DNA from: a candidate division WOR-3 bacterium
GTDB taxonomy: Bacteria; Hydrothermota; Hydrothermia; LBFQ01
Length of the DNA stretch: 64,000 nucleotides
Assembly: GCA_039802605.1 (NCBI GenBank)
Contig: JBDRWW010000002.1
Span: 224,001-288,000, forward strand
Direction of reading: 5' to 3'
The translations under genes were made by a program, and so were the position numbers. Of the stretch, positions 1-64,000 are shown one piece after another (the first letter of the stretch is position 1; each line of letters opens with the position of its first letter). Under the pieces are notes generated by a model. It searched no databases. It worked only from the letters and a program-made list of their open reading frames with translations, and was not told the origin of the DNA.

Positions 1-284
1 AGTTTGACGATGTAGGATGCTTAATAAACTTCTTTTGGGAGAACAACATCGCGGAAAAGGATATTGCGATGTTTTTGGTGGTGGATTACAAAACCGGGGA
101 TTTAATAGATGCCACCAGGGCTTTTTACATACAAAGCGATAAAATACATTCACCCATGGCCTACGATATAGCCGCTTTCAAAAATCCCGAAGATGCCGAA
201 GAATTCTTAAATAAAAACGGTGGGAATTTAATGAACTGGGCCCAAATAAACGACTTAATCAGGAGGCAAAGTAAAGTGAGATGA
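1..284 (+). CDS. nosL: NosL copper chaperone for nitrous-oxide reductase (5' partial, begins before window)
   Basis: Frame open from position 3: FDDVGCL...FLVVDY...IDAT.AFY...IHSPMAYDIAAF, typical NosL motifs; directly upstream of nosD. Confidence 0.85.
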   Translation, partial: FDDVGCLINFFWENNIAEKDIAMFLVVDYKTGDLIDATRAFYIQSDKIHSPMAYDIAAFKNPEDAEEFLNKNGGNLMNWAQINDLIRRQSKVR

Positions 285-1495
285 TATTCCTTTTAACCTT
301 TATACGGATATGTGAGAATTGCAATTTAGAAGATGTTGTATCAAACACCAAACCCTATGATACCGTTGTGGTTAAAAAAGGTGTTTATTTTGTTAAAAAC
401 CTCGTTATTGATAAGCCTTTAACCTTAATAGGGGAAAATTGGCCGATTTTGGATGGAAGAAAGGAGGGTGAGATTCTAATAATTACGGGCGATAGCGTGA
501 TAGTTAAGGGATTTGTTTTTAAAAATACGAGGTTTGGATTCATCAAGGATTTTTCCGCTCTAAGGGTGAAAAACTGCAAGGGCTGTGTGGTTGAGGGGAA
601 TAAGTTTCTAAACAACATGTGGGCTATGTATTGGGAAAATTCGGAAGGGGGTGTTATAAGGAATAACTATATAAACGGGGGTGAGGTGAAAGGTTTAGGT
701 ACATATTCGGGAAACGGTATACACCTTTGGCACTGCAAAAAAATATTAATAGAGAACAACACCGTAACGGGACACAGAGACGGAATATATTTTGAATTCG
801 TTGATAGTTCAACCATTAGGGGCAATATAAGTTTTAAAAACGCGAGATACGGCTTGCATTTTATGTATTCAAACGGGAACGAGTTTTACGATAACGGTTT
901 CTATGAAAACGGTGCGGTTGCGGTTATGTACTCAAAGGGTTTCAAAATATTCCACAATAAATTTGAAAAACATTGGGGAGGTACGGGTTATGGGATATTT
1001 TTAAAGGATGTCTATTACGGGGAAATATTTGAAAACACATTTTACAAAAACACCGTAGGGATGCTATTTGATAACGCAAACGGCATAAAAGTCATAAACA
1101 ATGTGTTTTTAAACAACGGCTACGCGTTAAAAATTTGGGCGAGCTCCGGCAACGACACAATAATGCACAACGACTTTATAGGAAATTCCTTTGTTGTTTC
1201 GGTAAATAACAGGTTTGTGGAAGTTTTATTTGAAAAAAACTACTACGATACGTATGACGGGTATGACATAGATAGGGACGGATTTGGAGATGTGCCGCAT
1301 AGGTTGGTTAGGTTGTTTTCGGTGATAATGGATATAGTTCCGGCAACATCAATACTTTTAAAAAGCCCATTACAGCAGGTTTTGGAAAATATTGAAAAAT
1401 TTTTCCCCACTATAATCCCTTCCCTTGTGGAGGATAAAAGGCCATTTATGGAGGTTATAAACTATGGAAATAATAAAGGTAGAAAATCTAAATAA
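281..1495 (+). CDS. nosD: Nitrous-oxide reductase maturation protein NosD (right-handed beta-helix)
   Basis: GNGIHLW, GHRDGIYFEF, RYGLHFMYS and GYDIDRDGFGDVPH motifs; lies between nosL and an ABC ATPase. Confidence 0.93.
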   Translation: MIFLLTFIRICENCNLEDVVSNTKPYDTVVVKKGVYFVKNLVIDKPLTLIGENWPILDGRKEGEILIITGDSVIVKGFVFKNTRFGFIKDFSALRVKNCKGCVVEGNKFLNNMWAMYWENSEGGVIRNNYINGGEVKGLGTYSGNGIHLWHCKKILIENNTVTGHRDGIYFEFVDSSTIRGNISFKNARYGLHFMYSNGNEFYDNGFYENGAVAVMYSKGFKIFHNKFEKHWGGTGYGIFLKDVYYGEIFENTFYKNTVGMLFDNANGIKVINNVFLNNGYALKIWASSGNDTIMHNDFIGNSFVVSVNNRFVEVLFEKNYYDTYDGYDIDRDGFGDVPHRLVRLFSVIMDIVPATSILLKSPLQQVLENIEKFFPTIIPSLVEDKRPFMEVINYGNNKGRKSK

Positions 1496-2183
1496 GTTTT
1501 ACGGAAAGAAACGGGTTCTAAAAAATATAAACTTGGTTTTCCGAAGGGGTGAAATTAGTGTAATAGTGGGGCCTAACGCTTCGGGAAAAACAACCTTTAT
1601 GAAATGCCTTTTGGGTTTAGTCGTTCCTTCTTCCGGTAAAATACTTTTTTGGGGTGAGAATATCGTAGGCAAAAGCGGGTATAGGAGAAAAATCGGCTAT
1701 ATGCCACAAATACCAAACCTTCCGGAAAACTTAACGCCAAAGGACCTTTTTAACCTATTGGTTGATATATACGGTAAGGATATGGTTGAAAAACCGGAGA
1801 GATATATAGAAATGTTTTCTTTACAAGACTTTTGGAACAGTCCTATAAAAACCCTCTCGGGTGGAACGAGACAAAAGGTAAGCGCAACATTATGCCTGAG
1901 TATAAAGGCGGATGTTTATGTTCTGGACGAACCCACTGCATCCCTTGATCCAAAATCTTCCATAGTATTAAAGGAGGAAATAATTTCTAAAAAGGAAAAA
2001 GGAGCCGCGGTTATACTAACAACACATATAATCCCAACGGTTGAGGATATTTCGGATAACATAACATATATCTTCGAAGGTGAGGTTAAATATAGTGGGG
2101 ATGTCCGCAGGTTGAAGGGAATCACAGGCGAAAAAACGCTTGAAAGGGCGGTTACGAGGTTAAACGATGTTAAAAATATTTAA
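1464..2183 (+). CDS. nosF: ABC transporter ATP-binding protein NosF
   Basis: Walker A GPNASGKT, LSGG signature, Walker B VLDEPT; nos context. Confidence 0.88.
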   Translation: MEIIKVENLNKFYGKKRVLKNINLVFRRGEISVIVGPNASGKTTFMKCLLGLVVPSSGKILFWGENIVGKSGYRRKIGYMPQIPNLPENLTPKDLFNLLVDIYGKDMVEKPERYIEMFSLQDFWNSPIKTLSGGTRQKVSATLCLSIKADVYVLDEPTASLDPKSSIVLKEEIISKKEKGAAVILTTHIIPTVEDISDNITYIFEGEVKYSGDVRRLKGITGEKTLERAVTRLNDVKNI

Positions 2184-2937
2184 ATACGAGGTTTTAAATC
2201 TCATCCAAGGTTTTACAATTTGGGTATATACCCTTTTCGTTTTCCTTTTAACTTTCGGTTTTGCCTTTTTCACAGGAGACCCTTCAAAAACGGTTTCCGC
2301 AGTTTTGAGTCTCGTGGTGTTCCTATTGCCCATAATCGTCATGATTTTAACCATTATGGATTACTATAACAGCAGGGAGTTTATAGAGATGCTCCTATCC
2401 TACCCTGTGAGTAGGGCGAGTGTGTTTTTAGGGAAGTTCTTGACAATGTTTTTTGTTTTGACGGTTTCCTGGACAATTGGTTATCTTTTACCAATTATTG
2501 TAAGGGGATGGACATACGATTATGCCATATGGTTATACATTTCCGGTTTAATCGTTGTTTGGGTGTGTATCCCATTAGCGTTGTTATTTGGCATTTTAAA
2601 CGACGATAAGGTTGCGGGTGTTGGTTTGGTAATAGGGGTGTGGCTTCTTTTCACATTGATATACGATGCCCTAATCCTTATAATATCCCTCTCATTTCGG
2701 AATTATCCGGTTGAAAAGATGATTATACTTTTAACCCTTTTAAACCCTATAGACCTTGCGAGAATATTGGTTGTTAGAACCATGGACATTGCAATACTAA
2801 TGGGTTATACCGGTGCGCTGTTTGAGACATTTTTAAGGGGAAAAGTCGGGATAGTTCTGGCATTTTTGTCAATATCTTTATGGATAGCTATTCCAACAAT
2901 TTTGGCAAAGGTAATTTTCAACAGAAAGGATTGGTAA
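2167..2937 (+). CDS. nosY: ABC transporter permease NosY
   Basis: Multi-TM; YYNSREFIEMLLSYP, LNPIDLARI and MGYTGA motifs typical of Bacteroidetes-type NosY. Confidence 0.88.
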   Translation: MLKIFKYEVLNLIQGFTIWVYTLFVFLLTFGFAFFTGDPSKTVSAVLSLVVFLLPIIVMILTIMDYYNSREFIEMLLSYPVSRASVFLGKFLTMFFVLTVSWTIGYLLPIIVRGWTYDYAIWLYISGLIVVWVCIPLALLFGILNDDKVAGVGLVIGVWLLFTLIYDALILIISLSFRNYPVEKMIILLTLLNPIDLARILVVRTMDIAILMGYTGALFETFLRGKVGIVLAFLSISLWIAIPTILAKVIFNRKDW

Positions 2938-2938
2938 T

Positions 2939-3337
2939 TTATTGGCTTTCCCCTAACAATTGTTTAAATGTCTCAACACAACCCAATCCTTTCCTTTCAA
3001 TTTCCAACCCGAATTTGGTAAGATTTTTATCCCCTATCCCTTTACCGTCTGGATTATGACACTTGGAGCACCCGTTTTCTATAAAAACCTTACGGGCATC
3101 ACCCAAAAGGGCGTGCTTTTTGGCCAATGTTTGTAAGGAGATGCATCCATAACCCTTTTTTAACATCTCCCTTCCGTAATCCGTATAATCGGTAGGAGGT
3201 AAGGTGTGGCAGTTTTTACACCCGTAATTGTTGAAAACCTCTAAGGCATTTTTTGGAACCTCGTGAAATCCGTTATCAGATTTCGTACCCTTTAAAGAAC
3301 ACCCATAAAACAAAAGCACAAAAAATAATAGTTTCAT
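2939..3337 (-). CDS. Small diheme c-type cytochrome lipoprotein
   Basis: Lipobox-like FYGC after MKLLFFVLL; two CxxCH motifs (CKNCH, CSKCH) in an internal duplication. Confidence 0.8.
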   Translation of the reverse strand: MKLLFFVLLFYGCSLKGTKSDNGFHEVPKNALEVFNNYGCKNCHTLPPTDYTDYGREMLKKGYGCISLQTLAKKHALLGDARKVFIENGCSKCHNPDGKGIGDKNLTKFGLEIERKGLGCVETFKQLLGESQ

Positions 3338-3370
3338 AATTGGGGGAGGGGAACCCCCCCACCCCCGATT
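3338..3370 (-). terminator. G/C-rich hairpin between the LVIVD gene and the cytochrome gene
   Basis: aattgggggagggg-aa-cccccccacccccgatt imperfect inverted repeat filling the intergenic gap; no clear U-tract. Confidence 0.4.
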
Positions 3371-5487
3371 TACCTTATCACCACGGTTCCCGTCCTTACA
3401 TTACCGCTTGGTAGTAAAACCTTTACGACAAACACACCCTTTTTATTAAATTCAATTGTGAAATCGTTTGAACCCCTCTTTACAACATATTCCCTCCCAT
3501 AAACCTTCCTTCCCGATGTCTCATAAATCAACACCTTTGCCTTACCCGGATTCAAAGAGGTTAGGTGTAGGTTTATATACCCCTTTCCACCGCTTATACC
3601 CACAAAATCCGGTATGGAAATCTCGTATATACCCGTAAAGTGACCAAAGGATAACACCAAAAATCCGGCTGACAAATCAGCCGTGAATATAATGTTCGAT
3701 GGATTCACATATACGGATTGCGATGACCAAGGGGTATCGTAATATCCGATTTCTGTAATCGTTGGAAGTAGTGACATATCAAGCACCCTTAAACCACCTA
3801 TACCATCGGCGACAAAGATGTAATTACCCCGTACAAACACATCCTTTGCCTCTCCGGGTGTAGTATAGTTTGCCACCTCAAAGGGTGCATAAGGGTTTGA
3901 AATGTTTATAACCCTTATACCGCTTAAACTCCCATCTGCTATGAAAGCATAGGGATACAAAACATATATACCCATGGCATTACCCGGGGTGTCGTAATAC
4001 GATATTTCAACAGGCGATAGGGGATCGGAAATATCCACAATTCTTAACCCCATAGTACCGTCGGCCACAAACATCAAATTCCCCTCTACAAACACCTTAT
4101 GGGCTACTCCCGGAGAATCGTAATATGATACCTCTATGGGATTTGTGGGATCGCTTATGTCTATTATTCTAACACCATAAAGCCCATCCGCCACAAAGGC
4201 GTAATTTCCGGAAACAAAAACCCCTTTCGCGCTTCCGGGGGTATCGTAATAACCCACAAGGCTTAATGATGATGTGTCATATATCATAAGACCACCTGTT
4301 GTGCCGGATGCAACGAATATGTATCCGTTATACGGGAAAACCTCAAGGGCATAGCCACCGGCTCTCTCATTTATCTTATTTATATTGGGTATTGAAATGG
4401 TAAAGGATTTCACACCTTTACTACCCGCAGCCGCAAAAATCTTACCGTTGTATTCCCTAACATCGTAAAAGCATCCCTCTGCGGAAATGAAGCCGTACAA
4501 AGTGGGATTTATGGGATCTGATATATCAAAAATTTCAAGTCCTGCTATATCTTCCGCCACCAACGCATAATTGCCTTTTATGGAAATCTTATAGGCTACG
4601 CCATAAGTGGATACCGAATTTAAAAGGGATAAGGATGAAGGATCCCTAATCTCCAATCCACCCGTCATTCCGGCGAGGTATAGATAACCGTTTTCCTTGG
4701 TATCCGTGTAGTTGTATGTGGTTGAAGCAGTTGAAACCAAAGAAGGTGTAGTTGGATCCGATATATCATAAACCTTAACACCGGATGTCCCCAATGCCAG
4801 ATGTAGGTTATTCCCCGAGACTTCCAGCGCCCTAACATTCCCTATACCCGTTATCTCGCTAACCTTTACGGGTGATGATATGTTGCTTATATCAAATATC
4901 TCAACGCCTATGGTTCCTTCACCGACTATTAGGTATCCGGAATAAACATCCACATCCGTTGCATCCCCCGTTGTAGGTATCATACCTACAAGGATGGGCG
5001 AAGACGGTGTTGAAATATCAAACACCTTTACACCAAATTCGCCATCGGCCAAGAAGAGGTAAATACCGGAAATTTTTAGAGACTTGGCGTATCCGGGTGA
5101 ATCATAATGGTAAATCAAATTGGGCGAAGTTGGTGTGGATATATCGTATATGAGCAATCCCTCCAAGCCATTGGCCACAAAAAGATAATTTCCCAAGATT
5201 TGGAGATCTAACACCACTCCATTGGTTTTGATTTCGGATATTAGTGATAGGGTTGAGAAATCATATATCCGGATTCCTCCACCCACACCCATTACCAAGG
5301 TTGATGAGGATACATCCAGGTCTGCCGTTAGGTTTGCCCCGAATGGATATTTGGCGAGAGATACGATATTTGAGGAATCGAGATTGATTCTGTAAGAGGA
5401 ACCGCAGCAGTCCTTACGGGCACCAAAGGGGCTTAAAACCCCTATGTCCCCACATGCCTCTATAACACCCATTATACCCATTATCAT
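3370..5487 (-). CDS. LVIVD-repeat beta-propeller protein with T9SS-like C-terminal sorting domain
   Basis: Many YDTPGxAxxVxVxGNYAFVADGxxGLRIIDISDP repeats; C-terminus ...IYETSGRKV...KGVFVVKV. Confidence 0.9.
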   Translation of the reverse strand: MIMGIMGVIEACGDIGVLSPFGARKDCCGSSYRINLDSSNIVSLAKYPFGANLTADLDVSSSTLVMGVGGGIRIYDFSTLSLISEIKTNGVVLDLQILGNYLFVANGLEGLLIYDISTPTSPNLIYHYDSPGYAKSLKISGIYLFLADGEFGVKVFDISTPSSPILVGMIPTTGDATDVDVYSGYLIVGEGTIGVEIFDISNISSPVKVSEITGIGNVRALEVSGNNLHLALGTSGVKVYDISDPTTPSLVSTASTTYNYTDTKENGYLYLAGMTGGLEIRDPSSLSLLNSVSTYGVAYKISIKGNYALVAEDIAGLEIFDISDPINPTLYGFISAEGCFYDVREYNGKIFAAAGSKGVKSFTISIPNINKINERAGGYALEVFPYNGYIFVASGTTGGLMIYDTSSLSLVGYYDTPGSAKGVFVSGNYAFVADGLYGVRIIDISDPTNPIEVSYYDSPGVAHKVFVEGNLMFVADGTMGLRIVDISDPLSPVEISYYDTPGNAMGIYVLYPYAFIADGSLSGIRVINISNPYAPFEVANYTTPGEAKDVFVRGNYIFVADGIGGLRVLDMSLLPTITEIGYYDTPWSSQSVYVNPSNIIFTADLSAGFLVLSFGHFTGIYEISIPDFVGISGGKGYINLHLTSLNPGKAKVLIYETSGRKVYGREYVVKRGSNDFTIEFNKKGVFVVKVLLPSGNVRTGTVVIR

Positions 5488-5491
5488 AGCC

Positions 5492-6694
5492 TTACCTCCT
5501 TTTCACAAACCTTATAACCCTTTTTTCACCTCCCCTTTCCAAAAATACTATATAAACCCCCTTGGGGAGGTTTGATAGGTTAATGTTTCCGAAAGACTCA
5601 CCTTTTAGCATTTCCCTACCCGTGGAACTGTACACTTTAAACGAGAATTTACCCCTCCAATCTATCACCCCCCTCTCCTCAACTACAATAGGGTCATCGT
5701 ATGAAAGCGGACCACAATATGTCGCAAACACAACCGTCCTATAAGGGGGCATATGATCCGCCGAAGAGGTTGTACCAGAAGCCGTATGATTGTGCCCATG
5801 CGGTAAATGGCTTGATACGGCGCCACCAGTCCAAACATCGGGACCGTAATATGTTGATGTGGTAAAACTGTATGTATGTGTATGCGTAGATGAACCTCCG
5901 TTTAAGCCCGTTGTGGTATTGGCCATCGGAATCCTACCGTCAAAGTTCGGGTCTATGGAAAAATAAGGACACGAGGGTAATGTATCAAACATAAATATAA
6001 CCACACACGATTCCACCCTCGCAGGCTCGGAAATTGCCTTCCAAAACCTCACAGTCCTATAAGGGGGTATATGGTTTGCCGAGGAAGTTGTACCCGAAAA
6101 AGTATGGGAATGGGGTTGGCTATAAGGGGTGTCGTATGTAGATCCATAATCCGCTATATCGGAAGAGGAAGAAGTATTAGTAGATGTTGTTCCAGAAAAT
6201 GTATGAGTGTGAGATGTGGTTCCACCGGTCAAACCGGGTGTGGTAGTGTTTCCCATAGGAAACCTATCAACCATAGATGATGTTATATCACTCCATTCGG
6301 GTCGCGTGGGAGCGTTATACGATAAAACCACGGCATTTTGTGGTAAATATGTAAAGTCAACTAGGGCTTTTGCAAATATAAAGGTTCTGTAAGGGGGTAT
6401 ATGATTTGCGGAACTCGTAGTTGTTGAATATGTGTGAGTATGGGGATCCATAGGGGTAATAGACCAGGAAGTTCCCCCACAGTTGGGAATAGTGGTACCC
6501 GAGGATGTTGTGCCGCTTATCGTGTGGGTATGGCTTGTGGTTCCACCAAGGGTACCACCGTATGTTGTCGTTCCAAGGGGAAATCTGTCTTGAAAATCCG
6601 TTAATACTTGCCAACCCGCAGGGGGTGGCCCATCAAACATTACAATTGTTCCCGCGGGAACAGGAGCACATTGCGATATGACAACCACCATCAT
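5492..6694 (-). CDS. Secreted protein with three phage tail-collar/fibre-tip-like repeats and a T9SS-like CTD
   Basis: Three ~100-aa repeats with DRFPxG...GGxxSHTHT...HxH...NHIPPYRT; CTD VYSSTGR...NLPKGVYIV; ATG at 6694 chosen from promoter position. Confidence 0.75.
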   Translation of the reverse strand: MMVVVISQCAPVPAGTIVMFDGPPPAGWQVLTDFQDRFPLGTTTYGGTLGGTTSHTHTISGTTSSGTTIPNCGGTSWSITPMDPHTHTYSTTTSSANHIPPYRTFIFAKALVDFTYLPQNAVVLSYNAPTRPEWSDITSSMVDRFPMGNTTTPGLTGGTTSHTHTFSGTTSTNTSSSSDIADYGSTYDTPYSQPHSHTFSGTTSSANHIPPYRTVRFWKAISEPARVESCVVIFMFDTLPSCPYFSIDPNFDGRIPMANTTTGLNGGSSTHTHTYSFTTSTYYGPDVWTGGAVSSHLPHGHNHTASGTTSSADHMPPYRTVVFATYCGPLSYDDPIVVEERGVIDWRGKFSFKVYSSTGREMLKGESFGNINLSNLPKGVYIVFLERGGEKRVIRFVKRR

Positions 6695-6703
6695 AATATG
6701 TAA

Positions 6704-6733
6704 ATTGTACAGCTGAAAATCGTTACCCGTCAA
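6704..6733 (-). promoter_or_regulatory. Sigma70-like promoter for the tail-fibre-like/LVIVD genes
   Basis: TTGACG (6733-6728), 18-nt spacer, TACAAT (6709-6704), 9 nt before ATG 6694. Confidence 0.6.
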
Positions 6734-6829
6734 GCAAGATAATAGAATAAAATAATAATCTTATATTTTTGTATTATTTTGCTAAATACCTGTGGATTTA
6801 TTCGTATTACAACCTTAAAATCTCCGATT

Positions 6830-7372
6830 ATGCGTAGGGTTTTATACTTTACACCTTTTTTAATTCTCCTTTCATGCGCTTCGGTGGAGGATAAGGTTCG
6901 TTCATCATCCGTAGATTACACCATATCACCGATGATGACATTTGATACAATAAAAACCATAGCGGTATTCGCAAAAGAGCAGGTATTATACGACGAAGCG
7001 GTTCTAAACCTTTTGAAGACCGGAAAATTTGATGTAATTGACAGGCAGAAAATTGACGAGATTTTGGAAGAGCAGGAGTTTTCCCATTCGGGATTTGTGG
7101 ATCAGGAAACCGCGGTTAAGGTTGGAAAACTCCTCGGCGCAAACCTCATAGCATTCGTTGAGAAGGTATCCTCCGGTAAAGATTTTGACGCTTATACATC
7201 AAAGGTTAGTGTAAAAATTATAGATGTTCAAACGGGCAGGATTATGTATGTGGCTACGGCATACGGGCAATCTTACGAGGATGGAGATGACGCTTTAAAA
7301 GAGGGTTGTAAAAATGCCTTTTATCCCCTGGTTAAAAAATTCGCAACCAATGGGGAAGGTGATAACCGTTAG
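6830..7372 (+). CDS. CsgG/HfaB-family lipoprotein
   Basis: MRRVLYFTPFLILLSC lipobox; FDVIDRQKIDEILEEQ...AVKVGKLLGA...IIDVQTGRI. Confidence 0.8.
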   Translation: MRRVLYFTPFLILLSCASVEDKVRSSSVDYTISPMMTFDTIKTIAVFAKEQVLYDEAVLNLLKTGKFDVIDRQKIDEILEEQEFSHSGFVDQETAVKVGKLLGANLIAFVEKVSSGKDFDAYTSKVSVKIIDVQTGRIMYVATAYGQSYEDGDDALKEGCKNAFYPLVKKFATNGEGDNR

Positions 7373-8721
7373 AAACTCGTAGGTGAAGAAAAGTTAAAGT
7401 CCTTTATCTTTACGGTTGGTAAAATTGTTCCCCTTGGGAAGTGTGTATCGTACCATGTACTTTCACCTATCAATTCCTCTTCCCTTGAAACATCCAAAAC
7501 ATTATTGAGGGCGTTAAAGAGGCTCTCGTTGAATCTCATATTTTTCATACTACCCACAATTTTTCCGTTTTCCACTACAAATACGCCATCCCTTGTCATC
7601 CCCGTAAATGTTAAACTTTGAACATCAACGAGATTAACATACCAAAACCTCGTGATAATTAAGCCCCTTTCCGTATTACCCACAATCCTCTTGTAATCCA
7701 TATCACCACCCCTGAGGTACATGTTCGTAAATAATGGGTAGTTTGTAAATGGTAATGCGCAGGCGTTTGAATCCACACCCATTTTCCTTGCGGTTATACT
7801 GTCATGGGCGAAGTTCTTAAATACCCCCTTTTCTATTATAGGTGTCAAACCCTTTCTCTTACCCTCAAAATCAAAAGGCATTATAAACCCCCTCGGGTTT
7901 AAGGGGTCATCCAATAGGGTTATCTTTTCCGAAAAGATTTTCTGTCCCAATTTGTCCTTTAAAGGGGATTTACCTTCAACTGCCGATTTTCCGGACAAAG
8001 CCACCCAGTTCATATACGATATCAGCTCCTCAAGGGCCAATGGTTCAAGTATCACCGTCCATTTTCCCGGCTTTGCATCAACGGGATTTAAAATAAACCT
8101 TAACCTCTCCTCCGCCCTTTCCATAACATCATATACTCGCAATTCCTTAAACGATTTTGCGGACTTTTGAACGATATAACTAAAAGTTTCATAAATGGGG
8201 TTGTACTTTATATGGGCATCCGTTAAATAGTTGTATCCTATGAAACCCGATGATGTTAAAAACACATATTCCGTACTTCCGCCAGAAACCACACCAAAGG
8301 CTTCAAAGGGTTTTGGCGTATTCTTTATTAGATCGTGCGCAATACCGAGTATATCCCCTGCGGTTATGTTTGCCGTATCCTCATCAAAATAATCCAAGGA
8401 TGCTTCAACGGAAATGCCTTCTGGTAATTCGGGAAGGTCGGGGTTTTCGGGCGATAGTTTTGCTATGTTTTCGGCTTTTTTTACGGCCTCCACCAAATCC
8501 CTCCTCTCACCCTTAAATGAAAAACTAACAACGGCGCTTTTCTTCCCAAACCTAACCCTTATCATGACCCTTATATCCTCAACATTTGTAGTTTGATGTA
8601 TCCGGGATTTTGCAAACCTTATCAAACTGCTCCTTTCACCGAAAACCATCACCTCAGTACCGTCATTTTCCGCTACCTTTAATACATCTTCACCTATGGA
8701 AAAGAGTTTATCTTTAAGCAT
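7369..8721 (-). CDS. TldD/PmbA-family metalloprotease subunit
   Basis: IRFAKSRIHQ, PFDFEG, TRFWY, TGMTRDG, NMRFNES motifs. Confidence 0.88.
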   Translation of the reverse strand: MLKDKLFSIGEDVLKVAENDGTEVMVFGERSSLIRFAKSRIHQTTNVEDIRVMIRVRFGKKSAVVSFSFKGERRDLVEAVKKAENIAKLSPENPDLPELPEGISVEASLDYFDEDTANITAGDILGIAHDLIKNTPKPFEAFGVVSGGSTEYVFLTSSGFIGYNYLTDAHIKYNPIYETFSYIVQKSAKSFKELRVYDVMERAEERLRFILNPVDAKPGKWTVILEPLALEELISYMNWVALSGKSAVEGKSPLKDKLGQKIFSEKITLLDDPLNPRGFIMPFDFEGKRKGLTPIIEKGVFKNFAHDSITARKMGVDSNACALPFTNYPLFTNMYLRGGDMDYKRIVGNTERGLIITRFWYVNLVDVQSLTFTGMTRDGVFVVENGKIVGSMKNMRFNESLFNALNNVLDVSREEELIGESTWYDTHFPRGTILPTVKIKDFNFSSPTSF

Positions 8722-8742
8722 AGTGGGTATTCTAATGGGGAA

Positions 8743-9810
8743 CTACCAAGGCGATAATACAAAAACCAATGCCACAAATTCCCAAAACTTCCTTGCGGGT
8801 AATTGGCCGTAATTTTTACGGGTCTTTTCCCACGAATATATAAAAATTATTGTAAGTATTAACAAAAAACCTCCCAAAACTAAACCCCCTTCCCAAGATT
8901 GATATCCGTAATAATACCTTAGGGGATTTGTAAAAGGAGAACCGTAAACTATCGCATTGTGAAAAGCGTAAGACATAAGGGAATTCCTTCCCAACATGGC
9001 CAAAAGTGGAAATTTATATCCGACATCTTTGGCGTATTTAAGAATGTATAAAATTATCAAAATAACACCCGTTTTCAACAGTATATATGGTAGGTAAGAT
9101 TCCTCTCTCGGAAAGTGAAAGAAAACATTAAGGAAAACGAAGGATATGGGTATTAATGTGATTAAAAAGAAAACCCTTTTATCCATAAGGTATGCCGAAG
9201 CCATAGCGCTACCAAAGAACATATAACCCCAATATGGGAATATGGGAAAAAGGGAGTATTTAAAGGTAAAATAAGGGGCTATAAACATCGGTAAATTTTC
9301 ACCGTATTTGTTTATTATCGGGCTTAATACCCATACCAAAAAGGCCAAGGTTAAAAACACCATAAGCCTTTTAAAATTGTCCTCTACAAAATAAAGGATC
9401 AATGTAATGGCTATTGCGCCAAGGCCTATACATATTAAAATTTCAACCCTTTGAAATATTTTTAAAGACTGCTCAAAAAATTCGGGGGATTTGCCGAGAA
9501 TATAAAGGTACATGTGTTCAAGGGTTTTTGTAAGGGATTTAAACGGTAACTGCATGGCGTAACCAAAGGCCATGAGTTCAATTCCCCTCCTAAGTCTACT
9601 AAAAAACTTATCCCTTTTAAAAGTGTATAACGCTAAAAATCCCGAGGATACCAGAAATGCAGGGGCAACCAACCCATTGAAAAAAGCTACGGATTGGTAT
9701 AACTCCGTTTTTTTTAAAAAATCGGGAAACAAACCATCAAAAGTATGTGTTGGAACCATCCAAACAACAAATATACCCTTTAACCAATCAATAAATAAAA
9801 GCCTTTCCAA
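8743..9810 (-). CDS. Membrane acyltransferase (DUF1624 / heparan-alpha-glucosaminide N-acetyltransferase-like)
   Basis: N-terminal RLLFIDWLKG...M...H; APAFL..SG; FPIFPYWGY; multi-TM. Confidence 0.7.
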   Translation of the reverse strand: MERLLFIDWLKGIFVVWMVPTHTFDGLFPDFLKKTELYQSVAFFNGLVAPAFLVSSGFLALYTFKRDKFFSRLRRGIELMAFGYAMQLPFKSLTKTLEHMYLYILGKSPEFFEQSLKIFQRVEILICIGLGAIAITLILYFVEDNFKRLMVFLTLAFLVWVLSPIINKYGENLPMFIAPYFTFKYSLFPIFPYWGYMFFGSAMASAYLMDKRVFFLITLIPISFVFLNVFFHFPREESYLPYILLKTGVILIILYILKYAKDVGYKFPLLAMLGRNSLMSYAFHNAIVYGSPFTNPLRYYYGYQSWEGGLVLGGFLLILTIIFIYSWEKTRKNYGQLPARKFWEFVALVFVLSPW

Positions 9811-9835
9811 AATTCTACTTTAAAAATTACAACTT

Positions 9836-9858
9836 AAAACCCCGTTTTACGGGATTTT
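9836..9858 (-). terminator. Intrinsic terminator after the small ORF
   Basis: Minus strand aaaat-cccgt-aaa-acggg-gtttt hairpin with T tract directly after the TAA. Confidence 0.65.
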
Positions 9859-9983
9859 TAACTGGTTATAAGTATATTTCCCCCTTTGCTCATGCTTCTG
9901 CCGATTATTGCGGGTTTTTCATAGGGCTTTCTCTCGGAAAGCCTTGGCACCCTTCTTTCTTCATTGTTTTGTCTTTTTTCCAT
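9858..9983 (-). CDS. Unannotated 41-aa peptide MEKRQNNEERRVPRLSERKPYEKPAIIGRSMSKGGNILITS (candidate RiPP-like precursor)
   Basis: Below the ORF-track cutoff; SD AAGGAGGTG 9996-9988, TATAAT 10010-10005, downstream terminator; YxxP motif. Confidence 0.65.
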   Translation of the reverse strand: MEKRQNNEERRVPRLSERKPYEKPAIIGRSMSKGGNILITS

Positions 9984-10005
9984 GTTTCACCTCCTTTACC
10001 GTGTA

Positions 10006-10335
10006 TTATAAGGGTGAAATGGAATTTGTGGGAATAATTATCTGATAGGATTTTAATTCCAATAATTTTGCCTTTCCTATGAATATCCAAATACCCGTTG
10101 CAAATCTTTCTTTGTTTTTACGGTAATATTCCCTTAAAAGCCTCTTAATCCTATTTCTCTTAACCGCCTTTCTTACACCCCTTTCAACCGCAAACAAAAC
10201 CCTTTTTTCCCCATAGGGACAAAACCTTAAAACGAGGAAATCATCCCTATAAACGGTTTTACTGTTTTCAAAAGCCCATTTTATGAGCTTTCTGCCCCTC
10301 AATATCTCACCTTTTGGGAGTTTTTGATCACTCAC
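10006..10335 (-). CDS. rnpA: Ribonuclease P protein component
   Basis: KAVKRNRIKRLLRE RNR motif; 109 aa, basic. Confidence 0.9.
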   Translation of the reverse strand: MSDQKLPKGEILRGRKLIKWAFENSKTVYRDDFLVLRFCPYGEKRVLFAVERGVRKAVKRNRIKRLLREYYRKNKERFATGIWIFIGKAKLLELKSYQIIIPTNSISPL

Positions 10336-10687
10336 AGGGAAACTTAACCCTATCCCCTATTTTTATTCCTCTTTTTTTAAACCAACCCCTATTAACCTCT
10401 AACGCGTACTGAACCCTGTTCTTTGAAATTATAGGCTTTTCGTTTAGGGGCTCCATATCGTATATTTCCAATATCTTCCAATCGCTAGAAATGTACGCTA
10501 TGGAAAGGGGTATATATGTGTTTTTCATCCAAAAGGATAACCTTTGTGGATAGGGGAAGATGAAAAGCATACCTTGATTTTCCGGCAGTGTATCCCTATA
10601 CATCAACCCCCTTTGCAATTCATAAGGTTCATCCGCTATTTCAACATATAGGGTTTCGGCGTTTATACACAAAGCCACTAAATTCAT
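10328..10687 (-). CDS. DUF192-family protein
   Basis: VEIAD...RGLMYR..LP...GMLFIF...FWMKNTYIPLSIA...ALEVNRG. Confidence 0.9.
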   Translation of the reverse strand: MNLVALCINAETLYVEIADEPYELQRGLMYRDTLPENQGMLFIFPYPQRLSFWMKNTYIPLSIAYISSDWKILEIYDMEPLNEKPIISKNRVQYALEVNRGWFKKRGIKIGDRVKFPCE

Positions 10688-11211
10688 TCAACAAACTCCA
10701 CCCTTATCACACCCCTGAAATTGTCAACCGAATAACCTCGGGCCCTATCCTTAGGGTATCTTTTGAGTATTTCCTCCAAAACATTTTTGGGTATGTTTTT
10801 CCCTTCAATGCCATGACAATTTAGGCATAATGGCCTTACGAATAGGGGTTTGTAAAACCTATAAACCGTTTTCCCATCCCTCTTAAAGGTTTGTATGTAA
10901 TACTCGGGTTTTTCCCCTTTTTTCACCTTATTCTCAAAATATTTTAGGGCTTTCGCTTCGTATTTATCGGGTTTGTTTTTGGGGTTTCTATAATTAAAAC
11001 TTGTGCGTTTTATAGAAACATTATAAGCCTTGGATAAGCTGTCCGTTATGGGTAATGCCCTTTCGGAACAATATGATACGGCATTAACCAAGCCTTTTTC
11101 CTTTATGGCGCCTTCAAGTTCGTTTAAAAGGGCCTGCATAAATACCTTTACAATTTCTTCGCCCTTTTCCTTAACAAAACCTTCTTCGATACCAAACAAC
11201 AGGAGCAACAT
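10684..11211 (-). CDS. DUF3365 / Tll0287-like c-type heme protein
   Basis: AVSYC, RTSFNYRNPKNKPD, FYKPL, CLNCHG, YPKDRARGY. Confidence 0.85.
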   Translation of the reverse strand: MLLLLFGIEEGFVKEKGEEIVKVFMQALLNELEGAIKEKGLVNAVSYCSERALPITDSLSKAYNVSIKRTSFNYRNPKNKPDKYEAKALKYFENKVKKGEKPEYYIQTFKRDGKTVYRFYKPLFVRPLCLNCHGIEGKNIPKNVLEEILKRYPKDRARGYSVDNFRGVIRVEFVE

Positions 11212-11234
11212 AGCGAAAATATTCTAAGGCCGTT

Positions 11235-12056
11235 TTAAAAACCGTACCTTTTAAGGATTTCCATTACATATTCCTTTATGGGTACGAAACCGTGGTTAAT
11301 TTCCCTTATCGTTTCCAATTTTAAACTATGCGTTAATGCCTCCCAGGTTTCAAGGTTTAGAACCTCCCAAAACCCAACCTTTTTTATGGGAAAACCCGTT
11401 ATGTCCGACAATAACTCCGCAAAATGTTTTTGCTTCCAGTATTCGGAAAATAGATTATAAATTCCAATTTCACATTTCAAAGCCAATTCCGTACTTAAAA
11501 TGGCGCAATCTTTGAGGGTTATCAGGCTCATTATATTTTCGCCATGGCCGTAAATCGGAACGAAACCATTTCTTAGCATAACATTTAAATAAAACCTCTT
11601 AAACCAAGAACCATCACCCAAAACCCAACCGGGTCTTAAAATTAAGGCATTTTTATATTTTAAAAAAGGCTTTTCTTGAAGAAAATAAAATCTTGCAAAG
11701 CCAACGGGTTTTATGGGTGAGTTTTCATTTGCAACACCCCCTCCATATACAAGGGAACCTGAAAAATAAACGAGTTTTCTCCCCTTTAAAACCCTTACGA
11801 TATCACTATTCAAAAAATACCCCCACAAGGATTTTAAAAACCTACCAATGGTATTACTATGCGAAAACTTTGCCAAATGGAATAAAACATCGTAATCGTT
11901 ATGTTTAATAACCCCCCTTAAACCCCCTTTAACGGTTTTTACACCTTTTATAGGGGTTTTATGCTCATAAGCCAAAACTTCTAAGCCCTTTCCCCTTAGC
12001 GCGTTTATTATTTCCCTACCTATAAAACCGGAACCGCCTATAACGAAAGCCCTCAA
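11235..12056 (-). CDS. NAD-dependent epimerase/dehydratase (SDR) family protein
   Basis: GGSGFIG Rossmann motif; LRPGWVLG. Confidence 0.8.
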   Translation of the reverse strand: MRAFVIGGSGFIGREIINALRGKGLEVLAYEHKTPIKGVKTVKGGLRGVIKHNDYDVLFHLAKFSHSNTIGRFLKSLWGYFLNSDIVRVLKGRKLVYFSGSLVYGGGVANENSPIKPVGFARFYFLQEKPFLKYKNALILRPGWVLGDGSWFKRFYLNVMLRNGFVPIYGHGENIMSLITLKDCAILSTELALKCEIGIYNLFSEYWKQKHFAELLSDITGFPIKKVGFWEVLNLETWEALTHSLKLETIREINHGFVPIKEYVMEILKRYGF

Positions 12057-12072
12057 CCTTAAAATTTTAAGG
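12057..12072. promoter_or_regulatory. Perfect 16-bp palindromic bidirectional promoter CCTTAAAATTTTAAGG
   Basis: Fills the whole gap between divergent starts 12056 (TTG) and 12073 (ATG); TAAAAT lies 7 nt before each start. Confidence 0.7.
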
Positions 12073-12852
12073 ATGGAGGAGTATTACAAAAAAGTTGGCG
12101 AATATTATAGCGAGGATGCTAAGGATTTTGATAAAAGGTATGAAGAAAACTTTGTTTTGAAAAGGCTTAGGAGGGATTTTAGAGAAATAACCTTAAAATT
12201 TTTAAAGGGAGAACCCAAAAGGATCCTTGAAATAGGTTTTGGCACGGGTTTGGACTTGGAGTTTTTTGCAAAAGAGTTTAAAGATGCCGAGATTTGGGGC
12301 ATAGAGGTTGCGGAGGGGATGTTAAAAGAGGCGCAGAAAAGGTTAAAGGGTATAAAAAATGTAAAACTTTTCCTCGGAAGCCTTGAAACCTTAGAAATAA
12401 CTACAAGTTTTGATTTGATATATTCATACTTTGGTGCGGTTAATACGGTGTACGATTTGGAAGGCTTTTGCAAGAGATTATCAAAAATATCGCACAAGGA
12501 TACGGTTTTAGTATTTTCCTGCGTAAACAAGTTTTACCTGTTTGATATATTTTTTAACCTTTTGAGGTTAAGGTTTAAAAAGGCTTTTGAAAGGATTAAG
12601 GGTTGGAAGGGATATTCGCCGTATAAGGATATTGATAGCAAACCGTTATCCTACTGGGATGTGAAAAGATATTTTCGGGATTGGGAGGTGGCCTTTTATA
12701 AGGGTTATTCAATTGCGTACCCCGCATGGTATAGGGCTTATAGGTTTAAGGAGGAAAGGGTTGAGTTCCTTTGGGAAATTGATAAAATTTTGAACAATAC
12801 GCCTTTTAAGTATTTCGGGGAGTATTCCATTTATGTTTTGAGGAGGATTTGA
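12073..12852 (+). CDS. Class I SAM-dependent methyltransferase
   Basis: ILEIGFGTGLD motif I; FDLIYSYFGAVN. Confidence 0.85.
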   Translation: MEEYYKKVGEYYSEDAKDFDKRYEENFVLKRLRRDFREITLKFLKGEPKRILEIGFGTGLDLEFFAKEFKDAEIWGIEVAEGMLKEAQKRLKGIKNVKLFLGSLETLEITTSFDLIYSYFGAVNTVYDLEGFCKRLSKISHKDTVLVFSCVNKFYLFDIFFNLLRLRFKKAFERIKGWKGYSPYKDIDSKPLSYWDVKRYFRDWEVAFYKGYSIAYPAWYRAYRFKEERVEFLWEIDKILNNTPFKYFGEYSIYVLRRI

Positions 12853-13685
12853 ATTTGAAGCGATTGGATTACGAGATTTTAAAGGTTTTGGCCTATTCAT
12901 CGGTTTTTGGATCGGGTTTGGATTTGGGGGAAATAAAAAGGTTTTTGGGGATAAAGGCGGATTACGGTGAGATAATGGAATCTTTAAACGTCCTGTTGGA
13001 AAAAGGGGTAATATTTGAAAAAGATGGGTTTTACGCTTTAAAACCGGAGTATGCGGATAATGCTATTAAAAATCGGGAGGTTTTCAAGCGTTATATTAAG
13101 AAATACAAATGGGCACTCACTTTAATATACGCTTTTCCGTTTGTTAGAGGGGTTTTTATTACGGGAAGTGTGGCTTCGGGATATCCTGCGGAAGGCGATG
13201 ATATTGATGTTTTAATGGTTTGCGGAAAGGGAAGGTTATACACCTGTCGCTTATTCGTTATGTTGTTTGTTAAGTTCTTTCCAAAAATTTGCCCGAATTT
13301 TTTCATAGCGGAAGACAACTTGGAGTTTAAACCCGAAGATTACTACGTTTGTAGGGAGTTAGCCCATATGATACCCGTATCTTCAAAATCCGCTTATAAA
13401 AAGATACTATGCAAAAACTCTTGGATTTTTAAAGTCTTTCCCAACTTTTACCCGAATAAACCGATTGAAGTTTGGGAAAGCAAAGGATTAAAGAGGTTCT
13501 TGGAGGTAATTTTTTCGCCAATGCCCGAGAAATCCCTAATGGAATTGCAAATCAAAAGGTTTATGAAAAAGGGCTTTAAAGGCGAAGATATAAGGTTTAA
13601 TGAAAGGGAATTTAAACCGCATAAAGAACCCCACCGTAAAAGGATTATGGAAAGGTTTTCGGAGGTTATGAGTTCCCTAAGTTGA
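12849..13685 (+). CDS. Nucleotidyltransferase-domain protein with N-terminal winged-helix-like region
   Basis: PFVRGVFITGSVA...DDIDV (GS/DxD Pol-beta motif); ICPNFFI. Confidence 0.75.
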   Translation: MNLKRLDYEILKVLAYSSVFGSGLDLGEIKRFLGIKADYGEIMESLNVLLEKGVIFEKDGFYALKPEYADNAIKNREVFKRYIKKYKWALTLIYAFPFVRGVFITGSVASGYPAEGDDIDVLMVCGKGRLYTCRLFVMLFVKFFPKICPNFFIAEDNLEFKPEDYYVCRELAHMIPVSSKSAYKKILCKNSWIFKVFPNFYPNKPIEVWESKGLKRFLEVIFSPMPEKSLMELQIKRFMKKGFKGEDIRFNEREFKPHKEPHRKRIMERFSEVMSSLS

Positions 13686-14919
13686 GTTTTAAACTTTTTA
13701 TGGCATTTCTAAAAACTTCGGACCTGTGTTTGTAATCCCTGAACATATCAAAGGATGCGCACGCGGGCGATAGTAAAACGGGTTCCCCGGAGGATATGCT
13801 ATAAGCCTTTTTAACCGCATCGTACATATCACTCGCCTCAACTACATCAACTATGTCGGAAAATGTATCCTTTACGAGCTCTTTACTTTTGCCAATTGCA
13901 ACAATCCCCTTAACCCTTTTCCTTACCTCATCCCTCAAACTCTCAAACCCCAAGCCCTTGTTATCCCCGCCCATAATTAACACAACCCGTTCAAAGTTTT
14001 TAAGGGCGTATAGGGTGGCATGCGGGTTTGTACCCTTTGAATCATCGTAGAATTCAACATCTCCAACCCTATCAACCAACTCAACCCTACCCTTTAAAGG
14101 CCGTAAGTCTTCCAAATTAAACTCTCTAACCCCAATAAGGTATGAGGACAATACCGCAAACATAGTGTCATATATAAGGGGAGGGGTTTGTAAATGTTTA
14201 GGCATTTCTATTCTTCCAAACTCCCCGAATATAAAACCATCATCATAAAAAACATCGGATTTTTTTGAATTTATAGAGACCGTAAGAACCTTACCTTTGG
14301 CGTTCCTTTTGCATACCTCAAAGTATTCGTCATCGGCGTTTAGGATGGAGAAGTCGTTCTCATTCAAATTGTAAAAGATTTTTAGCTTGTCCGTCAAATA
14401 GTTTTCAAATGTTAAATGCCAATCAAGGTGATCCGGGGATATGTTCGTTATAACCGCTATATCCGGCTTAAACTCTTTTGTATAATGTAATTGGAAGCTT
14501 GAAACTTCCAAAACGAATATACCCTCCTTAAATGCAAAATCCGAAACCGGGGTACCCCAATTACCACCTATAAAAGAGCCTTTTATTAGTTTATGCGTAA
14601 AATAAGCCGTCGTCGATTTTCCATTTGTTCCCGTAATTGCTATAACCCTACCCTTTAAGAATTTCCAACCTATTTCCAACTCTGGTATTATTGGTATTTT
14701 GGAATTTTCAACCCTACTCAAAACCCTGTGATGTGGTGGTATTCCCGGCGAAGGCGAAACGATATCGCACATCAATATCCTGTAAGTGTTCTCCCTCTCA
14801 TCCCCTTCATTAATGTCGGATACAAATGTTTTTACACCGATTTTATCCATTAAACTTTTTAAAGATTTCCCACTTTTACCAAACCCCAATATACCCAAAT
14901 ATTTACCCTCTAACCTCAT
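13666..14919 (-). CDS. murD: UDP-N-acetylmuramoyl-L-alanine--D-glutamate ligase
   Basis: SPGIP, ITGTNGKSTT, EVSSFQL, DHLDWH, DDSKGTN, LSPACASFDMF. Confidence 0.95.
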   Translation of the reverse strand: MRLEGKYLGILGFGKSGKSLKSLMDKIGVKTFVSDINEGDERENTYRILMCDIVSPSPGIPPHHRVLSRVENSKIPIIPELEIGWKFLKGRVIAITGTNGKSTTAYFTHKLIKGSFIGGNWGTPVSDFAFKEGIFVLEVSSFQLHYTKEFKPDIAVITNISPDHLDWHLTFENYLTDKLKIFYNLNENDFSILNADDEYFEVCKRNAKGKVLTVSINSKKSDVFYDDGFIFGEFGRIEMPKHLQTPPLIYDTMFAVLSSYLIGVREFNLEDLRPLKGRVELVDRVGDVEFYDDSKGTNPHATLYALKNFERVVLIMGGDNKGLGFESLRDEVRKRVKGIVAIGKSKELVKDTFSDIVDVVEASDMYDAVKKAYSISSGEPVLLSPACASFDMFRDYKHRSEVFRNAIKSLKLNLGNS

Positions 14920-15650
14920 ATTGCCGCGTATGTAATCCTCTTCGATTTTGCGGTGGGCTTTTCAAATGACAGGTCGTCAAAAGCCCAAACATTTATAAAT
15001 CCGGCCTTTAAGAGCAAACTTTTAACCTGGTTTAATGTATAACCCTGTTCCGTATAAACCTCCTCTATTTTTCTGTAAAGGTTGTCGCCATAGGGCACGA
15101 AAAGGGTTAATGTCAATTTTGCCCTACCGTTGCCCAAGTACTCACCTTTCCAGATGCTATAAATCCCATCCTTCAAAATCTTCACAAACAACGCCTCATT
15201 CCAAACGGTTTGCATTGCGTAAGTTGTATTTAAATCGCATACGAGAATACCGCCCGGCCTTAGGTGTCTCTTAAAATTTTTAAACGCCATAAACAATTCT
15301 TCGGGTTCTAATATGTTGTTCAAACTGTCGAATGTACTAACAATTGCATCAAAATCCATATCCAAGGAAAAACTCCTCGCATCGCCGACATAAAACTGGA
15401 CATTGGGCAATTTCTTCCTAGCAACCTTTAACATATCCTCAGAAAAGTCTACTCCCACCACATTATACCCCAAATTTTTTAAGTACTTCGTTAAATTACC
15501 CGTGCCACAACCAACCTCCAAAACATCCTTTACCCTCAACCTTGAAAAGGTAAAGATCCTGCTTATATACTGCGCCCAATATTCGTAATCCACATCTTCA
15601 AATAAGTAATCATAATATTTTGCCACCTCCGAAAACGGCTTTATTGACAT
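14916..15650 (-). CDS. Class I SAM-dependent methyltransferase
   Basis: YYDYL...DY..W, VLEVGCGTG, GVDFSEDML, FDSLN, LRPGG. Confidence 0.9.
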   Translation of the reverse strand: MSIKPFSEVAKYYDYLFEDVDYEYWAQYISRIFTFSRLRVKDVLEVGCGTGNLTKYLKNLGYNVVGVDFSEDMLKVARKKLPNVQFYVGDARSFSLDMDFDAIVSTFDSLNNILEPEELFMAFKNFKRHLRPGGILVCDLNTTYAMQTVWNEALFVKILKDGIYSIWKGEYLGNGRAKLTLTLFVPYGDNLYRKIEEVYTEQGYTLNQVKSLLLKAGFINVWAFDDLSFEKPTAKSKRITYAAI

Positions 15651-15655
15651 ATAGG

Positions 15656-15676
15656 GAATTATACGCTTGAAAAGTC
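15656..15676. repeat. 21-bp direct repeat copy 1 (gaattatacgcttgaaaagtc)
   Basis: Identical to 16458-16478; holds the nuclease stop codon and the TATAAT 7 nt upstream of the methyltransferase ATG. Confidence 0.9.
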
Positions 15677-16450
15677 CTTTGGCCTAAAGTTTTTTGGATT
15701 TAAAACCTTAACATCCTTGCCGTCTTTATGCTTTAAAACGATAAAACCCTTCTTACTCGCATACCTATCAACACCCTTCTGTATCCTCATTCCGGCAACG
15801 GCACCATACAACCTAAAACCTTTATACTCATAAAACACCTTTAAAAACTTATTCTTTAATCTTTCCTCAAACTCATCAACATCTCCCTTTTTTAATGTGG
15901 TTTTCACCTCAACGACAATAACATAATCTTTTCCAACGGCCAACGCATCAACTTCCATATCCTTCCTTTTCCTATACTCCTCCAAGTAAAACCCTTTAAA
16001 CCCCAACTCCTTTAAAGCATATTCCAAACCCTCCCTTATCGTTTCTTCCGTATAGTTTTGCCATAAACCGTTTAACTGGGATATTGATGTTGTAGTTTTA
16101 TCAACTCGTATAGCTATTTCCTCTATTTTTTTACTCATAACTTTTATCTGTTCATCCGTTTCAGCCTGTCTCTCAGCAAGTTCTTTTATCTTTTTATCAG
16201 TCTCCTCCTGCCTTTTTGCAAGGCTTTCAACCAGTTTCCTCGTTTCCTTTAACATCTTATCCGTTTCCTTTTGACTCTCAGCAAGTTCTCTTAGTTTTTT
16301 ATCTGTCTCCTCTTGACTCTTTGCCAACCTGTCAAGCCTTTCGCCAACACTATCAAGCCTTCTACCAACATCATCAAGCCTTTTGCCAACATCGTCAAGC
16401 CTTTTTCCCACCTCTTTTAGTATTTCCCATATTTCTTTTGCATTCTCCAT
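15659..16450 (-). CDS. Coiled-coil + PD-(D/E)XK nuclease-domain protein (DUF3782-like)
   Basis: Heptad repeats RLDDVGK and SQEETDK; C-terminal EVDALAV...VVEVKT...LYGAVAG; ATG 16450 lies 9 nt after TATAAT. Confidence 0.8.
   Translation of the reverse strand: MENAKEIWEILKEVGKRLDDVGKRLDDVGRRLDSVGERLDRLAKSQEETDKKLRELAESQKETDKMLKETRKLVESLAKRQEETDKKIKELAERQAETDEQIKVMSKKIEEIAIRVDKTTTSISQLNGLWQNYTEETIREGLEYALKELGFKGFYLEEYRKRKDMEVDALAVGKDYVIVVEVKTTLKKGDVDEFEERLKNKFLKVFYEYKGFRLYGAVAGMRIQKGVDRYASKKGFIVLKHKDGKDVKVLNPKNFRPKDFSSV
16320..16410. repeat. Imperfect 21-bp tandem repeats encoding heptads
   Basis: About four units of ccaaca(c/t)nntcaagcctt encoding RLDDVGK/RLDDVGR/RLDSVGE/RLDRLAK; ends approximate. 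Confidence 0.75.
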
Positions 16451-16457
16451 ACAATGT

Positions 16458-16478
16458 GAATTATACGCTTGAAAAGTC
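16458..16478. repeat. 21-bp direct repeat copy 2 (gaattatacgcttgaaaagtc)
   Basis: Identical to 15656-15676; holds the minus-strand TATAAT upstream of the nuclease gene. Confidence 0.9.
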
Positions 16479-16554
16479 TCCAAATACCTCATACGCTAAG
16501 AAAGTAGGGCAAGCTCATTAAAAGGTAAGTTCAACCTTATAATATTCCATCTCT

Positions 16555-18147
16555 ATGCTTGAAATTTTACTTGCGGCCAGTAATCAGTATTTAAAAATAT
16601 ATGTTTTGCACTGGAACGATGCCCACGGACATATGGGATATAACGAGGCCTTTTGGCTTGACCCGGATTTCCCACCCTTGTTATCAAACGCCCGAGCCTT
16701 GGCCTATATGGTTAAAAAATACCGTGAAAAGGCTAAGAAAGAGGGTTCTTTGCTTTTGGTATTTGATGCGGCGGATTATTTTCAAGGGGATCCCTTAGGC
16801 GAATTGACTAAGGGCAAACTTTATATTGATATTATGAACTATATAGGATTGACGGCGGGAGCCGTTGGAAATCACGATTTTGATTTTGGCAGGGATATAT
16901 TGGATTCCCTTGCAAAATGGGCAAATTTTCCGCTATTATGCGCCAACCTAACGGATACACTCGGAAACCCACCTTCACTTGCAAAACCGTACATAATTAT
17001 TGACACCATGGGTATAAGAATAGCGGTTTTTGGGTTGATAACCCACTGGCTAAAAGGCATGGTTCCACCCCAAAATATGCCAGACCTTGATGTAAAGTGG
17101 GAATATTCATTCGTTAAGGAATTCGTTCCAAAATTGAGGAAGGAGTACAATCCGGATATAGTAATAGCATTAACGCATACGGGTTTTAGGCATGACCAGA
17201 GGAACGCCGACAGCATTAGGGGAATAGACCTAATAATAGGGGGGCATAGCCATACGGGTCTTTATAAGCCGTACTTTTCTCGGATAAATTCAACGGCCAT
17301 AGTTCAAGCGTTCTCACATATGGCAAACCTCGGAGTTGTAGAAATCCTTTACGATAGGAAAAACAAAACCATAGTTGATATAAAGGGTAAGATAATAACA
17401 TTAAATGCGGAAAGGGTTCCATCAGACCCCTATGTTGATTCCGTATTAACCGTTTACGAGAAAAAGGTGGATAGTATTTACGGGGAAGTGGTGGCTATAA
17501 GCGATGGGGATTTTAACAGGGGTGGGTTTGTTGAAAGTTCTATGGGAAATATTATAACGGATGCTATGAGGTGGTATGTTGAAGAAAGACTCGGAGAAAA
17601 AGACTTCCCCGTTGTTGCCATTTATAACGCCGGAGGTATAAGGGCAAACTTCCGTTATGGAAAGATTACAAAAAGGGATGTTTATAACGCCCTACCCTTC
17701 CCAAATGTCTTAATGTATGGAAAGGTAAAGGGGGAGGACTTATTAAAAATTTTAGGGGTTGGTTTTAACGGCCACCATGCAATATTCAACGTTTCGGGTT
17801 TAAAGTTGGAGTACAACAACGATAAACTTTATTTGGATAGTATAACCGCCGTTATTAGGGATAGCATAACCCTAGACAGCATGGGCGTCAAGACCTATAA
17901 CTTACCCTTAGCAGAAGTAAAAATACTTGAAGTTGGAGGAAGACCTTTTCACCCCGATTCCACATATATATTGGTTTCTAACGATTACCTTATAAACGGA
18001 GGAGGGGAATATGTGGTGTTTAAGACTTTATGGGATATAAAGGATACGGGAAGGAGGATATCGGATATAGTTGAGGAATATTTACGGTTTAAGGGTAGAA
18101 TTAAACCCCAAATAGAGGGGAGGATAAGGAAGATTAAGGGGATATGA
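16555..18147 (+). CDS. Bifunctional metallophosphatase / 5'-nucleotidase
   Basis: LHWNDAHG, DAADYFQG, GNHDFD, GGHSH, NAGGIR, LPFPN. Confidence 0.92.
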   Translation: MLEILLAASNQYLKIYVLHWNDAHGHMGYNEAFWLDPDFPPLLSNARALAYMVKKYREKAKKEGSLLLVFDAADYFQGDPLGELTKGKLYIDIMNYIGLTAGAVGNHDFDFGRDILDSLAKWANFPLLCANLTDTLGNPPSLAKPYIIIDTMGIRIAVFGLITHWLKGMVPPQNMPDLDVKWEYSFVKEFVPKLRKEYNPDIVIALTHTGFRHDQRNADSIRGIDLIIGGHSHTGLYKPYFSRINSTAIVQAFSHMANLGVVEILYDRKNKTIVDIKGKIITLNAERVPSDPYVDSVLTVYEKKVDSIYGEVVAISDGDFNRGGFVESSMGNIITDAMRWYVEERLGEKDFPVVAIYNAGGIRANFRYGKITKRDVYNALPFPNVLMYGKVKGEDLLKILGVGFNGHHAIFNVSGLKLEYNNDKLYLDSITAVIRDSITLDSMGVKTYNLPLAEVKILEVGGRPFHPDSTYILVSNDYLINGGGEYVVFKTLWDIKDTGRRISDIVEEYLRFKGRIKPQIEGRIRKIKGI

Positions 18148-18821
18148 GGAAACGGGTTGTTATTCTCCTTGGCATTTTATCGTGCTCGGAGTACGGTATA
18201 TTTAAAGATTGGGAAAAGAGGGCACAAAAAGAACCCATATCGGTACTAAGGGAAATCGGAGATAGTTTGAGATCCCCAAAGTTTAAGAGAAAAATGGCTA
18301 CAACACCCCTTGGCCCCAAGGTTTTGGACCTGGCTATAAAAATTTCAAAGGATCTGGATTATTATAAACTTCCCATAGATTCACTTGTTAAATGCTCAGA
18401 CGGGTTAAAAAGTGTCGTACTATTCGTTTATGATTTTGGGATTTTTGACGAGAGGTGGAGCGATGTTTTATTCGCTTATAGGGAAATTCTAAGGGCTGCC
18501 TTGTATAAAATGGAAAACATAGACGATTTGGATTCCTTGGAAAGGATAACATACGCCTTACAACCCCCTTTAATGGCGGGTATATACAAAAAGGAATATG
18601 AAAAACTTATAGATCTGTATAGGAGTAAATCCGTAGCAAACGGGGAAATAAGGTGGGGCATGGGGGAGGGTGATGTTATTGAAGCTTGGGGAGAACCGGA
18701 TTCGGTTGATACGGTTTATTCAATATCAAACGCATCCTTTGGGAAGATATTGTATTGGAAGGATAGGGGTAAAGGCGTGTTAATATTGGATGGAAGGGTT
18801 GAGGATGTTTTTGAGCAATAG
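18144..18821 (+). CDS. Hypothetical lipoprotein
   Basis: MRKRVVILLGILSC lipobox; C-terminal IRWGM...V..AWGEP (SmpA/BamE-like pattern); ATGA-coupled. Confidence 0.65.
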   Translation: MRKRVVILLGILSCSEYGIFKDWEKRAQKEPISVLREIGDSLRSPKFKRKMATTPLGPKVLDLAIKISKDLDYYKLPIDSLVKCSDGLKSVVLFVYDFGIFDERWSDVLFAYREILRAALYKMENIDDLDSLERITYALQPPLMAGIYKKEYEKLIDLYRSKSVANGEIRWGMGEGDVIEAWGEPDSVDTVYSISNASFGKILYWKDRGKGVLILDGRVEDVFEQ

Positions 18822-19544
18822 TTAGAATAAACCCTCACAAAATTTTAAAATATCCTGCCAAGAGGAGTGAAAAACTCTAAATACCTTTGTGGTTTTTAGC
18901 AGTTTGGCCATTGTATTTAAAACTTTGGGCGTTATAATATCCGGATTTAAGGCGTTTTCCGTAAAATATAAAAGCACTTCATAAGGTTCAACTTCGCGTA
19001 TTTCTGTACTCCTACCTTCGGAGAACTTTATAAGGAATATTGCATATATTTCGGAAGGGGCACCGATTTTATGAACCTTTAAGCTTTTTGTAATGGGTGG
19101 TGTGGGGAAAACCTTTAAACCGTTCAAAGATAGCATTACCATATCTTCACCCAAGTATCCCCAAGAATTTTCACAGAATCCCGAAACCGCCGTTGTTTTA
19201 CCGGATGCATGCCCCCCGAGAAAAAGGACGGCCTTTCCATCCCTTTCAACCGCCCCACCGTGTAAAACCAAAAACCCTTTAACCTTAGGTGCAAAAATGT
19301 TCCTCAAAGCCCTTCCCAAAAAAGCCGTAGTCAGATAAACATCGTCGTCCTCCTTTATCTCAATTATGCCCCTGTTTATGAACAAAATGTTCCTGTCTCC
19401 CGGAATGGCGCACAAATCCCATTCCCTTTGATAATTTTGGTAATACCTTGAAATCCCTTCAAGGATATTAAAGTTTTTAACCAAGGGCTTGGGAGCTCTA
19501 ACCCTTAAAAGGTTTTCGTAGATATTCAAAACGATTCTATTCAA
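18822..19544 (-). CDS. HPr-kinase-related P-loop protein
   Basis: LVLHGGAVERDGKAVLFLGGHASGKTT...YLGEDMV. Confidence 0.75.
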   Translation of the reverse strand: MNRIVLNIYENLLRVRAPKPLVKNFNILEGISRYYQNYQREWDLCAIPGDRNILFINRGIIEIKEDDDVYLTTAFLGRALRNIFAPKVKGFLVLHGGAVERDGKAVLFLGGHASGKTTAVSGFCENSWGYLGEDMVMLSLNGLKVFPTPPITKSLKVHKIGAPSEIYAIFLIKFSEGRSTEIREVEPYEVLLYFTENALNPDIITPKVLNTMAKLLKTTKVFRVFHSSWQDILKFCEGLF

Positions 19545-19905
19545 GGAAGGAAAGTTTTATAACTATCTCGTTCTTATTCACTATTTCCCCCTCGTTTTTA
19601 AAAATATCCTCAACTATTGCATCCTTTGGGGCGCTCAATATGATTTCCATTTTCATGGCCTCAATCACCGCCAACGCTTGATCCTTTTTCACCTCTTGCC
19701 CCTTTTTAACCTTTAAAGAGACCAACCTACCCGTCATTGGTGCCTTTATCTCATCCTCAACATATTCTTCCATATCCCCCGAAACCTTTAAATCCTTGCG
19801 AATACTATACACCCTACCCTTGTAAAAGACCTCATACCCACCCTTAACCTTAACAAAGTAAAATTTATGCCCGTTATGGATAAACCACCTACCTATCCTT
19901 TTCAT
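19537..19905 (-). CDS. Biotin carboxyl carrier protein
   Basis: APMTG...EAMKME biotinylation motif. Confidence 0.92.
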   Translation of the reverse strand: MKRIGRWFIHNGHKFYFVKVKGGYEVFYKGRVYSIRKDLKVSGDMEEYVEDEIKAPMTGRLVSLKVKKGQEVKKDQALAVIEAMKMEIILSAPKDAIVEDIFKNEGEIVNKNEIVIKLSFLE

Positions 19906-20695
19906 CGCTAGTCATCATATGGTTCATCTGGGCGTCAAGGTTATCAACGAGATGAACTAGTAATGCTTCAAGGGTTTTGGGATATACGGGCGAACCCTTT
20001 GAATACTCCCCGTGATGAGCCAAGATTATATGTACAACCTCATCAATTACATTTCTGGGTATACCAAATTCCTTGCCCTTATCCCTTATATATGTGGCCG
20101 CCAAAAATATATGCCCAAACTTTATATAATACCTGTCGTGTTCAAATTTGGGCATAATGTTGAATTCCCAAACCTTTCCCAAATCGTGAAAGAGCGCCCC
20201 AAGTAATGCTATATCCGTGTTTAAATTGTAGAACTTTGAAAGGTTATAGACTATTTCGCCAACATTTGCGGTGTGTTGTAATAAACCCCCTATGTACGCA
20301 TGGTGGTATTTCTTTGCGGCTACCCCTTTTTTAAACATATCCCACAGGGGTTCAAAAACCGTCTTAACAAAGTCCCTTAACCTGGCGTCCTCAATTTTTT
20401 CAACCAAAGCCCAAAACCTCTTTTCATCCTCCTCTATTGTTGGGGATACGGGTAGAAAATCTTCTGGTTTTGGATTCTCAATTTTCTCAAACCCCTCAAC
20501 AAAAACCACCCCTCCTTTATAAACCCCCCTTATTCTGTAAGCGCATCCCTCTTCCAAATCATTAACGCTTTCAACCCAGATTTCACCCGTTTTATCAAAA
20601 ACCTTATACCTTATCTCGTCCTTCTTGGATAAAACCATAACCTTTAAATCAACACTTTCCCCATCCTTCAAGTTCTTGATTTCCGATATTTTCAT
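19889..20695 (-). CDS. yhaM: YhaM/CBF1-like 3'-5' exoribonuclease (OB + HD domain)
   Basis: DKTGEI OB fold; HHAYIGGLLQH, HDLGK, ILAHHG, DNLDA. Confidence 0.8.
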   Translation of the reverse strand: MKISEIKNLKDGESVDLKVMVLSKKDEIRYKVFDKTGEIWVESVNDLEEGCAYRIRGVYKGGVVFVEGFEKIENPKPEDFLPVSPTIEEDEKRFWALVEKIEDARLRDFVKTVFEPLWDMFKKGVAAKKYHHAYIGGLLQHTANVGEIVYNLSKFYNLNTDIALLGALFHDLGKVWEFNIMPKFEHDRYYIKFGHIFLAATYIRDKGKEFGIPRNVIDEVVHIILAHHGEYSKGSPVYPKTLEALLVHLVDNLDAQMNHMMTSDEKDR

Positions 20696-20724
20696 AAAGT
20701 CGGGTATTATAAAACGGATAAATT

Positions 20725-21471
20725 TTACCTTATACCCAAATTCCCCTTTGTGATTTTAAACCTTTCGTTCCTTCTCCTCCCCGATATGTCGTACATAACC
20801 CCTTTTGTTTTCCTTAAACGCTTTGCCGATTCCGAAACTCCTATTAAAATTATTTCCTTGCCAGTACCCACTGGGTATGAAATCGTATAACTTGAAGAAC
20901 CGTAATAAACCGTTTGGTATGTGCTATCCCAAATCTCCTTTGTTATTCCAAAAAATGGTTTGTAATAAAATCTGCGGACTTCAACGAACATTATGGAATC
21001 CGGGGAGAAGGCTGAGGTAAAGATTATTAAGTATTTCGGCCTTAAAGAAACCCTAACATTTCCCGTTATAGTTGATACGGTATCGTTTAGAGATTCAACA
21101 CCGGCCAAAGAAGGACTATATATAATGGTGTCCGCCATACCGTCCATATCCGTATCTATAAAGGGGATTTTCGTATTTAAGGGTAAAAGGCAGTCGTTCC
21201 AAGCCTCCCAAGTATCGCCAACGGAAGGGTTGTACCTGGCAAACCTGTAAAAGGGGTTATGGAAGTGATTGTTCCCATACCAAATAAATGTTGAGTCCAA
21301 AAGCGTGTCCCTCTTAATATAAATCTTTGCAATCTTGCCGTATATATCCGTACACGAGCCGTACAATGGTAAATTATATGTTGCCGCAACGCTATCCCTT
21401 TCGTTGTTTCCCCAAGGTATTACCCTATAATCCCAAAAATTGCCTACGCTTAAACCCAAGTAGGATAACAT
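20725..21471 (-). CDS. Hypothetical exported protein with a degenerate T9SS-like CTD
   Basis: L.VGNFWDY start; DTDMDGMAD Ca-binding-like motif; C-terminal GVSE...YDISGRR. Confidence 0.6.
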   Translation of the reverse strand: MLSYLGLSVGNFWDYRVIPWGNNERDSVAATYNLPLYGSCTDIYGKIAKIYIKRDTLLDSTFIWYGNNHFHNPFYRFARYNPSVGDTWEAWNDCLLPLNTKIPFIDTDMDGMADTIIYSPSLAGVESLNDTVSTITGNVRVSLRPKYLIIFTSAFSPDSIMFVEVRRFYYKPFFGITKEIWDSTYQTVYYGSSSYTISYPVGTGKEIILIGVSESAKRLRKTKGVMYDISGRRRNERFKITKGNLGIR

Positions 21472-21507
21472 AATTAAAGAATTTTATGGGTGAAAGGTTT
21501 TAAGGAT

Positions 21508-21744
21508 TTATGCCATACCGTCTATTAACTCCGCAAGTTTCCTGTCCTTATCGGTTATTTTATTTCCCTCGTCATGTGTTGTCGTCCGTATTAAAACCCT
21601 GTTATATTTTATTATAATATCCGGGTGATGTCCGAGTCTTTCCGCCAAGATTCCCACCTTAACGACAAACGCCAAAGCCTCAATAAAATCCTTAAAAACA
21701 AACTCCCTTTCAAGAAAATTTTCCCTCTCCAACCACATATTCAT
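21508..21744 (-). CDS. phhB: Pterin-4-alpha-carbinolamine dehydratase
   Basis: LEREFVFKDF..A..F...AE..GHHPDI...TTHD...ITDKD; ATGA-coupled start at 21744. Confidence 0.88.
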   Translation of the reverse strand: MNMWLERENFLEREFVFKDFIEALAFVVKVGILAERLGHHPDIIIKYNRVLIRTTTHDEGNKITDKDRKLAELIDGMA

Positions 21745-22481
21745 TTCCTTATTAAAAAGATATAACCATAAACCGCGAGAATCATAAGGATGCTCAACAC
21801 CCCAACCAGTTTTACCAGCCTCCAAACAACAACCTCATACCTCTTGTTTGCAGAATCATATTCAAAGCAGTATAAGAGAAATTGATATACGAGCTTGTTT
21901 TCCCCTATATTTCCCTTTGAAGCCTCTAAAAGGGATAACCTTACATCCATAGGGTTTATCTCACCCAGATCGTAAATAACTCCGGATGTTTTTCCGTCTG
22001 GGGTTAGCGTGAATATTGCAACCGGATGGGAATACAAGCCGTTTTTTAACATCTTGTATTTATATCCCAACTTTTGGGAGAGTTTTAGGATGTTTAAAGA
22101 ATCCCCTACCGAAAAAATGGCGGCATCTTTGAAGAAGAATTCATAAGTTTTAAACTTTTCAGAAGCATCCTTAACCGTATTTCTGTGGTTGAAGGAATAT
22201 ACGAGAACCCTGTAATCCCTCCCCGGCTTCAAATCCTTTATCTTTGTCAAGGCCTCATATGTTTTTAAAAGCACAGTGGAGCATACTACGGGACAATCGT
22301 AATACATCGGCACGATTAAAACCGGCCTTTTACCATCAAAAATTTCGGCAATATTGAACCTCCTACCGTTTTGATCCGTAAGGAAAACATCATCCACTTT
22401 AACCCCACCTTTAAAATCAACCCCCACGCCCTTAATATCGTTGGGAACATATGTACTAAATTCTGCGATAAAAATTATCAT
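21741..22481 (-). CDS. SCO/SenC-family cytochrome oxidase assembly protein
   Basis: YYDCPVVC (CxxxC), YSHP, LYCFEYD and C-terminal TM; in cox operon. Confidence 0.87.
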   Translation of the reverse strand: MIIFIAEFSTYVPNDIKGVGVDFKGGVKVDDVFLTDQNGRRFNIAEIFDGKRPVLIVPMYYDCPVVCSTVLLKTYEALTKIKDLKPGRDYRVLVYSFNHRNTVKDASEKFKTYEFFFKDAAIFSVGDSLNILKLSQKLGYKYKMLKNGLYSHPVAIFTLTPDGKTSGVIYDLGEINPMDVRLSLLEASKGNIGENKLVYQFLLYCFEYDSANKRYEVVVWRLVKLVGVLSILMILAVYGYIFLIRK

Positions 22482-22789
22482 CGCATACCAAAATACCCCG
22501 CCCTTGTTAGGACATCAATTATGGGTAATGCCAAGAGGATTAACAGAAGTAAAAGGGGTATTGTTATCATAAACCACAGCAGCTTACTCTCGTATTTTAA
22601 ATGCATAAAGAACAATGCCACCAATGACGCCTTTACGGATGCTATTGAAAGGGCTATTATGGTGTTCGTAATTTTACCCAAGTCTATCCCCGCCGCCCAA
22701 ACGGTTATAAAGGTTAGAATGTAAAGGGCTATTGCAACCGCAAGATATACGGGCGGCGTAACTATGTGTTCCTTATGATTATCTTTCAT
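22478..22789 (-). CDS. ctaF: Cytochrome c oxidase subunit IV
   Basis: IASVKASLVALFFMHLKYE; SD GGAGG before ATG 22789. Confidence 0.88.
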   Translation of the reverse strand: MKDNHKEHIVTPPVYLAVAIALYILTFITVWAAGIDLGKITNTIIALSIASVKASLVALFFMHLKYESKLLWFMITIPLLLLLILLALPIIDVLTRAGYFGMR

Positions 22790-22800
22790 CCCCCACCTCC

Positions 22801-23439
22801 TTATTTTATCAAATAGAAAAGCGGGAAAAGGTATATCCATATTAAATCCACGAGGTGCCAGTAAAGACCGGAAACTTCAACGGGTCCGTAATATTCGGAT
22901 GAAAACTTCCCCCTTAAAGCCATAATGAGTATCCCAGTAAGGACCAACACACCCACCAACACATGCAATCCGTGTAATCCCGTAAGCATAAAGTATAGGG
23001 AGAAGAATAAGGCTTGACCCTTATGCCCCTCTTGTATGAAATGGTTGAACTCTTTACCTCCGGGGTATAAGCCCTCGTGAAACTTGACGGGCCATTCAAC
23101 CGTCAATTTCACAACCAAGAATGCTACTCCCAAAAGTATTGTCAATAAAAGGAAGAGGTTTAACAGATTCTTCCTGTTGGTTTGGGCGCTCCAAACACCC
23201 ATAGCCATTGTAAAGGAACTCGTTATAAGTACAATGGTATTGATAAAACCTATTGTCCTGTTGAGGTGGTGGTGCGCTATTTCAAAATCCTTGGCATATA
23301 CGGAATGGAAAACGGCATACGCGGCAAACAGGCCACCGAACAGTAATAACTCCGTGAACAGGAAAAGCCACATCCCCATTTTTGCCCCTTCAAGGCCGGC
23401 ATGCCTTTCTTCATGATGTTTTTCAAGGGTTGCCTCCAT
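22801..23439 (-). CDS. ctaE: Cytochrome c oxidase subunit III
   Basis: GMWLFLFTE, NTIVLITSS, TGLHGLHV, YWHLVD. Confidence 0.95.
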   Translation of the reverse strand: MEATLEKHHEERHAGLEGAKMGMWLFLFTELLLFGGLFAAYAVFHSVYAKDFEIAHHHLNRTIGFINTIVLITSSFTMAMGVWSAQTNRKNLLNLFLLLTILLGVAFLVVKLTVEWPVKFHEGLYPGGKEFNHFIQEGHKGQALFFSLYFMLTGLHGLHVLVGVLVLTGILIMALRGKFSSEYYGPVEVSGLYWHLVDLIWIYLFPLFYLIK

Positions 23440-23450
23440 ACCTAACCTCC

Positions 23451-25049
23451 TTAGTGTTTTACGAAATCGTAAGGACCCTCTTTAACCACGGGTATTTTTT
23501 CAAAGTTTTCCGTTGGAGGGGGTGAGGGTATTGTCCATTCAAGGGATTTACCACCCCAAGGGTTATCCGGAGCCTTCTTACCCTTCCATATGGCAAAGAG
23601 AAATACGCCGAGGGATATCAATATTCCCGCCGCTATGAAGTAAGAACCTATGGTTGATGTGAAGTGCAAAGGTTGAAATTCTACGGGGTAATCCCAATAC
23701 CTTCTAGGCATACCCCGAATGCCCAAGATAAATTGCGGGAAGAAAGTTAAGTTAAACCCTATGAAATTGAGCAGCCAACCCACCTTCGCCCACTTTTCGT
23801 TATACATCTTTCCAAACATTTTTGGAGTCCAGTGGAAGAGCGCCCCGAAAAAGGCGAAAACCGCCGCGCCAACCATAACGTAGTGAAAGTGCCCAACCAC
23901 AAAATATGTGTCATGCAGGTGTATATCCGTTCCGAGGTTTGCCAAAAATAAACCCGTTAAACCACCTATTAAGAATAGGGATATAAATCCTAAGGCGTAA
24001 AGCATGGGGGTTGTGAAAGAAATTTTACCTTTATACAATGTAGCCGTCCAGTTGAATATCTTTACGGCCGTGGGAACGGCAACAAAATATGTTAAAAATG
24101 AGAAAATTATATCCGCAACCGGGGACATACCCGCAACGAACATGTGGTGCCCCCAAACCAAAAATCCTATAAAGGCTATTGCAAGGGAAGATGCCGCTAT
24201 AAACCAATACCCAAATATGGGCTTCCTGCTATGGACGGATACCAATTCCGAGATAACCCCGAAAGCGGGCAGTATCATTATATAAACGGCCGGGTGGGAA
24301 TAAAACCAGAATAAGTGTTGGAACAAAACCGGATCACCACCCTTCGCAGGATTAAAGAAACCTATACCCAAAATGTTCTCCATGCCCAAGAGTAATAGGG
24401 TTATACCCAAAACGGGTGTGGCTAGCAACTGCACTAAACTTGTGGCATACAATGCCCATACGAACAAAGGTAATTTACCCCATGTTAATCCGGGTGCCCT
24501 TAATTTATGAATCGTAACTATGAAGTTCATACCCGTTAAAATGGAGGACATTCCGAGTGTGAAAATGGCTAAGGAAACGATAAAAACATTAAGTCCCTTG
24601 TTTGCGCTGTAAGGTGTGTAAAATGTCCAACCCGTATCTATTGGTCCAAATAGAAGGGAAGCCAAAAGCATCAAAGCGCCCAAAACGAAGATCCAATAGC
24701 TCAGAAGGTTTATCCTCGGGAACGCAACATCCCTTGCACCGATCATTATGGGTAAAAAGAAGTTTCCCAAACCCGATGGTATTATGGGAATTATCACCAA
24801 AAAGATTAAAATTGCACCGTGTAGGGTGAAGAGTATGTTGTGGGCTTCCGGTGATAAAAATTGCTTTCCGGGAAAGAGTAATTCGGTTCTGAATATTATT
24901 GCAAACAGTCCTCCAACGAGTAGGAATATGAGGCTTGTGAACATATACATTAGGCCTATTCTCTTGTGATCCAGGGTAAAAAGCCACGATTTTAAACCCT
25001 TTGCATCCAAATAGCTATTATGCCTTTCAACCGCTTCCCTTACTTCCAT
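23451..25049 (-). CDS. ctaD: Cytochrome c oxidase subunit I (type A2)
   Basis: [22 protein letters not shown] (YS motif = A2), [22 protein letters not shown]. Confidence 0.97.
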
Positions 25050-25061
25050 TTTTCACCTCCT

Positions 25062-26150
25062 TTATTTAAGCGTTTTTATAAACTCAACAATGTCCGAAAT
25101 TTGTTCCTCGGTCAATTGCCCCTGAAATGAGGGCATAACCGCCTGATAACCCTTAACTATTTTAGCCTTGGGTTCAAGGATGGATTCCCTTATGTAATTC
25201 TCGTCGGCAACAACCCTTTTTCCATCGGATAACTCCACATCACGGCCGAATAAACCCTTCCAAGTTGGACCTATACCCGGAGAACCATCAAAAGAATGGC
25301 AACTTACACAGAGTTTTTGTGATATTATTTTACCCCTTTCCGCCGGGGATAAAGAGGCTAAGAGTTTTTCCTGTGCCCCGGACCACTCGTTAAACTCCTC
25401 ATCCGAAAGGCTTAATATGGCATAAACGGAGTCTAAGGGCATGTTTGCCAAAGTGTTGTTAAACCTGTCGGCGGGTATGGACTTAAACCTTTCAAACAGT
25501 TTTGGTGGCAATGCAACCACCTTTGCCGGCATCCTTGAATGCCAAGCCCCACAATATTCCGTACAGAAAACCTCGTATTCCCCTGGTTTTTTTGCCTCAA
25601 ACCATATCTTTGTGAACCTGCCGGGAATCGCATCGTATTTTGCCCTAAACTCTGGAACATAAAAACTGTGTATAACATCTTGCGAGGTAAGGATTAACCG
25701 TACGGGTTCCCCCGCGGGTACAAAAATTACGGGTTGAAAATCCTTAGGCGTTATACCCTTATCGTCTTTTATGGTTCCCGTAATAATCTTTTTACCATCG
25801 GGATATTCCGCAGTCCAACCCCATTGCCTTGCGGTTATTCTGATTTCAAGGGAAGGCTGGTTTTCCGGCCATTTAACTTTGGCATAAGCCTTATACCCGA
25901 ACCAGAATATGACAAAAAGTAGGATTGTGGGTATAACCGTCCATACTATTTCCAAAGTGGTATTATGGCTTATGGGTGCTCCCACTCCTTCATCTCCCGG
26001 ACTTCTGCGATACTTTATTATAAAAACCAAGAGCGCTATGTTTATTATTGCAAAGAATACAAACGATAGCCAGAAGGTAATCCAAAATGCGGTATCGGTA
26101 TTTACGGCGTATGTGGATGCCCTTTCCGGCAAAAGTGTAATTATCCACAT
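25062..26150 (-). CDS. ctaC: Cytochrome c oxidase subunit II with fused cytochrome c (caa3-type)
   Basis: DVIHSF, CuA CTEYCGAWHSRM, C-terminal CVSCH...MP. Confidence 0.95.
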   Translation of the reverse strand: MWIITLLPERASTYAVNTDTAFWITFWLSFVFFAIINIALLVFIIKYRRSPGDEGVGAPISHNTTLEIVWTVIPTILLFVIFWFGYKAYAKVKWPENQPSLEIRITARQWGWTAEYPDGKKIITGTIKDDKGITPKDFQPVIFVPAGEPVRLILTSQDVIHSFYVPEFRAKYDAIPGRFTKIWFEAKKPGEYEVFCTEYCGAWHSRMPAKVVALPPKLFERFKSIPADRFNNTLANMPLDSVYAILSLSDEEFNEWSGAQEKLLASLSPAERGKIISQKLCVSCHSFDGSPGIGPTWKGLFGRDVELSDGKRVVADENYIRESILEPKAKIVKGYQAVMPSFQGQLTEEQISDIVEFIKTLK

Positions 26151-26194
26151 AGACTTGATATTATAAAGTGGTAAAGTTGCAAATGCATTGCATT

Positions 26195-27166
26195 TTAACC
26201 GAAGAAGTGTTTGGCGTTCAGAAACTCATCCACGCTAACGGTTTTTAATCTACCAACGCAGGCATGCATATCCAAAGTCATAACATCGTATCCGTTGTAC
26301 GCGGTTATATAACCGAATTTTTTGTTTTTTAAAAGCTCATAGGCGAAGTTCCCCATTGTGTGTGCCATAAGTCTATCATAGGCGGATGGGGATCCACCCC
26401 TTAAAACATAACCTATTTCAACAAACCTGGTTTCCAAGTTTAATATACTTGCGAGCTTCCTCTGTATGTGTATTCCAACATTTTGAACCTTTTGGTCGGA
26501 ATATCTAACACCTTCCGCAACCACAACTATACTAAAACTTCTCCCTATCTTCTTCCTATTTTCAATAACTTCCGCTATCTCATCAATTGTTAAAGGATAT
26601 TCGGGAATAACTATTACATCCGCACCTGCCGATATTCCGGAGTAAAGGGCTATCCATCCCGTATGCCTCCCCATAACCTGAACCACAAAAACCCTTTTGT
26701 GGGATTCCGCCGTGGAATGGAGTCTGTCTATAAGGTTTGTTGCGACATTAACGGCGGTATCAAACCCTATGCTTTCCGTTCCCCATATATCGTTATCTAT
26801 GGTTTTCGGAATAAACACAACCCTACCCCAAACCCTCTGAAAGTGGTTTGCAATGTGTAAAGAACCGTTTCCGCCTATAACGATTAAACCATCAATACCT
26901 TCAAGGTTTTCAAGGGCTTTGTTCAAAAAATCCCCATCATCCAAGGGGTTAAACCTTGATGTTCCGAGAATGGTACCCCCTTGATAAATTATCCCGCTAA
27001 CGCTTTCCCTATTCAAGTTTATAAAATCCCCAAATGTCACACCCTTCCAACCATCCCTAAAACCTATAACCTCATCCCCTTCGTTTATAGCCCTTCTAAC
27101 GATAGCCCTTATCGCCGCATTGAGTCCGGGACAATCCCCACCGGAGGTTAGAACCCCCAATCTCAT
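26195..27166 (-). CDS. pfkA: 6-phosphofructokinase (probably ATP-dependent)
   Basis: TSGGDCPGLN, GGTILGTSR, GGNGS, PKTIDND, MGR. Confidence 0.93.
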   Translation of the reverse strand: MRLGVLTSGGDCPGLNAAIRAIVRRAINEGDEVIGFRDGWKGVTFGDFINLNRESVSGIIYQGGTILGTSRFNPLDDGDFLNKALENLEGIDGLIVIGGNGSLHIANHFQRVWGRVVFIPKTIDNDIWGTESIGFDTAVNVATNLIDRLHSTAESHKRVFVVQVMGRHTGWIALYSGISAGADVIVIPEYPLTIDEIAEVIENRKKIGRSFSIVVVAEGVRYSDQKVQNVGIHIQRKLASILNLETRFVEIGYVLRGGSPSAYDRLMAHTMGNFAYELLKNKKFGYITAYNGYDVMTLDMHACVGRLKTVSVDEFLNAKHFFG

Positions 27167-28392
27167 AAATATATTTTAAAGTAAAATTCCTTTTTGGCCT
27201 CCTCAACGAGTTTTTGCAGTTCCCCATCCACCTTTTTGTTTATAACAAGGTTCCTTATTTCCTCATATGTGGGTTCTTTCCCCTCCTTCTTATCCAAAAC
27301 CTTGAAGATGTTTATTGATAAACCGTCTGGGGATTCCACTGGGCCTATGATGTCTCCAACCTTTGCCTTTTTCAAATCCTTTAAAAGATCCGGGGGTAAA
27401 ATCCTTTCATTTACCCAACCTATTTCCCCGTTGTTTTCCCTTGTTGTTGGATCTTCGGAGTACTGTTTAACCAGTTTTGAGAAATCGTATCCCGACTTTG
27501 CCATATTAACTATCCTTTCGGCCCTTTTCATAACGGTGTTTTTTGCGGATGAAGATGGTTTTACCCTTATGAGTATATGGGCCAAAAGGTACGCATCTTC
27601 TTGCTTTCCCAAAACCTTAAAGATATGATAACCCTGAGGCCCCCTCAAAGGTTTTGTTATACCCCCTTCGGGTGTTTTATCCAATTCTTGTATAAAATCG
27701 GGTGGAAAGGCGCTCTTGGGAACTATTCCTATGTTTCCACCGTTTTTGGCACTTTCCCTATCATCCGAGAACTTTTCCGCCAAATTTTCAAAACTCTCCC
27801 CTTTCCTGAGCATATTATAAATGCCTTTTGCCTTCTCGTAGTATTTTTGTTCTTCCGAAGCGGAGGGTTTAACCTGTAAGGATATCACCGCAAGTTTATA
27901 CTCGTCGGGTTCTTTTAAGGAGTCCTTGTAAATCTTGTAAAATTGCATAACCTCATCATCCCCGATTTTTATCTTGGGTTTAATTTTAAACTCCACATAC
28001 TTTTGAACATAAAGGTTCCTTTCTATCATCTTCCTGTAATAATCCCTTAGATAATCCAATGTTAAACCGGCCTCTTTTAACCTCTCTTCAAACTCCTCCC
28101 TGCTCATCTTACCCATAAGGGCCTTTATCTGCTGATCCAAAACGGAGTTTATCTCGTTATCGCTAACGCTTATGGTGGTATCCTCTTTGATTTTTAGGTA
28201 TAACAACTCCATATTTACTAGTTCGTTCAGTACATTTTTGCGAAACTCGTTTAACCTATCCGGTGTTATACCCATGGCACCGCCGTATATTAGGGTTATC
28301 TCATCAACCTCCGACATCCAAAAGGCCCTATCCCCAACTACGGCAACGATTTTGTCAAGCGTATCAAGTTGGGATAATAACATCAAAATCAT
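27163..28392 (-). CDS. surA: SurA-like periplasmic chaperone with two parvulin PPIase domains
   Basis: DKIVAVVG N-domain; FENLAEKFSDD..S..NGG.IG and FSKLVKQYSED. Confidence 0.85.
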   Translation of the reverse strand: MILMLLSQLDTLDKIVAVVGDRAFWMSEVDEITLIYGGAMGITPDRLNEFRKNVLNELVNMELLYLKIKEDTTISVSDNEINSVLDQQIKALMGKMSREEFEERLKEAGLTLDYLRDYYRKMIERNLYVQKYVEFKIKPKIKIGDDEVMQFYKIYKDSLKEPDEYKLAVISLQVKPSASEEQKYYEKAKGIYNMLRKGESFENLAEKFSDDRESAKNGGNIGIVPKSAFPPDFIQELDKTPEGGITKPLRGPQGYHIFKVLGKQEDAYLLAHILIRVKPSSSAKNTVMKRAERIVNMAKSGYDFSKLVKQYSEDPTTRENNGEIGWVNERILPPDLLKDLKKAKVGDIIGPVESPDGLSINIFKVLDKKEGKEPTYEEIRNLVINKKVDGELQKLVEEAKKEFYFKIYL

Positions 28393-29246
28393 CTTTCACC
28401 CCCTTTGTACTTGTTTAAAAGAACCGTAAAAACGGAGTCTTCCACTTGTTTCCTTCTCTGCTCCAAAAGGAACTGATAAACCGTCCCTTTAATCTGCGGA
28501 TCAAGGTCTTTTATATTAACATTCCTTATATCCACAACCTTGGCGAGCACATAGGCATTGGGACCCATAGCAAATGGACCTATAACATCGTCTTTTTTGG
28601 CGTTTTTTAAGGCTTCAAACTCCTTTTCGGATAGTGCAAACCTGCCAAGGCCAACATTTTGATAACCCGATGGTTGAACGCCTATCTTTCCGCTTTTCGC
28701 AAACTCTTCAAGCATGAGGTTTGCGGCATAACTACCGTCTTTTAAGAGTTTCTTTAAAGTATCGGTTAGTTTAACATCGCCATACGCAACGGTTAGCATG
28801 GCTATTTCCTTTGAAAACTCGTCTTTGTGGTTGTTAATAAACCTAATAACTTCGGATGTATCAACATTTATTTTGGGTAGGATATATTTTCTATAAAAGG
28901 CATCTGCCACAACACTCTTTTCCGCCCAATACCTAAGCCTTTTCACAACGCTATCCGTATCCAAACCGAGGTTTTTACCCTCATTGTAAAATAGTGCCAA
29001 TTTTAAAAGTCCCTTTTCAACATCCTCTTGCGATTGACTTAAACCGGGTACAGACTGGGCTATATCAAGATCTAAACGCGTAATATAAACATCACCCACC
29101 TTTTTATAAACATCCTCTTGGGTTTCTTCAACTCTTGCATTGGAAGTTTTACCCGTCTTTTGAAGGTATAACACCCCAAAAGCCCCCACAAAAACACCCA
29201 AAGCCAGTGAAACCAAGGAAAATGCCGCCACCAAGTACTTGTTCAT
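28389..29246 (-). CDS. Membrane-anchored PrsA/PpiC-like foldase (degenerate PPIase)
   Basis: N-terminal TM; KVGDVYIT...LFYNEG..LGLD...EF; adjacent to surA. Confidence 0.65.
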   Translation of the reverse strand: MNKYLVAAFSLVSLALGVFVGAFGVLYLQKTGKTSNARVEETQEDVYKKVGDVYITRLDLDIAQSVPGLSQSQEDVEKGLLKLALFYNEGKNLGLDTDSVVKRLRYWAEKSVVADAFYRKYILPKINVDTSEVIRFINNHKDEFSKEIAMLTVAYGDVKLTDTLKKLLKDGSYAANLMLEEFAKSGKIGVQPSGYQNVGLGRFALSEKEFEALKNAKKDDVIGPFAMGPNAYVLAKVVDIRNVNIKDLDPQIKGTVYQFLLEQRRKQVEDSVFTVLLNKYKGGER

Positions 29247-29339
29247 AAACCGTTAATACTAAGGGTGAAAACTTTAAATTTTTATTACCCCGATAACATT
29301 TGCAAGTTTTAAAAATTTCCACCTTATAATGCTTGAACT

Positions 29340-29660
29340 ATGACGGCAAAAGATATAAAGGATAAGGCAATATTGGTTCTAATATTAAACCTAATACTCC
29401 CGGGTTTGGGGCACATTATAGCAAAGGAAGAGATAGCGGAAGCCCTTAAAAGGACTGGGAAAAATCCCAACGCGGATGCAAACGATATACAGAGAAATGG
29501 TATAATCCAACTAAGTCTTCTCGCTGTAGGATTTATCACTTGTGGTTTAACATCAGTGGTGGCATGGGTTTGGTCCTTCATAATAGATACCTTGGTTAAT
29601 TACTACCCGGCTATGAGTTCCGTAAAAGATGAAAATGTTGGGCCAATATCCGGAGGGTAA
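29340..29660 (+). CDS. Small membrane protein (TM2-like)
   Basis: LNLILPGLGHI motif and two hydrophobic segments. Confidence 0.6.
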   Translation: MTAKDIKDKAILVLILNLILPGLGHIIAKEEIAEALKRTGKNPNADANDIQRNGIIQLSLLAVGFITCGLTSVVAWVWSFIIDTLVNYYPAMSSVKDENVGPISGG

Positions 29661-30732
29661 GAGGGAAAAGATAAAAAGAATACTCGCATACATAGAAAAA
29701 GAAAATTATAAGGGCTATGACCCTTATGATGGTTTGTTATCTCCATTTTCTAGGTTGAGTATTCCTTTATACAGGCTTTTGTTTCAACAATTTGTTAAAA
29801 GGCTTGGCCTTTGGACGAGAAAGGTTTTGTTTATCCCCAAGGGACATAACCCGAAAGCCTTAGCCCTGTTTTTATGGTCTTATGCGTTTTTAAGGGATGA
29901 AGGGAAAGCAAAAAATATTTGGGAACTTTTGAAGGTGTATTCAATAAAAACAAATAACGGAATTGCCTTTGGTTATAACTTTCCATGGCAAAGCAGCGTA
30001 TTTTTCGTCCCTTACGGAACACCCAACATAATAGCCACAAGTTTTGTAGTTTTTGCCTTAAATTATGCCAAAAGGGTTTTCAAATGGGATGTGGATTTAA
30101 GGGTATTTCTTCCTTTCTATGAGAAAACTTTAAATATTTTTAGGGATGAAAACGGGTTTTTATGGATAAGTTATACCCCTTATGATAGGTTGAGGATTTT
30201 CAACAGTTCGGTTTTGGGCGCGTTGGCTTATATGATGTGCGGTGGTGATGGTAAATTTGCAAAAGAAATAGCGAAAACCTTGCAGAATTATCAAAGGGAG
30301 GACGGCAGTTGGATATACGGGCTTGACAGGATGACTATGAAATATGTTGATAACATACATACCGCTTATAATCTGTGGGGACTTGTAGGTATAAGAAATA
30401 TGCTAAAAATCGACGATTTTGACGGGGTTATATTGAAGGGATACGAATTTTATAAATATAACCTGTTTGATAGATGGGGTTTCCCCATATCAAAGTTGGG
30501 GAAAAAGGGGTTTGATACCCACGATTTGGCAGCTTCTATCATAACCTTTAAGATTTTTGAGGATATGGATAGGGCAAGAAAACTTGAAGGTTGGGCGGTT
30601 GAGAGGCTCGTGGATAAGGATGGCAGGGTTTATAACGGCTTAAAGGATAAAAGGGTTTTTATAAGGTGGTCGGTCGCATGGCTTTTGTTATCCCTGGTTT
30701 TTGAACCTTATTATCCTTTTAGGTTTTGTTAA
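29629..30732 (+). CDS. Alpha/alpha-barrel (six-hairpin glycosidase-like) hypothetical protein
   Basis: YKGYDPYDGL, NPKALALF, GYNFPWQS, Q..DGSW.YG, VDNIHTAY, RWS.AW; family usually seen in polysaccharide loci. Confidence 0.6.
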   Translation: MKMLGQYPEGKREKIKRILAYIEKENYKGYDPYDGLLSPFSRLSIPLYRLLFQQFVKRLGLWTRKVLFIPKGHNPKALALFLWSYAFLRDEGKAKNIWELLKVYSIKTNNGIAFGYNFPWQSSVFFVPYGTPNIIATSFVVFALNYAKRVFKWDVDLRVFLPFYEKTLNIFRDENGFLWISYTPYDRLRIFNSSVLGALAYMMCGGDGKFAKEIAKTLQNYQREDGSWIYGLDRMTMKYVDNIHTAYNLWGLVGIRNMLKIDDFDGVILKGYEFYKYNLFDRWGFPISKLGKKGFDTHDLAASIITFKIFEDMDRARKLEGWAVERLVDKDGRVYNGLKDKRVFIRWSVAWLLLSLVFEPYYPFRFC

Positions 30733-31652
30733 GTTTCTTTAAGGATTTTTATATAGTGCAAAGTGTGTTTGTGCCAATATTTTTGGGTGTATTTTTCTAT
30801 TCTCTCATCGTTGGAATTCAAAAGGTATAGAGTCATAAGGGTATGATAAACATACCTGTTTTTTGAATAAAAGGCCAGATGTTTCTTAACCCTATCCCTT
30901 TCAAACCCTTTTAACGCCCATCCGTATATTTTAAACCATTCGTACATGTATGCGTTCTTACTGATTTCTGCGGTGTTAATCGCCAATTCAACCAATTGTG
31001 TTGCTTTTCCCCTTAAACCCATAAAAACCATATAAGGTATTAAGGGTTGGAGTAGCCTTAAAGCCGTGTGGTGGTATCCATCTTTTAACCCACTGTCCAA
31101 AACCCTTATAGCCTCTTCAAGTACTTCTCTGGATTCGGCGCCGTTTATTAAACAATACAGGATGCGAACATAAGCCCTCATAATAATTTGCGGGACAACA
31201 TTTAAACCCCCTTCACCTTCGTAGATTTCCAATGAAAAAACCTCATCGTGGGGAACATCCTCACCTTTATAAATTTTAAAATATAAATTCTTCAAAGGCT
31301 TCCAGAACCTTTCAATTTCCGGGCTTTGTATACTTTCCGACAATTCTTTTAGCGAATAATAATAAGCCAAAGGGTTTATACCCAAGTATTCGTATAATAT
31401 CCTTTTGTTTGGGATACTCTTGGCATATCTTTTAGCTTTATCATAGTTCATAACCGATATAGCGTATTTAACCTCCTTAAACCAGTCAAGTTCTTCATTC
31501 CCGAACCTTTCTTTATAAGCCTTCATAAACCAGTTAAGCCTATTAAACCAACCCATATGTGCAATAAAAACTCCCAAATTATAAGTCCTCTCCCTATCCC
31601 CCCTTTTTAGACTTTCCTCTATCTCTTTCAAAAGATAAACCAATCCCGACAT
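30729..31652 (-). CDS. Hypothetical alpha-helical (TPR-like) protein, paralogue of the upstream gene
   Basis: Shares MGW, GY.HTA...L..LIP, N...E.F.IY with 31653-32558. Confidence 0.7.
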   Translation of the reverse strand: MSGLVYLLKEIEESLKRGDRERTYNLGVFIAHMGWFNRLNWFMKAYKERFGNEELDWFKEVKYAISVMNYDKAKRYAKSIPNKRILYEYLGINPLAYYYSLKELSESIQSPEIERFWKPLKNLYFKIYKGEDVPHDEVFSLEIYEGEGGLNVVPQIIMRAYVRILYCLINGAESREVLEEAIRVLDSGLKDGYHHTALRLLQPLIPYMVFMGLRGKATQLVELAINTAEISKNAYMYEWFKIYGWALKGFERDRVKKHLAFYSKNRYVYHTLMTLYLLNSNDERIEKYTQKYWHKHTLHYIKILKET

Positions 31653-32558
31653 TCAAGTTTCCAATCCGAAAAGCTCCAAAACCCTTAAATCATGCTCGTG
31701 GTGGTGTTCCTTAACTATATGGTTTATCCTACGGTGTTGGTTTTTACCCTTATAGTGCAGATACCCCCTTGCTATGAGTTCGTGTATCAGCGCCCATCTA
31801 TCAACATATAAACCGATTTTACTCTCCACATACTCTGGATAGATTTCATCCACAAAACACCTGTATATTTCGAAAAGTTCAAAGAACCACATGTTTGCGG
31901 TTTCGTTCGTGATGTCAAACGCCAATTGTAATAAGGGTTTTGAGGCATCTTTACCTTGCAGGTTGTAAACCAAAGGGATTAAAAACCTGAGAACAAACAT
32001 AGCCGTGTGGTCATATCCGGTTTCAAGTACCCCTTGCAAGTTTTCGTATAGTATTCTTAAAGATTGTTCATAATTTCCCTTCATCATTTCCGCCATACCC
32101 TTTGCCAATTTCAAGTTATAAATCTCCATTTCGCTTTTAATCTCAACATTCTCATCTATCTCCGGAATCTCACCCTTAAACATTTTAAACATGTTATACC
32201 TAAACATATAGGATGCCGGATAGGTATCCTTTGCATCCTTAAAGGTTTCTTCAAAATATTCGTAAGCCCTATCGTTTAGTCCTACCAGTTCAAGGATGTA
32301 CCTACGTGTATCCTTGTATTTAGCCTTACGGTAGGCTTTCTTCATATTGAAAAAAATCATAGAGGTTATAACGCCCTTGGAAAAATCTATGCTTTCGTCG
32401 TATTCGTACCCCTTTTCAAGGTATTTTTTCACAATATAGTATGAGTACTTGTACCACCCCATTTTAATGGCTTCAATGGAGTAATATTTTAGTTCGTCTT
32501 TATCGGCCCTTTCAAGTATGTCCCTTAATTTTCTTTTAAACTCTTCCCTTTTATTCAC
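31653..32558 (-). CDS. Hypothetical alpha-helical (TPR-like) protein
   Basis: LAKGMAEMMKGNYEQSLRIL TPR-like helix pair; paralogue of 30729-31652. Confidence 0.7.
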   Translation of the reverse strand: MNKREEFKRKLRDILERADKDELKYYSIEAIKMGWYKYSYYIVKKYLEKGYEYDESIDFSKGVITSMIFFNMKKAYRKAKYKDTRRYILELVGLNDRAYEYFEETFKDAKDTYPASYMFRYNMFKMFKGEIPEIDENVEIKSEMEIYNLKLAKGMAEMMKGNYEQSLRILYENLQGVLETGYDHTAMFVLRFLIPLVYNLQGKDASKPLLQLAFDITNETANMWFFELFEIYRCFVDEIYPEYVESKIGLYVDRWALIHELIARGYLHYKGKNQHRRINHIVKEHHHEHDLRVLELFGLET

Positions 32559-32849
32559 AACCCGATTATTTTATGGGGGAAACATTACCGAGTATATCAT
32601 AAGTGATGCAGGACACATCAAACGAAGTCTTCCACAGAAAATAAATAAATATACCTACTTCCACGGGGTGAGGTAAATGGTCGGGTGAAATGGCCCAAGA
32701 TAGACCGTAGGGTAAATCTTGCACGGATATGCTTACCATTATTTTCCCGTCTTTTACCGGCAATTTATGTTATCGGCATAGTAAAGCCCTTACCCCGCAA
32801 GGGGGCGAAACCCTTTATGAGAGCATTCTACAATCGGGCTATATATGGA

Positions 32850-33965
32850 CTATTTTATCCTAACTATACCCCCGATATAGGTTTGAAAACCGTATCTCGT
32901 ATTATACACCACAGCGGGTAAGTATCCGCCTAAAGAGGAAAATATTGGAACACCCAATCCTATGGAAATGCCCATAGTGGTATCAACACCCCCAAAATCC
33001 GTAAATACCGAAATACCAAACCCGCCGCTTACAAACCTTCCGATTATATCCGGAAACTCTTTTGCCAAAACCTTCCTCATCTCAAAAGAAACCAAGTACC
33101 TTGTTTTTCCCACCACCCTACGCTTGGGTATTCCCCCCCTTAAAGCGTCATCCGTACCCATGAAGTTGGGTAAAAGGTATAAGGGTGGATATCCGAAAAG
33201 GTGGGTATATCCTCCGAAAATCACAAATGTTAAATCGTTCAAAGATTTAAAACCCTCATAGTAAAACTCAAACTTCCTCGCAACAAAATTTCCAAAATAC
33301 TCATAAATCCCGCTTTTTAAGGTATAACCCCTTTGGGGATATAAAATCCAATCACGGGTATCTTTAAAAACGATTACGGAATTTTCGGAAAAAATATCCT
33401 CTATACCAAAGCTATCACTCTTAACCGAAACCCCCCTTATTTTCAACTGCATACGAAGATTTTCGGATAATTTCGTGTTATATACACCCTCTACCCATGT
33501 CTTGTGAATGGGTATTTGGTATATAAGACTATAATACCCAGAGGAACCTATGCCAAAGCCTACTGAGTTTTTAAAAAAACGGTAATTCGGAGTGTTCCAC
33601 ATTATTTCCCAACTCCTCCGGGCCCCCATCATAAAGTATCCCGATAGGTTTTCACCATTGCCCCGAAAGTTTGTATGAATAACACCCAAGCCCAAGCTCA
33701 AACCCACATCAAAACTGTAATCTATTACCGGATAAGGCCATATATACCAAAACTCTTTGAGGAAAATATAGACGGTATCGTTTATAAGATCTACCTTTAC
33801 ATCCCTAAAAAGTTGGGTTTCCTCTATTCTCTTTTTTATCAAATCAAGGGGAACATCATTAACGCATTTACATGTATCGGCACCTATGACCCTTAACACA
33901 AAAGATTCCTTGGTGCGGACATTTCCCAAAACTTCAACATAATACGCGAAAATAACGGTTATCAT
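32850..33965 (-). CDS. Omp85 (BamA/TamA-like) outer-membrane protein with a single POTRA domain
   Basis: VEVLGNVRTKESFVLR POTRA; NFRGNGE; DTRDWILYPQRG; ALRG; FTDFG. Confidence 0.75.
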   Translation of the reverse strand: MITVIFAYYVEVLGNVRTKESFVLRVIGADTCKCVNDVPLDLIKKRIEETQLFRDVKVDLINDTVYIFLKEFWYIWPYPVIDYSFDVGLSLGLGVIHTNFRGNGENLSGYFMMGARRSWEIMWNTPNYRFFKNSVGFGIGSSGYYSLIYQIPIHKTWVEGVYNTKLSENLRMQLKIRGVSVKSDSFGIEDIFSENSVIVFKDTRDWILYPQRGYTLKSGIYEYFGNFVARKFEFYYEGFKSLNDLTFVIFGGYTHLFGYPPLYLLPNFMGTDDALRGGIPKRRVVGKTRYLVSFEMRKVLAKEFPDIIGRFVSGGFGISVFTDFGGVDTTMGISIGLGVPIFSSLGGYLPAVVYNTRYGFQTYIGGIVRIK

Positions 33966-34687
33966 AGCGGGTTTATGTAATTAATTACAACTTCACAGGG
34001 GAAGTTTAGCCTTTTTATAATCCCATCGTACCCTTCCCTATTTAATGTAAAGAAGATTTCAACTTTTCCACCACCGGAGTTTTTCAGTTTTTTGGAAAAG
34101 AAATCGGCAAAAATTTGTGAAATATCAATTATCTCTACATTTGGGCGGATCCTTTTTATAGTTTCCTTCAAAGCGGTATAGTGGGTACATGCTAAAAGGA
34201 GTGTGTATTCATCCCTTGGGAGAAGGGAATTTATATAATTTTCAACGATTTCCCCCTCCCAAATTCCGCCTTCAACGAATTCGGCCAGCTTTGGTGTGGA
34301 TATTCCTCTGGCATTCAAAATTTGCTGATAATAACCGGATTTAATTGTGGCCTCTGTGCCTATTACGATTAGGTTATCCCTATATATGTTTAATTCCCCA
34401 ATCCATTCGGTTATTAGAAATGTTGGGACATTTGATATGGCTTTTAAATCGTTTCCAACAACCGTTGAAAGGGTATTACAGGCAACAACTATCATATCAG
34501 CGCCTTTGCTTATAAGAAATTTTATCCCCTTTCTCCCGATAACGAGTAATTCCTCTTTACTCTTATTACCATATGGAAAGTTGGCCAAATCACCGAGATA
34601 CACCACATCAAAACACCCCTTTATCCTAAAAACCTCCCTCAAAACCATTAAACCACCTACGCCGGAATCGTAAAAACCTATTTTCAC
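33962..34687 (-). CDS. murI: Glutamate racemase
   Basis: DSGVGG, PYGNKS, VACNT, LACTHY. Confidence 0.95.
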   Translation of the reverse strand: MKIGFYDSGVGGLMVLREVFRIKGCFDVVYLGDLANFPYGNKSKEELLVIGRKGIKFLISKGADMIVVACNTLSTVVGNDLKAISNVPTFLITEWIGELNIYRDNLIVIGTEATIKSGYYQQILNARGISTPKLAEFVEGGIWEGEIVENYINSLLPRDEYTLLLACTHYTALKETIKRIRPNVEIIDISQIFADFFSKKLKNSGGGKVEIFFTLNREGYDGIIKRLNFPCEVVINYINPL

Positions 34688-35118
34688 AGTTTAATAATTA
34701 TATTAACCGGCCCATCGTTTTCGGATTGGATTATCATATGATCCCTAAAAACCCCCGTTTTCAAGGGTATTTCCCCTTTTAACATCTCGTATAGTTTATC
34801 AAAAAGTTTGGACGCCTCTTCCGGATTCAACGCGTTATCAAAAGAGGGTCTGTTTCCCTTCTGGGCATTCCCCGCCAAGGTGAAGTTTGGTACAAGCATA
34901 ATTTCACCCCCTATATCCTTTACGGATAGGTTCATTTTCCCATTTTCATCCTCAAATATGCGTAAGTTCAAAATTTTCCTTATACCTTTTTCCAAAACCC
35001 CTTCATTATCCCCCCTTTCAAAACCCACATAAACCAATATACCCTTACCGATACCCTCTTCTTTTCCGGAAGAACAACTAACCCTCGCCCAATTCACCCT
35101 TTGAACCAAAATAGTCAT
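34684..35118 (-). CDS. dtd: D-aminoacyl-tRNA deacylase
   Basis: VQRV, LRIFED..GKMNLS, NFTL...KGNRPSF, NDGPV. Confidence 0.95.
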   Translation of the reverse strand: MTILVQRVNWARVSCSSGKEEGIGKGILVYVGFERGDNEGVLEKGIRKILNLRIFEDENGKMNLSVKDIGGEIMLVPNFTLAGNAQKGNRPSFDNALNPEEASKLFDKLYEMLKGEIPLKTGVFRDHMIIQSENDGPVNIIIKL

Positions 35119-35615
35119 TTATTCCCCTTGGGTTTCAATATAAAATAAACCCTTTTGTCTTCAACAACCGGATCCCTTTCGGGTGTTGATATATCCCCTA
35201 ACATATCTATAACCCTTTTTGCCAAGTCTTCCGCTAAATGCGAATAAAGCGCCTGCCTTCCCTTCATACGGATTTCAATTAGGACCTTGTTTCCTTTTTC
35301 TAAAAATTCCCGAATTTTTTTAACCTTGACCATTAGGTCGTGTTCCCCTATGTTCGGAGACATCTCTATTTCCCTCATAGTAGGGGTTTTAGACTTTTGC
35401 TTTTCCTTCTTCTTTTGCTGATATAGGAACTTTCCGTAATCCATTATCCTTACAACTGGGGGTGATGCGTTTGGGGCTACCTCTACAAGGTCCAAACCAT
35501 ACTCATCCGCAAGGGATAAGGCCTCTTTTATGCCCATAACCCCCAAATTCCTACCATCCGGACCTATCACCTGAACCCTCGGCGCTTTAATCTGCTCGTT
35601 AACCCTGTAATTCAT
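35115..35615 (-). CDS. infC: Translation initiation factor IF-3
   Basis: NEQIKAPRV, LDLVEVAP...PPV.RIMDYGKF, I.EHD. Confidence 0.96.
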   Translation of the reverse strand: MNYRVNEQIKAPRVQVIGPDGRNLGVMGIKEALSLADEYGLDLVEVAPNASPPVVRIMDYGKFLYQQKKKEKQKSKTPTMREIEMSPNIGEHDLMVKVKKIREFLEKGNKVLIEIRMKGRQALYSHLAEDLAKRVIDMLGDISTPERDPVVEDKRVYFILKPKGNK

Positions 35616-35616
35616 C

Positions 35617-36870
35617 TTACCTCCCCTTTTCCTTATCCAAAAACTCCCTTATACCTTCCGCGATCGCCTTTGCTATCCTTTTTTGATAGTCTTTACTTGC
35701 CAATTTTTCCACCTCCTTTTTATTGGTTATAAAGCCAATTTCTATTAAAACCGATGGCATACCTACCCATTTTAAAACATAAAAACCCGCCTGTTTTAAC
35801 CCCCTATCCTTTGACAGCTTATACTCAATGGCTTTTCCGTGTATATATCCGGCGAGTTTATAGGATTGTTCCAAAAGTAGGGTTTGTATTAAATCCCCGA
35901 CAATTATTCCCACCTCATCCGTAGGGTTCAGATTACCCAAATCGTATTTAACAGCCGAGTTTTCGAGCAAAGCCACCGCCCTTTCCTCGGATGTTCTGCT
36001 CTCGGATAAGAAATATGTTTCCAATCCATCCGCCCCATTGTCTATACTGGCATTACAATGGATACTTACAAATAAATCCGCACCGCTTCTATTTGCAATC
36101 CTCGCCCTTTTTGATAGGGGTACATATTCATCCCCTTCACGGGTTAGTATAACCTTATACCCATAACCTTTTAGGATATTTGCCAGTTCCAAAGCGACGG
36201 CCAAGTTTATATCCTTTTCCTTATAACCGTTGGCCACGGCTCCGGCATCCTTTCCCCCATGTCCCGGGTCTATAACGATTACGGGCAATCCCCCTGTTTT
36301 CAAAGTTTTTATGGGATATATGGTAATGGTGATACCGTCATCCCCTTTATACACGGAAGATTTACCCGCCCCAAATCCCAAATGTATTATAAATTTCGTG
36401 TTTGTCTTCGTATGCAATATATCAACTACGCTTACAAACTTTCCATCACCGAGTACCTTTCTGTATTTCCCGTAAAGCCCATTAACATTCACAACTATGC
36501 TATCTTCATATAAATTAACATCAAAATCCTTGCCCCCTTTTATGGTAATACGGTAAGTGGTATCAACTGCCCCCATAAGGAGATTCTTTATTGTGGGTTC
36601 TGCGATAAAAAGCCTTTCACCCTCTACATCCCAAAAAACATTTAACCCCATATTGAAAAGCACGGGGGCCAATTCATCACCCTTAAATCTGATCACATTT
36701 GAAGTATCAATACTTAGGGGGAAAACCTTTTTGCCTATAAACGCCAATCCGCTATCCGTTATAATGGCAGAAGAACCTTTATAAACTATTCTGTTTTTTT
36801 CAACCCTTACGCCAAACCCCTTTAACTCCTCAATGCCAACCCAAACATCCGTCAAAACCATCAAAATCAT
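35617..36870 (-). CDS. N-acetylmuramoyl-L-alanine amidase (Amidase_3)
   Basis: IDPGHGGKDAGA, EKDINL, FVSIHCNA, MPSVLIEIGF. Confidence 0.92.
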   Translation of the reverse strand: MILMVLTDVWVGIEELKGFGVRVEKNRIVYKGSSAIITDSGLAFIGKKVFPLSIDTSNVIRFKGDELAPVLFNMGLNVFWDVEGERLFIAEPTIKNLLMGAVDTTYRITIKGGKDFDVNLYEDSIVVNVNGLYGKYRKVLGDGKFVSVVDILHTKTNTKFIIHLGFGAGKSSVYKGDDGITITIYPIKTLKTGGLPVIVIDPGHGGKDAGAVANGYKEKDINLAVALELANILKGYGYKVILTREGDEYVPLSKRARIANRSGADLFVSIHCNASIDNGADGLETYFLSESRTSEERAVALLENSAVKYDLGNLNPTDEVGIIVGDLIQTLLLEQSYKLAGYIHGKAIEYKLSKDRGLKQAGFYVLKWVGMPSVLIEIGFITNKKEVEKLASKDYQKRIAKAIAEGIREFLDKEKGR

Positions 36871-37754
36871 ATCTCGTAATATACCCTCTTTTCTATGAAA
36901 ATTTTTTGTACCAATGTTAATATTCCAACTACGAATAATAGGGCAATTGCCACGGCAGAGGCATATCCTATGTTAAAATCCTCAACGCCCTTTTGGTAAA
37001 GGTAATACACCAAAACATTTGTGGTTCCAAGGGGTCCCCCGGGTGGCGGTCCGGTCATAACCCAGATGGGCGCAAAAACCTGAAAGGATGTTATGAAACT
37101 CGTGATATATACATAGAACAACGAGGGGGATAAAAGGGGTAAGGTTATATCTTTAAAAACCCTCCAAGAATTCGCCCCGTCTATCTCGGCGGCCTCATAA
37201 ACGCTTTTGTCTATGGATTTTAGGCCGGCGTAAAGTATTAGCGTATTATATCCAAAGCTCTTCCATATTGACATGATTACAACGGATAACAGGGCCAAAG
37301 ATGGGCCATATCCAAAAAATATACCGCGATGTTCCTGCAGCCATTTTAGGGGCTCTAATCCAAAGACCATAAGCAAATAGTTTAAAAAGCCCGATGAAGG
37401 GTTATATATCCACTTCCAAACTATGGACGCCGGAATCAGGGATATTACAACCGGTATAAAAACAACAAACTTTATGACCCCACCTATCCTTGAATTGAGC
37501 ATAATTGATGCCACACCAAGTGATAGGATTATACTTATGGAGATGCTGAGCAAAGAGTACCAGAAGGTATTAACCAGAGCATTCCAAAAGAAGGGATCGT
37601 TAATGAGCTTTAAGTAGTTTTCAAAACCCACCCATTTCTCAAACCCTATTAAGCCCCATTTTTGAAAAGAGTTTATAAAAACCATAAAGGATGGTATAAA
37701 CCGGAAAATACCCAAAACGAGTAATGCGGGCAATAGGAACAAAACTACTGCCAT
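36867..37754 (-). CDS. Carbohydrate ABC transporter permease
   Basis: [15 protein letters not shown] (EAA loop), ITLPLL, GYASA. Confidence 0.9.
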
Positions 37755-38587
37755 CTGAACTTACCGTATTTCGACCTCAAATAAATGGCCAATAAGTTTA
37801 GGGCGAATGTTAGACAGAGCAGGACAACAATTCCCGCTGCGGCGTTTATTGCGAATTCTTTTTGAGGTCTGGATACCCAATTAAAGATCTGAATGGGTAA
37901 AACCGTGAAGGGATCAAAAATACTTCCGGGTATGAATGCTATAAAGGTTAGGGCACCTATGGTAATTAAGGGTGCGGTTTCACCCAACGCCCGAGAAATT
38001 GCCAAAATCGTACCCGTTAATATTCCGGGTAATGCCGCTGGTAAAACTTGGTAAAATACCGTTTGCCATTTTGCGGCACCCAACGCATAAGAGGCTTCCT
38101 TTATGCTTTCGGGAACCGTTCTTATCGCCTCACGGGAGGATATAACTATTATGGGTAGAACCAACAAGGATAGCGTTAAAGCTCCTGCTATTATACTCCT
38201 TCCAAGTCCCATTAATCTAACAAAAATTTCCAAACCCAAAAGGCCATAGATTATTGAAGGGACCCCGGCAAGGTTTGATATGTTGATTTCCAAAATTTCC
38301 GTAAATAAATTCTTTGGGGCGTACTCTTCAAGATACACTGCGGTTAAAACTCCTAGGGGGAAAGATATAGCGGCCGTTAATATACCTATCCATATAGAGC
38401 CAACCAAAGCGGGTAAAATACCCGCATGTTCGGGAAACCTTGATGGGTAAGATGTTAAAAACTTTATACCCAAACGGGGTAAAGCGTCTATAAATACATC
38501 TACAATTAAAACCACCAAAACCCCCAACGCAAAATATGTTAAAAATAAACCCGCTAACATTAAAAAGGTATCACCCCACTTTCTCAA
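37745..38587 (-). CDS. pstA: Phosphate ABC transporter permease PstA
   Basis: [36 protein letters not shown]. Confidence 0.92.
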
Positions 38588-38656
38588 AGGAGGATATTAT
38601 AAACTTGAAAACTTTTCTAGAAAGCAATGGATAACACCCTTAGAATTCACACCTCA

Positions 38657-40129
38657 ATGGAAGTTTTGTTATACGCCTATTTTGCCCTTTTGATGGTTTT
38701 CACATTAATATCAATGCGTTATTTGTATATTATCGTTGGGTATTTCGTAAATAGACACTCTTGGGTGCTAAAACCCCAACCTTTAAAAAGGTTTCCCAAA
38801 GTATGCGTGCAACTTCCCGTATTTAACGAACCCTTCGTTGTGGAGAGGATAATAAGGGCCTCAACCCGTATAAAATGGCCAAAGGACAAGCTGGAAATAC
38901 AGGTTTTGGACGATTCAACCGATGAAACCCCGGTTATTGCCGCTAAGGTAGTAGAAGAGTTGAGAAGGGAGGGATTTAATATAAAACACATTAGGAGGGA
39001 AAATAGGGAAGGTTTTAAGGCGGGCGCTTTAAAATACGGTATGGAATTGACGGATGCAGAGTACTTCGCAATATTTGATGCAGACTTTTTGCCTCCGGAA
39101 AATTTCCTCCTGAAGACCATCCCATTTCTTGAAAACGACCCAAAATTGGGAGCGGTTCAAACCAGATGGGAGTTTATAAACGGTGATGAAAACTTATTTA
39201 CAAGGGCTCAAAGGTTTATGTTGAACTTGCATTTTATACTCGAACAATTCGTTAGGAGTAGGGAGGGGTTATGGCTAACATTTAACGGGACGGCGGGGGT
39301 TTTGAAGAGGTCGGCCTTGGAATGGGTGGGGAATTGGGAAACAGACACCCTTACGGAAGATGCGGATCTCTCTTTCAGGCTTTATAAGAAGGGTTATAAA
39401 ATCCTTTACCTTCCCGATATAGTTTGTTTCTCCGAATTGCCGAATTCCCCCTTGGCCTTTAAGGCACAGCAGAAGAGGTGGGCAAAGGGTGGAGTCCAGG
39501 TTTTCAAAAAGTTTTATAAGGACATCTTTATGGGTAATATACCCTTTGCTTGGAAAATAGAATTCCTCTTCCAAACCGTAGGTAATTTGGGTTATCCATT
39601 GGGTATGTTCTTGGTAGGTTTGCTTCCAAGCATTTTATACTTAAAATTTAAGGGATATGCACCGGAGCTGTTCTTCTTTATGGGAATATTGTCGGTAATC
39701 GACTTGTCAATAGTTTGGGGGGCATTCTCGTTGGCAAACTATCATTATAGGAAATATTGGGGAGATGTGTTATTTGCACCCTTGGGCATGGCCTTAATAG
39801 GCGCTTTGACCATAAACAACACTATGGCTATAATAGAGGGTTTATTCGGTAAAGAAAATGTCTTTGAGAGAACGCCAAAAGCGGGGGATAAGGGGATACC
39901 GGTGAACAGGGATATAAGCAAAAAGGTTTCGGTATCAAAACCTGAAATCTTTTGGGGCCTTTATTTGATTTTCATTTCAATACTTTCGGTGTTTATAAAC
40001 CAGTTAATACTGGGCGTAACCCTAGGTGTTTCGGGATTTGGCCTTTTGTGGCTTGGAACTTCCAGTTATCTTGAAATCCTTGGATATGAATTGCCCGATG
40101 TGGTCCTTAACGAGCAAGCCGAGACTTGA
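38657..40129 (+). CDS. Cellulose-synthase-like GT2 glycosyltransferase
   Basis: VQLPVFNE, QVLDDSTD, GFKAGAL, FDADF, TED, QQKRW; start at ATG 38657 chosen from -10 position. Confidence 0.9.
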   Translation: MEVLLYAYFALLMVFTLISMRYLYIIVGYFVNRHSWVLKPQPLKRFPKVCVQLPVFNEPFVVERIIRASTRIKWPKDKLEIQVLDDSTDETPVIAAKVVEELRREGFNIKHIRRENREGFKAGALKYGMELTDAEYFAIFDADFLPPENFLLKTIPFLENDPKLGAVQTRWEFINGDENLFTRAQRFMLNLHFILEQFVRSREGLWLTFNGTAGVLKRSALEWVGNWETDTLTEDADLSFRLYKKGYKILYLPDIVCFSELPNSPLAFKAQQKRWAKGGVQVFKKFYKDIFMGNIPFAWKIEFLFQTVGNLGYPLGMFLVGLLPSILYLKFKGYAPELFFFMGILSVIDLSIVWGAFSLANYHYRKYWGDVLFAPLGMALIGALTINNTMAIIEGLFGKENVFERTPKAGDKGIPVNRDISKKVSVSKPEIFWGLYLIFISILSVFINQLILGVTLGVSGFGLLWLGTSSYLEILGYELPDVVLNEQAET

Positions 40130-41323
40130 CATGACAAACCATTGAAAGTTCGGGTATAGGAAGGAACTCGTTGTTAAACCACCAACATAGGAAAACACCA
40201 CGGCCGATGTAAGATAAAATATTTTCTCGCTTTTTGACCTAAACAACAAATAAATAACAAATGCGCTCCAAATGGAAAACACTATTGCCCCCAATATCCC
40301 GTAATCAAAAAGGAATACCAAAAACAGGTTATGCAAAAATAAACCCATAGGCTTACCAACTATGCTAACACCAAAAAACCTTTGTATGGGATCCAAAGCC
40401 ATAAACCTTTGCAAACCAATAGTCCATAACTGTATTCTCCCGTTTAGGGATTCCGGATCCGTTCCCAATCCCCTTTCAGAAAACCTTAGGACTATCTCAT
40501 CCATGTTCCTAAGGATAAATATCGCGGAGCCCAACAAAACCCACCTTGAAAAATTACCACCCCTTATTGCCGTTATTAACAATACCAAAAAGGCGCTTGT
40601 CCATAACGCCCTCGTATAAGTCTTGTACAAAAGGTATGTGGATAATACAAATAAAACGAGTTCGGGTATAGATATCCTTTTGTTCAACCTGTAAATTAAT
40701 ATTGACCACATGGGAACGAGTTCAAAGCCAAACGCCGTAGCATCGTAATAAACCGCCTTTAACCTTCTCAACTCCTCTTCGTGAAAGGCATCTTGAATGA
40801 AACCCATTAAGGCTAAAATTCCGGTAATTGTTGGGTATATTCCCGATAGTATGAAGGCGGTTTCAATTGCTTTTTCCTCACTTTGGTTGGATTCCCTAGC
40901 CAACCAATAAAAGCCCCATCCAGATAAGAGCCTAAATACGGATTCAAATGTAGGCATTCCCGGTGCAAAAATTAAAGGGGCGGGAATGAGGATTAACATT
41001 AGGATATTTATGTAATCAAATGCCGTTATGGGTTTGGTTAATCTCCTGTTGACAAATATATAAAAAAACCAGACCAATGTGGCATATACGGAAGTGATTT
41101 GGGTTATTTTTAAAGGGCCTATGTAAAGTTCGTAGTATGCATCAATTACGGGTTTCAATATGTTTAAAACCAAAAAGGCGTAAAAGGGATAGGATATAGT
41201 AAGAAAAACTATTGTGGCAAAGGCCAAAGGTGCAACGCTTTTTACAATTCCAAAATTTATAACTATTATTGTAAAAACCGCCGCCAAGATTGCCGGAAAT
41301 ATTATCCAGAACCAACCTTCCAA
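40022..41323 (-). CDS. O-antigen ligase / Wzy-like membrane protein
   Basis: Multi-TM; TYTRA, SLNGRIQLW, HNLFL...DYGILG. Confidence 0.75.
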   Translation of the reverse strand: MEGWFWIIFPAILAAVFTIIVINFGIVKSVAPLAFATIVFLTISYPFYAFLVLNILKPVIDAYYELYIGPLKITQITSVYATLVWFFYIFVNRRLTKPITAFDYINILMLILIPAPLIFAPGMPTFESVFRLLSGWGFYWLARESNQSEEKAIETAFILSGIYPTITGILALMGFIQDAFHEEELRRLKAVYYDATAFGFELVPMWSILIYRLNKRISIPELVLFVLSTYLLYKTYTRALWTSAFLVLLITAIRGGNFSRWVLLGSAIFILRNMDEIVLRFSERGLGTDPESLNGRIQLWTIGLQRFMALDPIQRFFGVSIVGKPMGLFLHNLFLVFLFDYGILGAIVFSIWSAFVIYLLFRSKSEKIFYLTSAVVFSYVGGLTTSSFLYPNFQWFVMSSLGLLVKDHIGQFISKDFKITGSSKPQKAKSRNT

Positions 41324-42228
41324 ATTCCCCTCTCCGAGATTATAAAATCTACCAAATCCGGAGGCGTTATATCAAACGCAAAGTATAAGTAATCCTCCCT
41401 CGGTATATCCCCCCTCCTCTCCACCTCCATATCCTCTGAGAATTTTCTTTCATCAAAGGTTGTTGATGGAGCGGCTACAACAAATGGAATACCAAACCTT
41501 TTGCACGCCAGCGCTATACTCAGTGTCCCTATTTTATTGAAGATATAAAAATCTTTGGTTATCCTATCCGCACCAACTATGGCCAGATCAACATAACCCC
41601 TTGAAATTAAAAACGGCATGTGGTTATCCGGGACAACTTTGTAGGGAATGCCCTCCATTTTCAACTCATAAGCGGTTAGTCTTGCCCCTTGCATATAAGG
41701 GGATGTTTCACCGACGAAAACCTCTTTTACAAGGCCTTTTCTATAAGCGAGTTTTATTATTCCCAAGGCCGTACCCAATCCAACCGTGGCCAATGAACCC
41801 GTATTACAATAGGTTAATACCCTTTTGGGTTTTTCAAAAAGTAATAGTCCGTATTCCGCTATTCTTTCGTTTATCTCCCTTTCCCTGTTTTCAACCTTTT
41901 TCGCAAACCCGTAAAGTTCTTGGGGTTTTGCACCGTTTTTTAGTAATTCTCTTGCCTCTTCCAAAACATTGTGGAGGTTTACACCCGTTGGCCTCGATTC
42001 CTTTAAAACTTTCCAAGCCTCTTGAATCGTATCCGGGGAACGCAGGGAATGTATATACAAGCAGTATGCGGCAAAAACTGCTATTATAGGGGCTCCCCTA
42101 ATCGCCATATCCTTTATAACCCTGGCGCCCTCAAAGGCATCACAAACCTCTATCCAAACCTCCCTATCCGGTAAGAGCCTTTGATCTAAAACCTCTAAGC
42201 GATCACCCTTTAACCTAAAAGGCTCCAT
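41302..42228 (-). CDS. mtnA: S-methyl-5-thioribose-1-phosphate isomerase
   Basis: LDQRLLP, IRGAP, SRPT.VNL, CNTGSLAT, QGARLT, VGADRI, NKIGT. Confidence 0.93.
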   Translation of the reverse strand: MEPFRLKGDRLEVLDQRLLPDREVWIEVCDAFEGARVIKDMAIRGAPIIAVFAAYCLYIHSLRSPDTIQEAWKVLKESRPTGVNLHNVLEEARELLKNGAKPQELYGFAKKVENREREINERIAEYGLLLFEKPKRVLTYCNTGSLATVGLGTALGIIKLAYRKGLVKEVFVGETSPYMQGARLTAYELKMEGIPYKVVPDNHMPFLISRGYVDLAIVGADRITKDFYIFNKIGTLSIALACKRFGIPFVVAAPSTTFDERKFSEDMEVERRGDIPREDYLYFAFDITPPDLVDFIISERGIWKVGSG

Positions 42229-42582
42229 TTACATGATTTCAACATCCGATAGTATTAGGGATTTATTCCCGGGTTTTACATTTATTATTGTGGGCTTTCT
42301 TCCAATACCCCGTGTTGGAAGCATTTCCGCATCTTCTATGCGGTTTATGTCAATCACTATTGTGTGTTTCCCGGGTTCGTATGTAAAGGTCTTCTCCCAG
42401 TACTCCCCATCCTTCCAGAACCTAACCTTTACGGTGAATTTACCCTCGGATTGGGCTGAAAACCTAAAAACCCTATAATCTGCGGGGATTTCTTTATAAA
42501 CCTCTTCGTTTGCAACAAACATATTACCCCTGCCTTCAAGGGGTGCTCCGTTTAAAGAAATCCATCCTATTAACCAAAACAT
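42229..42582 (-). CDS. Hypothetical protein (small beta-rich, probably exported)
   Basis: 117-aa ORF tightly coupled between neighbours; SD-like GGAGGTG upstream. Confidence 0.6.
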   Translation of the reverse strand: MFWLIGWISLNGAPLEGRGNMFVANEEVYKEIPADYRVFRFSAQSEGKFTVKVRFWKDGEYWEKTFTYEPGKHTIVIDINRIEDAEMLPTRGIGRKPTIINVKPGNKSLILSDVEIM

Positions 42583-42585
42583 ACT

Positions 42586-43908
42586 TCACCTCCTTATAAC
42601 CTTATAAACCCTATTCCCGCGCTTAACCATATAAACCCCCTTTGGAAGATTGCTAATATCTTTACCAACCAGCCTACCCTCAACATTATAAACCTCGGCT
42701 TCTTCTCCTTTTACACTAAGATTTTCCGAAACCTTTAAATATGGTATTGGGGCGTAGGCAAACCATATATGCCAGTAGTTCCTACCTCCGGAGACTATCC
42801 TATTATCCGACCAAACCACATAAACATTGTTGCCATCCGCCCAAGCGTCTATGTAGTGCCCCGGCCAACAGTCGTTTGTGTAATCAACACCGCTAACGCC
42901 ACCGCATCCGCTCCTATCGACAAATGGAAAATATGTATCCGAAACCCTTATTGGAGAAGACCAAGAGTTGCCGCCATCGGTTGAGTATGAGTAGTACAAG
43001 CCCCATAAACCGGTTCCCGCACTGTTATCGTACCAAAATGCGTGCAAACCTCCATAAGGATCTGCCGCCAGAGCGGGCATATATTCCGCAACGGAAGGGG
43101 GATTTGATGTTATCCTTACGGGGGATGACCAGGTTGCGCCTCCGTTTGTTGATTTAACGAACTCAACCTTCAAGTTGCTCAAAGAACCCGCCATATAGAT
43201 TATACCTATGTTTCCCTTACCCCACCCAACGGGTTGATAACCAGCGGGATAGGGGTTTGGGGCTATATCGGGGGTCATACACGCGGCATTTGTTGGGGAA
43301 GACCATGTGGCACCGTTTGTGCTCCTTGAAACATAGAGGTATATGCAAGAACCGCTTGATCTCCACCAAACGGCATAAAACAGGGAGTCGTCGGATGCCG
43401 CCATGGGAACACCCCCGGTTGAATAAACCGCAGCCCTGCTCCAAGTGGCACCGTTATTATAAGAGTAAGCGGAATAAATCGTAGAAGATGTGCAATAGTT
43501 GGAGTAAATTATAACCGCTGTATCGTTCCTTACGGCTATCCAGGGGTGATCCGTTGATGAGCAGTTTCCGGCATTTATGGCGGAGCTCCAAGTTAGGCCT
43601 CCATCCGTGGAACGCATATAATATGTGTAATAATTACCCAACCAAACGAGATGAACGGTATTACCCCAAATCCTAACAACGGGGTCGCAACAGGCCGGTC
43701 CGGGATCGCCGAAGTGTGCCCCCCATGTTAGTCCTCCATCGTGCGTTATGGAGAAGGCGTTTTCTCCCGTTATATCCATATCTATCCACCCCGAACCGCC
43801 GAGGCTATACATAACCGCACCCGAAACCTCGGCATGGCTTGTGTTATCGGGGTAATCATCCACGCGCACATTGACAAAAGGGTAATCGTTTAAAATTATT
43901 AAGAACAT
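42586..43908 (-). CDS. BNR/Asp-box (sialidase-like) beta-propeller with T9SS-like CTD
   Basis: Repeated SxDGGxTW; VVWSDNR; CTD VYNVEGR...LPKGVYMVK...KVIRR; ATG 43908 lies 7 nt after TATAAT. Confidence 0.85.
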   Translation of the reverse strand: MFLIILNDYPFVNVRVDDYPDNTSHAEVSGAVMYSLGGSGWIDMDITGENAFSITHDGGLTWGAHFGDPGPACCDPVVRIWGNTVHLVWLGNYYTYYMRSTDGGLTWSSAINAGNCSSTDHPWIAVRNDTAVIIYSNYCTSSTIYSAYSYNNGATWSRAAVYSTGGVPMAASDDSLFYAVWWRSSGSCIYLYVSRSTNGATWSSPTNAACMTPDIAPNPYPAGYQPVGWGKGNIGIIYMAGSLSNLKVEFVKSTNGGATWSSPVRITSNPPSVAEYMPALAADPYGGLHAFWYDNSAGTGLWGLYYSYSTDGGNSWSSPIRVSDTYFPFVDRSGCGGVSGVDYTNDCWPGHYIDAWADGNNVYVVWSDNRIVSGGRNYWHIWFAYAPIPYLKVSENLSVKGEEAEVYNVEGRLVGKDISNLPKGVYMVKRGNRVYKVIRR

Positions 43909-43961
43909 ATTGGGTATTATAAGGCTGAGAAACAAAACTCTGGCAACCTTAAAATAGCGGT

Positions 43962-45068
43962 TTGAAACGATGGGCGTTTTTGATAATTTTTCTTGGATGT
44001 TCTGCAAATTTTAACACCTTGGAGGGGCCCGAAAACCAAAGGGATATAAGGGTGGAATTTAAAGACATTGTGGTGAAAAAGGGCGATGTTTTTGGAGAAA
44101 TTGTCAATAATTTGGATTTCCTACCACAAAAGGGCGAAATTGTAAAGTGGTTCTCCGATAGCGTAAGGATTTTAAACATATACGACACGATAAGGTTTGT
44201 TTTCATAAACGACACCCTAAGCAGGTTGGAAATAAGGAAGTTAAAGGGAATATACGAGTATGACTTTTCTACGGGCAGCGGGCGGTTTATAAAAAGGTTT
44301 AAGGAATACATTCCAAAAACCGTCCAATTGGTTATAAATACGAGTTTGTGGGATGCTTTCCTAAACGAAAACCTACCCCTGGAATTGTTTGTTGAGATTA
44401 CCGATATATTCGCTTGGGATATTGACTTCTCATCCGAAACCCAAAGCGGTGATACTTTGAGGATGGTTTATTCGGATGCGGGAATAGTGTATTATGCCGA
44501 GTATATAGGGAAAACAACGGGTAGAAGGGTGGCCGTTAGGTTTAGGGGGGAGTATTACGACGATAAGGGCAACAATATACGCAGGATGTTCTTAAAATCA
44601 CCATTAAAATCCTATGTTATAACATCCGGTTTTGGCATAAGATTTCACCCCATTTTGAGGGAATACAGGCCCCATCATGGCGTTGATTACGCCGCACCTT
44701 ATGGTTCTCCGGTTCATACCGTGGCAAGCGGTAGGGTTGTGTTTGCCGGTTGGAAGGGCGGGTATGGTAAGACGGTTATAATAAAACATACAAATGGATA
44801 TCAAACCCTTTACGGCCACCTGTCAAGGATATATGTCAAAACCGGGCAAGTCGTGGAGCAAGGGGATGTAATAGGTGCCGTGGGTTCAACTGGGCTATCA
44901 ACAGGCCCACATCTACATTTTGAAATAAGACAACACGGGAAACTCATGAACCCCCTACGGATAAAATCCGAGCCTTTAAAACCCCTTCCGGAAGAATTAA
45001 AACCCGAGTTCTTTGCCCTATTGAGGGAATACCAAGATATGATAAATGGCTACATCGTATCAAGATAA
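43962..45068 (+). CDS. M23-family peptidoglycan DD-metalloendopeptidase lipoprotein
   Basis: Lipobox FLGC; HHGVDYAAP, YGHL, STGPHLHFE. Confidence 0.92.
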   Translation: MKRWAFLIIFLGCSANFNTLEGPENQRDIRVEFKDIVVKKGDVFGEIVNNLDFLPQKGEIVKWFSDSVRILNIYDTIRFVFINDTLSRLEIRKLKGIYEYDFSTGSGRFIKRFKEYIPKTVQLVINTSLWDAFLNENLPLELFVEITDIFAWDIDFSSETQSGDTLRMVYSDAGIVYYAEYIGKTTGRRVAVRFRGEYYDDKGNNIRRMFLKSPLKSYVITSGFGIRFHPILREYRPHHGVDYAAPYGSPVHTVASGRVVFAGWKGGYGKTVIIKHTNGYQTLYGHLSRIYVKTGQVVEQGDVIGAVGSTGLSTGPHLHFEIRQHGKLMNPLRIKSEPLKPLPEELKPEFFALLREYQDMINGYIVSR

Positions 45069-45636
45069 ACACAGAAAAATTTTAAAACCCTTTGCAATTT
45101 TCTTGGCAAAAACCGGAATACATCCCAACTTTATAACCCTGCTCTCCTTTATGCTTACATCAAGCGGAATCGTATGGATAATTTTAAAAAAACCCCTTAT
45201 AGCCTTTCTTTGGTTTTTAATAACCGCACCCTTAGATGCGGTTGATGGCTATGTTGCGAGGATATCGGGGAAAACAAGCAAGTTTGGCGCATTTTTGGAT
45301 TCAACCCTTGACAGGGTAAGCGATTCCTTAATATTTTTATCCCTGATGTACGTTTTCAGAGGGGACAAAATTCTTTTCCCTTTATTGTCTATTTCCCTAA
45401 TATCTTCGTATTTGATAAGTTATACCCGCGCGAGGGTTGAAGGTCTTGGGGGGGAATTAAAAGAGGGCCTTATGAGTAGGTATCCGAGGTTCTTCGGTTT
45501 CTTGATTTTGATTTTGATCTGGGAATTTCTCGGAATTTTGTGGTTTAAATATACCCTTTCAATATACGCTTTGCTTTTGATTTTTACGGTTCTACAAAGG
45601 ATATTCTTGGCTTATAGAAAACTTCAATACAAATAA
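45046..45636 (+). CDS. CDP-alcohol phosphatidyltransferase
   Basis: PNFIT, DAVDG.VAR...SKFGAFLDSTLDR, SYTRAR.E. Confidence 0.9.
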   Translation: MATSYQDKHRKILKPFAIFLAKTGIHPNFITLLSFMLTSSGIVWIILKKPLIAFLWFLITAPLDAVDGYVARISGKTSKFGAFLDSTLDRVSDSLIFLSLMYVFRGDKILFPLLSISLISSYLISYTRARVEGLGGELKEGLMSRYPRFFGFLILILIWEFLGILWFKYTLSIYALLLIFTVLQRIFLAYRKLQYK

Positions 45637-45664
45637 TCTCTTCCGGCTTTAAAATATCCAAACT

Positions 45665-47491
45665 ATGGTGGGGATAATTTTGTCCGCGGTTCAAAGTTTG
45701 AGCTTTAAAGCGGTTGGGGATATTTCCCCAAAGAGTATATACGGTCCAGACCCCTACGGGTACATAGCCATCACATCCGATGACACATCCTCAATGCGCC
45801 CCACATGGAATTGGGTTGATAAATCCTCCGATCCCTCAACGGTATATCTAACAATGTCCGATGACGACATACAGGGGCCTTTCCCGATAGGATTTACTTT
45901 CCCCTATTACTGGTATTCGGTTTCCCAGTTTTACATACACTCAAACGGTGCAATAGGTTTTCGTTCCGGTCCTTTCTGGACGCCTCACGACAATTTTATA
46001 CCCAATGCCGCATTACCCAACGATATAGTAGTAGGCCTTGGCGCGGACTTAAACCCCTCTTGTGGGGGAAGAATATACTACTGGACAAACGGCACGGACT
46101 CCCTAGTCGTTACATTTGATAGCGTTCCCACATGGTGGAGCGGTACGGATTGCAACGGTGCCCACACATTCCAGATAATCCTTACGGCGGATGGAAATAT
46201 CACATTTAACTACGGACCGCAAATAGGCGGATACGATTACGGTATAGGTCAGGTCGGAATATCCATAGGAATTGAATCCGTTTTGGGTAATCCGGGATTG
46301 AGCGTTCATGAGGATGGAACCCCTACAACTTCGCAACCGAGGGATTCCTTTGCAATAAAGATTTACAGGCCGGATTCGACGACTTTCAGGATTGCGGATG
46401 CTTCGGCTCACTCCATATTCGGGAACGAAACTAACCATGTGTTAAACGCCGGAATATTCATAGCGTATAACAGGGAAACCGCCTTTATTCCGGAAATAAA
46501 AGTTGAAAATGTGGGAACGGACACTCTTTACAATACTTGGGCAAAGCTTGTAATACGCAGGAGATTTTCGGGATCCATCTCATACAGGGATTCCGTATTG
46601 ATACCCACAATTTCACCGGGTTCCGTTGTATCTCAAACCCTAACACCTATAAACTTCTCCACATTTGCAAGGGACTTTTATACTGCAATTCTAACCGTTT
46701 CCAACTCCTCGGATGCTAATACCACAAACAACACGCAAAGGGTTGAAATCAGGCTATACCATTGGACAAATCCCGATACACTTTATTGGTTTAACTGGAA
46801 CAATTTGGCAACTGGTAATCTCGTTTTCACGAGGTGGCTTGGAGCCGGTGGTGGATGGGCACAAAGATTTGATCCAAGGCATTACCCCTTCCAAATTGAC
46901 TCCGCCTGGTTGGTGGTTGCCGGATGTTTATCCGCAGATCCCGCATGTACGGGTCCAATAAACACACCGATGTTTATAGCATCCGATACCAACGGGACCG
47001 TTGGAACATGGTTATACGCCGATACATTACCCGTTTCAAGGGATTCTGCAAAGATATACACCTTAATACCGCCCACCCCATTGGTTGTTAATAGGCCCTT
47101 CTTCGTGGGTTACATTCAGCCCGATAGCCTTGGCCCTTCTGTTGGTATGGATACATCAAAACCCGTTTCAAGGCAAACCTTTGAATCAACCGACGGTGTA
47201 AGTTGGGCACCTTATAGGGATATGGAAACCTCGGATTTTGCATTTGTTGTATGGGGTAAATCCCTAGAATCCACATCTATAAGCGAAGGGAAATCCACAA
47301 AACCCACAGATATACACATATCCAAGGATGGTGTAATAACCCTCTCCGGTAAGACCCATGTTAAGGTTTATAGCGTATCCGGGAGGGTTGTGTTTGAAGG
47401 CGAAACCGAAAAGGTCTCATTAAAGGGTTATCCGCGGGGTTTGTATTTTGTAAAGGTCGGAAATAGGCTTATAAGGTTTGTTAAAAAATAA
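45665..47491 (+). CDS. Secreted protein (nidogen-like + CARDB-like regions) with T9SS-like CTD
   Basis: GPDPYGY, IGFTFPYY...SNGAI.F, TFQIIL...G.I.FNY; CTD VYSVSGR...PRGLYFVK...RFVKK. Confidence 0.8.
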   Translation: MVGIILSAVQSLSFKAVGDISPKSIYGPDPYGYIAITSDDTSSMRPTWNWVDKSSDPSTVYLTMSDDDIQGPFPIGFTFPYYWYSVSQFYIHSNGAIGFRSGPFWTPHDNFIPNAALPNDIVVGLGADLNPSCGGRIYYWTNGTDSLVVTFDSVPTWWSGTDCNGAHTFQIILTADGNITFNYGPQIGGYDYGIGQVGISIGIESVLGNPGLSVHEDGTPTTSQPRDSFAIKIYRPDSTTFRIADASAHSIFGNETNHVLNAGIFIAYNRETAFIPEIKVENVGTDTLYNTWAKLVIRRRFSGSISYRDSVLIPTISPGSVVSQTLTPINFSTFARDFYTAILTVSNSSDANTTNNTQRVEIRLYHWTNPDTLYWFNWNNLATGNLVFTRWLGAGGGWAQRFDPRHYPFQIDSAWLVVAGCLSADPACTGPINTPMFIASDTNGTVGTWLYADTLPVSRDSAKIYTLIPPTPLVVNRPFFVGYIQPDSLGPSVGMDTSKPVSRQTFESTDGVSWAPYRDMETSDFAFVVWGKSLESTSISEGKSTKPTDIHISKDGVITLSGKTHVKVYSVSGRVVFEGETEKVSLKGYPRGLYFVKVGNRLIRFVKK

Positions 47492-47496
47492 ACCGT

Positions 47497-47518
47497 AGGG
47501 GGCCTTGCGCCCCCTTTT
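47497..47518 (+). terminator. Intrinsic terminator
   Basis: agggggc-cttgc-gcccccт-type GC stem (gggggc/gccccc) followed by tttt right after the stop at 47491. Confidence 0.65.
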
Positions 47519-47522
47519 CCCC

Positions 47523-48347
47523 ATGAAAAGGTTCTTAGTTTTAGTGTTTTTTATTACCTGCAAGGACATAAGTTTTCCCAACGATTTAAAGCCATTATAC
47601 ATAAGCGCCCAATTGGTTGTAGGGGATACCGTTCAGTATGTTTTCGTTGATATGCCAAGAAAACCCGAGGAGCCCCGGGGTAAGGGGTTTAACGATGCAT
47701 ATGTTGAGGTTTCGGATGGTGAAACCACATATGTTTTTACACCCGAACTAACCGTAATAGATATTATCTGGGAATTCCAATCGGGAAGGGGAAAGGACAC
47801 CATATGGCTTTACAAAGCCAAGTTTTCGCCAAAACCACTTAAAACTTATTATCTAACCGTTATAAGGGGTAAAGATACGGCAAGAGCCCAAACAACAACG
47901 CCGGATACATTTTCCTTTGTTCTAATTAAGATAAACCCCGACAGCACGTTTACATTTATAAACGATACCGTCAGATTACCGCAAGACTCCTCCGTCTTGG
48001 CAATATGGAAAAAAGTAAATGGGGCATATTTTTACTATTCATATGTTTATAACTACGATAAGAGGGATAGCCTCTTGGACTACAACCCAAATAGGTATAT
48101 CTTTGTACCGGTGCTTGACAGCGCCTTAATAGGAGGTATAGCCGATAGTTTAAGGGGGTTTCCACCTTTTGCCTTTTATAAAGATCCCACATTTGATTGG
48201 GGAAATGGTAATTATGCAATAAAGGTTTGGGCTTTAAACCGCGATAGGCATTTATGGGGTTTTTATGGGGAGGGGAATATTAACAACGCGGAGGGTGTAT
48301 TCGGTGCGGTTTCCCAGTATATGAAGGTTGTGTATGTCAGGTTTTAA
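47523..48347 (+). CDS. DUF4249-like lipoprotein
   Basis: MKRFLVLVFFITC lipobox; P...KTYYLTV...A.TT.P; C-terminal NINNAEGVFGA. Confidence 0.75.
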   Translation: MKRFLVLVFFITCKDISFPNDLKPLYISAQLVVGDTVQYVFVDMPRKPEEPRGKGFNDAYVEVSDGETTYVFTPELTVIDIIWEFQSGRGKDTIWLYKAKFSPKPLKTYYLTVIRGKDTARAQTTTPDTFSFVLIKINPDSTFTFINDTVRLPQDSSVLAIWKKVNGAYFYYSYVYNYDKRDSLLDYNPNRYIFVPVLDSALIGGIADSLRGFPPFAFYKDPTFDWGNGNYAIKVWALNRDRHLWGFYGEGNINNAEGVFGAVSQYMKVVYVRF

Positions 48348-49458
48348 CTTAAATGTAGAGATAAACCGATTGAAGAAAAGGATAAGGGAAAAGCCGGATG
48401 TGGAAAGTTTAAAAACCCTCCTCAGGTACTTGGCGGCCGAGGGTTTAATAAGGGAAATTCCAAAGTATTTGAAAATATGGAGGGAAAGCCTTCCATTGGA
48501 CGAAATTTTTTATACCTTTTTGGGATTGTACTATGCAAGGACTTTAAAGGTAGGGAAACTTAAAGGGATTTGGAAAAAGATACCTAATGAATACAAAGCG
48601 GTAATCTTGATGTCCTACGGATATCCGGAAAAGGCTTTGAAATTAACTTCCGACGAATACACAAAGGCCAGCTGCTATTACCTTATGGGTAAAGATTATG
48701 AATTGGATAAACCGTTGGATGATGCGAACAGGGTTATATACAACAACATATTGGGTGCGAAATATACATTATCCGGTGAGTTTGAGAAGGCAATAAATGT
48801 TTCGGAGGAAAACTTCCATTTAGCGGTATCCATGGGAATGTACGGTCCCGCCATAAATTCTTACATTTCAAAGGGTATTGTTGAGTGCGATACCGTGCCC
48901 CTTATATTTGCGAGTTTGGTGTCAAAACACCTCGGGGATAGGTACAACTACATAAAGACTGGAATATATATCAGGTTTTTTAAAGGGCTTAGGGTAAGGC
49001 TAAAGGGTGATACGGCTAAAATAAGATATTTCCGAGTTTTGAATGATTTGGCCTCCGGAAAGGATGGGGTTTATTCCTTAATAGGATTGAAGAACCTCTT
49101 TTGGTATTTGAATAAGCGTAAAACCGGGGAAATGTATTTAAGTTTTGCCGGAAAGTTGAAGTTAATGAAAGGGAAAGGGGAAATGAAGGAAAGGAAAAAA
49201 ACGCTTATAGTTTTGGCGTTTATGAAGGCTTTTAATAACGACGCCGATAAGGTTAAAAAATACGCGCACCTTATATTTCCGGAAAGTTTTTCCCCAAAAA
49301 GGAGGTTAGGCGAGTATATTTCAAGGGCAAGGGCGTATATTGGCGTTGATACGGATGCCTTCATAACTTTAAGATTCGGAAACTTTTTAAGGGATGAGGT
49401 TGGTGAATGGAAAAACATAATCCTCCATAGAATGAAAACCTATGTTGGAGAACATTAA
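48334..49458 (+). CDS. TPR-like protein with C-terminal SARP/OmpR-like winged helix (putative regulator)
   Basis: YNNILGAKYTLSGEFEKAI TPR; LSFAGKLKL...LIVLAF...LIFPE...L..YISRAR; start uncertain (48328 or 48334). Confidence 0.55.
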   Translation: MSGFNLNVEINRLKKRIREKPDVESLKTLLRYLAAEGLIREIPKYLKIWRESLPLDEIFYTFLGLYYARTLKVGKLKGIWKKIPNEYKAVILMSYGYPEKALKLTSDEYTKASCYYLMGKDYELDKPLDDANRVIYNNILGAKYTLSGEFEKAINVSEENFHLAVSMGMYGPAINSYISKGIVECDTVPLIFASLVSKHLGDRYNYIKTGIYIRFFKGLRVRLKGDTAKIRYFRVLNDLASGKDGVYSLIGLKNLFWYLNKRKTGEMYLSFAGKLKLMKGKGEMKERKKTLIVLAFMKAFNNDADKVKKYAHLIFPESFSPKRRLGEYISRARAYIGVDTDAFITLRFGNFLRDEVGEWKNIILHRMKTYVGEH

Positions 49459-50416
49459 AAAATTTCCCGACCAATTAAGATACGATCCGCAAATTGAAGG
49501 GGATTTGTTTGAATATACTTATGGTAAGGTGTTTGTTGCGGGTATGGGCGGTTCGGGTGCGGTGGCGGATTTCTTAGTCGATTGGTTGGATAAAGAGATA
49601 ATACCCGTAAAGGGGTACAATTTGCCGGGTTTTGCCGTTGAGGGGGATTTGGTAATACTCATAAGTTATTCCGGGAATACAGAGGAAACCGTTTCCGTTT
49701 TTGAGGAGGTTTTAAAGAAGGGTTTGAAGTGTATATGCATATCATCGGGCGGTAAATTGATGGAATTGTCCTTAAACGAGGGATTTCCCTTTTTAAAGGT
49801 TCCCGAAGGGTATCAACCAAGGGAGGCTTACGGATTTTTAATATCGGCATCCGTAAAGGCTTTGAAATCCGTAGGGTATATAGATGAGAAAGGCTATAAA
49901 GAATTCTTGGAATCCCGTGAAAGGTTAGGCGGATACATTTCGGAGTTATCCTATGAAAATTCCGAAACATACGAAATTGCATCAAAGATATACAAGAGGC
50001 TACCCTTTATATATTCGCAGTTTCAATCCGTAGCGGTTAGGTGGAAAAATCAGATAAACGAAAACGCCAATAACTTTGCACATGTTTCCCTTTTTCCGGA
50101 ACACAACCACAACGAGATTGAGGGGTTTGATTTCCCCGAATTTATTAAGGATAAATCTTGGATAATATTTCTGAGGACGGACTACGATCATCCGAGGGTG
50201 AAGCTGAGAATGGATATAGTTAAGGAGATTTTAAGGGATAATGTTGTGGGGTTCTCGGAGATATGGGCAAAGGGGGAAAGCAAGGTGGAACAACTGCTTT
50301 ATCTAATTTGGTATGGGGATTTTGTCAGTTATTGGCTCGCATTACAAAATTCAACCGACCCCTATAGGATAGATAGGATTAAAACCCTTAAAAACGCATT
50401 GGGGGATAACCGATAA
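49442..50416 (+). CDS. Bifunctional phosphoglucose/phosphomannose isomerase
   Basis: GMGGSG, SYSGNTEET, SGG, QPR, RWKNQINENA, PEHNHNEI. Confidence 0.93.
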   Translation: MLENIKKFPDQLRYDPQIEGDLFEYTYGKVFVAGMGGSGAVADFLVDWLDKEIIPVKGYNLPGFAVEGDLVILISYSGNTEETVSVFEEVLKKGLKCICISSGGKLMELSLNEGFPFLKVPEGYQPREAYGFLISASVKALKSVGYIDEKGYKEFLESRERLGGYISELSYENSETYEIASKIYKRLPFIYSQFQSVAVRWKNQINENANNFAHVSLFPEHNHNEIEGFDFPEFIKDKSWIIFLRTDYDHPRVKLRMDIVKEILRDNVVGFSEIWAKGESKVEQLLYLIWYGDFVSYWLALQNSTDPYRIDRIKTLKNALGDNR

Positions 50417-50442
50417 ATTAAACCCCAGTAAAATATCCACTC

Positions 50443-50515
50443 GGGCGGTTAGCTCAGCGGTGAGAGCACCGGTCTTACAAACCGGGGGTCGGAGGTTCGA
50501 ATCCTCCACCGCCCA
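50443..50515 (+). tRNA. tRNA-Val(TAC), CCA not encoded
   Basis: GGGCGGT acceptor, AGCTCAG D-arm, ccggt-ct-TAC-aa-accgg, GGTTCGAATCC T-arm, discriminator A. Confidence 0.96.
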
Positions 50516-50516
50516 T

Positions 50517-50798
50517 TTGGTAGGCGATATTGTAATAAAAATTGACGAGAAAGCGGTAGAATTTATAAAAGAAAAGGGTGGAAGGGTTTGGGTTAAAATC
50601 GTTTGCATAAGTGGATGTTGCGGATTGGAGGGGTTTGAACCCCAATTCTCGTTTAATGAGGAAAGTGGGGATTGGGTTGAGTACGATTACGATGGTATAA
50701 AGGTCTATCTGCATCCGAGCATTTTAAGGTTTAGGAAATTGGTTATAGGGCTTCAAAAGGTTTTTGGGTTTAAGAGTTTAATGGGATATGTCGCTTAG
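50517..50798 (+). CDS. HesB/IscA-like small protein with CxxGCC motif
   Basis: IKIDEKA.EFI...CISGCCG...DGIKVY; TTG at 50517 is the only plausible standard start outside the tRNA. Confidence 0.7.
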   Translation: MVGDIVIKIDEKAVEFIKEKGGRVWVKIVCISGCCGLEGFEPQFSFNEESGDWVEYDYDGIKVYLHPSILRFRKLVIGLQKVFGFKSLMGYVA

Positions 50799-51977
50799 CC
50801 TTTTTGCCACAATGCCCACGCATATCATTAAGGGTGCTATGTGGATGTAGTATATAAGGATTGTTGTTGTCAGGGAAGTTATTAAAAAGGATGTAAAGAG
50901 CAGTAATGTGAAAAAGGCAAAATCATCCTTCCTGAGAACCCCTTTTAAAACAATCGCAAAGGAGTATATTAAAAGGGCAAGATATATAGTAAAACCAAAA
51001 ATGCCCATTTTCCAAAGCACGGTAATAAAAGAGCTATCAACAAAATTCACGATTTTTCCTTCTATCCACCTCGTCAGCATATCAAATTCCGTTTGCCCAA
51101 AAAAGGGACTTAGATAAAACCTTTGGAAAGCCAAAGAGTAGTCGTAAATCCTTATTTGCGCCGCGGGGTCGTATATGGTTTCGGAAGGGGTAAAAAGCGT
51201 TGAGATTCTCAAAAAAACATATATTAAAAACGCATATCCAAACATCGCGTATCCCATACCCAAACCCAACAAACCGGTTATGGAAAGGGTTCCAAATGCG
51301 TTTATGATATAACTTTTAATACTTTTACCCTTAAAAGCCGCATATATAAAAATTAAAGCGGTTAAAACGCCTAAGGATATATAGTTTGTCCTATTTCCGA
51401 ACAAAACAATGCAAACCAACGAAATAAACGCCGCAAGAAAATACAAAATCTTCCTTATCCCACTTTTTTCCTCGGACATCAAATAAACGGAAATCGCAAA
51501 TATGAAGGGCGTATAGAACACATTCCTATAACCAAACCGAAATGTGGGGTTATACTCTTTGAAAATATCAACTATGATTTCTAAAAGTATAAACACGCTT
51601 GAAGCCATAAAAATAAAGGGTAAAACTTTGGGAACCTCCCTTTTATCCGCAAATATTCCGAGGAAATAGGAAGCAAACAAAAAAGGTATAAACCTGTGCT
51701 CGTCCAATCTTAGGGTTTTTTCCAAACCAAGGGCGCTTATGATGGAAAGTATATATGTCATCAGGAACGCGATTACCAAATAATTTAAAATGTTATCCCC
51801 CTTGGGTAAAGGTAAAAATGCCAAGTTCCAAAAAATGCCAAAAAATACGATAAATATAATAAAATAAACCACCAAAACCGCTCTATATCCGAAAACCTCG
51901 GAGGGATGGGGGTTTATTAAGGCCAAAAATAATACGGTTAAGGGTATTAAGTTTTCAATTCGTCGTAAGTTCCCCAT
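50778..51977 (-). CDS. O-antigen ligase / Wzy-like membrane protein
   Basis: Multi-TM; GNRT, AQIR, SPFFG, DS.F...LWKMGIFG; start uncertain. Confidence 0.7.
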   Translation of the reverse strand: MGNLRRIENLIPLTVLFLALINPHPSEVFGYRAVLVVYFIIFIVFFGIFWNLAFLPLPKGDNILNYLVIAFLMTYILSIISALGLEKTLRLDEHRFIPFLFASYFLGIFADKREVPKVLPFIFMASSVFILLEIIVDIFKEYNPTFRFGYRNVFYTPFIFAISVYLMSEEKSGIRKILYFLAAFISLVCIVLFGNRTNYISLGVLTALIFIYAAFKGKSIKSYIINAFGTLSITGLLGLGMGYAMFGYAFLIYVFLRISTLFTPSETIYDPAAQIRIYDYSLAFQRFYLSPFFGQTEFDMLTRWIEGKIVNFVDSSFITVLWKMGIFGFTIYLALLIYSFAIVLKGVLRKDDFAFFTLLLFTSFLITSLTTTILIYYIHIAPLMICVGIVAKRLSDISH

Positions 51978-53533
51978 ACTTCCCTCAAAGCATCGGATAT
52001 CTCCCCCAGCGTTGCCCCCTCTTTTGCGCATTCAAAAATATAAGGCATAAGGTTTTCGGAGGTTTTTGCCTTTTGTTTTAAAGTTTTAAGGGCTTCTAAG
52101 AAGCCCCTACCCCTTCTGGATTTATATTCCTTTACCCTTCTCCTCTGCTCCTCTTGAACCTCTTCGGGTAGGGTAAAGATCTCTATTTTTTGCTCCTCAA
52201 ATTTATCGGATTTAAAGGCATTTACACCAACCACCACCCTTTCCCCACTTTCCACTTCCATTTGATATTTGTACGCGCTTTCCTCTATTTCCTTTTGGAA
52301 AAACCCCATTTTTACGGCCTCTACTGCTCCCCCAAGGGAATCAATCTTATCCAAATATTCCCAAACCCGGTTTTCTATTTCGTTTGTAAGGCTCTCTATG
52401 AAATATGAACCGGCTAATGGATCCACCGTATCGGGTATATCCGTTTCATATGCTATTATTTGCTGCGTTCTTAGGGCCAACAACACGGATTGTTCCGTTG
52501 GTAGAGAAAGGGCTTCATCGTAGGAATTGGTATGTAGGGACTGGGTTCCCCCGAGAACGGCGGCCAGGGCTTCAATTGTCGTTCTTATGATATTGTTTAA
52601 GGGTTCCTGGGCAACCAAGGATGAACCGGCGGTTTGCGTATGAAACCTTAACATCATACTATTCGGGTTTTTGGCTTTAAAGCGCTCTTTCATTATCTTG
52701 TACCAAATCCTCCTCGCCGCTCTAAACTTTGCAATCTCTTCAAAAAAGTTTATCTGGGCGTTGAAGAAAAAGGAAAGTCTTGGTGCAAACTCATCAACAT
52801 CCATTCCCCTCTTTAAAACCTCTTCAACATACGCGATGGCATCCGCAAATGTAAATGCCAATTCCTGTACGGAATTCGCCCCCGCCTCCCTATAATGATA
52901 CCCCGATATTGATATGGAATTCCACTTTGGCATGTGCTTTGCCGCAAATTCTATTATATCACCCACGAGTCTCATCGACGGCTCTACTGGATAAATGTAA
53001 TTCCCCCTTGCCGCAAACTCTTTTAGTATATCGTTTTGAACCGTTCCCGATAGGTTTTTTCTGTTTGCACCTTTACCCTCCGCAACGAGAGTGTAAAAGG
53101 CCAATATTATACCCGCCGTAGCGTTTATGGTCATAGATGTTGAAACCTTTTCCTGATCTATAAACTCAAACACCTCTGCCATATCCTCAATTGTTGAAAT
53201 TGAAACCCCCGTCCTCCCTATTTCCCCTTCCGCCATTGGATGGTCGGCGTCGTATCCCAGTTGAGTGGGTAGATCAAAGGCTAAGGAAAGTCCGGTTTGC
53301 CCTTGGGATAAGAGATATTTAAACCTTTCGTTTGTCTGTTTTGCCGTACCAAAACCCGCATACTGCCTCATCGTCCAAACCTTTCCCCTATACATATTGG
53401 GATATACCCCCCTCGTGAAGGGTGGTTGTCCGGGGAGTCCAAGGGCTTCTTTGGGATTAAAATCCTTTAAATCCTCTTCGGTATAAACCTCTTTAAATTT
53501 GTATCCAAATGTGGTTTCAAACTTCTTTTTCAT
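51947..53533 (-). CDS. Methylmalonyl-CoA mutase, substrate-binding (large) subunit
   Basis: PFTRG.Y, WTMRQYAGF (Tyr points to MCM rather than ICM), AFDLPTQ, QNDILKE, GGTQSLHTN; no B12-binding domain. Confidence 0.92.
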   Translation of the reverse strand: MKKKFETTFGYKFKEVYTEEDLKDFNPKEALGLPGQPPFTRGVYPNMYRGKVWTMRQYAGFGTAKQTNERFKYLLSQGQTGLSLAFDLPTQLGYDADHPMAEGEIGRTGVSISTIEDMAEVFEFIDQEKVSTSMTINATAGIILAFYTLVAEGKGANRKNLSGTVQNDILKEFAARGNYIYPVEPSMRLVGDIIEFAAKHMPKWNSISISGYHYREAGANSVQELAFTFADAIAYVEEVLKRGMDVDEFAPRLSFFFNAQINFFEEIAKFRAARRIWYKIMKERFKAKNPNSMMLRFHTQTAGSSLVAQEPLNNIIRTTIEALAAVLGGTQSLHTNSYDEALSLPTEQSVLLALRTQQIIAYETDIPDTVDPLAGSYFIESLTNEIENRVWEYLDKIDSLGGAVEAVKMGFFQKEIEESAYKYQMEVESGERVVVGVNAFKSDKFEEQKIEIFTLPEEVQEEQRRRVKEYKSRRGRGFLEALKTLKQKAKTSENLMPYIFECAKEGATLGEISDALREVWGTYDELKT

Positions 53534-54474
53534 AGGAATAGTTGGCTTACAGAGCCACCTTTATGTATCCTCTTTATAGCCTCGGCCAAGAGCTGTGATA
53601 TGTCAAGGGTTATGATTTTGCTGGGTAATTCTTTGTTATGGTTAATGGTATTTGTTATAACCACGCTTTCCGCCGGGCAGTTTGCTAACTTTTCAAGGGC
53701 ATCGCCGGAGAACAATCCGTGGGTTGCCATTATTATAATCCTGTTTGCACCCTCGTTTTTTAAAGCAAATGTGGCGTTTGAAATGGTTGTAGCGGTATCA
53801 ATTATATCGTCTATGAGCAAAACATTTTTCTCCTTAACATCCCCTATAACCCTTACAACTTCGGCAACATTGGGTTTTGGTCTCCTCTTATCAATTAATG
53901 CAATGGGTAAATTCCAAAGTTTTTCGGCAATGGTCCTTGCCCTCTTTATTCCCCCAACATCCGGAGAAACTATTATCCATTCATCCGGATTTAAACCCAA
54001 TGGAAACTCGGATTGTAAATACCTTTTAAATATTGGGGTGGCATAGAGGTTATCCACGGGTATATCAAAAAAACCCTGGATTTGATCCGCGTGTAAATCA
54101 ACGGTTAAAACCCTGTCAAAACCCGAAGATTCAACGAGTTTTGCGATGAGTTTGGCGGATATCGGAACCCTCGGTTTATCCTTTCTATCCTGACGGGCAT
54201 ATCCAAAATACGGAATCACGGCGGTTATTCGGGCGGCAGATGCCCTCCTCGCCGCATCCGCCAAAAGCAAAAGTTCCAATATGTTTTCCGCCGGTGGATT
54301 TGTCGATTGAATTATAAAAACATCATCCCCCCTAACGCTTTCCTCAATTTGTACGAAGATTTCCCCATCCGCAAACCTGCTAACCGTATGCTTTGTCGGT
54401 TCTATACCCAACTCTTCGCATATACCAAGCATTAAATTCCTATTTGAATTACCCCCAAGTATTTTGATTTCCAA
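53530..54474 (-). CDS. prs: Ribose-phosphate pyrophosphokinase
   Basis: FADGE, PYFGYARQDRK, DLHA.QIQGFF, SPDVGG, DKRR, DDIIDT. Confidence 0.97.
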   Translation of the reverse strand: MEIKILGGNSNRNLMLGICEELGIEPTKHTVSRFADGEIFVQIEESVRGDDVFIIQSTNPPAENILELLLLADAARRASAARITAVIPYFGYARQDRKDKPRVPISAKLIAKLVESSGFDRVLTVDLHADQIQGFFDIPVDNLYATPIFKRYLQSEFPLGLNPDEWIIVSPDVGGIKRARTIAEKLWNLPIALIDKRRPKPNVAEVVRVIGDVKEKNVLLIDDIIDTATTISNATFALKNEGANRIIIMATHGLFSGDALEKLANCPAESVVITNTINHNKELPSKIITLDISQLLAEAIKRIHKGGSVSQLFL

Positions 54475-54475
54475 A

Positions 54476-54562
54476 CGGAGAGGGTGGGATTTGAACCCAC
54501 GAGGGGCTTACGCCCCTACGCGATTTCGAATCGCGCCCCTTCGGCCGCTCGGGCACCTCTCC
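54476..54562 (-). tRNA. tRNA-Ser(CGA), CCA not encoded
   Basis: GGAGAGG acceptor, cgcga-tt-CGA-aa-tcgcg, long variable arm, GGTTCAAATCC, discriminator G. Confidence 0.96.
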
Positions 54563-54622
54563 GTAAAGCGAATATTTTAAAGTCGTAAATATTAATGCCA
54601 TCACCCCCTTAAAATTCCCGTC

Positions 54623-55618
54623 TTGCCGGTATCCGTAATAATTCCCGTTAGAAACGAAAGGGATAACATAATGGGTGTAATTGACAGCGTAAAGGGGGCG
54701 CTAAAAAATTCCCAATTGAATTTTGAAATCGTTATTGTTGATGATAACTCTACGGATGGGACATATGAAATTTTAAAGGGGTTGGAAGACATTAAACTTA
54801 TCAGGATTACCGAAAAACCCCAAACGGCCGTTGGGAAAAATTTCGCTTTATGGAAGGGTTTTAAGGTATCAAAAGGGGATGTGTTGCTCTTTTTGGATGC
54901 GGATGTTAAACTTGAACAAAGTTCATTGGAAAGAATACTTCCATTTTTAAGGGATTACGACTTGGTTTCCGTAAGTCCAAGACAAGAAACGGGTTCTCCC
55001 TTTGAGGCTTCTTTACAACCCTTTGTTTTTAAATTTTTATCTTCAATTTATCCCCTTGAAAGGATTAAAGACCCCAAGAGTTCGGTGGCGGCGGCAAACG
55101 GACAGTTTATACTCATTAAAAGGGGGGTTTATGAGAAGGTTTGCGGGCATAAGGCGGTTATATCGCAAATATTGGAAGATGTGGAATTCGCGAGGAATGT
55201 TAAATTATCGGGTTTTAGGATACTACTTTTAAACGGGAAGGATTACGGGGTAAGGTGTAGGATGTATAAGGGTTTTAAAGATCTGATAAACGGATGGTCA
55301 AAAAACCTGTTTCTTCTATCTTACAAAAAACTCTATTTACCTTTGACCTTTGGATTTATGCACCTGTTTGAAGCCTTGGCAATAGTGTTTTTAACGGTTT
55401 ATTTTGCATTTGTGGGTGAATACGGCTTAGCCTCCGGGGTTTTTCTTTTGGGTAATTTGTACACATTTTACGCATTCCGAAACCATTACCAGTTCTATAC
55501 GGTTATACACTTATTGGTGGGCTCATTGTTGTTTATATTTGTCTCTCTGAGGTCATACTATTGGATTAAGTTTAAAGGTGCGGTCTATTGGAAGGGTAGA
55601 TGGGTAAAAATACATTAA
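54623..55618 (+). CDS. GT2 glycosyltransferase (carotenoid/hopanoid glycosyltransferase-like)
   Basis: IIPVRNE, VDDNSTDGT, GKNFA, FLDADV, AANGQF, EDV, RMY...GWSKN, C-terminal WKGR. Confidence 0.82.
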   Translation: MPVSVIIPVRNERDNIMGVIDSVKGALKNSQLNFEIVIVDDNSTDGTYEILKGLEDIKLIRITEKPQTAVGKNFALWKGFKVSKGDVLLFLDADVKLEQSSLERILPFLRDYDLVSVSPRQETGSPFEASLQPFVFKFLSSIYPLERIKDPKSSVAAANGQFILIKRGVYEKVCGHKAVISQILEDVEFARNVKLSGFRILLLNGKDYGVRCRMYKGFKDLINGWSKNLFLLSYKKLYLPLTFGFMHLFEALAIVFLTVYFAFVGEYGLASGVFLLGNLYTFYAFRNHYQFYTVIHLLVGSLLFIFVSLRSYYWIKFKGAVYWKGRWVKIH

Positions 55619-55653
55619 TTGTTTTCCCCCTTATAATACATACCTTTTGCATT

Positions 55654-56379
55654 ATGGAAAACATCGGTTTCACCGTTGGAGGTATGGCTATTTCCTTTAC
55701 AGCCGGGGTGCTATCGTTTTTATCTCCCTGTGTTTTGCCGTTAGTTCCGGCATATTTGGGCTATGTTTCCGGTTTAAGCGTTGCTGAATTGAAGTCTGGT
55801 AAAGGTGGTGGGAGACTGTTGGCGGGTATAATATCCTTTGTATTGGGGTTTTCCGTTGTATTTACACTCATGGGATTAACCGCATCCGCGGTTGGCGTAT
55901 TCTTGGCAAAAAACAAAAGCGTAATAGGGTTATTGGCCGGTATCCTCCTTATTATTTTCGGCGTTCATCTTATTGGAATAATAAGGATTCCTATACTTGA
56001 TTACGAGAGAAGGGCGGAATTTCAGGCAAAAACTGCCAATATATTTGTATCATTCCTTATGGGTGCCGCCTTTGCATTCGGTTGGACGCCCTGTATAGGC
56101 CCTACCCTTTCGGGGATATTGGCACTTGCCGCCGTTTCGGATACCATATGGCAAGGAGGGGTTCTGCTTTTCATATATTCCCTGGGTTTGGGGATACCCT
56201 TTATACTTTCGGGGATATTTGCCGGAAAAATATTTGGATTCATATCAAGAACCAGAAGGGCTTTGAGGTGGTTTGAGATAATTTCGGGAATACTTTTGAT
56301 TATCCTCGGAATCCTCCTAATTACGGGTTGGATACAGTATATATCTTACATTATGCCGCAATGGGAGTTGCCGCTATGA
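55654..56379 (+). CDS. ccdA: Cytochrome c biogenesis protein CcdA
   Basis: SFLSPCVLPLVP.Y, FGWTPCIGP, YSLGLGIPF. Confidence 0.93.
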   Translation: MENIGFTVGGMAISFTAGVLSFLSPCVLPLVPAYLGYVSGLSVAELKSGKGGGRLLAGIISFVLGFSVVFTLMGLTASAVGVFLAKNKSVIGLLAGILLIIFGVHLIGIIRIPILDYERRAEFQAKTANIFVSFLMGAAFAFGWTPCIGPTLSGILALAAVSDTIWQGGVLLFIYSLGLGIPFILSGIFAGKIFGFISRTRRALRWFEIISGILLIILGILLITGWIQYISYIMPQWELPL

Positions 56380-56648
56380 AAAGGGTTAGCGATGCCCTTT
56401 TGGGCGTATTAAAACACTTAAAGGCCGAAGGCGTTTTGAATTCCATAAGGATAATAAAGGTTGCCAAAAGGGTTTTAAAGCCCTATGAATGCGATGTTTT
56501 ATCATATGATAGGGGTATATTATTCGTTTGGACGGCAAAACCCGAAAGGAGGTTTGAAATACAGGCGAAAAAAACGGAAATCGTTGGGGTAATAAACGCG
56601 TTTTTAGGTGAAAATGTCGTTAAAGATATAAAGTTTAGGAAGAAATGA
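56376..56648 (+). CDS. DciA / DUF721-like protein
   Basis: MKRVSD.L...GILFV...I...IN..LGE..VKDIKF; ATGA-coupled to ccdA. Confidence 0.6.
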
Positions 56649-57664
56649 AGTTCATAGACCTTAGAAGCGATACGGTAACCAAACCCACGCCGGAGATGAG
56701 AAAGGCAATGTTTGAGGCGGAAGTGGGCGATGATGTTTTGGGCGAAGACCCAACGGTGAAGGAATTGGAAAGGTTGGCCGCTGATATGTTTGGTAAAGAG
56801 GAGGCGTTATTTTTCCCGTCGGGATCAATGGCAAACGCAACGGCCGTAAAGGTCCATACAAATGAGGGGGATGAGGTGATAGTTGAAGAGAGGAGCCATA
56901 TATACCTTATGGAAATGGGGCATTTGGCCTTTATTTCAAGGGTTATTCCGAGACCCGTTGGGTCTTATAGGGGAAATATGGATTTGGATGAAATAAAGAA
57001 GGCTATAAGGGGAAACAGGCCCTATGTTCCAAAAACTTCCCTTATATGTATTGAAAATACGCATAACTATTGGGGTGGTGCCGTTGTAGATATTGATAAC
57101 ATAAAAAGTATTTGGGGGTTGGCCAAGGAAAACGGTTTAAAGGTTCATATCGACGGTGCGAGGATATTCAACGCTTCCGCCCATTCCGGAATATCCGTTA
57201 AGGAATACGCCAAGTATTGTGATTCCTTAATGTTCAGTTTATCAAAGGGGTTATGCGCCCCAATAGGTTCAATGCTGGTGGGTTCTAAGGACTTTATAGA
57301 AAAGGCGAGGAGGATAAGGAAGTTGCTGGGTGGTGGTATGAGGCAGGTGGGCGTTATTGCGGCAGCCGGAATAGTGGCATTAACAAAAATGGTTGATAGG
57401 ATTAAAGAGGATCACGAAAAGGCCAAAATGTTCTGTGAGGTTTTGAGGGATGCGGGTTGTGAAATAAACCCGGAGGATTTCCCAACGAATATAGTGATTT
57501 TAAAGGTGGACGATGCCCAAAGGTTCGTTGAAAGGTTAAAGGGAAACGGTGTCTTGGCCTTACCTATAAGTCCCACAGAGGTTAGATTTGTATTCCATAA
57601 CGATGTTAGTTTTGAAGATGTTAAAAAAGGAGGTGAAATATGCGCGAAGTTGTTGAAGAGCTAG
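56645..57664 (+). CDS. ltaE: Low-specificity L-threonine aldolase
   Basis: [46 protein letters not shown]. Confidence 0.95.
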
Positions 57665-58557
57665 GAACAAAAACGGGGCTTGTGATTTTAAAGAGGGAAG
57701 TTTTTGAGGATCCGGTTATGTATTCATACTTTTACAATGGTCAGAGAGTATTCTCGCAGAGTTTTCTATATAAGCCCAAGTGGTGGGAAGGGATCTTAAC
57801 GGAAGAAGAGGTTGATCTGAATTTCGGTAAAAATCTATTCAGGGTTGCGGCGGATAAAATTGGTTTTGAAAAACTTATGGAACACCTGAAAGATTATAGT
57901 AAAAAAGTTGAAGAAACCGTTAAAAAGGAGATTAGTGTGAACGGTTGGAAGGTAAAAGCGGAGTTTGTAGAATACGATGAGGAATACATTGAAAGCATGT
58001 TCGGAATATCTGCAAAAAGACTACCCGATGAATTGGTTAAACTCAGAAATGCCGGTATTATGTATCATGAAATTACGGAACCACCCGTAAAAAAGCCCAA
58101 TCCCTTAATTTTGGTGTGTCCCTACAATATTGAAATCTATGTTTATTCAAAATCGGAAAATAGATATTGCAAGGCAATAATCCAAGATCCCGAGAAAATG
58201 GAAAGATTGCTGGAATCTTGGGAGTTTGTTGAGGACTTGGATTTGAGTTTCGTAAAAAATTTGAGTATAGAGCAACCCTATCTGATTTACCCTATAAACG
58301 CAAGGGACGGAATAATTGCGAGGTACAGGAAAGGAAAGCTCTTAGATTACGAGATTATAACCCTAAAAGAAATCGTTTTCTATATTAAGCAGTACGTTCA
58401 GACCTTTTCAGAATTGATGGGCAGGGCGCTTGAAAAACTTCCCGTATATCTTCCTAAAAACGCCAAAATGGATATTATTAAGAAGTTTTTCTTAGAACAT
58501 CCGGAACCCGAAGAATTTAAACGGGCTATTCTTATCGAATACGGGGTTGAAATATGA
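57640..58557 (+). CDS. Hypothetical protein
   Basis: 305-aa ORF with SD GGAGGTG, ATGA-coupled to the next gene; no recognised motif. Confidence 0.7.
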
Positions 58558-59750
58558 AAAAGCCTTTTGGACCTTTTGATTATACGGAATACGACCCCGA
58601 AACCGGGGTCATAAAAGCCTTTGGGGTACCATCAACCTTTCACTGCAATGTATTTAATTATTTCTTTCGCTTAGGCGTGGTTAACCTCTTGGGTGAAAGG
58701 GGAAGGGATCTCGTGTATGAATCATCTGAAATCGCACATTATAGGCTGTTCAAATCAACGGGACTTAAGGGGCAAGAACTACTCGATTTTGGCAAGGAAT
58801 ACTTTAAAAGTAGGGGTTTGGGTGTTCTTTCTTTTAAGAGCAAAAACGAAATTATTCTCTATAATTCAACGCACGGTCATACATCCATAATAATAGAAAA
58901 GAGGCATTCCGAAAAGCCATCCTGCGATGTTGAAAGGGGTTTCTTATCAGGCTTATTACACGCCGCCCTTGATGTGCCACTTGGAACCCTTCAAGTTGAG
59001 GAGTATGAGTGCATGGCAATGGGAAATCCCGCATGTAAGATGGAAGTAAAGGTTATAAACAAACCCAAAAGGTTTGAAGAACCCAACTATACGGATGAAA
59101 TATTTATAAGATTGGATGGTAAAATCCAAAAGGAAAAGATTGAAAAAATAAAACAAATTATGCCCGTCCCCGACGAATCGGGTGTATTGGCAATACCTTC
59201 AAGGTTCGCGGATATTAGAAAGGTTTGGGTAACACTCCTCCCCACGGAATATTACTCTAGGGTTAATTTAAAAATGTTTGAGCTTCTTGACGAAGAAAAA
59301 GCAAGGTATTATACAACTTTGGCGGGTTTTAATTGCGTTTCCTTTACATATATAAGTTTGTATCACACCCCTTTTGGAGAAATAGTTTGTGGCAACCTTG
59401 GAGAAAAAGATGAAATGGAAGCCCTAAGGTGTTTTATAGAGTTAAGTGATTATTTGGGTTTTGGAAGGGTTAAAACATCCTTTGAAAAGGTAAAAATAAC
59501 GCTTGATATATATAACTTTTATGACAACAATTATGCGTTAGCCTTAAAATCAAAGCCCAGATCCTACTTTGCAGCCGGCGCAATGCTGGCTTCAAAATTT
59601 GCCATATTAGATTTAAAAGCATATAAGGAAGACTTTAAGATGTCAGCCCTTGGTATATTCAACAAGTTTGATAATATTTATTACAATGCGGATTGGAAAA
59701 CGGAGTTTGATGAGAATAAGAGCCATCAAAGGGTAATAATAAATGTATGA
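58554..59750 (+). CDS. V4R (4-vinyl reductase/XylR_N-like) domain protein, apparently a duplicated domain
   Basis: HCN...RGLG...KPSC....GFLSG...VEEYECMAMGNPAC; second half has LGFG...YFAAG. Confidence 0.7.
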   Translation: MKKPFGPFDYTEYDPETGVIKAFGVPSTFHCNVFNYFFRLGVVNLLGERGRDLVYESSEIAHYRLFKSTGLKGQELLDFGKEYFKSRGLGVLSFKSKNEIILYNSTHGHTSIIIEKRHSEKPSCDVERGFLSGLLHAALDVPLGTLQVEEYECMAMGNPACKMEVKVINKPKRFEEPNYTDEIFIRLDGKIQKEKIEKIKQIMPVPDESGVLAIPSRFADIRKVWVTLLPTEYYSRVNLKMFELLDEEKARYYTTLAGFNCVSFTYISLYHTPFGEIVCGNLGEKDEMEALRCFIELSDYLGFGRVKTSFEKVKITLDIYNFYDNNYALALKSKPRSYFAAGAMLASKFAILDLKAYKEDFKMSALGIFNKFDNIYYNADWKTEFDENKSHQRVIINV

Positions 59751-60850
59751 GGCTTTTAATTTACGGGTATGCGCCGAAGGAGTTCGGTGGGGAAATCAGC
59801 GGAGGGGTTGCAACATATATAGGTTATCTTCTGAAAAATTTAAAGGGTTTTAAAATAGGGCTTTTGGCGGAAAATGTAAGGTTTTTTAAAAGGGAATACG
59901 GCAACGTTTTTGTTTATGGTCCTCCGAGTAAGCGTTGGTTTTTTAGGGAAATCCTTTATACAAAAACATTTAAACCCAATTCAAAATGGCTTTGGAATTC
60001 AAGGCTAAAAATAATAATAGACGACTTAAAACCCGAAATATTCTACTCGCATATACCCCACTCGCCCGCAAACAGGATGGAGGTCTTAAAAGGGTTAAGG
60101 TTCATAGTTGAATTTCCATCAATACACGCTTACATGTTTGAAAGAAACGCCGATTTAAAAAAACGATTTTACGATAATATGCTTTACTCCTATAAAAATG
60201 CCCTTTGGGTTGTATTTTTATCTTCAAAAGTTGAGAAGCAGGTTAAGGAATTGTTTGGTGATAGGGATAAAACCTTTGTTATTCCGCCGGTTGTAAAGGT
60301 TCCAAATTGGAATTATACAAAGGAGGAAAGCCGCAAGGTTTTGAGTTTGGAAGGTGATTTAATTGTGGGGTTTGCGGGTATGCTTACGGGTAGAAAGGGG
60401 GAAGATTTGTTAATAAAAGCATCGGTTAATAAGCCTTGGAAGTTGGTAATTGCGGGTGGTGGCTCCGGCTTTAACGATGCGGTTAAATTGGCAAGGGATT
60501 TAAATATTAATGCGGTTTTTCTCGGTGATATTTCCGGTGATAAACTATGGCACTTTTACAATTCTTTGGATGTTTTCTGTTTGCCTTCCAGGAGCGAAAC
60601 CTTTGGAATAGCGGTTGTTGAGGCCATGCTCTTTGGTAAAAATGTGGTGGTTTCTAAGGAAATACCCGAAGAGGTTGCGCCGGAAGGTTTGACAATAAGG
60701 GTGGATTTGGATGTTGAAAGCGTTGCGTATGGAATAGAAAAGGCTTTGAATTCAAACATTAAAGGGGATGATATTAGGAACTATGCTTTAAGGTTTTCGG
60801 ATGAAGAGGCTTTTATATCAAAGCATTTGGAGGTTTTTAGGAATTCTTAG
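59747..60850 (+). CDS. GT4 glycosyltransferase
   Basis: GGVATY, FAG.L..RKG, DVFCLPSRSETFGIAVVEAM. Confidence 0.9.
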   Translation: MRLLIYGYAPKEFGGEISGGVATYIGYLLKNLKGFKIGLLAENVRFFKREYGNVFVYGPPSKRWFFREILYTKTFKPNSKWLWNSRLKIIIDDLKPEIFYSHIPHSPANRMEVLKGLRFIVEFPSIHAYMFERNADLKKRFYDNMLYSYKNALWVVFLSSKVEKQVKELFGDRDKTFVIPPVVKVPNWNYTKEESRKVLSLEGDLIVGFAGMLTGRKGEDLLIKASVNKPWKLVIAGGGSGFNDAVKLARDLNINAVFLGDISGDKLWHFYNSLDVFCLPSRSETFGIAVVEAMLFGKNVVVSKEIPEEVAPEGLTIRVDLDVESVAYGIEKALNSNIKGDDIRNYALRFSDEEAFISKHLEVFRNS

Positions 60851-62240
60851 TTTGCACTTTTACGCAGATTTTGTATATGTCTCGGAAACTCTTGGCTTCT
60901 TCTTCCTTGCACCCCTTGTCATTTTTTGTTAAAGGATAGATTATATAAACTTTTGGTTCCTTGTCCCTGTTCTTAATTTCTACATTCTCATGGAATTTCT
61001 CCTTTATCCACTTTTCTATTTCTTCCCCCTTTATCCTACCGTAAAGGGACAACTGGGCTAAATCCTCCTTGAAATCCTCCTTGTCCCATCCGGTATTATA
61101 ACCATCTTTATACTTTGCATCGGCGATGATGTATTCACTGCGGTCTTTTTTCACCAATACGAAATCGGGTCTTAACTTCCCAACTTCTGTTTTTATATTC
61201 CTGTCTTTATACCCCGGATAAACATCGTAATCTTTGAAAATGAAAATCTCCCCGTTCCTTATTTTAACTTCAACATACCTTTCAAATAGTTCGTTCATAT
61301 TTATCCAATGAGGCATTACCGTGTTTATTTTTTTCTCTTGGGTTTCAACTTCTGGATCATAACCCAAATGCCTTAATATGATTTCCGCAACCTTTAAGGC
61401 TTCCTTGTAATCTCTCCTTATCCTCTGAACATTGGTAATCCTAAAATCTTGGGGATATATGCGGGTTGTTGAAACCATTTCAAAAGAAAGGCTGATATAC
61501 CTTATCTTCTCTCCCAATTCAATATTATGCCTTTTCAAAAACCCTATACCCTTTAAGAATGCGGCCTTTAATATCCTGTTTTCCAATATATCCTCCGTCC
61601 ATTCGTTGTATTCACAATATGCGTAATGCTTTTTCCCCCTCGGCCAATTTTCAACAGCAGTAGCCCCCACCAAAACCCTACCCCTTATCCTACCCCTCAA
61701 ATTCTCCATATGTTTCTTATAACCCCTTTGCAATCCCCTGTGCAGGAGTTTATAAAGGGTATCCATATAATACAAAATGACGAAAATCATAAAATCGCTA
61801 AAATCCTCCTCCAACCTTATAATTTCCCCCGTAATTATATCCCAATCTTCTCCTCTCTTAAAGTGTGCCCCTGCATAAGGGTTTTTCATTACCTCTAAGA
61901 ACATCCTTGAAAAACTCAGGTTTATCTTTGGCTCTATGAGGAATATAACTTCCTCGTCATTACCGTTAATTTTTCCGTTTAACTTCAAAAGGCCTACAAA
62001 CCAGTGGGCTTTTAGTTTGTTATTTTCATCCAAATGAAGGCCGAGGTATTTGCTTTTTTGGGTTTGTTGTTTTTCATCATCTTCATCGGGTGGTGGTTTT
62101 TGAATGGCTTCAATGAATTCTTTATCGGTTATTTCAATCTCTTGGTTATTAAATTTTAGAATAACCTTATCTTCTTCCTTTTTTAACTCCAATAATTCAA
62201 CCCCTAAGTCTCCATACTCCCTACCCTTAACCCTCTCCAT
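60837..62240 (-). CDS. McrC-family PD-(D/E)XK restriction nuclease subunit
   Basis: IEPKI, GL.RGY...ENL.GRIRGR, C.YNE...D..ENRILKAA, MNELFE.YV, LRPD...DAKYK, D..Q...Y. Confidence 0.8.
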   Translation of the reverse strand: MERVKGREYGDLGVELLELKKEEDKVILKFNNQEIEITDKEFIEAIQKPPPDEDDEKQQTQKSKYLGLHLDENNKLKAHWFVGLLKLNGKINGNDEEVIFLIEPKINLSFSRMFLEVMKNPYAGAHFKRGEDWDIITGEIIRLEEDFSDFMIFVILYYMDTLYKLLHRGLQRGYKKHMENLRGRIRGRVLVGATAVENWPRGKKHYAYCEYNEWTEDILENRILKAAFLKGIGFLKRHNIELGEKIRYISLSFEMVSTTRIYPQDFRITNVQRIRRDYKEALKVAEIILRHLGYDPEVETQEKKINTVMPHWINMNELFERYVEVKIRNGEIFIFKDYDVYPGYKDRNIKTEVGKLRPDFVLVKKDRSEYIIADAKYKDGYNTGWDKEDFKEDLAQLSLYGRIKGEEIEKWIKEKFHENVEIKNRDKEPKVYIIYPLTKNDKGCKEEEAKSFRDIYKICVKVQTKNS

Positions 62241-62250
62241 AACTGGTATT

Positions 62251-63054
62251 TTACCCCGGATTCAAAAGGTTCTCCAAAACTTTAATTATGGTGGAATACT
62301 CATCACCCATAACGCTTATGGCCGTGTAAAACCTTTTTGTTGTCCGTAAAAACTCGTTTATTATCTGGACATCGAGGTTAAATCCCACCTTAGCATCTTC
62401 CGGGCTTTCAAATGTGGAAGAAAACACTTTAATTCCTTCAATTTCAACATAATGCCCATAGTCGTTATATCCCGGAGGAAAAGAGAAGTTATAACCGTTT
62501 TTTATCTTAGCCAACATAAATGTGTGAGACCCGTTAAACTTTGGAACCAATACTATATCGCCGGGATTCGCCAAAATCATAACCTTTAAAATGTTAAACC
62601 TCTTTTCAATTTCTTCGTTTGAAACATTGGGATTTAACTTTTTCCAAGCATCGGCAAAGTTTATAATTCCCTTCCTCAAATCGCACCACCCCCAGCCCTG
62701 CCTTAACCTTCCTTTTAGGGCTTCATTTTTCAAAAATTCAAAATCGCTCTCGTAATTTAACCTCCAAGTAAATACCCAGCGAAAAGATTTGCTTTTATCC
62801 TTTATCCTGTAAAGTGTTGCCCTTGAAATCCCATATTGGGATAATATTTCGTTTTCACTTTTTCCGAGTTTCAGATCCGCCAATATCTTGGCTATTTCAA
62901 GGGAGGATAATCTCTTAGCCTGCCCTTCATGGTTTATTGATGGGATGTTAAGGGAAAATGTGTTGTGGCACAATTTACACTTAAACCTTAAAGGGTTCTC
63001 CGAATGTTTCTTTACCATATAACTTTTGCATTCCGGACATTTTATTACGAACAT
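62251..63054 (-). CDS. Zn-ribbon + HTH + PUA/EVE-like (restriction-associated DNA-reader) protein
   Basis: CPEC...CKLC; YGISRATLYRI; GRLRQGWG.....GDIVLVPK...FMLAKI...Y.F...DYGH. Confidence 0.6.
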   Translation of the reverse strand: MFVIKCPECKSYMVKKHSENPLRFKCKLCHNTFSLNIPSINHEGQAKRLSSLEIAKILADLKLGKSENEILSQYGISRATLYRIKDKSKSFRWVFTWRLNYESDFEFLKNEALKGRLRQGWGWCDLRKGIINFADAWKKLNPNVSNEEIEKRFNILKVMILANPGDIVLVPKFNGSHTFMLAKIKNGYNFSFPPGYNDYGHYVEIEGIKVFSSTFESPEDAKVGFNLDVQIINEFLRTTKRFYTAISVMGDEYSTIIKVLENLLNPG

Positions 63055-63144
63055 AAGATGACGATTTTAACACTGAGGTTTGTCTCACTGTGTGGCTGAA
63101 AATGGTTTTTAAGTTTTACCAAATCAACCTTATAATATCGGTTA

Positions 63145-64000
63145 ATGCCAAATATCGGAGAAATTTACAAGGAATTGGAGGAAGCATTGGGAACAAAAGG
63201 TGCAAGCGCTGTTTTAAAATACCTTGAAGCGTTTAGGGAGGAAGTGTTTAAGGCTTACCAAAACGAGATAAGGGCAACACTTAACTACATAACCGAGAAG
63301 TTGGAACTTTATAACAGGGAAGCAAATACGAGGATAGAAACCTTAAACCAGAAAATAGACACTAAGATAGACGCCGTAAATCAAAAAATAGACGCTATTT
63401 ACAAAGAGTTAAACGGAAAAATAGAGGCGTATTATTTGGAGTTAAGCGCCAAAATTGGGGCTTTGGATGAGAAAATTGAAGCCTTCAAAAGGGAAACAAA
63501 TACAAGATTTGAAGCCTTGGATGAAAAGTTAGAGGCTTTCAAGAGGGAAACTAATACAAGGTTTGAGGCTTTGGATGAGAAAATAGAGGCTTACTATAAA
63601 GAGTTGGGTACCAGAATAAACGCCTTGGATGAAAAACTTGTAGCATACCATCGGGAAACAAATGCAAGGTTTGAGGCCATTAATCAAAGGATAGACGCGT
63701 TGAATGAAAAAGTTGAGGCTTATTATAAAGAGTTAAATGATAAAATTGGGGCTTTGAATGAAAAATTAGAGGCTTTCAAGAGGGAAACAAATGCAAAGTT
63801 TGAGGCCTTAGATGAGAAAATAGAGGCCTATTATAAGGAGTTAAACGGGAAAATCGGGGCTTTGAATGAAAAATTGGAAGCCTATCACAGGGAAACGGAT
63901 ACCAAAATAGAGGCTCTTAGAAAGGAACTAAGTGCAAAAATTGATAGGATAAACCTTATACTTTACTTTGTGATAATTTTAATCGTATTGGCGATGACGA
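63145..64000 (+). CDS. Repetitive coiled-coil membrane-anchored protein (DUF1640/CCDC90/Bdr-like), 3' partial
   Basis: Not in the ORF track (runs off the window): MPNIGEIYKELEEALG...(ALDEKIEAFKRETNTRFE)n...LILYFVIILIVLAMT; TATAAT 8 nt upstream. Confidence 0.8.
   Translation, partial: MPNIGEIYKELEEALGTKGASAVLKYLEAFREEVFKAYQNEIRATLNYITEKLELYNREANTRIETLNQKIDTKIDAVNQKIDAIYKELNGKIEAYYLELSAKIGALDEKIEAFKRETNTRFEALDEKLEAFKRETNTRFEALDEKIEAYYKELGTRINALDEKLVAYHRETNARFEAINQRIDALNEKVEAYYKELNDKIGALNEKLEAFKRETNAKFEALDEKIEAYYKELNGKIGALNEKLEAYHRETDTKIEALRKELSAKIDRINLILYFVIILIVLAMT
63460..63920 (+). repeat. Imperfect 54-bp (18-aa) tandem coding repeats
   Basis: Units ALDEK(I/L)EA(F/Y)(KRETNTRFE or YKELNGKIG); ends approximate. 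Confidence 0.8.

Follow-up and report, generated by a model that had tools for sequence, protein, structure and literature searches.

Hydrophobic stubs at the N-termini of 13 proteins

We analysed a window of 64,000 nucleotides from the genome of a candidate division WOR-3 bacterium. The first-pass annotation had quoted 13 N-termini of putatively exported proteins that begin with Met and a few hydrophobic residues (hereafter, stubs), and each of the 13 translates as written from an ATG at the position assigned to it. On the forward strand lie the genes of a NosD protein (281-1495; Pfam NosD and Beta_helix) with the stub MIFLLTF at 281..301, of a 5'-nucleotidase (16555-18147; Pfam 5_nucleotid_C and Metallophos from residue 17) with MLEILLA at 16555..16575, and of a type IX cargo protein (45665-47491) with MVGIILS at 45665..45685. 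The others lie on the reverse strand, namely, those of a DUF192 protein (10328-10687; Pfam DUF192) with MNLVAL at 10670..10687, a Tll0287-like (DUF3365) protein (10684-11211; Pfam PF11845) with MLLLLFG at 11191..11211, a SCO1/SenC protein (21741-22481) with MIIFIA at 22464..22481, SurA (27163-28392) with MILMLLS, then Q, at 28372..28392, a small Omp85/POTRA-type outer-membrane protein (32850-33965) with MITVIFA at 33945..33965, an N-acetylmuramoyl-L-alanine amidase (35617-36870; Pfam Amidase_3) with MILMVLT at 36850..36870, an LVIVD-repeat protein (3370-5487; Pfam LVIVD repeats) with MIMGIMG at 5467..5487, a type IX cargo-like protein (5492-6694) with MMVVVIS, then Q, at 6674..6694, a BNR-repeat type IX cargo-like protein (42586-43908; Pfam BNR_2) with MFLIILN at 43888..43908, and a protein without a recognised family (20725-21471) with MLSYLG at 21454..21471. 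The LVIVD-repeat gene is also present in RNA-library contigs, whose reads are sparse, below what the mapping of transcript starts needs.

Pfam supports the family names NosD, SurA, Amidase_3, SCO1/SenC (23.3 bits, cut-off 22.8; this protein has an additional hydrophobic helix at its C-terminus), Tll0287-like, 5'-nucleotidase and DUF192. The name Omp85 found no match in Pfam but is borne out by Omp85/POTRA clusters of the Atlas (feature score 0.98, structure TM 0.83-0.88, aligned from residues 1-6). Among the five proteins that had been called type IX "CTD" proteins, a PF18962 domain exceeds the cut-off in the product of 45665-47491 (27.2 bits), is weak in those of 5492-6694 (a tail with E 1.2e-4; 20.2 bits in a second search) and 42586-43908 (E 0.0027), and went undetected when PF18962 was searched in the product of 3370-5487 and when Pfam and PF18962 were searched with that of 20725-21471, which matched no family. 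The N-terminus MLSYLG of the latter is the least convincing of the 13 examples.

The starts of most of these genes are closely bounded. We confirmed ATGA overlaps with the stop of the upstream reading frame at 281, 10687, 22481, 28392, 33965 and 36870, as well as the TAA at 272-274, two codons before the NosD start. An in-frame stop lies 0-5 codons upstream of the ATG in 10 of the 13 genes, for instance one codon upstream in SurA, four in the Tll0287-like, 5'-nucleotidase and 45665-47491 genes, and five in the LVIVD-repeat gene, and the ATG is preceded by a TAGAAT box in gene 10684-11211, a TATAAT box in 16555-18147 and a TAAAAT box in 45665-47491. None of the open upstream stretches of the 13 genes is signal-like, including the 13 residues that a TTG at 6733 would add to the product of 5492-6694. 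The start of 42586-43908 is ambiguous, with in-frame TTGs upstream of the ATG at 43908, one of which would give a 16-residue leader without K or R, M-FLSLIIPNMFLIILN.

Lipoproteins retain normal signals

Five normal lipoprotein signals in the window are present as quoted, namely, MKLLFFVLLFYGC (3299..3337, reverse strand; gene 2939-3337), and, on the forward strand, MRRVLYFTPFLILLSC (6830..6877; gene 6830-7372), MRKRVVILLGILSC (18144..18185; gene 18144-18821), (M)KRWAFLIIFLGC with a TTG start (43962..44000; gene 43962-45068) and MKRFLVLVFFITC (47523..47561; gene 47523-48347). The split between lipoproteins and proteins of the signal peptidase I (SPI) type holds throughout the genome, as an n-region with K or R is found in 53 of 54 lipobox signals and absent in one. 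Normal SPI signals also persist in this genome, with about 15 clear cases of the form MKR...A-Q. Classical signals are thus still recognised by the machinery, which leaves room for two routes.

Extent of the stubs in the genome

A hydrophobic stub without K or R precedes a soluble protein in 160 of the 1679 genes that our simple purpose-made caller called in this genome, compared with 11 of 373 under the same heuristic in G036, a genome of the same phylum with ordinary signals (Fisher p = 6e-6). Given the baseline of 2.9% in G036, the heuristic may have admitted about 50 cytoplasmic false positives among the 160; MCGIFGIV... is likely one of them. The typical stub consists of the initiator Met and five to eight hydrophobic residues, has no basic n-region, and usually ends in a small residue, often with Gln next. 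Its cargo includes SurA, the Omp85/POTRA barrel, the amidase, NosD, the 5'-nucleotidase and SCO. By our interpretive reading of the 19 PF18962 type IX cargo proteins, 14 have short N-termini without K or R, two have classical signals and three have unclear starts.

These counts bear on whether the stubs are artefacts, either of misplaced starts (non-canonical initiation or read-through) or of cytoplasmic proteins with chance hydrophobic N-termini. An in-frame GTG or TTG does lie upstream in 23 of the 160 stub genes, the 42586-43908 gene being an example, and some 3% of the proteins of the control genome pass the same filter by chance. Against this, 137 of the 160 have no in-frame ATG, GTG or TTG upstream, 70 have at most four open codons there, and in 51% the ATG has a TAnAWT box 11-18 bases ahead of it, where coding sequence would otherwise have to extend. 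The stops close to the window starts, the absence of signal-like sequence in the upstream frames, and a stop one codon ahead of the SurA start, conserved in 11 of the family's 12 genomes, also argue against misplaced starts. Outer-membrane and type IX cargo proteins cannot function in the cytoplasm, which argues against their staying there. This explanation is highly improbable and close to refuted.

Stubs and classical signals replace each other in orthologs

We compared orthologs from related genomes and found that the stubs of SurA and the amidase are kept across two families, while longer or classical signals with the same end, a small residue followed by Gln, occur elsewhere. The SurA stub is retained in all 12 genomes of the family (e.g. 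MILMLLS, MFLSFVM, MFFLLIS, MMLLLLS, MIILLAA, MLLMLVA, MLLILTV and MFVLFLTA, with QLDT after each); its hydrophobicity is conserved while its sequence drifts, and the amidase stubs likewise keep their hydrophobicity and vary in sequence. On this comparison, selection appears to act on the hydrophobicity of the stub rather than on its sequence. In other families, SurA has longer or classical signals ending in ...A-Q, so that MILMLLS before Q corresponds to MRKGILLLLLFGLIFA before Q; in the same way, MMWILLA before Q is matched by MRRLLILLLFTPLYA before Q, and the Tll0287-like protein, with MLLLLFG here, has the classical MRRMVALTLVPVLIGG in its ortholog in G010. One pair of paralogs within this genome likewise consists of a protein with a stub and one with a classical signal.

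The leaders of families f1 and f2 are 7-9 residues long, those of f5 10-12 and those of f4 12-16, and leaders of 9-18 residues without K or R occur in other classes. These graded lengths suggest a stepwise shortening of a single kind of signal. The stubs had been ascribed to this lineage in particular; they are instead the short extreme of a phylum-wide gradient between families and classes.

Sequence context of the stub end

The motif [ASG]Q occurs at residues 5-13 in 25 of the 160 stubs and in 25 of 854 other soluble proteins, an enrichment of about sixfold (p = 6e-9), and the first polar residue is most often Q (26/110 vs 53/1064). Moreover, the end of the stub coincides with the expected cut position of the classical signals of the orthologs. 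These observations favour cleavage over a reading in which the stub is an uncut export signal that, once it has opened SecYEG, remains on the mature protein and is either a harmless tail or a weak handle for membrane or chaperones. That reading draws on the 135 stubs that have neither [ASG]Q nor a clear -3/-1 site, on the many stubs in which L, I, F or M directly precedes the first polar residue, and on the Omp85-like fold, whose Atlas alignment from residues 1-6 leaves little space for a separate leader; a seven-residue leader would also be too short to span the bilayer and present a site to LepB as usual. On the other hand, a short peptide from -7 to +2, reportedly described by Dev et al. 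in 1990, is said to suffice as a LepB substrate in vitro, and a single conserved gene for LepB, which was assessed for presence, occurs in 29 of 31 relatives. We regard the uncut stub as rather unlikely.

Export machinery and SecY

The first-pass annotation had raised the divergence or loss of secA, secY, lepB and def, or an undescribed export route. SecA, SecY, LepB and Def are all present, as are YidC, LspA and Fmt, and SecY was found in 31 of 31 relatives. With the Sec and LepB machinery in place, no route outside Sec is required.

What survives of the proposed alteration of SecY is a correlative hint at one residue. Small pore-ring residues in SecY give a prl phenotype. In f1, f2 and f3, including the families with the shortest stubs, Ala or Ser occupies the position that aligns with E. 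coli I187, which we take to be one of the six pore-ring residues; G040, which has a 9-residue SurA leader, has Val there, and lineages whose signals are longer or classical have Ile. This correlation spans a handful of lineages with perhaps two or three independent changes. According to a review, the pore ring of E. coli SecY consists of six Ile, and E. coli prlA (secY) suppressor alleles allow the export of proteins whose signal sequences are defective (PMC11470409). The replacement of the I187-aligned residue may be compared with prlA, but unlike the laboratory suppressors it is natural and fixed. By analogy, a loosened SecY channel would tolerate weak signals.

Absence of SRP does not track the stubs

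No SRP GTPase (Ffh or FtsY) was found in any of the class's 64 genomes, and searches of this genome detected neither an SRP M domain nor a small SRP RNA; it does have trigger factor, SecA and YidC. The lack of detectable SRP across the class means that the targeting machinery has really changed, yet it does not track the stubs. We considered the idea that the loss of SRP made long or basic signals unneeded and so caused their collapse, in line with the 64 genomes and with the frequency of K/R-less leaders, 9-14% in five sampled SRP-less genomes of the class compared with 3.2% and 6.7% in two SRP-bearing ones. This coupling is contradicted by SurA on both sides, since SRP-less families outside the class (f24, f25 and f27) have SurA signals of 16-22 residues with K or R in 9 of 10 orthologs, and among SRP-bearing families, 7 of 9 genomes have a SurA whose K/R-less leader is 9-18 residues long; we hold it to be most improbable.

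The same data bear on a second targeting route, in which an unknown factor, or ribosome-bound SecA, reads the emerging Met and hydrophobic residues. The sharp split within the genome (53 lipobox signals with K or R against one without, while stubs sit on most SPI-type cargo) would fit such a route; co-translational targeting must differ in a class without detectable SRP, and trigger factor, SecA and YidC are available. However, stubs and classical signals are freely exchanged between orthologs and paralogs, short K/R-less leaders occur in the SRP-bearing lineages G040, G045, G089, G039 and G159, and the SRP-less f24, f25 and f27 retain basic SurA signals, all of which make a second route unlikely.

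Probable minimal Sec-type signals

We therefore prefer the reading, to which we assign a probability of roughly 60%, that the stubs function as genuine Sec-type signal peptides of minimal size, probably cut by LepB, and are the extreme of a phylum gradient. The earlier proposal of a minimal export signal is supported, at the level of sequence, by stubs on cargo that must cross the inner membrane, by their conserved hydrophobicity, and by their alternation with classical signals whose ends fall at the same site. In this mechanism, the very hydrophobic N-terminus would engage SecA and the SecYEG lateral gate like an ordinary h-region, with the free or formylated amino end as the sole "n-region"; the chain would cross the membrane, and the single LepB would probably cut after the stub, giving the same mature N-terminus (often Gln) as do the classical signals in sister lineages. 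Lipoproteins would retain K or R and a longer h-region, probably because the Lgt/LspA precursor must stay anchored in the membrane.

Like classical Sec/SPase I signals, the stubs are N-terminal and hydrophobic, serve the same cargo families, are interchangeable with them in orthologs, often end in a small residue, and occur along with SecYEG, SecA and LepB. Unlike them, they lack a basic n-region, comprise 7-9 instead of about 20 residues, and have a recognisable site of a small residue followed by Gln in only 25 of 160 cases. Two articles describe a Q-rule in Bacteroidetes, by which a Gln at +1 of SPase I substrates becomes pyroglutamate (PMC5837995, PMC10653852). Gln is likewise the commonest residue after the stubs and the classical SPI signals here and in relatives (...FAQ, ...YAQ, ...LLSQ), although this preference sits in another phylum; a search for the beta-propeller glutaminyl cyclase (PF05096) did not find it.

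A normal bacterial signal peptide has about 20 residues with n-, h- and c-regions, and a five- to seven-residue hydrophobic core that lacks a basic residue falls short of what works well in E. coli model studies, a point against the preferred reading. Our literature search for seven-residue export stubs found no paper. Roughly 100 proteins bound for the outside of the cytoplasm in this hot-spring bacterium and its relatives begin with Met and five to eight hydrophobic residues, stubs shorter than the textbook rules of bacterial protein export permit.

Short uncharged N-termini in the window

The first-pass annotation proposed that proteins expected outside the cytoplasm begin with a stub, namely, a Met followed by 5-7 hydrophobic residues without K or R, while the lipoproteins keep normal signals. 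Every N-terminus that it quoted is an ATG-initiated translation exactly as given. Six of the starts (281, 10687, 22481, 28392, 33965 and 36870) lie in ATGA overlaps with the preceding stop codon, the TAA at 272-274 is present two codons 5' of the NosD ATG, and the five lipoprotein signals match their quotation. The 64-kb window is dense with genes, and none of its 13 stubs has a K or R ahead of the core. In 10 of the 13 stub genes the frame is closed by a stop 0-5 codons before the ATG, and no signal-like coding was found in the open upstream frames of the 13. The start of the gene at 42586-43908(-) is ambiguous, since initiation at a TTG further upstream in the same frame would produce a leader of 16 residues, also without K or R. 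Longer N-termini arising by read-through or under an alternative genetic code were rejected, since the frames upstream contain stop codons (TAA and TGA) and nothing that resembles a signal.

Pfam searches bear out the assignments of NosD, SurA, Amidase_3, SCO1/SenC, Tll0287-like (DUF3365), 5'-nucleotidase and DUF192. The protein named Omp85 has no Pfam match, and the name is supported instead by the Omp85/POTRA clusters of the protein Atlas (features 0.98; structure TM 0.83-0.88; alignment from residues 1-6). The five putative type IX cargo ('CTD') proteins fared unevenly against the cargo tail domain PF18962, with one match above the cut-off, two weak matches and two proteins undetected. The SCO1/SenC protein (21741-22481, -) combines an N-terminal stub with a C-terminal hydrophobic helix, LVKLVGVLSILMILAVYGYIFLI, an arrangement reversed with respect to its family, which is normally anchored N-terminally.

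Genome-wide extent of the stubs

In the genome holding the window, G000 (1.65 Mb, ~90% complete), a simple hexamer-scored ORF caller yielded 1679 genes with complete 5' ends. We required that a hydrophobic segment begin at or before residue 3 with no prior K/R, end at or before residue 12, and be followed by no later membrane helix; 160 of the 1679 genes passed this filter. As a baseline, the same filter retained 11 of 373 genes, mostly obvious cytoplasmic enzymes, in G036, which belongs to another class of the phylum and has ordinary signals. The excess in G000 is significant (Fisher p = 6e-6), and this baseline implies that ~50 of the 160 stubs may be false positives, leaving roughly 110. 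Positions 2-7 of the stubs are mainly occupied by I, L, V, F, M or W. The core just reaches or falls short of the usual minimum length. The cargo includes SurA, Omp85-like, amidase, NosD and type IX cargo proteins. Type IX cargo offers an independent set of proteins bound to cross the inner membrane: by our own reading of the open frames, the 19 PF18962 matches in G000 at E <= 0.01 comprise 14 proteins with short K/R-less hydrophobic N-termini, two with classical signals and three with unclear starts. About 15 clear SPI signals of the type MKR...A followed by Q persist in the genome.

The proposed distinction between lipoproteins and other cargo is borne out throughout G000, where 53 lipobox signals have a K/R n-region and one lacks it. 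Lipoprotein signals are rather short too, the median lipobox Cys being at residue 16 in G000 and 14 in G017 (family f2), versus 19-20 in two genomes of other classes. Moreover, two G000 paralogues outside the window share an acidic EEEE-V-TG-AE[FY] segment right after the leader; one starts with the stub MLLWVFIFQ... and the other with the classical signal MKRYLILLAFFGLPVLGYAQ..., indicating that one protein family in one cell is served by both kinds of signal.

Evidence on translation starts

If the starts were mis-called, the proteins would begin further upstream. Such a possibility has a foothold in the ambiguous start at 42586-43908(-). On the other side, an upstream in-frame ATG, GTG or TTG is absent in 137 of the 160 stub genes, and 70 of the 160 have at most four open codons upstream. 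A further landmark is a -10-like TAnAWT box (e.g., at 16532-16554, 45642-45664 and 11212-11234(-) in the window), whose first base lies 14 or 15 bases ahead of the ATG in 201 of the 1064 genes without a hydrophobic start, compared with ~5 per neighbouring position. About a fifth of all genes have the box at this distance, and a Shine-Dalgarno sequence is often absent. At 11-18 bases before the ATG, the box is found in 51% of the stub genes versus 32-41% of the other gene classes. Its closeness to the ATG helps to pin the starts, and it suggests that mRNAs with almost no leader (0-3 bases) may be widespread in G000. Taken with the upstream stops, mis-called starts are nearly excluded.

The organism was detected in one RNA run available as contigs and in one of the three sets of raw reads; the yield, 18 contigs and 25 reads on 20 kb, is too sparse to define any 5' end. 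At the LVIVD-repeat gene (3370-5487), positions 3179-5336 are covered by metatranscriptome contigs and by 25 raw reads from another run; thus independent RNA libraries contain the organism and probably this transcript as well.

Leader length varies gradually across the phylum

Orthologues of SurA were detected in all 31 relatives. In f1, the family of G000, 7-8 hydrophobic residues of varying sequence are followed by QLDT in 12 of 12 genomes, and 11 of the 12 also have an in-frame stop one codon 5' of the start. The pattern recurs in f2 (MIFLLLQVDS...), f5 has MTWFLALLSQ plus extra residues, and the other families have MRKGILLLLLFGLIFAQQ-type signals. The amidase orthologues form the same series: their leaders count 7 residues in both f1 and f2, and those of f4 are K/R-less and 13-15 residues long. 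Reciprocal best hits between G000 and 400-kb samples of four relatives, with 12-19 stub pairs per genome, provide further replacements, such as MMWILLA versus MRRLLILLLFTPLYA, each followed by Q, and MLLLLFG versus MRRMVALTLVPVLIGG; the median shifts of the leader offsets are small, and we use these pairs as examples rather than as a statistic.

We also surveyed six other genomes, taking 300-400 kb of each. K/R-less leaders ending at or before residue 12 account for 38/306 genes in G010 (f1), 47/393 in G017 (f2), 38/380 in G027 (f5), 15/368 in G020 (f4), which has 14 more ending at residues 13-16, 16/387 in G159 and 11/373 in G036. In other classes of the phylum, among 9 genomes bearing a signal recognition particle (SRP), 7 have a SurA leader that lacks K/R and spans 9-18 residues. 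Therefore, the trait is not special to one lineage, as had been supposed, and represents the short end of a phylum-wide gradient. Confirmed in the window, the observation also holds for the genome, family and order and, in a graded manner, for the phylum.

Cleavage context and comparison with known signals

The first polar residue after the stub is most often Gln (26/110, versus 53/1064 in proteins without a hydrophobic start), as at 28369-28371 and 6671-6673 (both -) in the window, directly after the stub. Of the 160 stubs, 25 have the dipeptide [ASG]Q within residues 5-13, versus 25 of 854 other soluble proteins (p = 6e-9). Since the classical SPI signals of G000 likewise end in ...AQ, the shared preference suggests that stubs and classical signals have a peptidase in common. 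This preference resembles the Q-rule of Bacteroidetes (PMC5837995), here outside Bacteroidota. A glutaminyl cyclase of the beta-propeller type (PF05096) was not found in the ~90% complete G000 genome. Cleavage of the stubs may be inferred from this context, although most of them have no clear site; that the stub is an uncleaved variant of an export signal is a live alternative.

Compared with a Sec/SPase I signal peptide, the stubs share an N-terminal hydrophobic h-region on exported-type cargo. The basic n-region (at least one K/R before the core) is absent from all 160 by the definition of the class. As to a c-region with small residues at -1/-3 and cleavage by LepB, the picture is mixed: [ASG]Q is enriched and a LepB gene is present, but most stubs lack a clear site. 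Classical signals replace stubs in orthologues of SurA, the amidase, the Tll0287-like protein and further reciprocal-best-hit pairs. The stubs differ from lipoprotein (SPase II) signals, as a lipobox occurs in just one K/R-less leader of G000, and from Tat signals, as they lack the twin-arginine motif and indeed any Arg. A type IV prepilin has a short basic leader ending in Gly and then a hydrophobic helix, while the order in the stubs is reversed, the hydrophobic part coming first and the polar mature domain after it. Nor do they correspond to SRP-dependent signal anchors (Ffh, 4.5S RNA, FtsY), the SRP components being undetected in the class or in G000. That the stubs mark a second targeting route is also a live alternative. 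Our best reading is that the stub is a minimal Sec-type signal peptide, to which we give a probability of roughly 0.6.

The SRP pathway in the class

The ffh model gave no match in G000 and none above the cut-off in the 31 relatives. PF00448, the GTPase domain common to Ffh and FtsY, has no match above the cut-off in G000 or in any of the 64 genomes of its class, 44 of which are at least 90% complete; these genomes are of free-living size (1.2-2.4 Mb). The same search gave two strong matches in most genomes of the other classes (99/151 in the phylum sample) and was positive in 14 of 14 control genomes. Weak PF00448 matches in G000 and family f3 were rejected as SRP GTPases, as they belong to a RadA-like ATPase and to an AAA_22 protein. 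Neither the SRP M domain (SRP_SPB) nor the small SRP RNA was found in G000; the RNA model recovered its target in one of two SRP-bearing genomes and gave no match in three additional members of the class. Searches by tblastn with E. coli Ffh and FtsY, and with FtsY of SRP-bearing members of the phylum, found nothing, while SecY and the neighbours of the FtsY genes of those members matched at 1e-63 to 1e-110. Based on these searches, the SRP pathway appears to have been lost in the class.

Families f12, f24, f25 and f27, outside the class, also lack the Ffh/FtsY GTPase. In SRP-less f24, f25 and f27, 9 of 10 genomes keep a SurA signal that has K/R and is 16-22 residues long, and several SRP-bearing lineages have short K/R-less leaders; we thus rejected SRP loss as the cause of the stubs. 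A literature search found no paper linking WOR-3 to the signal recognition particle or reporting SRP loss in the phylum, and SRP terms are absent from the main texts of PMC12542636 and PMC4791363.

Secretion machinery and the SecY pore ring

SecY was found in all 31 relatives and LepB above the cut-off in 29, with one copy in G000. G000 also has SecA, YidC, trigger factor, LspA and Fmt, and its Def gene is cut by a contig end; SecB was not found in G000, from which we conclude nothing.

We aligned the SecY sequences, including that of G000 (C2:107386-108600, outside the window), to E. coli SecY and compared the six residues, including I187, that we take to form the E. coli pore ring. The E. 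coli ring consists of six Ile, according to a review (PMC8082313). Throughout the class, Ile occupies five of the six positions; outside it, G045 and G089 have Val at position 82. The sixth position, aligned to I187, varies: f1, f3 and part of f2 have Ala, the remainder of f2 has Ser, G040, with its 9-residue SurA leader, has Val, and f4-f9, G036, G061, G045 and G089 have Ile. This pattern, a correlation over few lineages, is suggestive of a loosened, prl-like channel. A relative, G011, carries a second, divergent SecY on a short contig (L113, G011:C77), which fits the 7% contamination estimated for that genome.

Implications

We found no paper describing short signals in this phylum, and signal peptides go unmentioned in the main texts of PMC12285271, PMC11696919, PMC12542636 and PMC4791363, which deal with WOR-3/Caldipriscus. 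A tentative and rather doubtful extension of the reading as a minimal Sec-type signal is that the phylum shrank its Sec signal stepwise to a seven-residue, charge-free code in two families, which might still export essential envelope proteins, SurA and Omp85-type barrels among them, through a naturally loosened, prl-like SecY; the class would also be SRP-free, with SecA or an unknown factor doing all targeting.

The accepted minimum for a signal peptide is a basic n-region and an h-region of 7-15 residues. If seven uncharged residues suffice to enter SecYEG, this minimum would be a property of particular translocons, not a physical limit, and the natural gradient of leader lengths, along with the SecY pore-ring variants, provides a set of sequences for testing a translocon-dependent minimum. 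SRP is usually treated as universal; its apparent absence from the class poses the problem of membrane-protein targeting in an SRP-free cell, a point that may matter as much as the stubs. Furthermore, signal-peptide predictors and secretome surveys will probably call the stub proteins cytoplasmic, so that the envelope and secreted proteome of the phylum would be understated.

Follow-up and report, generated by a model that had tools for sequence, protein, structure and literature searches.

Protein genes abutting tRNA 3' ends in an uncultured thermophilic bacterium, with tRNA excision as the probable source of near-leaderless mRNAs

Introduction

In the genome of an uncultured thermophilic bacterium (assembly G000, 90% complete), the 64,000-nt stretch of DNA analysed here (the window) carries two protein genes whose TTG start codons lie a single nucleotide behind a tRNA gene, raising the question of how the 5' ends of their messages are made. 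Ojala, Montoya and Attardi reportedly described the tRNA punctuation of animal mitochondrial transcripts in 1981. Such punctuation is also described in PMC10941002. For the window, a preliminary description proposed that tRNA 3' processing by RNase Z generates near-leaderless UUG mRNAs, so that tRNA maturation would be coupled to prs (PRPP supply) and an Fe-S/redox protein.

Two tRNA-gene junctions in the window

The features of the two loci are as follows.
50429..50434, + strand: -10-like TAAAAT box for the tRNA-Val unit, 8 nt upstream of tRNA position 1 (G1), from the sequence
50443..50515, + strand: tRNA-Val(TAC) without encoded CCA, discriminator A at 50515 (ARAGORN)
50516, + strand: single-T spacer after tRNA-Val, position +1 of a Y-T-T trailer
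50517..50798, + strand: CC/Se-motif family (seleno)protein gene, 93 aa, TTG start (NF041239)
51947..53533, - strand: methylmalonyl-CoA mutase gene (PF01642, 741 bits)
53530..54474, - strand: prs (ribose-phosphate diphosphokinase), 314 aa, TTG start (NF002320, Pribosyltran_N)
54475, - strand: single-T spacer between the tRNA-Ser discriminator and the prs start codon, from the sequence
54476..54562, - strand: tRNA-Ser(CGA) without encoded CCA, discriminator G at 54476 (ARAGORN, register corrected)
54574..54579, - strand: -10-like TAAAAT box for the tRNA-Ser unit, 11 nt upstream of tRNA position 1 (G1), from the sequence
54610..54625, + strand: comparator, TAAAAT (54610-54615), 7 nt, then TTG 54623 of a glycosyltransferase gene, from the sequence
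54623-55618, + strand: family-2 glycosyltransferase ORF (PF00535 from residue 4)

ARAGORN places exactly two tRNA genes in the window, Val(tac) at 50443-50515 (+) and Ser(cga) at 54475-54563 (-). The former matches RF00005 with 76.8 bits (G000:C2:274443-274515) and ends in CACCGCCC-A(50515), followed by T(50516), TTG(50517-50519) and G, such that the TT of the CC/Se start codon doubles as trailer positions +2 and +3. For tRNA-Ser, the ARAGORN frame is off by one base and seven acceptor pairs form in both registers; register 54562..54476, also that of the preliminary description, was chosen on T-loop position and acceptor pairing, and it places T at position 8 and G at the discriminator, G73 being the usual discriminator of tRNA-Ser. 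Its 3' end thus reads G(54476), T(54475), TTG(54474-54472) and G. A promoter-like pair, ATGGCA-16-TAAAAT, spans 54601-54574 upstream of tRNA-Ser, and consensus scans found no promoter-like or terminator-like site within either window tRNA or at either junction. The junctions first described (discriminator, one T, TTG and G, with a TAAAAT box for each tRNA and no CCA, SD or terminator) are therefore borne out by the sequence. The G after TTG was dropped from the pattern, as it is not conserved over the 35 junctions counted below.

Both TTGs are the first ATG, GTG or TTG after an in-frame stop located within the tRNA. In prs this stop is TAA 54510-54508, and the next canonical start is an ATG at codon 15; in the CC/Se gene the TTG is the sole canonical start. 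Prs scores 428.2 bits against NF002320 (cut-off 297), is covered at full length by TIGR01251 (residues 3-313 on profile positions 1-308 of 309) and matches Pribosyltran_N with residues 3-118 on profile positions 1-117. The 93-aa protein, initially labelled HesB-like, matches no Pfam family at E<=0.001 and belongs instead to the NCBIfam CC/Se motif family (NF041239, 54.8 bits, cut-off 40; residues 6-88 on profile positions 2-86). Gene starts were inferred from homology, and by this measure, with family matches from residues 3 and 6, the TTGs of prs and the CC/Se gene are real gene starts. The ATG of the methylmalonyl-CoA mutase gene overlaps the prs stop by 4 nt, and this gene is therefore probably co-transcribed with prs in the tRNA-Ser-led unit. 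The glycosyltransferase gene shares its intergenic region with the tRNA-Ser promoter, from which it diverges, and is itself a promoter-driven near-leaderless TTG gene.

Genome-wide recurrence of the arrangement

The preliminary description saw only two cases; the whole genome holds 35. Among its 46 tRNA genes, 35 have behind them, on the same strand, an ORF of 50 aa or more whose start falls at +1..+13 (a 0-12 nt spacer), compared with 5/46 in a mirror-image test at tRNA 5' ends, 13.3% at random positions and 15.8% at random positions followed by YTT (35/46 vs 11-16% in the three controls; binomial P ~2e-19). The proposed tabulation of distances from tRNA 3' end to start codon gives a spacer of 0-4 nt in 28 of these 35 tRNA-led genes and of 0-1 nt at 13 junctions, and the start codon is TTG in 23. 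Excluding the window pair, 26 of the 33 ORFs behind other tRNAs have Pfam matches, and in 15 the N-terminal domain begins at residues 2-10 on profile positions 1-8; examples with this domain at the ORF start are L28, L33, MurA, Asd, PurB, AhcY and PdxT. The downstream genes encode ribosomal proteins, cell-wall, amino-acid, purine and respiratory-chain functions and regulators, with no functional theme evident among them. With about 35 unrelated genes sharing the arrangement, the proposed special link of tRNA maturation to prs and a redox protein is not upheld.

The tRNA-led genes are devoid of the usual signals of their own. An SD-like motif is found in 0/35, compared with 19% genome-wide, and a TANNNT hexamer at -17..-10 from the start codon in 0/35, compared with 405/1568 ORFs genome-wide; in tRNA-led genes this stretch is the G+C-rich acceptor and T stem. 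The signals lie in front of the tRNAs: as first suggested from the two TAAAAT boxes, the tRNAs carry promoters, with a TAWAAT box (consensus TATAAT/TAAAAT) at most 30 nt upstream in 41/46, and four of the five tRNAs without it are inner members of a five-tRNA cluster. Upstream genes lie 14-170 nt from the tRNA, and the gap carries the promoter. Position +1 of the trailer is Y in 46/46 tRNAs and the trailer is YTT in 40/46 (background 6.6%); the YTT trailer is also present at tRNAs without a gene behind them and is a property of the tRNA, not of the ORF. Only one tRNA-downstream gene, tuf behind tRNA-Gln(CTG), has a clear SD (AAGGAGGT), and it retains a 19-nt spacer, providing an internal contrast.

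Leaderless translation is common in this genome. TAWAAT shows a sharp genome-wide peak at -15..-12 from start codons, and a TANNNT box stands at leaderless-promoter distance in the 405/1568 ORFs mentioned above. On these sequence signals, the genome is rich in leaderless genes and leaderless translation is normal here, the expected 5' ends of promoter-driven leaderless genes falling in the same 0-4 nt range as those of tRNA-led genes. A pattern search of the assembly did not find the 3' end of 16S rRNA, which carries the anti-SD.

Conservation among relatives

The tRNA-Ser(CGA)-Y(T)-TTG-prs junction is present in 9/9 genomes of the family, with a spacer of Y or YT; Prs identity among them is 73-100%, and codons 2-6 vary. 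The discriminator-Y-TTG junction of the CC/Se gene is kept in 4/5 genomes of the genus. In G003 the CC/Se gene has no tRNA and starts with ATG 8 nt behind its own leaderless promoter (CTTAAAAT), which by its sequence is a natural swap of a tRNA for a leaderless promoter. Abutting genes follow 76% of the tRNAs here and 39% in the sister genus, and the rate drops to 12-13% for other families and classes (4/33 and 6/46, background level). These graded rates include intermediate stages, and the evolution of the arrangement is therefore traceable.

Processing enzymes and RNA data

The genome encodes RNase P RNA (211.6 bits) and two PolyA_pol-family nucleotidyltransferases, which are CCA-type enzymes; of the two genes that the preliminary description had wanted confirmed, cca is represented and rnz was not found. 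RNase Z (TIGR02651) has no match at E<=0.001 in this 90% complete genome (five candidates scored), its cut-off is passed by 0/13 genomes of the order and 0/41 of the phylum, and no match at E<=1e-5 was obtained in the 6/6 other genomes of the class, leaving the suggestion of RNase Z as the cutter without a matching gene. Searches for RNase E/G and RNase J genes were likewise negative, and so none of the known enzymes for a precise 3' cut has a gene found here. RNase Y (635 bits) and two RNB-family exonuclease genes are present.

Two metallo-beta-lactamase (MBL) proteins were considered. A short RNase Z-like protein of 231 aa was found in only three of 13 genomes (G003, G008 and G005), G000 not being among them, a distribution too patchy for the cutter. 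A 434-aa beta-CASP MBL ribonuclease (G000:C8:20128-21426) is a plausible endonuclease and first seemed to follow family (f1 6/8, f2 0/4). However, it occurs in 28/40 other genomes of the phylum that do not have the architecture, and also in Aquificae and Archaeoglobus, so its distribution is uninformative.

A search for RNA data found seven runs, of which four were compared. The two raw-read metatranscriptomes, about 3 in 100 of each being read, yielded 0 reads. Two contig RNA runs contain short exact pieces inside the CC/Se gene, prs and other genes, none of them across a junction; RNA contigs matching the tRNAs continue into unlike sequence and therefore come from other organisms.

Excision of the tRNA as the probable source of mRNA 5' ends

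Real gene starts, the absence of SD and promoter in the downstream genes, promoters at the tRNAs and the 0-4 nt spacing together point to tRNA 3' excision as the most parsimonious origin of the near-leaderless 5' ends, and we judge this explanation, the best of those considered, to be fairly likely. Since the downstream genes have neither a promoter nor a ribosome-binding site of their own, tRNA excision probably creates their ready-to-translate message. The core of the original proposal, that tRNA processing makes near-leaderless UUG mRNAs, thus stands as the best explanation, minus RNase Z and the prs coupling.

The steps, from co-transcription through the cut (its site and enzyme included) to translation of the product, are inferred from the sequence and would be as follows. 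From a strong consensus promoter (CTTATAAT or TAAAAT), a transcript would run through a short 5' leader, a CCA-less tRNA and a Y-U-U trailer directly into a protein gene or operon, the tRNA serving as a removable leader of the downstream message. RNase P would trim the tRNA 5' end, an endonuclease measuring from the tRNA body would cut at, or within 1-2 nt of, the discriminator, and the two nucleotidyltransferases would then add CCA. The downstream piece would start 0-4 nt before the start codon and be translated by the leaderless route that a large share of the organism's genes appear to use. TTG would be the preferred junction start, since its first two bases can coincide with the trailer's obligatory U-U.

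Some points speak against the excision reading, among them the failure to find a gene for RNase Z, RNase E/G or RNase J. If exonucleases, of which the two RNB-family genes are candidates, make the tRNA 3' ends, the mRNA would be consumed. Leaderless initiation in model bacteria strongly prefers a 5'-terminal AUG, whereas 23/35 tRNA-led genes start with TTG.

Alternative explanations

The tRNA and the gene might be co-transcribed without any precise junction cut and meet either-or fates, some transcripts giving protein after loose cleavage by a general endonuclease such as RNase Y or without being cut at all. The lack of a detected RNase Z-type gene and the presence of RNase Y and two RNB-family exonucleases agree with this, as does P. 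acnes, which matures CCA-less tRNAs without tRNase Z (PMC3848588). We nevertheless consider it unlikely: with 0-1 nt between discriminator and start at 13/35 junctions, only an exact cut could be useful, conservation of Y-U-U and the crowding of start codons against the tRNA would be unexplained if the 5' end were irrelevant, and the route would be wasteful for about 35 housekeeping genes. Alternatively, the tRNA might stay attached and ribosomes start on the uncut precursor, the folded tRNA acting like a 5' cap or as a positioning structure. This would account for the constant short spacing and dispense with an extra nuclease, but nothing direct favours it. The tRNAs of the abutting type are the only copies of each among the 46 genes and must therefore be released; on ribosome structure, a G+C-rich tRNA fold lying 0-4 nt ahead of the start codon would be expected to occupy the mRNA exit path of the 30S subunit; and the CC/Se gene of G003 works from a plain leaderless promoter, which makes this alternative quite improbable.

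Independent promoters inside the tRNA genes, named at the outset as a possible refutation, would fit a genome in which promoter-driven leaderless genes are common. The absence of TANNNT at -17..-10 in all 35 cases, where the acceptor and T stem lie, and of any promoter-like site within either window tRNA renders them very improbable. Chance, or mis-called starts in a compact genome, could draw on the tight packing usual here, with 52% of same-strand gene pairs (792/1531) at most 12 nt apart or overlapping, and on the ease with which TTG arises after a T run. However, this explanation, to which we give almost no weight, is already contradicted by the counts against the controls; the N-terminal family matches, the junction conserved over nine genomes and the fall to background in other families and classes speak against it as well.

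Comparison with known systems

The excision reading resembles animal mitochondria, where tRNA genes adjoin protein genes at 0 to a few nt and excision is thought to free leaderless mRNAs translated without SD. Unlike in mitochondria, 41/46 tRNAs here have their own promoter and abutment is on the 3' side only; promoter-bearing gaps separate upstream genes from the tRNAs, in place of long polycistrons from few promoters. The tRNA would therefore head a message as its leader and not, like a comma, divide a long polycistron. In addition, the host is a free-living bacterium in which no RNase Z/ELAC2-type gene was found, most messages would keep 1-4 nt, and stop codons are complete.

In the E. coli thrU-tyrU-glyT-thrT-tufB operon, a protein gene behind tRNAs is transcribed from the tRNA promoter, and tuf of this genome follows tRNA-Gln(CTG) in the same classical way. 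Unlike this classical design of spacer and SD, the 35 abutting genes have neither. They have no SD, like the promoter-made leaderless mRNAs reported for Actinobacteria, the Deinococcus-Thermus group and archaea (PMC4633059, PMC4681348), and after excision would also share with them a start at or near the 5' end; promoter-made leaderless genes, including the 405/1568 ORFs here, have a -10 box just upstream, whereas a tRNA-led 5' end would come from RNA processing (a 5'-monophosphate) and not from transcription initiation. One report places tRNA-Lys within the 5' UTR of TK0306 in Thermococcus kodakarensis and describes plant tRNA-snoRNA precursors cut by RNase Z (PMC4247193). These cases likewise have a tRNA co-transcribed ahead of another functional RNA and freed by tRNA-processing enzymes, but they are isolated and leaderless mRNA is not their shown product, whereas three quarters of tRNA genes are involved here. 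The literature searched (subscription journals outside coverage) held no description of the arrangement in bacteria.

Conclusions

A broader and more tentative reading, which we hold possible, is that a free-living thermophilic lineage independently evolved a mitochondria-style use of tRNAs for leaderless messages, in which about 35 housekeeping genes or operons gave up promoters and ribosome-binding sites and came to depend on tRNA promoters and on an exact post-discriminator cut by a structure-measuring endonuclease unrelated to RNase Z; tRNA supply and core metabolism would in this way be tied to one set of promoters. The excision reading predicts a missing enzyme: tRNAs are CCA-less throughout the class and RNase Z is not detectable in it, yet at 13 junctions the cut would have to fall within 1-2 nt. 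Gene-calling programs built around an SD or a spacer will put tRNA-led starts in the wrong place. If the excision reading is true, dozens of essential bacterial messages would owe their translatable 5' end to RNA processing and not to transcription initiation, a principle accepted for mitochondria and not described for a free-living bacterium in the literature searched.

The two tRNA-gene junctions of the window

ARAGORN identified two tRNA genes in the window:

50443-50515, forward strand: tRNA-Val(TAC), as placed by ARAGORN; discriminator A at 50515, then T at 50516 and TTG at 50517
54476-54562, reverse strand: tRNA-Ser(CGA), in corrected register; discriminator G at 54476, then T at 54475 and TTG at 54474

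The ARAGORN frame for tRNA-Ser (54475-54563) is one base off. Setting the 3' end 19 nt past the first T of the T-loop places the gene at 54562..54476; in this register, which is the one chosen in the preliminary description, the acceptor stem has seven pairs, position 8 is T and the discriminator is G. The discriminator-T-TTG junction reported there for both tRNAs is likewise read in the sequence at 50515-50517 and 54476-54474, and neither tRNA is followed by an encoded CCA. Both junction TTGs are the first canonical start past an in-frame stop situated within the tRNA. TAAAAT boxes lie 8 nt ahead of tRNA-Val and 11 nt ahead of tRNA-Ser, and consensus scans detected no promoter-like or terminator-like site within either tRNA or at either junction. 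The RNA runs searched, including two raw-read metatranscriptomes sampled at ~3 in 100, yielded neither reads nor contigs spanning the junctions. Metatranscriptome studies such as PMC11696919 report this lineage.

The ORF behind tRNA-Ser encodes Prs (NF002320, 428 bits against a cut-off of 297), with Pribosyltran_N profile positions 1-117 matching residues 3-118; the prs start is therefore not further downstream, and the predicted Prs N-terminus reads M-E-I-K-I-L-G-G. The 93-aa ORF behind tRNA-Val (50517-50798, forward strand), previously labeled HesB-like, matches no Pfam family and belongs instead to the CC/Se motif family (seleno)proteins (NF041239; the match begins at residue 6 and scores 54.8 bits, the cut-off being 40). 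The ATG of a methylmalonyl-CoA mutase gene (mcm) overlaps the prs stop by 4 nt (ATGA, 53530-53533), so the tRNA-Ser unit is probably an operon, likely comprising tRNA-Ser, prs, mcm and the following gene:

50778-52031, reverse strand: 417-aa membrane-like ORF without a Pfam family

The 3' ends of this ORF and the CC/Se gene overlap by 21 nt (50778-50798), and the two tRNA-led units therefore converge without an intervening terminator.

Genome-wide abundance of genes abutting tRNAs

The two junctions described initially are those of the window, and tabulating all tRNA 3' ends of the genome that holds it (G000; 23 contigs, 1.65 Mb, 90% complete, with 46 tRNA genes and one tmRNA gene) extended the pattern far beyond two cases. 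No CCA follows any of the 46 tRNAs. The first base after the tRNA is C or T in all 46, and the trailer directly 3' of the discriminator is YTT in 40 (background, 6.6%). A same-strand ORF of ≥50 aa with its first start codon at +1 to +13 abuts 35 of the 46 tRNAs, compared with 5/46 in a mirror test at tRNA 5' ends, 13.3% at random positions and 15.8% at random positions before YTT (P ~2e-19). Spacers in these 35 junctions measure 0 nt (n=1), 1 nt (n=12), 2 nt (n=4), 3 nt (n=9), 4 nt (n=2) or 5-12 nt (n=7), and the start codons are TTG in 23 and ATG in 12, TTG accounting for 21% of first starts genome-wide. Among the remaining 11 tRNAs, four precede another tRNA of a cluster, one precedes tuf (AAGGAGGT, with ATG at +20), and the others lack such an ORF.

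Outside the window, 26 of the 33 abutting ORFs match a Pfam family at E≤1e-4 and seven match none. In 15 of them, an N-terminal domain starts at residues 2-10 and at profile positions 1-8 (L28, MurA, epimerase, QueD-type PTPS, PurB-type lyase, Asd, GFO/IDH/MocA oxidoreductase, copper-ATPase HMA domain, 2-hydroxyacid dehydrogenase, Rrf2, Nudix, L33, AhcY, patatin and PdxT). Judged by sequence, the abutting ORFs are genuine genes using the junction starts.

tRNA-Ala(TGC) and tRNA-Ile(GAT) usually sit in rRNA spacers. Both are solitary in G000 (G000:C14:15408-15479 and G000:C8:32190-32263, both reverse strand), and a 718-aa ORF encoding a peptidase S49 domain starts at +6 from this tRNA-Ala(TGC).

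Promoters and leaderless genes

Upstream of the 35 abutting genes, neither a TANNNT hexamer at -17 to -10 from the start codon nor an SD-like motif at -17 to -4 was found in any case, the stretch from -17 to -4 being the G+C-rich acceptor and T stem of the tRNA. In a rough genome-wide comparison set of 1568 ORFs, TANNNT begins at -14 to -11 in 405, and TAWAAT (TATAAT or TAAAAT) peaks at -15 to -12 (94, 121, 52 and 51 ORFs, with 0-10 at most other offsets). SD-like motifs at -17 to -4 occur in 19% of these ORFs versus 13.5% in a control stretch. These peaks and the weak SD excess indicate that gene expression in the organism depends to a large extent on leaderless or near-leaderless messages made by promoters. 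Given an assumed E. coli-like geometry, such messages would keep 0-3 nt ahead of the start codon, the same range as the 0-4 nt that a cut past the discriminator would leave. A predicted promoter-driven near-leaderless TTG gene of the window encodes a family-2 glycosyltransferase (54623-55618, forward strand), in which TAAAAT (54610-54615) is followed by 7 nt and the TTG start; its promoter is divergent from, and back to back with, that of tRNA-Ser.

TAWAAT also lies ≤30 nt upstream of 41/46 tRNAs, mostly as CCTTATAATA and 8-16 nt ahead of position 1; four of the five tRNAs without it are inner members of a five-tRNA cluster. The same CTTATAAT box precedes the tmRNA (G000:C1:330004-330374, reverse strand), whose trailer is TTA and which no ORF abuts, and the RNase P RNA (G000:C11:7865-8270, forward strand), 3' of which TATAAT, 8 nt and a GTG start follow.

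Conservation among relatives

The closest named record is a Candidatus Caldipriscus MAG whose Prs is 88% identical. The murA, rpmB and ahcY junctions are kept within the genus, and the prs junction (tRNA-Ser(CGA), Y or YT, TTG) is present in all nine family genomes, with protein identity as low as 73% and with varying prs codons 2-6. The sister family carries prs behind tRNA-Ala(TGC): an in-frame TTG stands 8-9 nt past the discriminator in three genomes, and G005 has a TAAAAT box 12 nt ahead of an in-frame ATG. The CC/Se gene follows tRNA-Val(TAC) as discriminator-Y-TTG in four of the five genus genomes having the gene, even with a differing N-terminus; in the fifth, G003, the tRNA is absent and CTTAAAAT, 8 nt and ATG are found instead. 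For this gene, a tRNA end and a leaderless promoter can thus replace one another.

The rate of abutting genes drops with distance, from 35/46 in G000 to 11 of the 28 tRNAs examined in G007 (another genus of the family), 4/33 in G005, and 6/46 across 29 loci from further families and classes within the phylum. Of these six, at least two are ORFs that extend across the following tRNA. The tRNAs seen in other genomes of the class are also CCA-less.

Of 79 prs loci in other phyla (Proteobacteria, Acidobacteriota, Bacteroidota and others; L045-L123, counted from a listing), 46 have a same-strand tRNA-Gln(TTG) no more than a few hundred nt ahead of the gene. A tRNA ahead of prs is widespread, with longer spacers than in the lineage of the window. 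In G007, tRNA-Ser(CGA), prs, a beta-CASP ribonuclease gene and tRNA-Gly(GCC) occupy one 3.4-kb same-strand stretch (G007:C27:13764-17112, reverse strand); tRNA-Ser(CGA)/prs, the ribonuclease gene and tRNA-Gly(GCC) are unlinked in G000.

Processing enzymes

G000 encodes RNase P RNA (211.6 bits) and two PolyA_pol-family nucleotidyltransferases (385 and 456 aa, both under equivalog cut-offs), which probably divide CCA addition as the Aquifex enzymes do, one adding CC and the other A. RNase Z, initially proposed as the junction cutter, could not be upheld in this role: TIGR02651 has no match in the 90% complete G000, and none at cut-off in 13 genomes of the order or 41 of the phylum. At E≤1e-5, RNase Z-like matches were obtained in 34/34 genomes of other classes of the phylum and in 0/6 further genomes from the window's class (G018, G025, G032, G038, G044 and G049; 98-100% complete). 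Searches of G000 for RNase E/G and RNase J were negative; the genome has RNase Y (635 bits, G000:C4:112817-114328), two RNB exonucleases and four MBL-fold proteins, one of them a 434-aa beta-CASP ribonuclease (G000:C8:20128-21426). The distribution of the latter, considered as a clue to the cutter, is uninformative, the protein being widespread in the phylum and beyond. Contig G000:C11 encodes a UPF0173-type MBL hydrolase of 220 aa. A short RNase Z-like MBL protein (about 230 aa, HPHGDH motif) is patchy, occurring in 3/13 related genomes:

G003:C46:15522-16214: short RNase Z-like MBL protein
G008:C43:14243-14944: short RNase Z-like MBL protein
G005:C134:3171-3854: short RNase Z-like MBL protein

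Probable tRNA-led transcription units

Punctuation by tRNAs is described for mitochondria (PMC10941002), leaderless transcriptomes have been reported (PMC4633059, PMC4681348), 3' cleavage of CCA-less tRNAs persists in a bacterium lacking tRNase Z (PMC3848588), and single cases of an archaeal tRNA in a 5'-UTR and of tRNA-snoRNA precursors are on record (PMC4247193). The literature searched, whose coverage leaves out most subscription journals, held no description of a tRNA-led abutting-gene arrangement in a bacterium.

Translation from uncut tRNA-mRNA precursors is argued against, as a folded tRNA 0-4 nt ahead of the start codon would probably block the 30S mRNA path. The tRNA genes of G000 are sole copies, and their 3' ends must therefore form at the discriminator regardless; with spacers of 0-1 nt at 13 junctions, only an exact cut would be useful. 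The specific regulatory tie of prs and PRPP supply to tRNA maturation suggested earlier loses its footing, as the design serves about 35 unrelated genes. Several lines of observation point to tRNA-led transcription units: the gene architecture, the absence of other signals, the conservation of trailer and spacing, and the exchange of a tRNA for a promoter. In such units, the 5' end of a near-leaderless message would arise from tRNA 3' processing.
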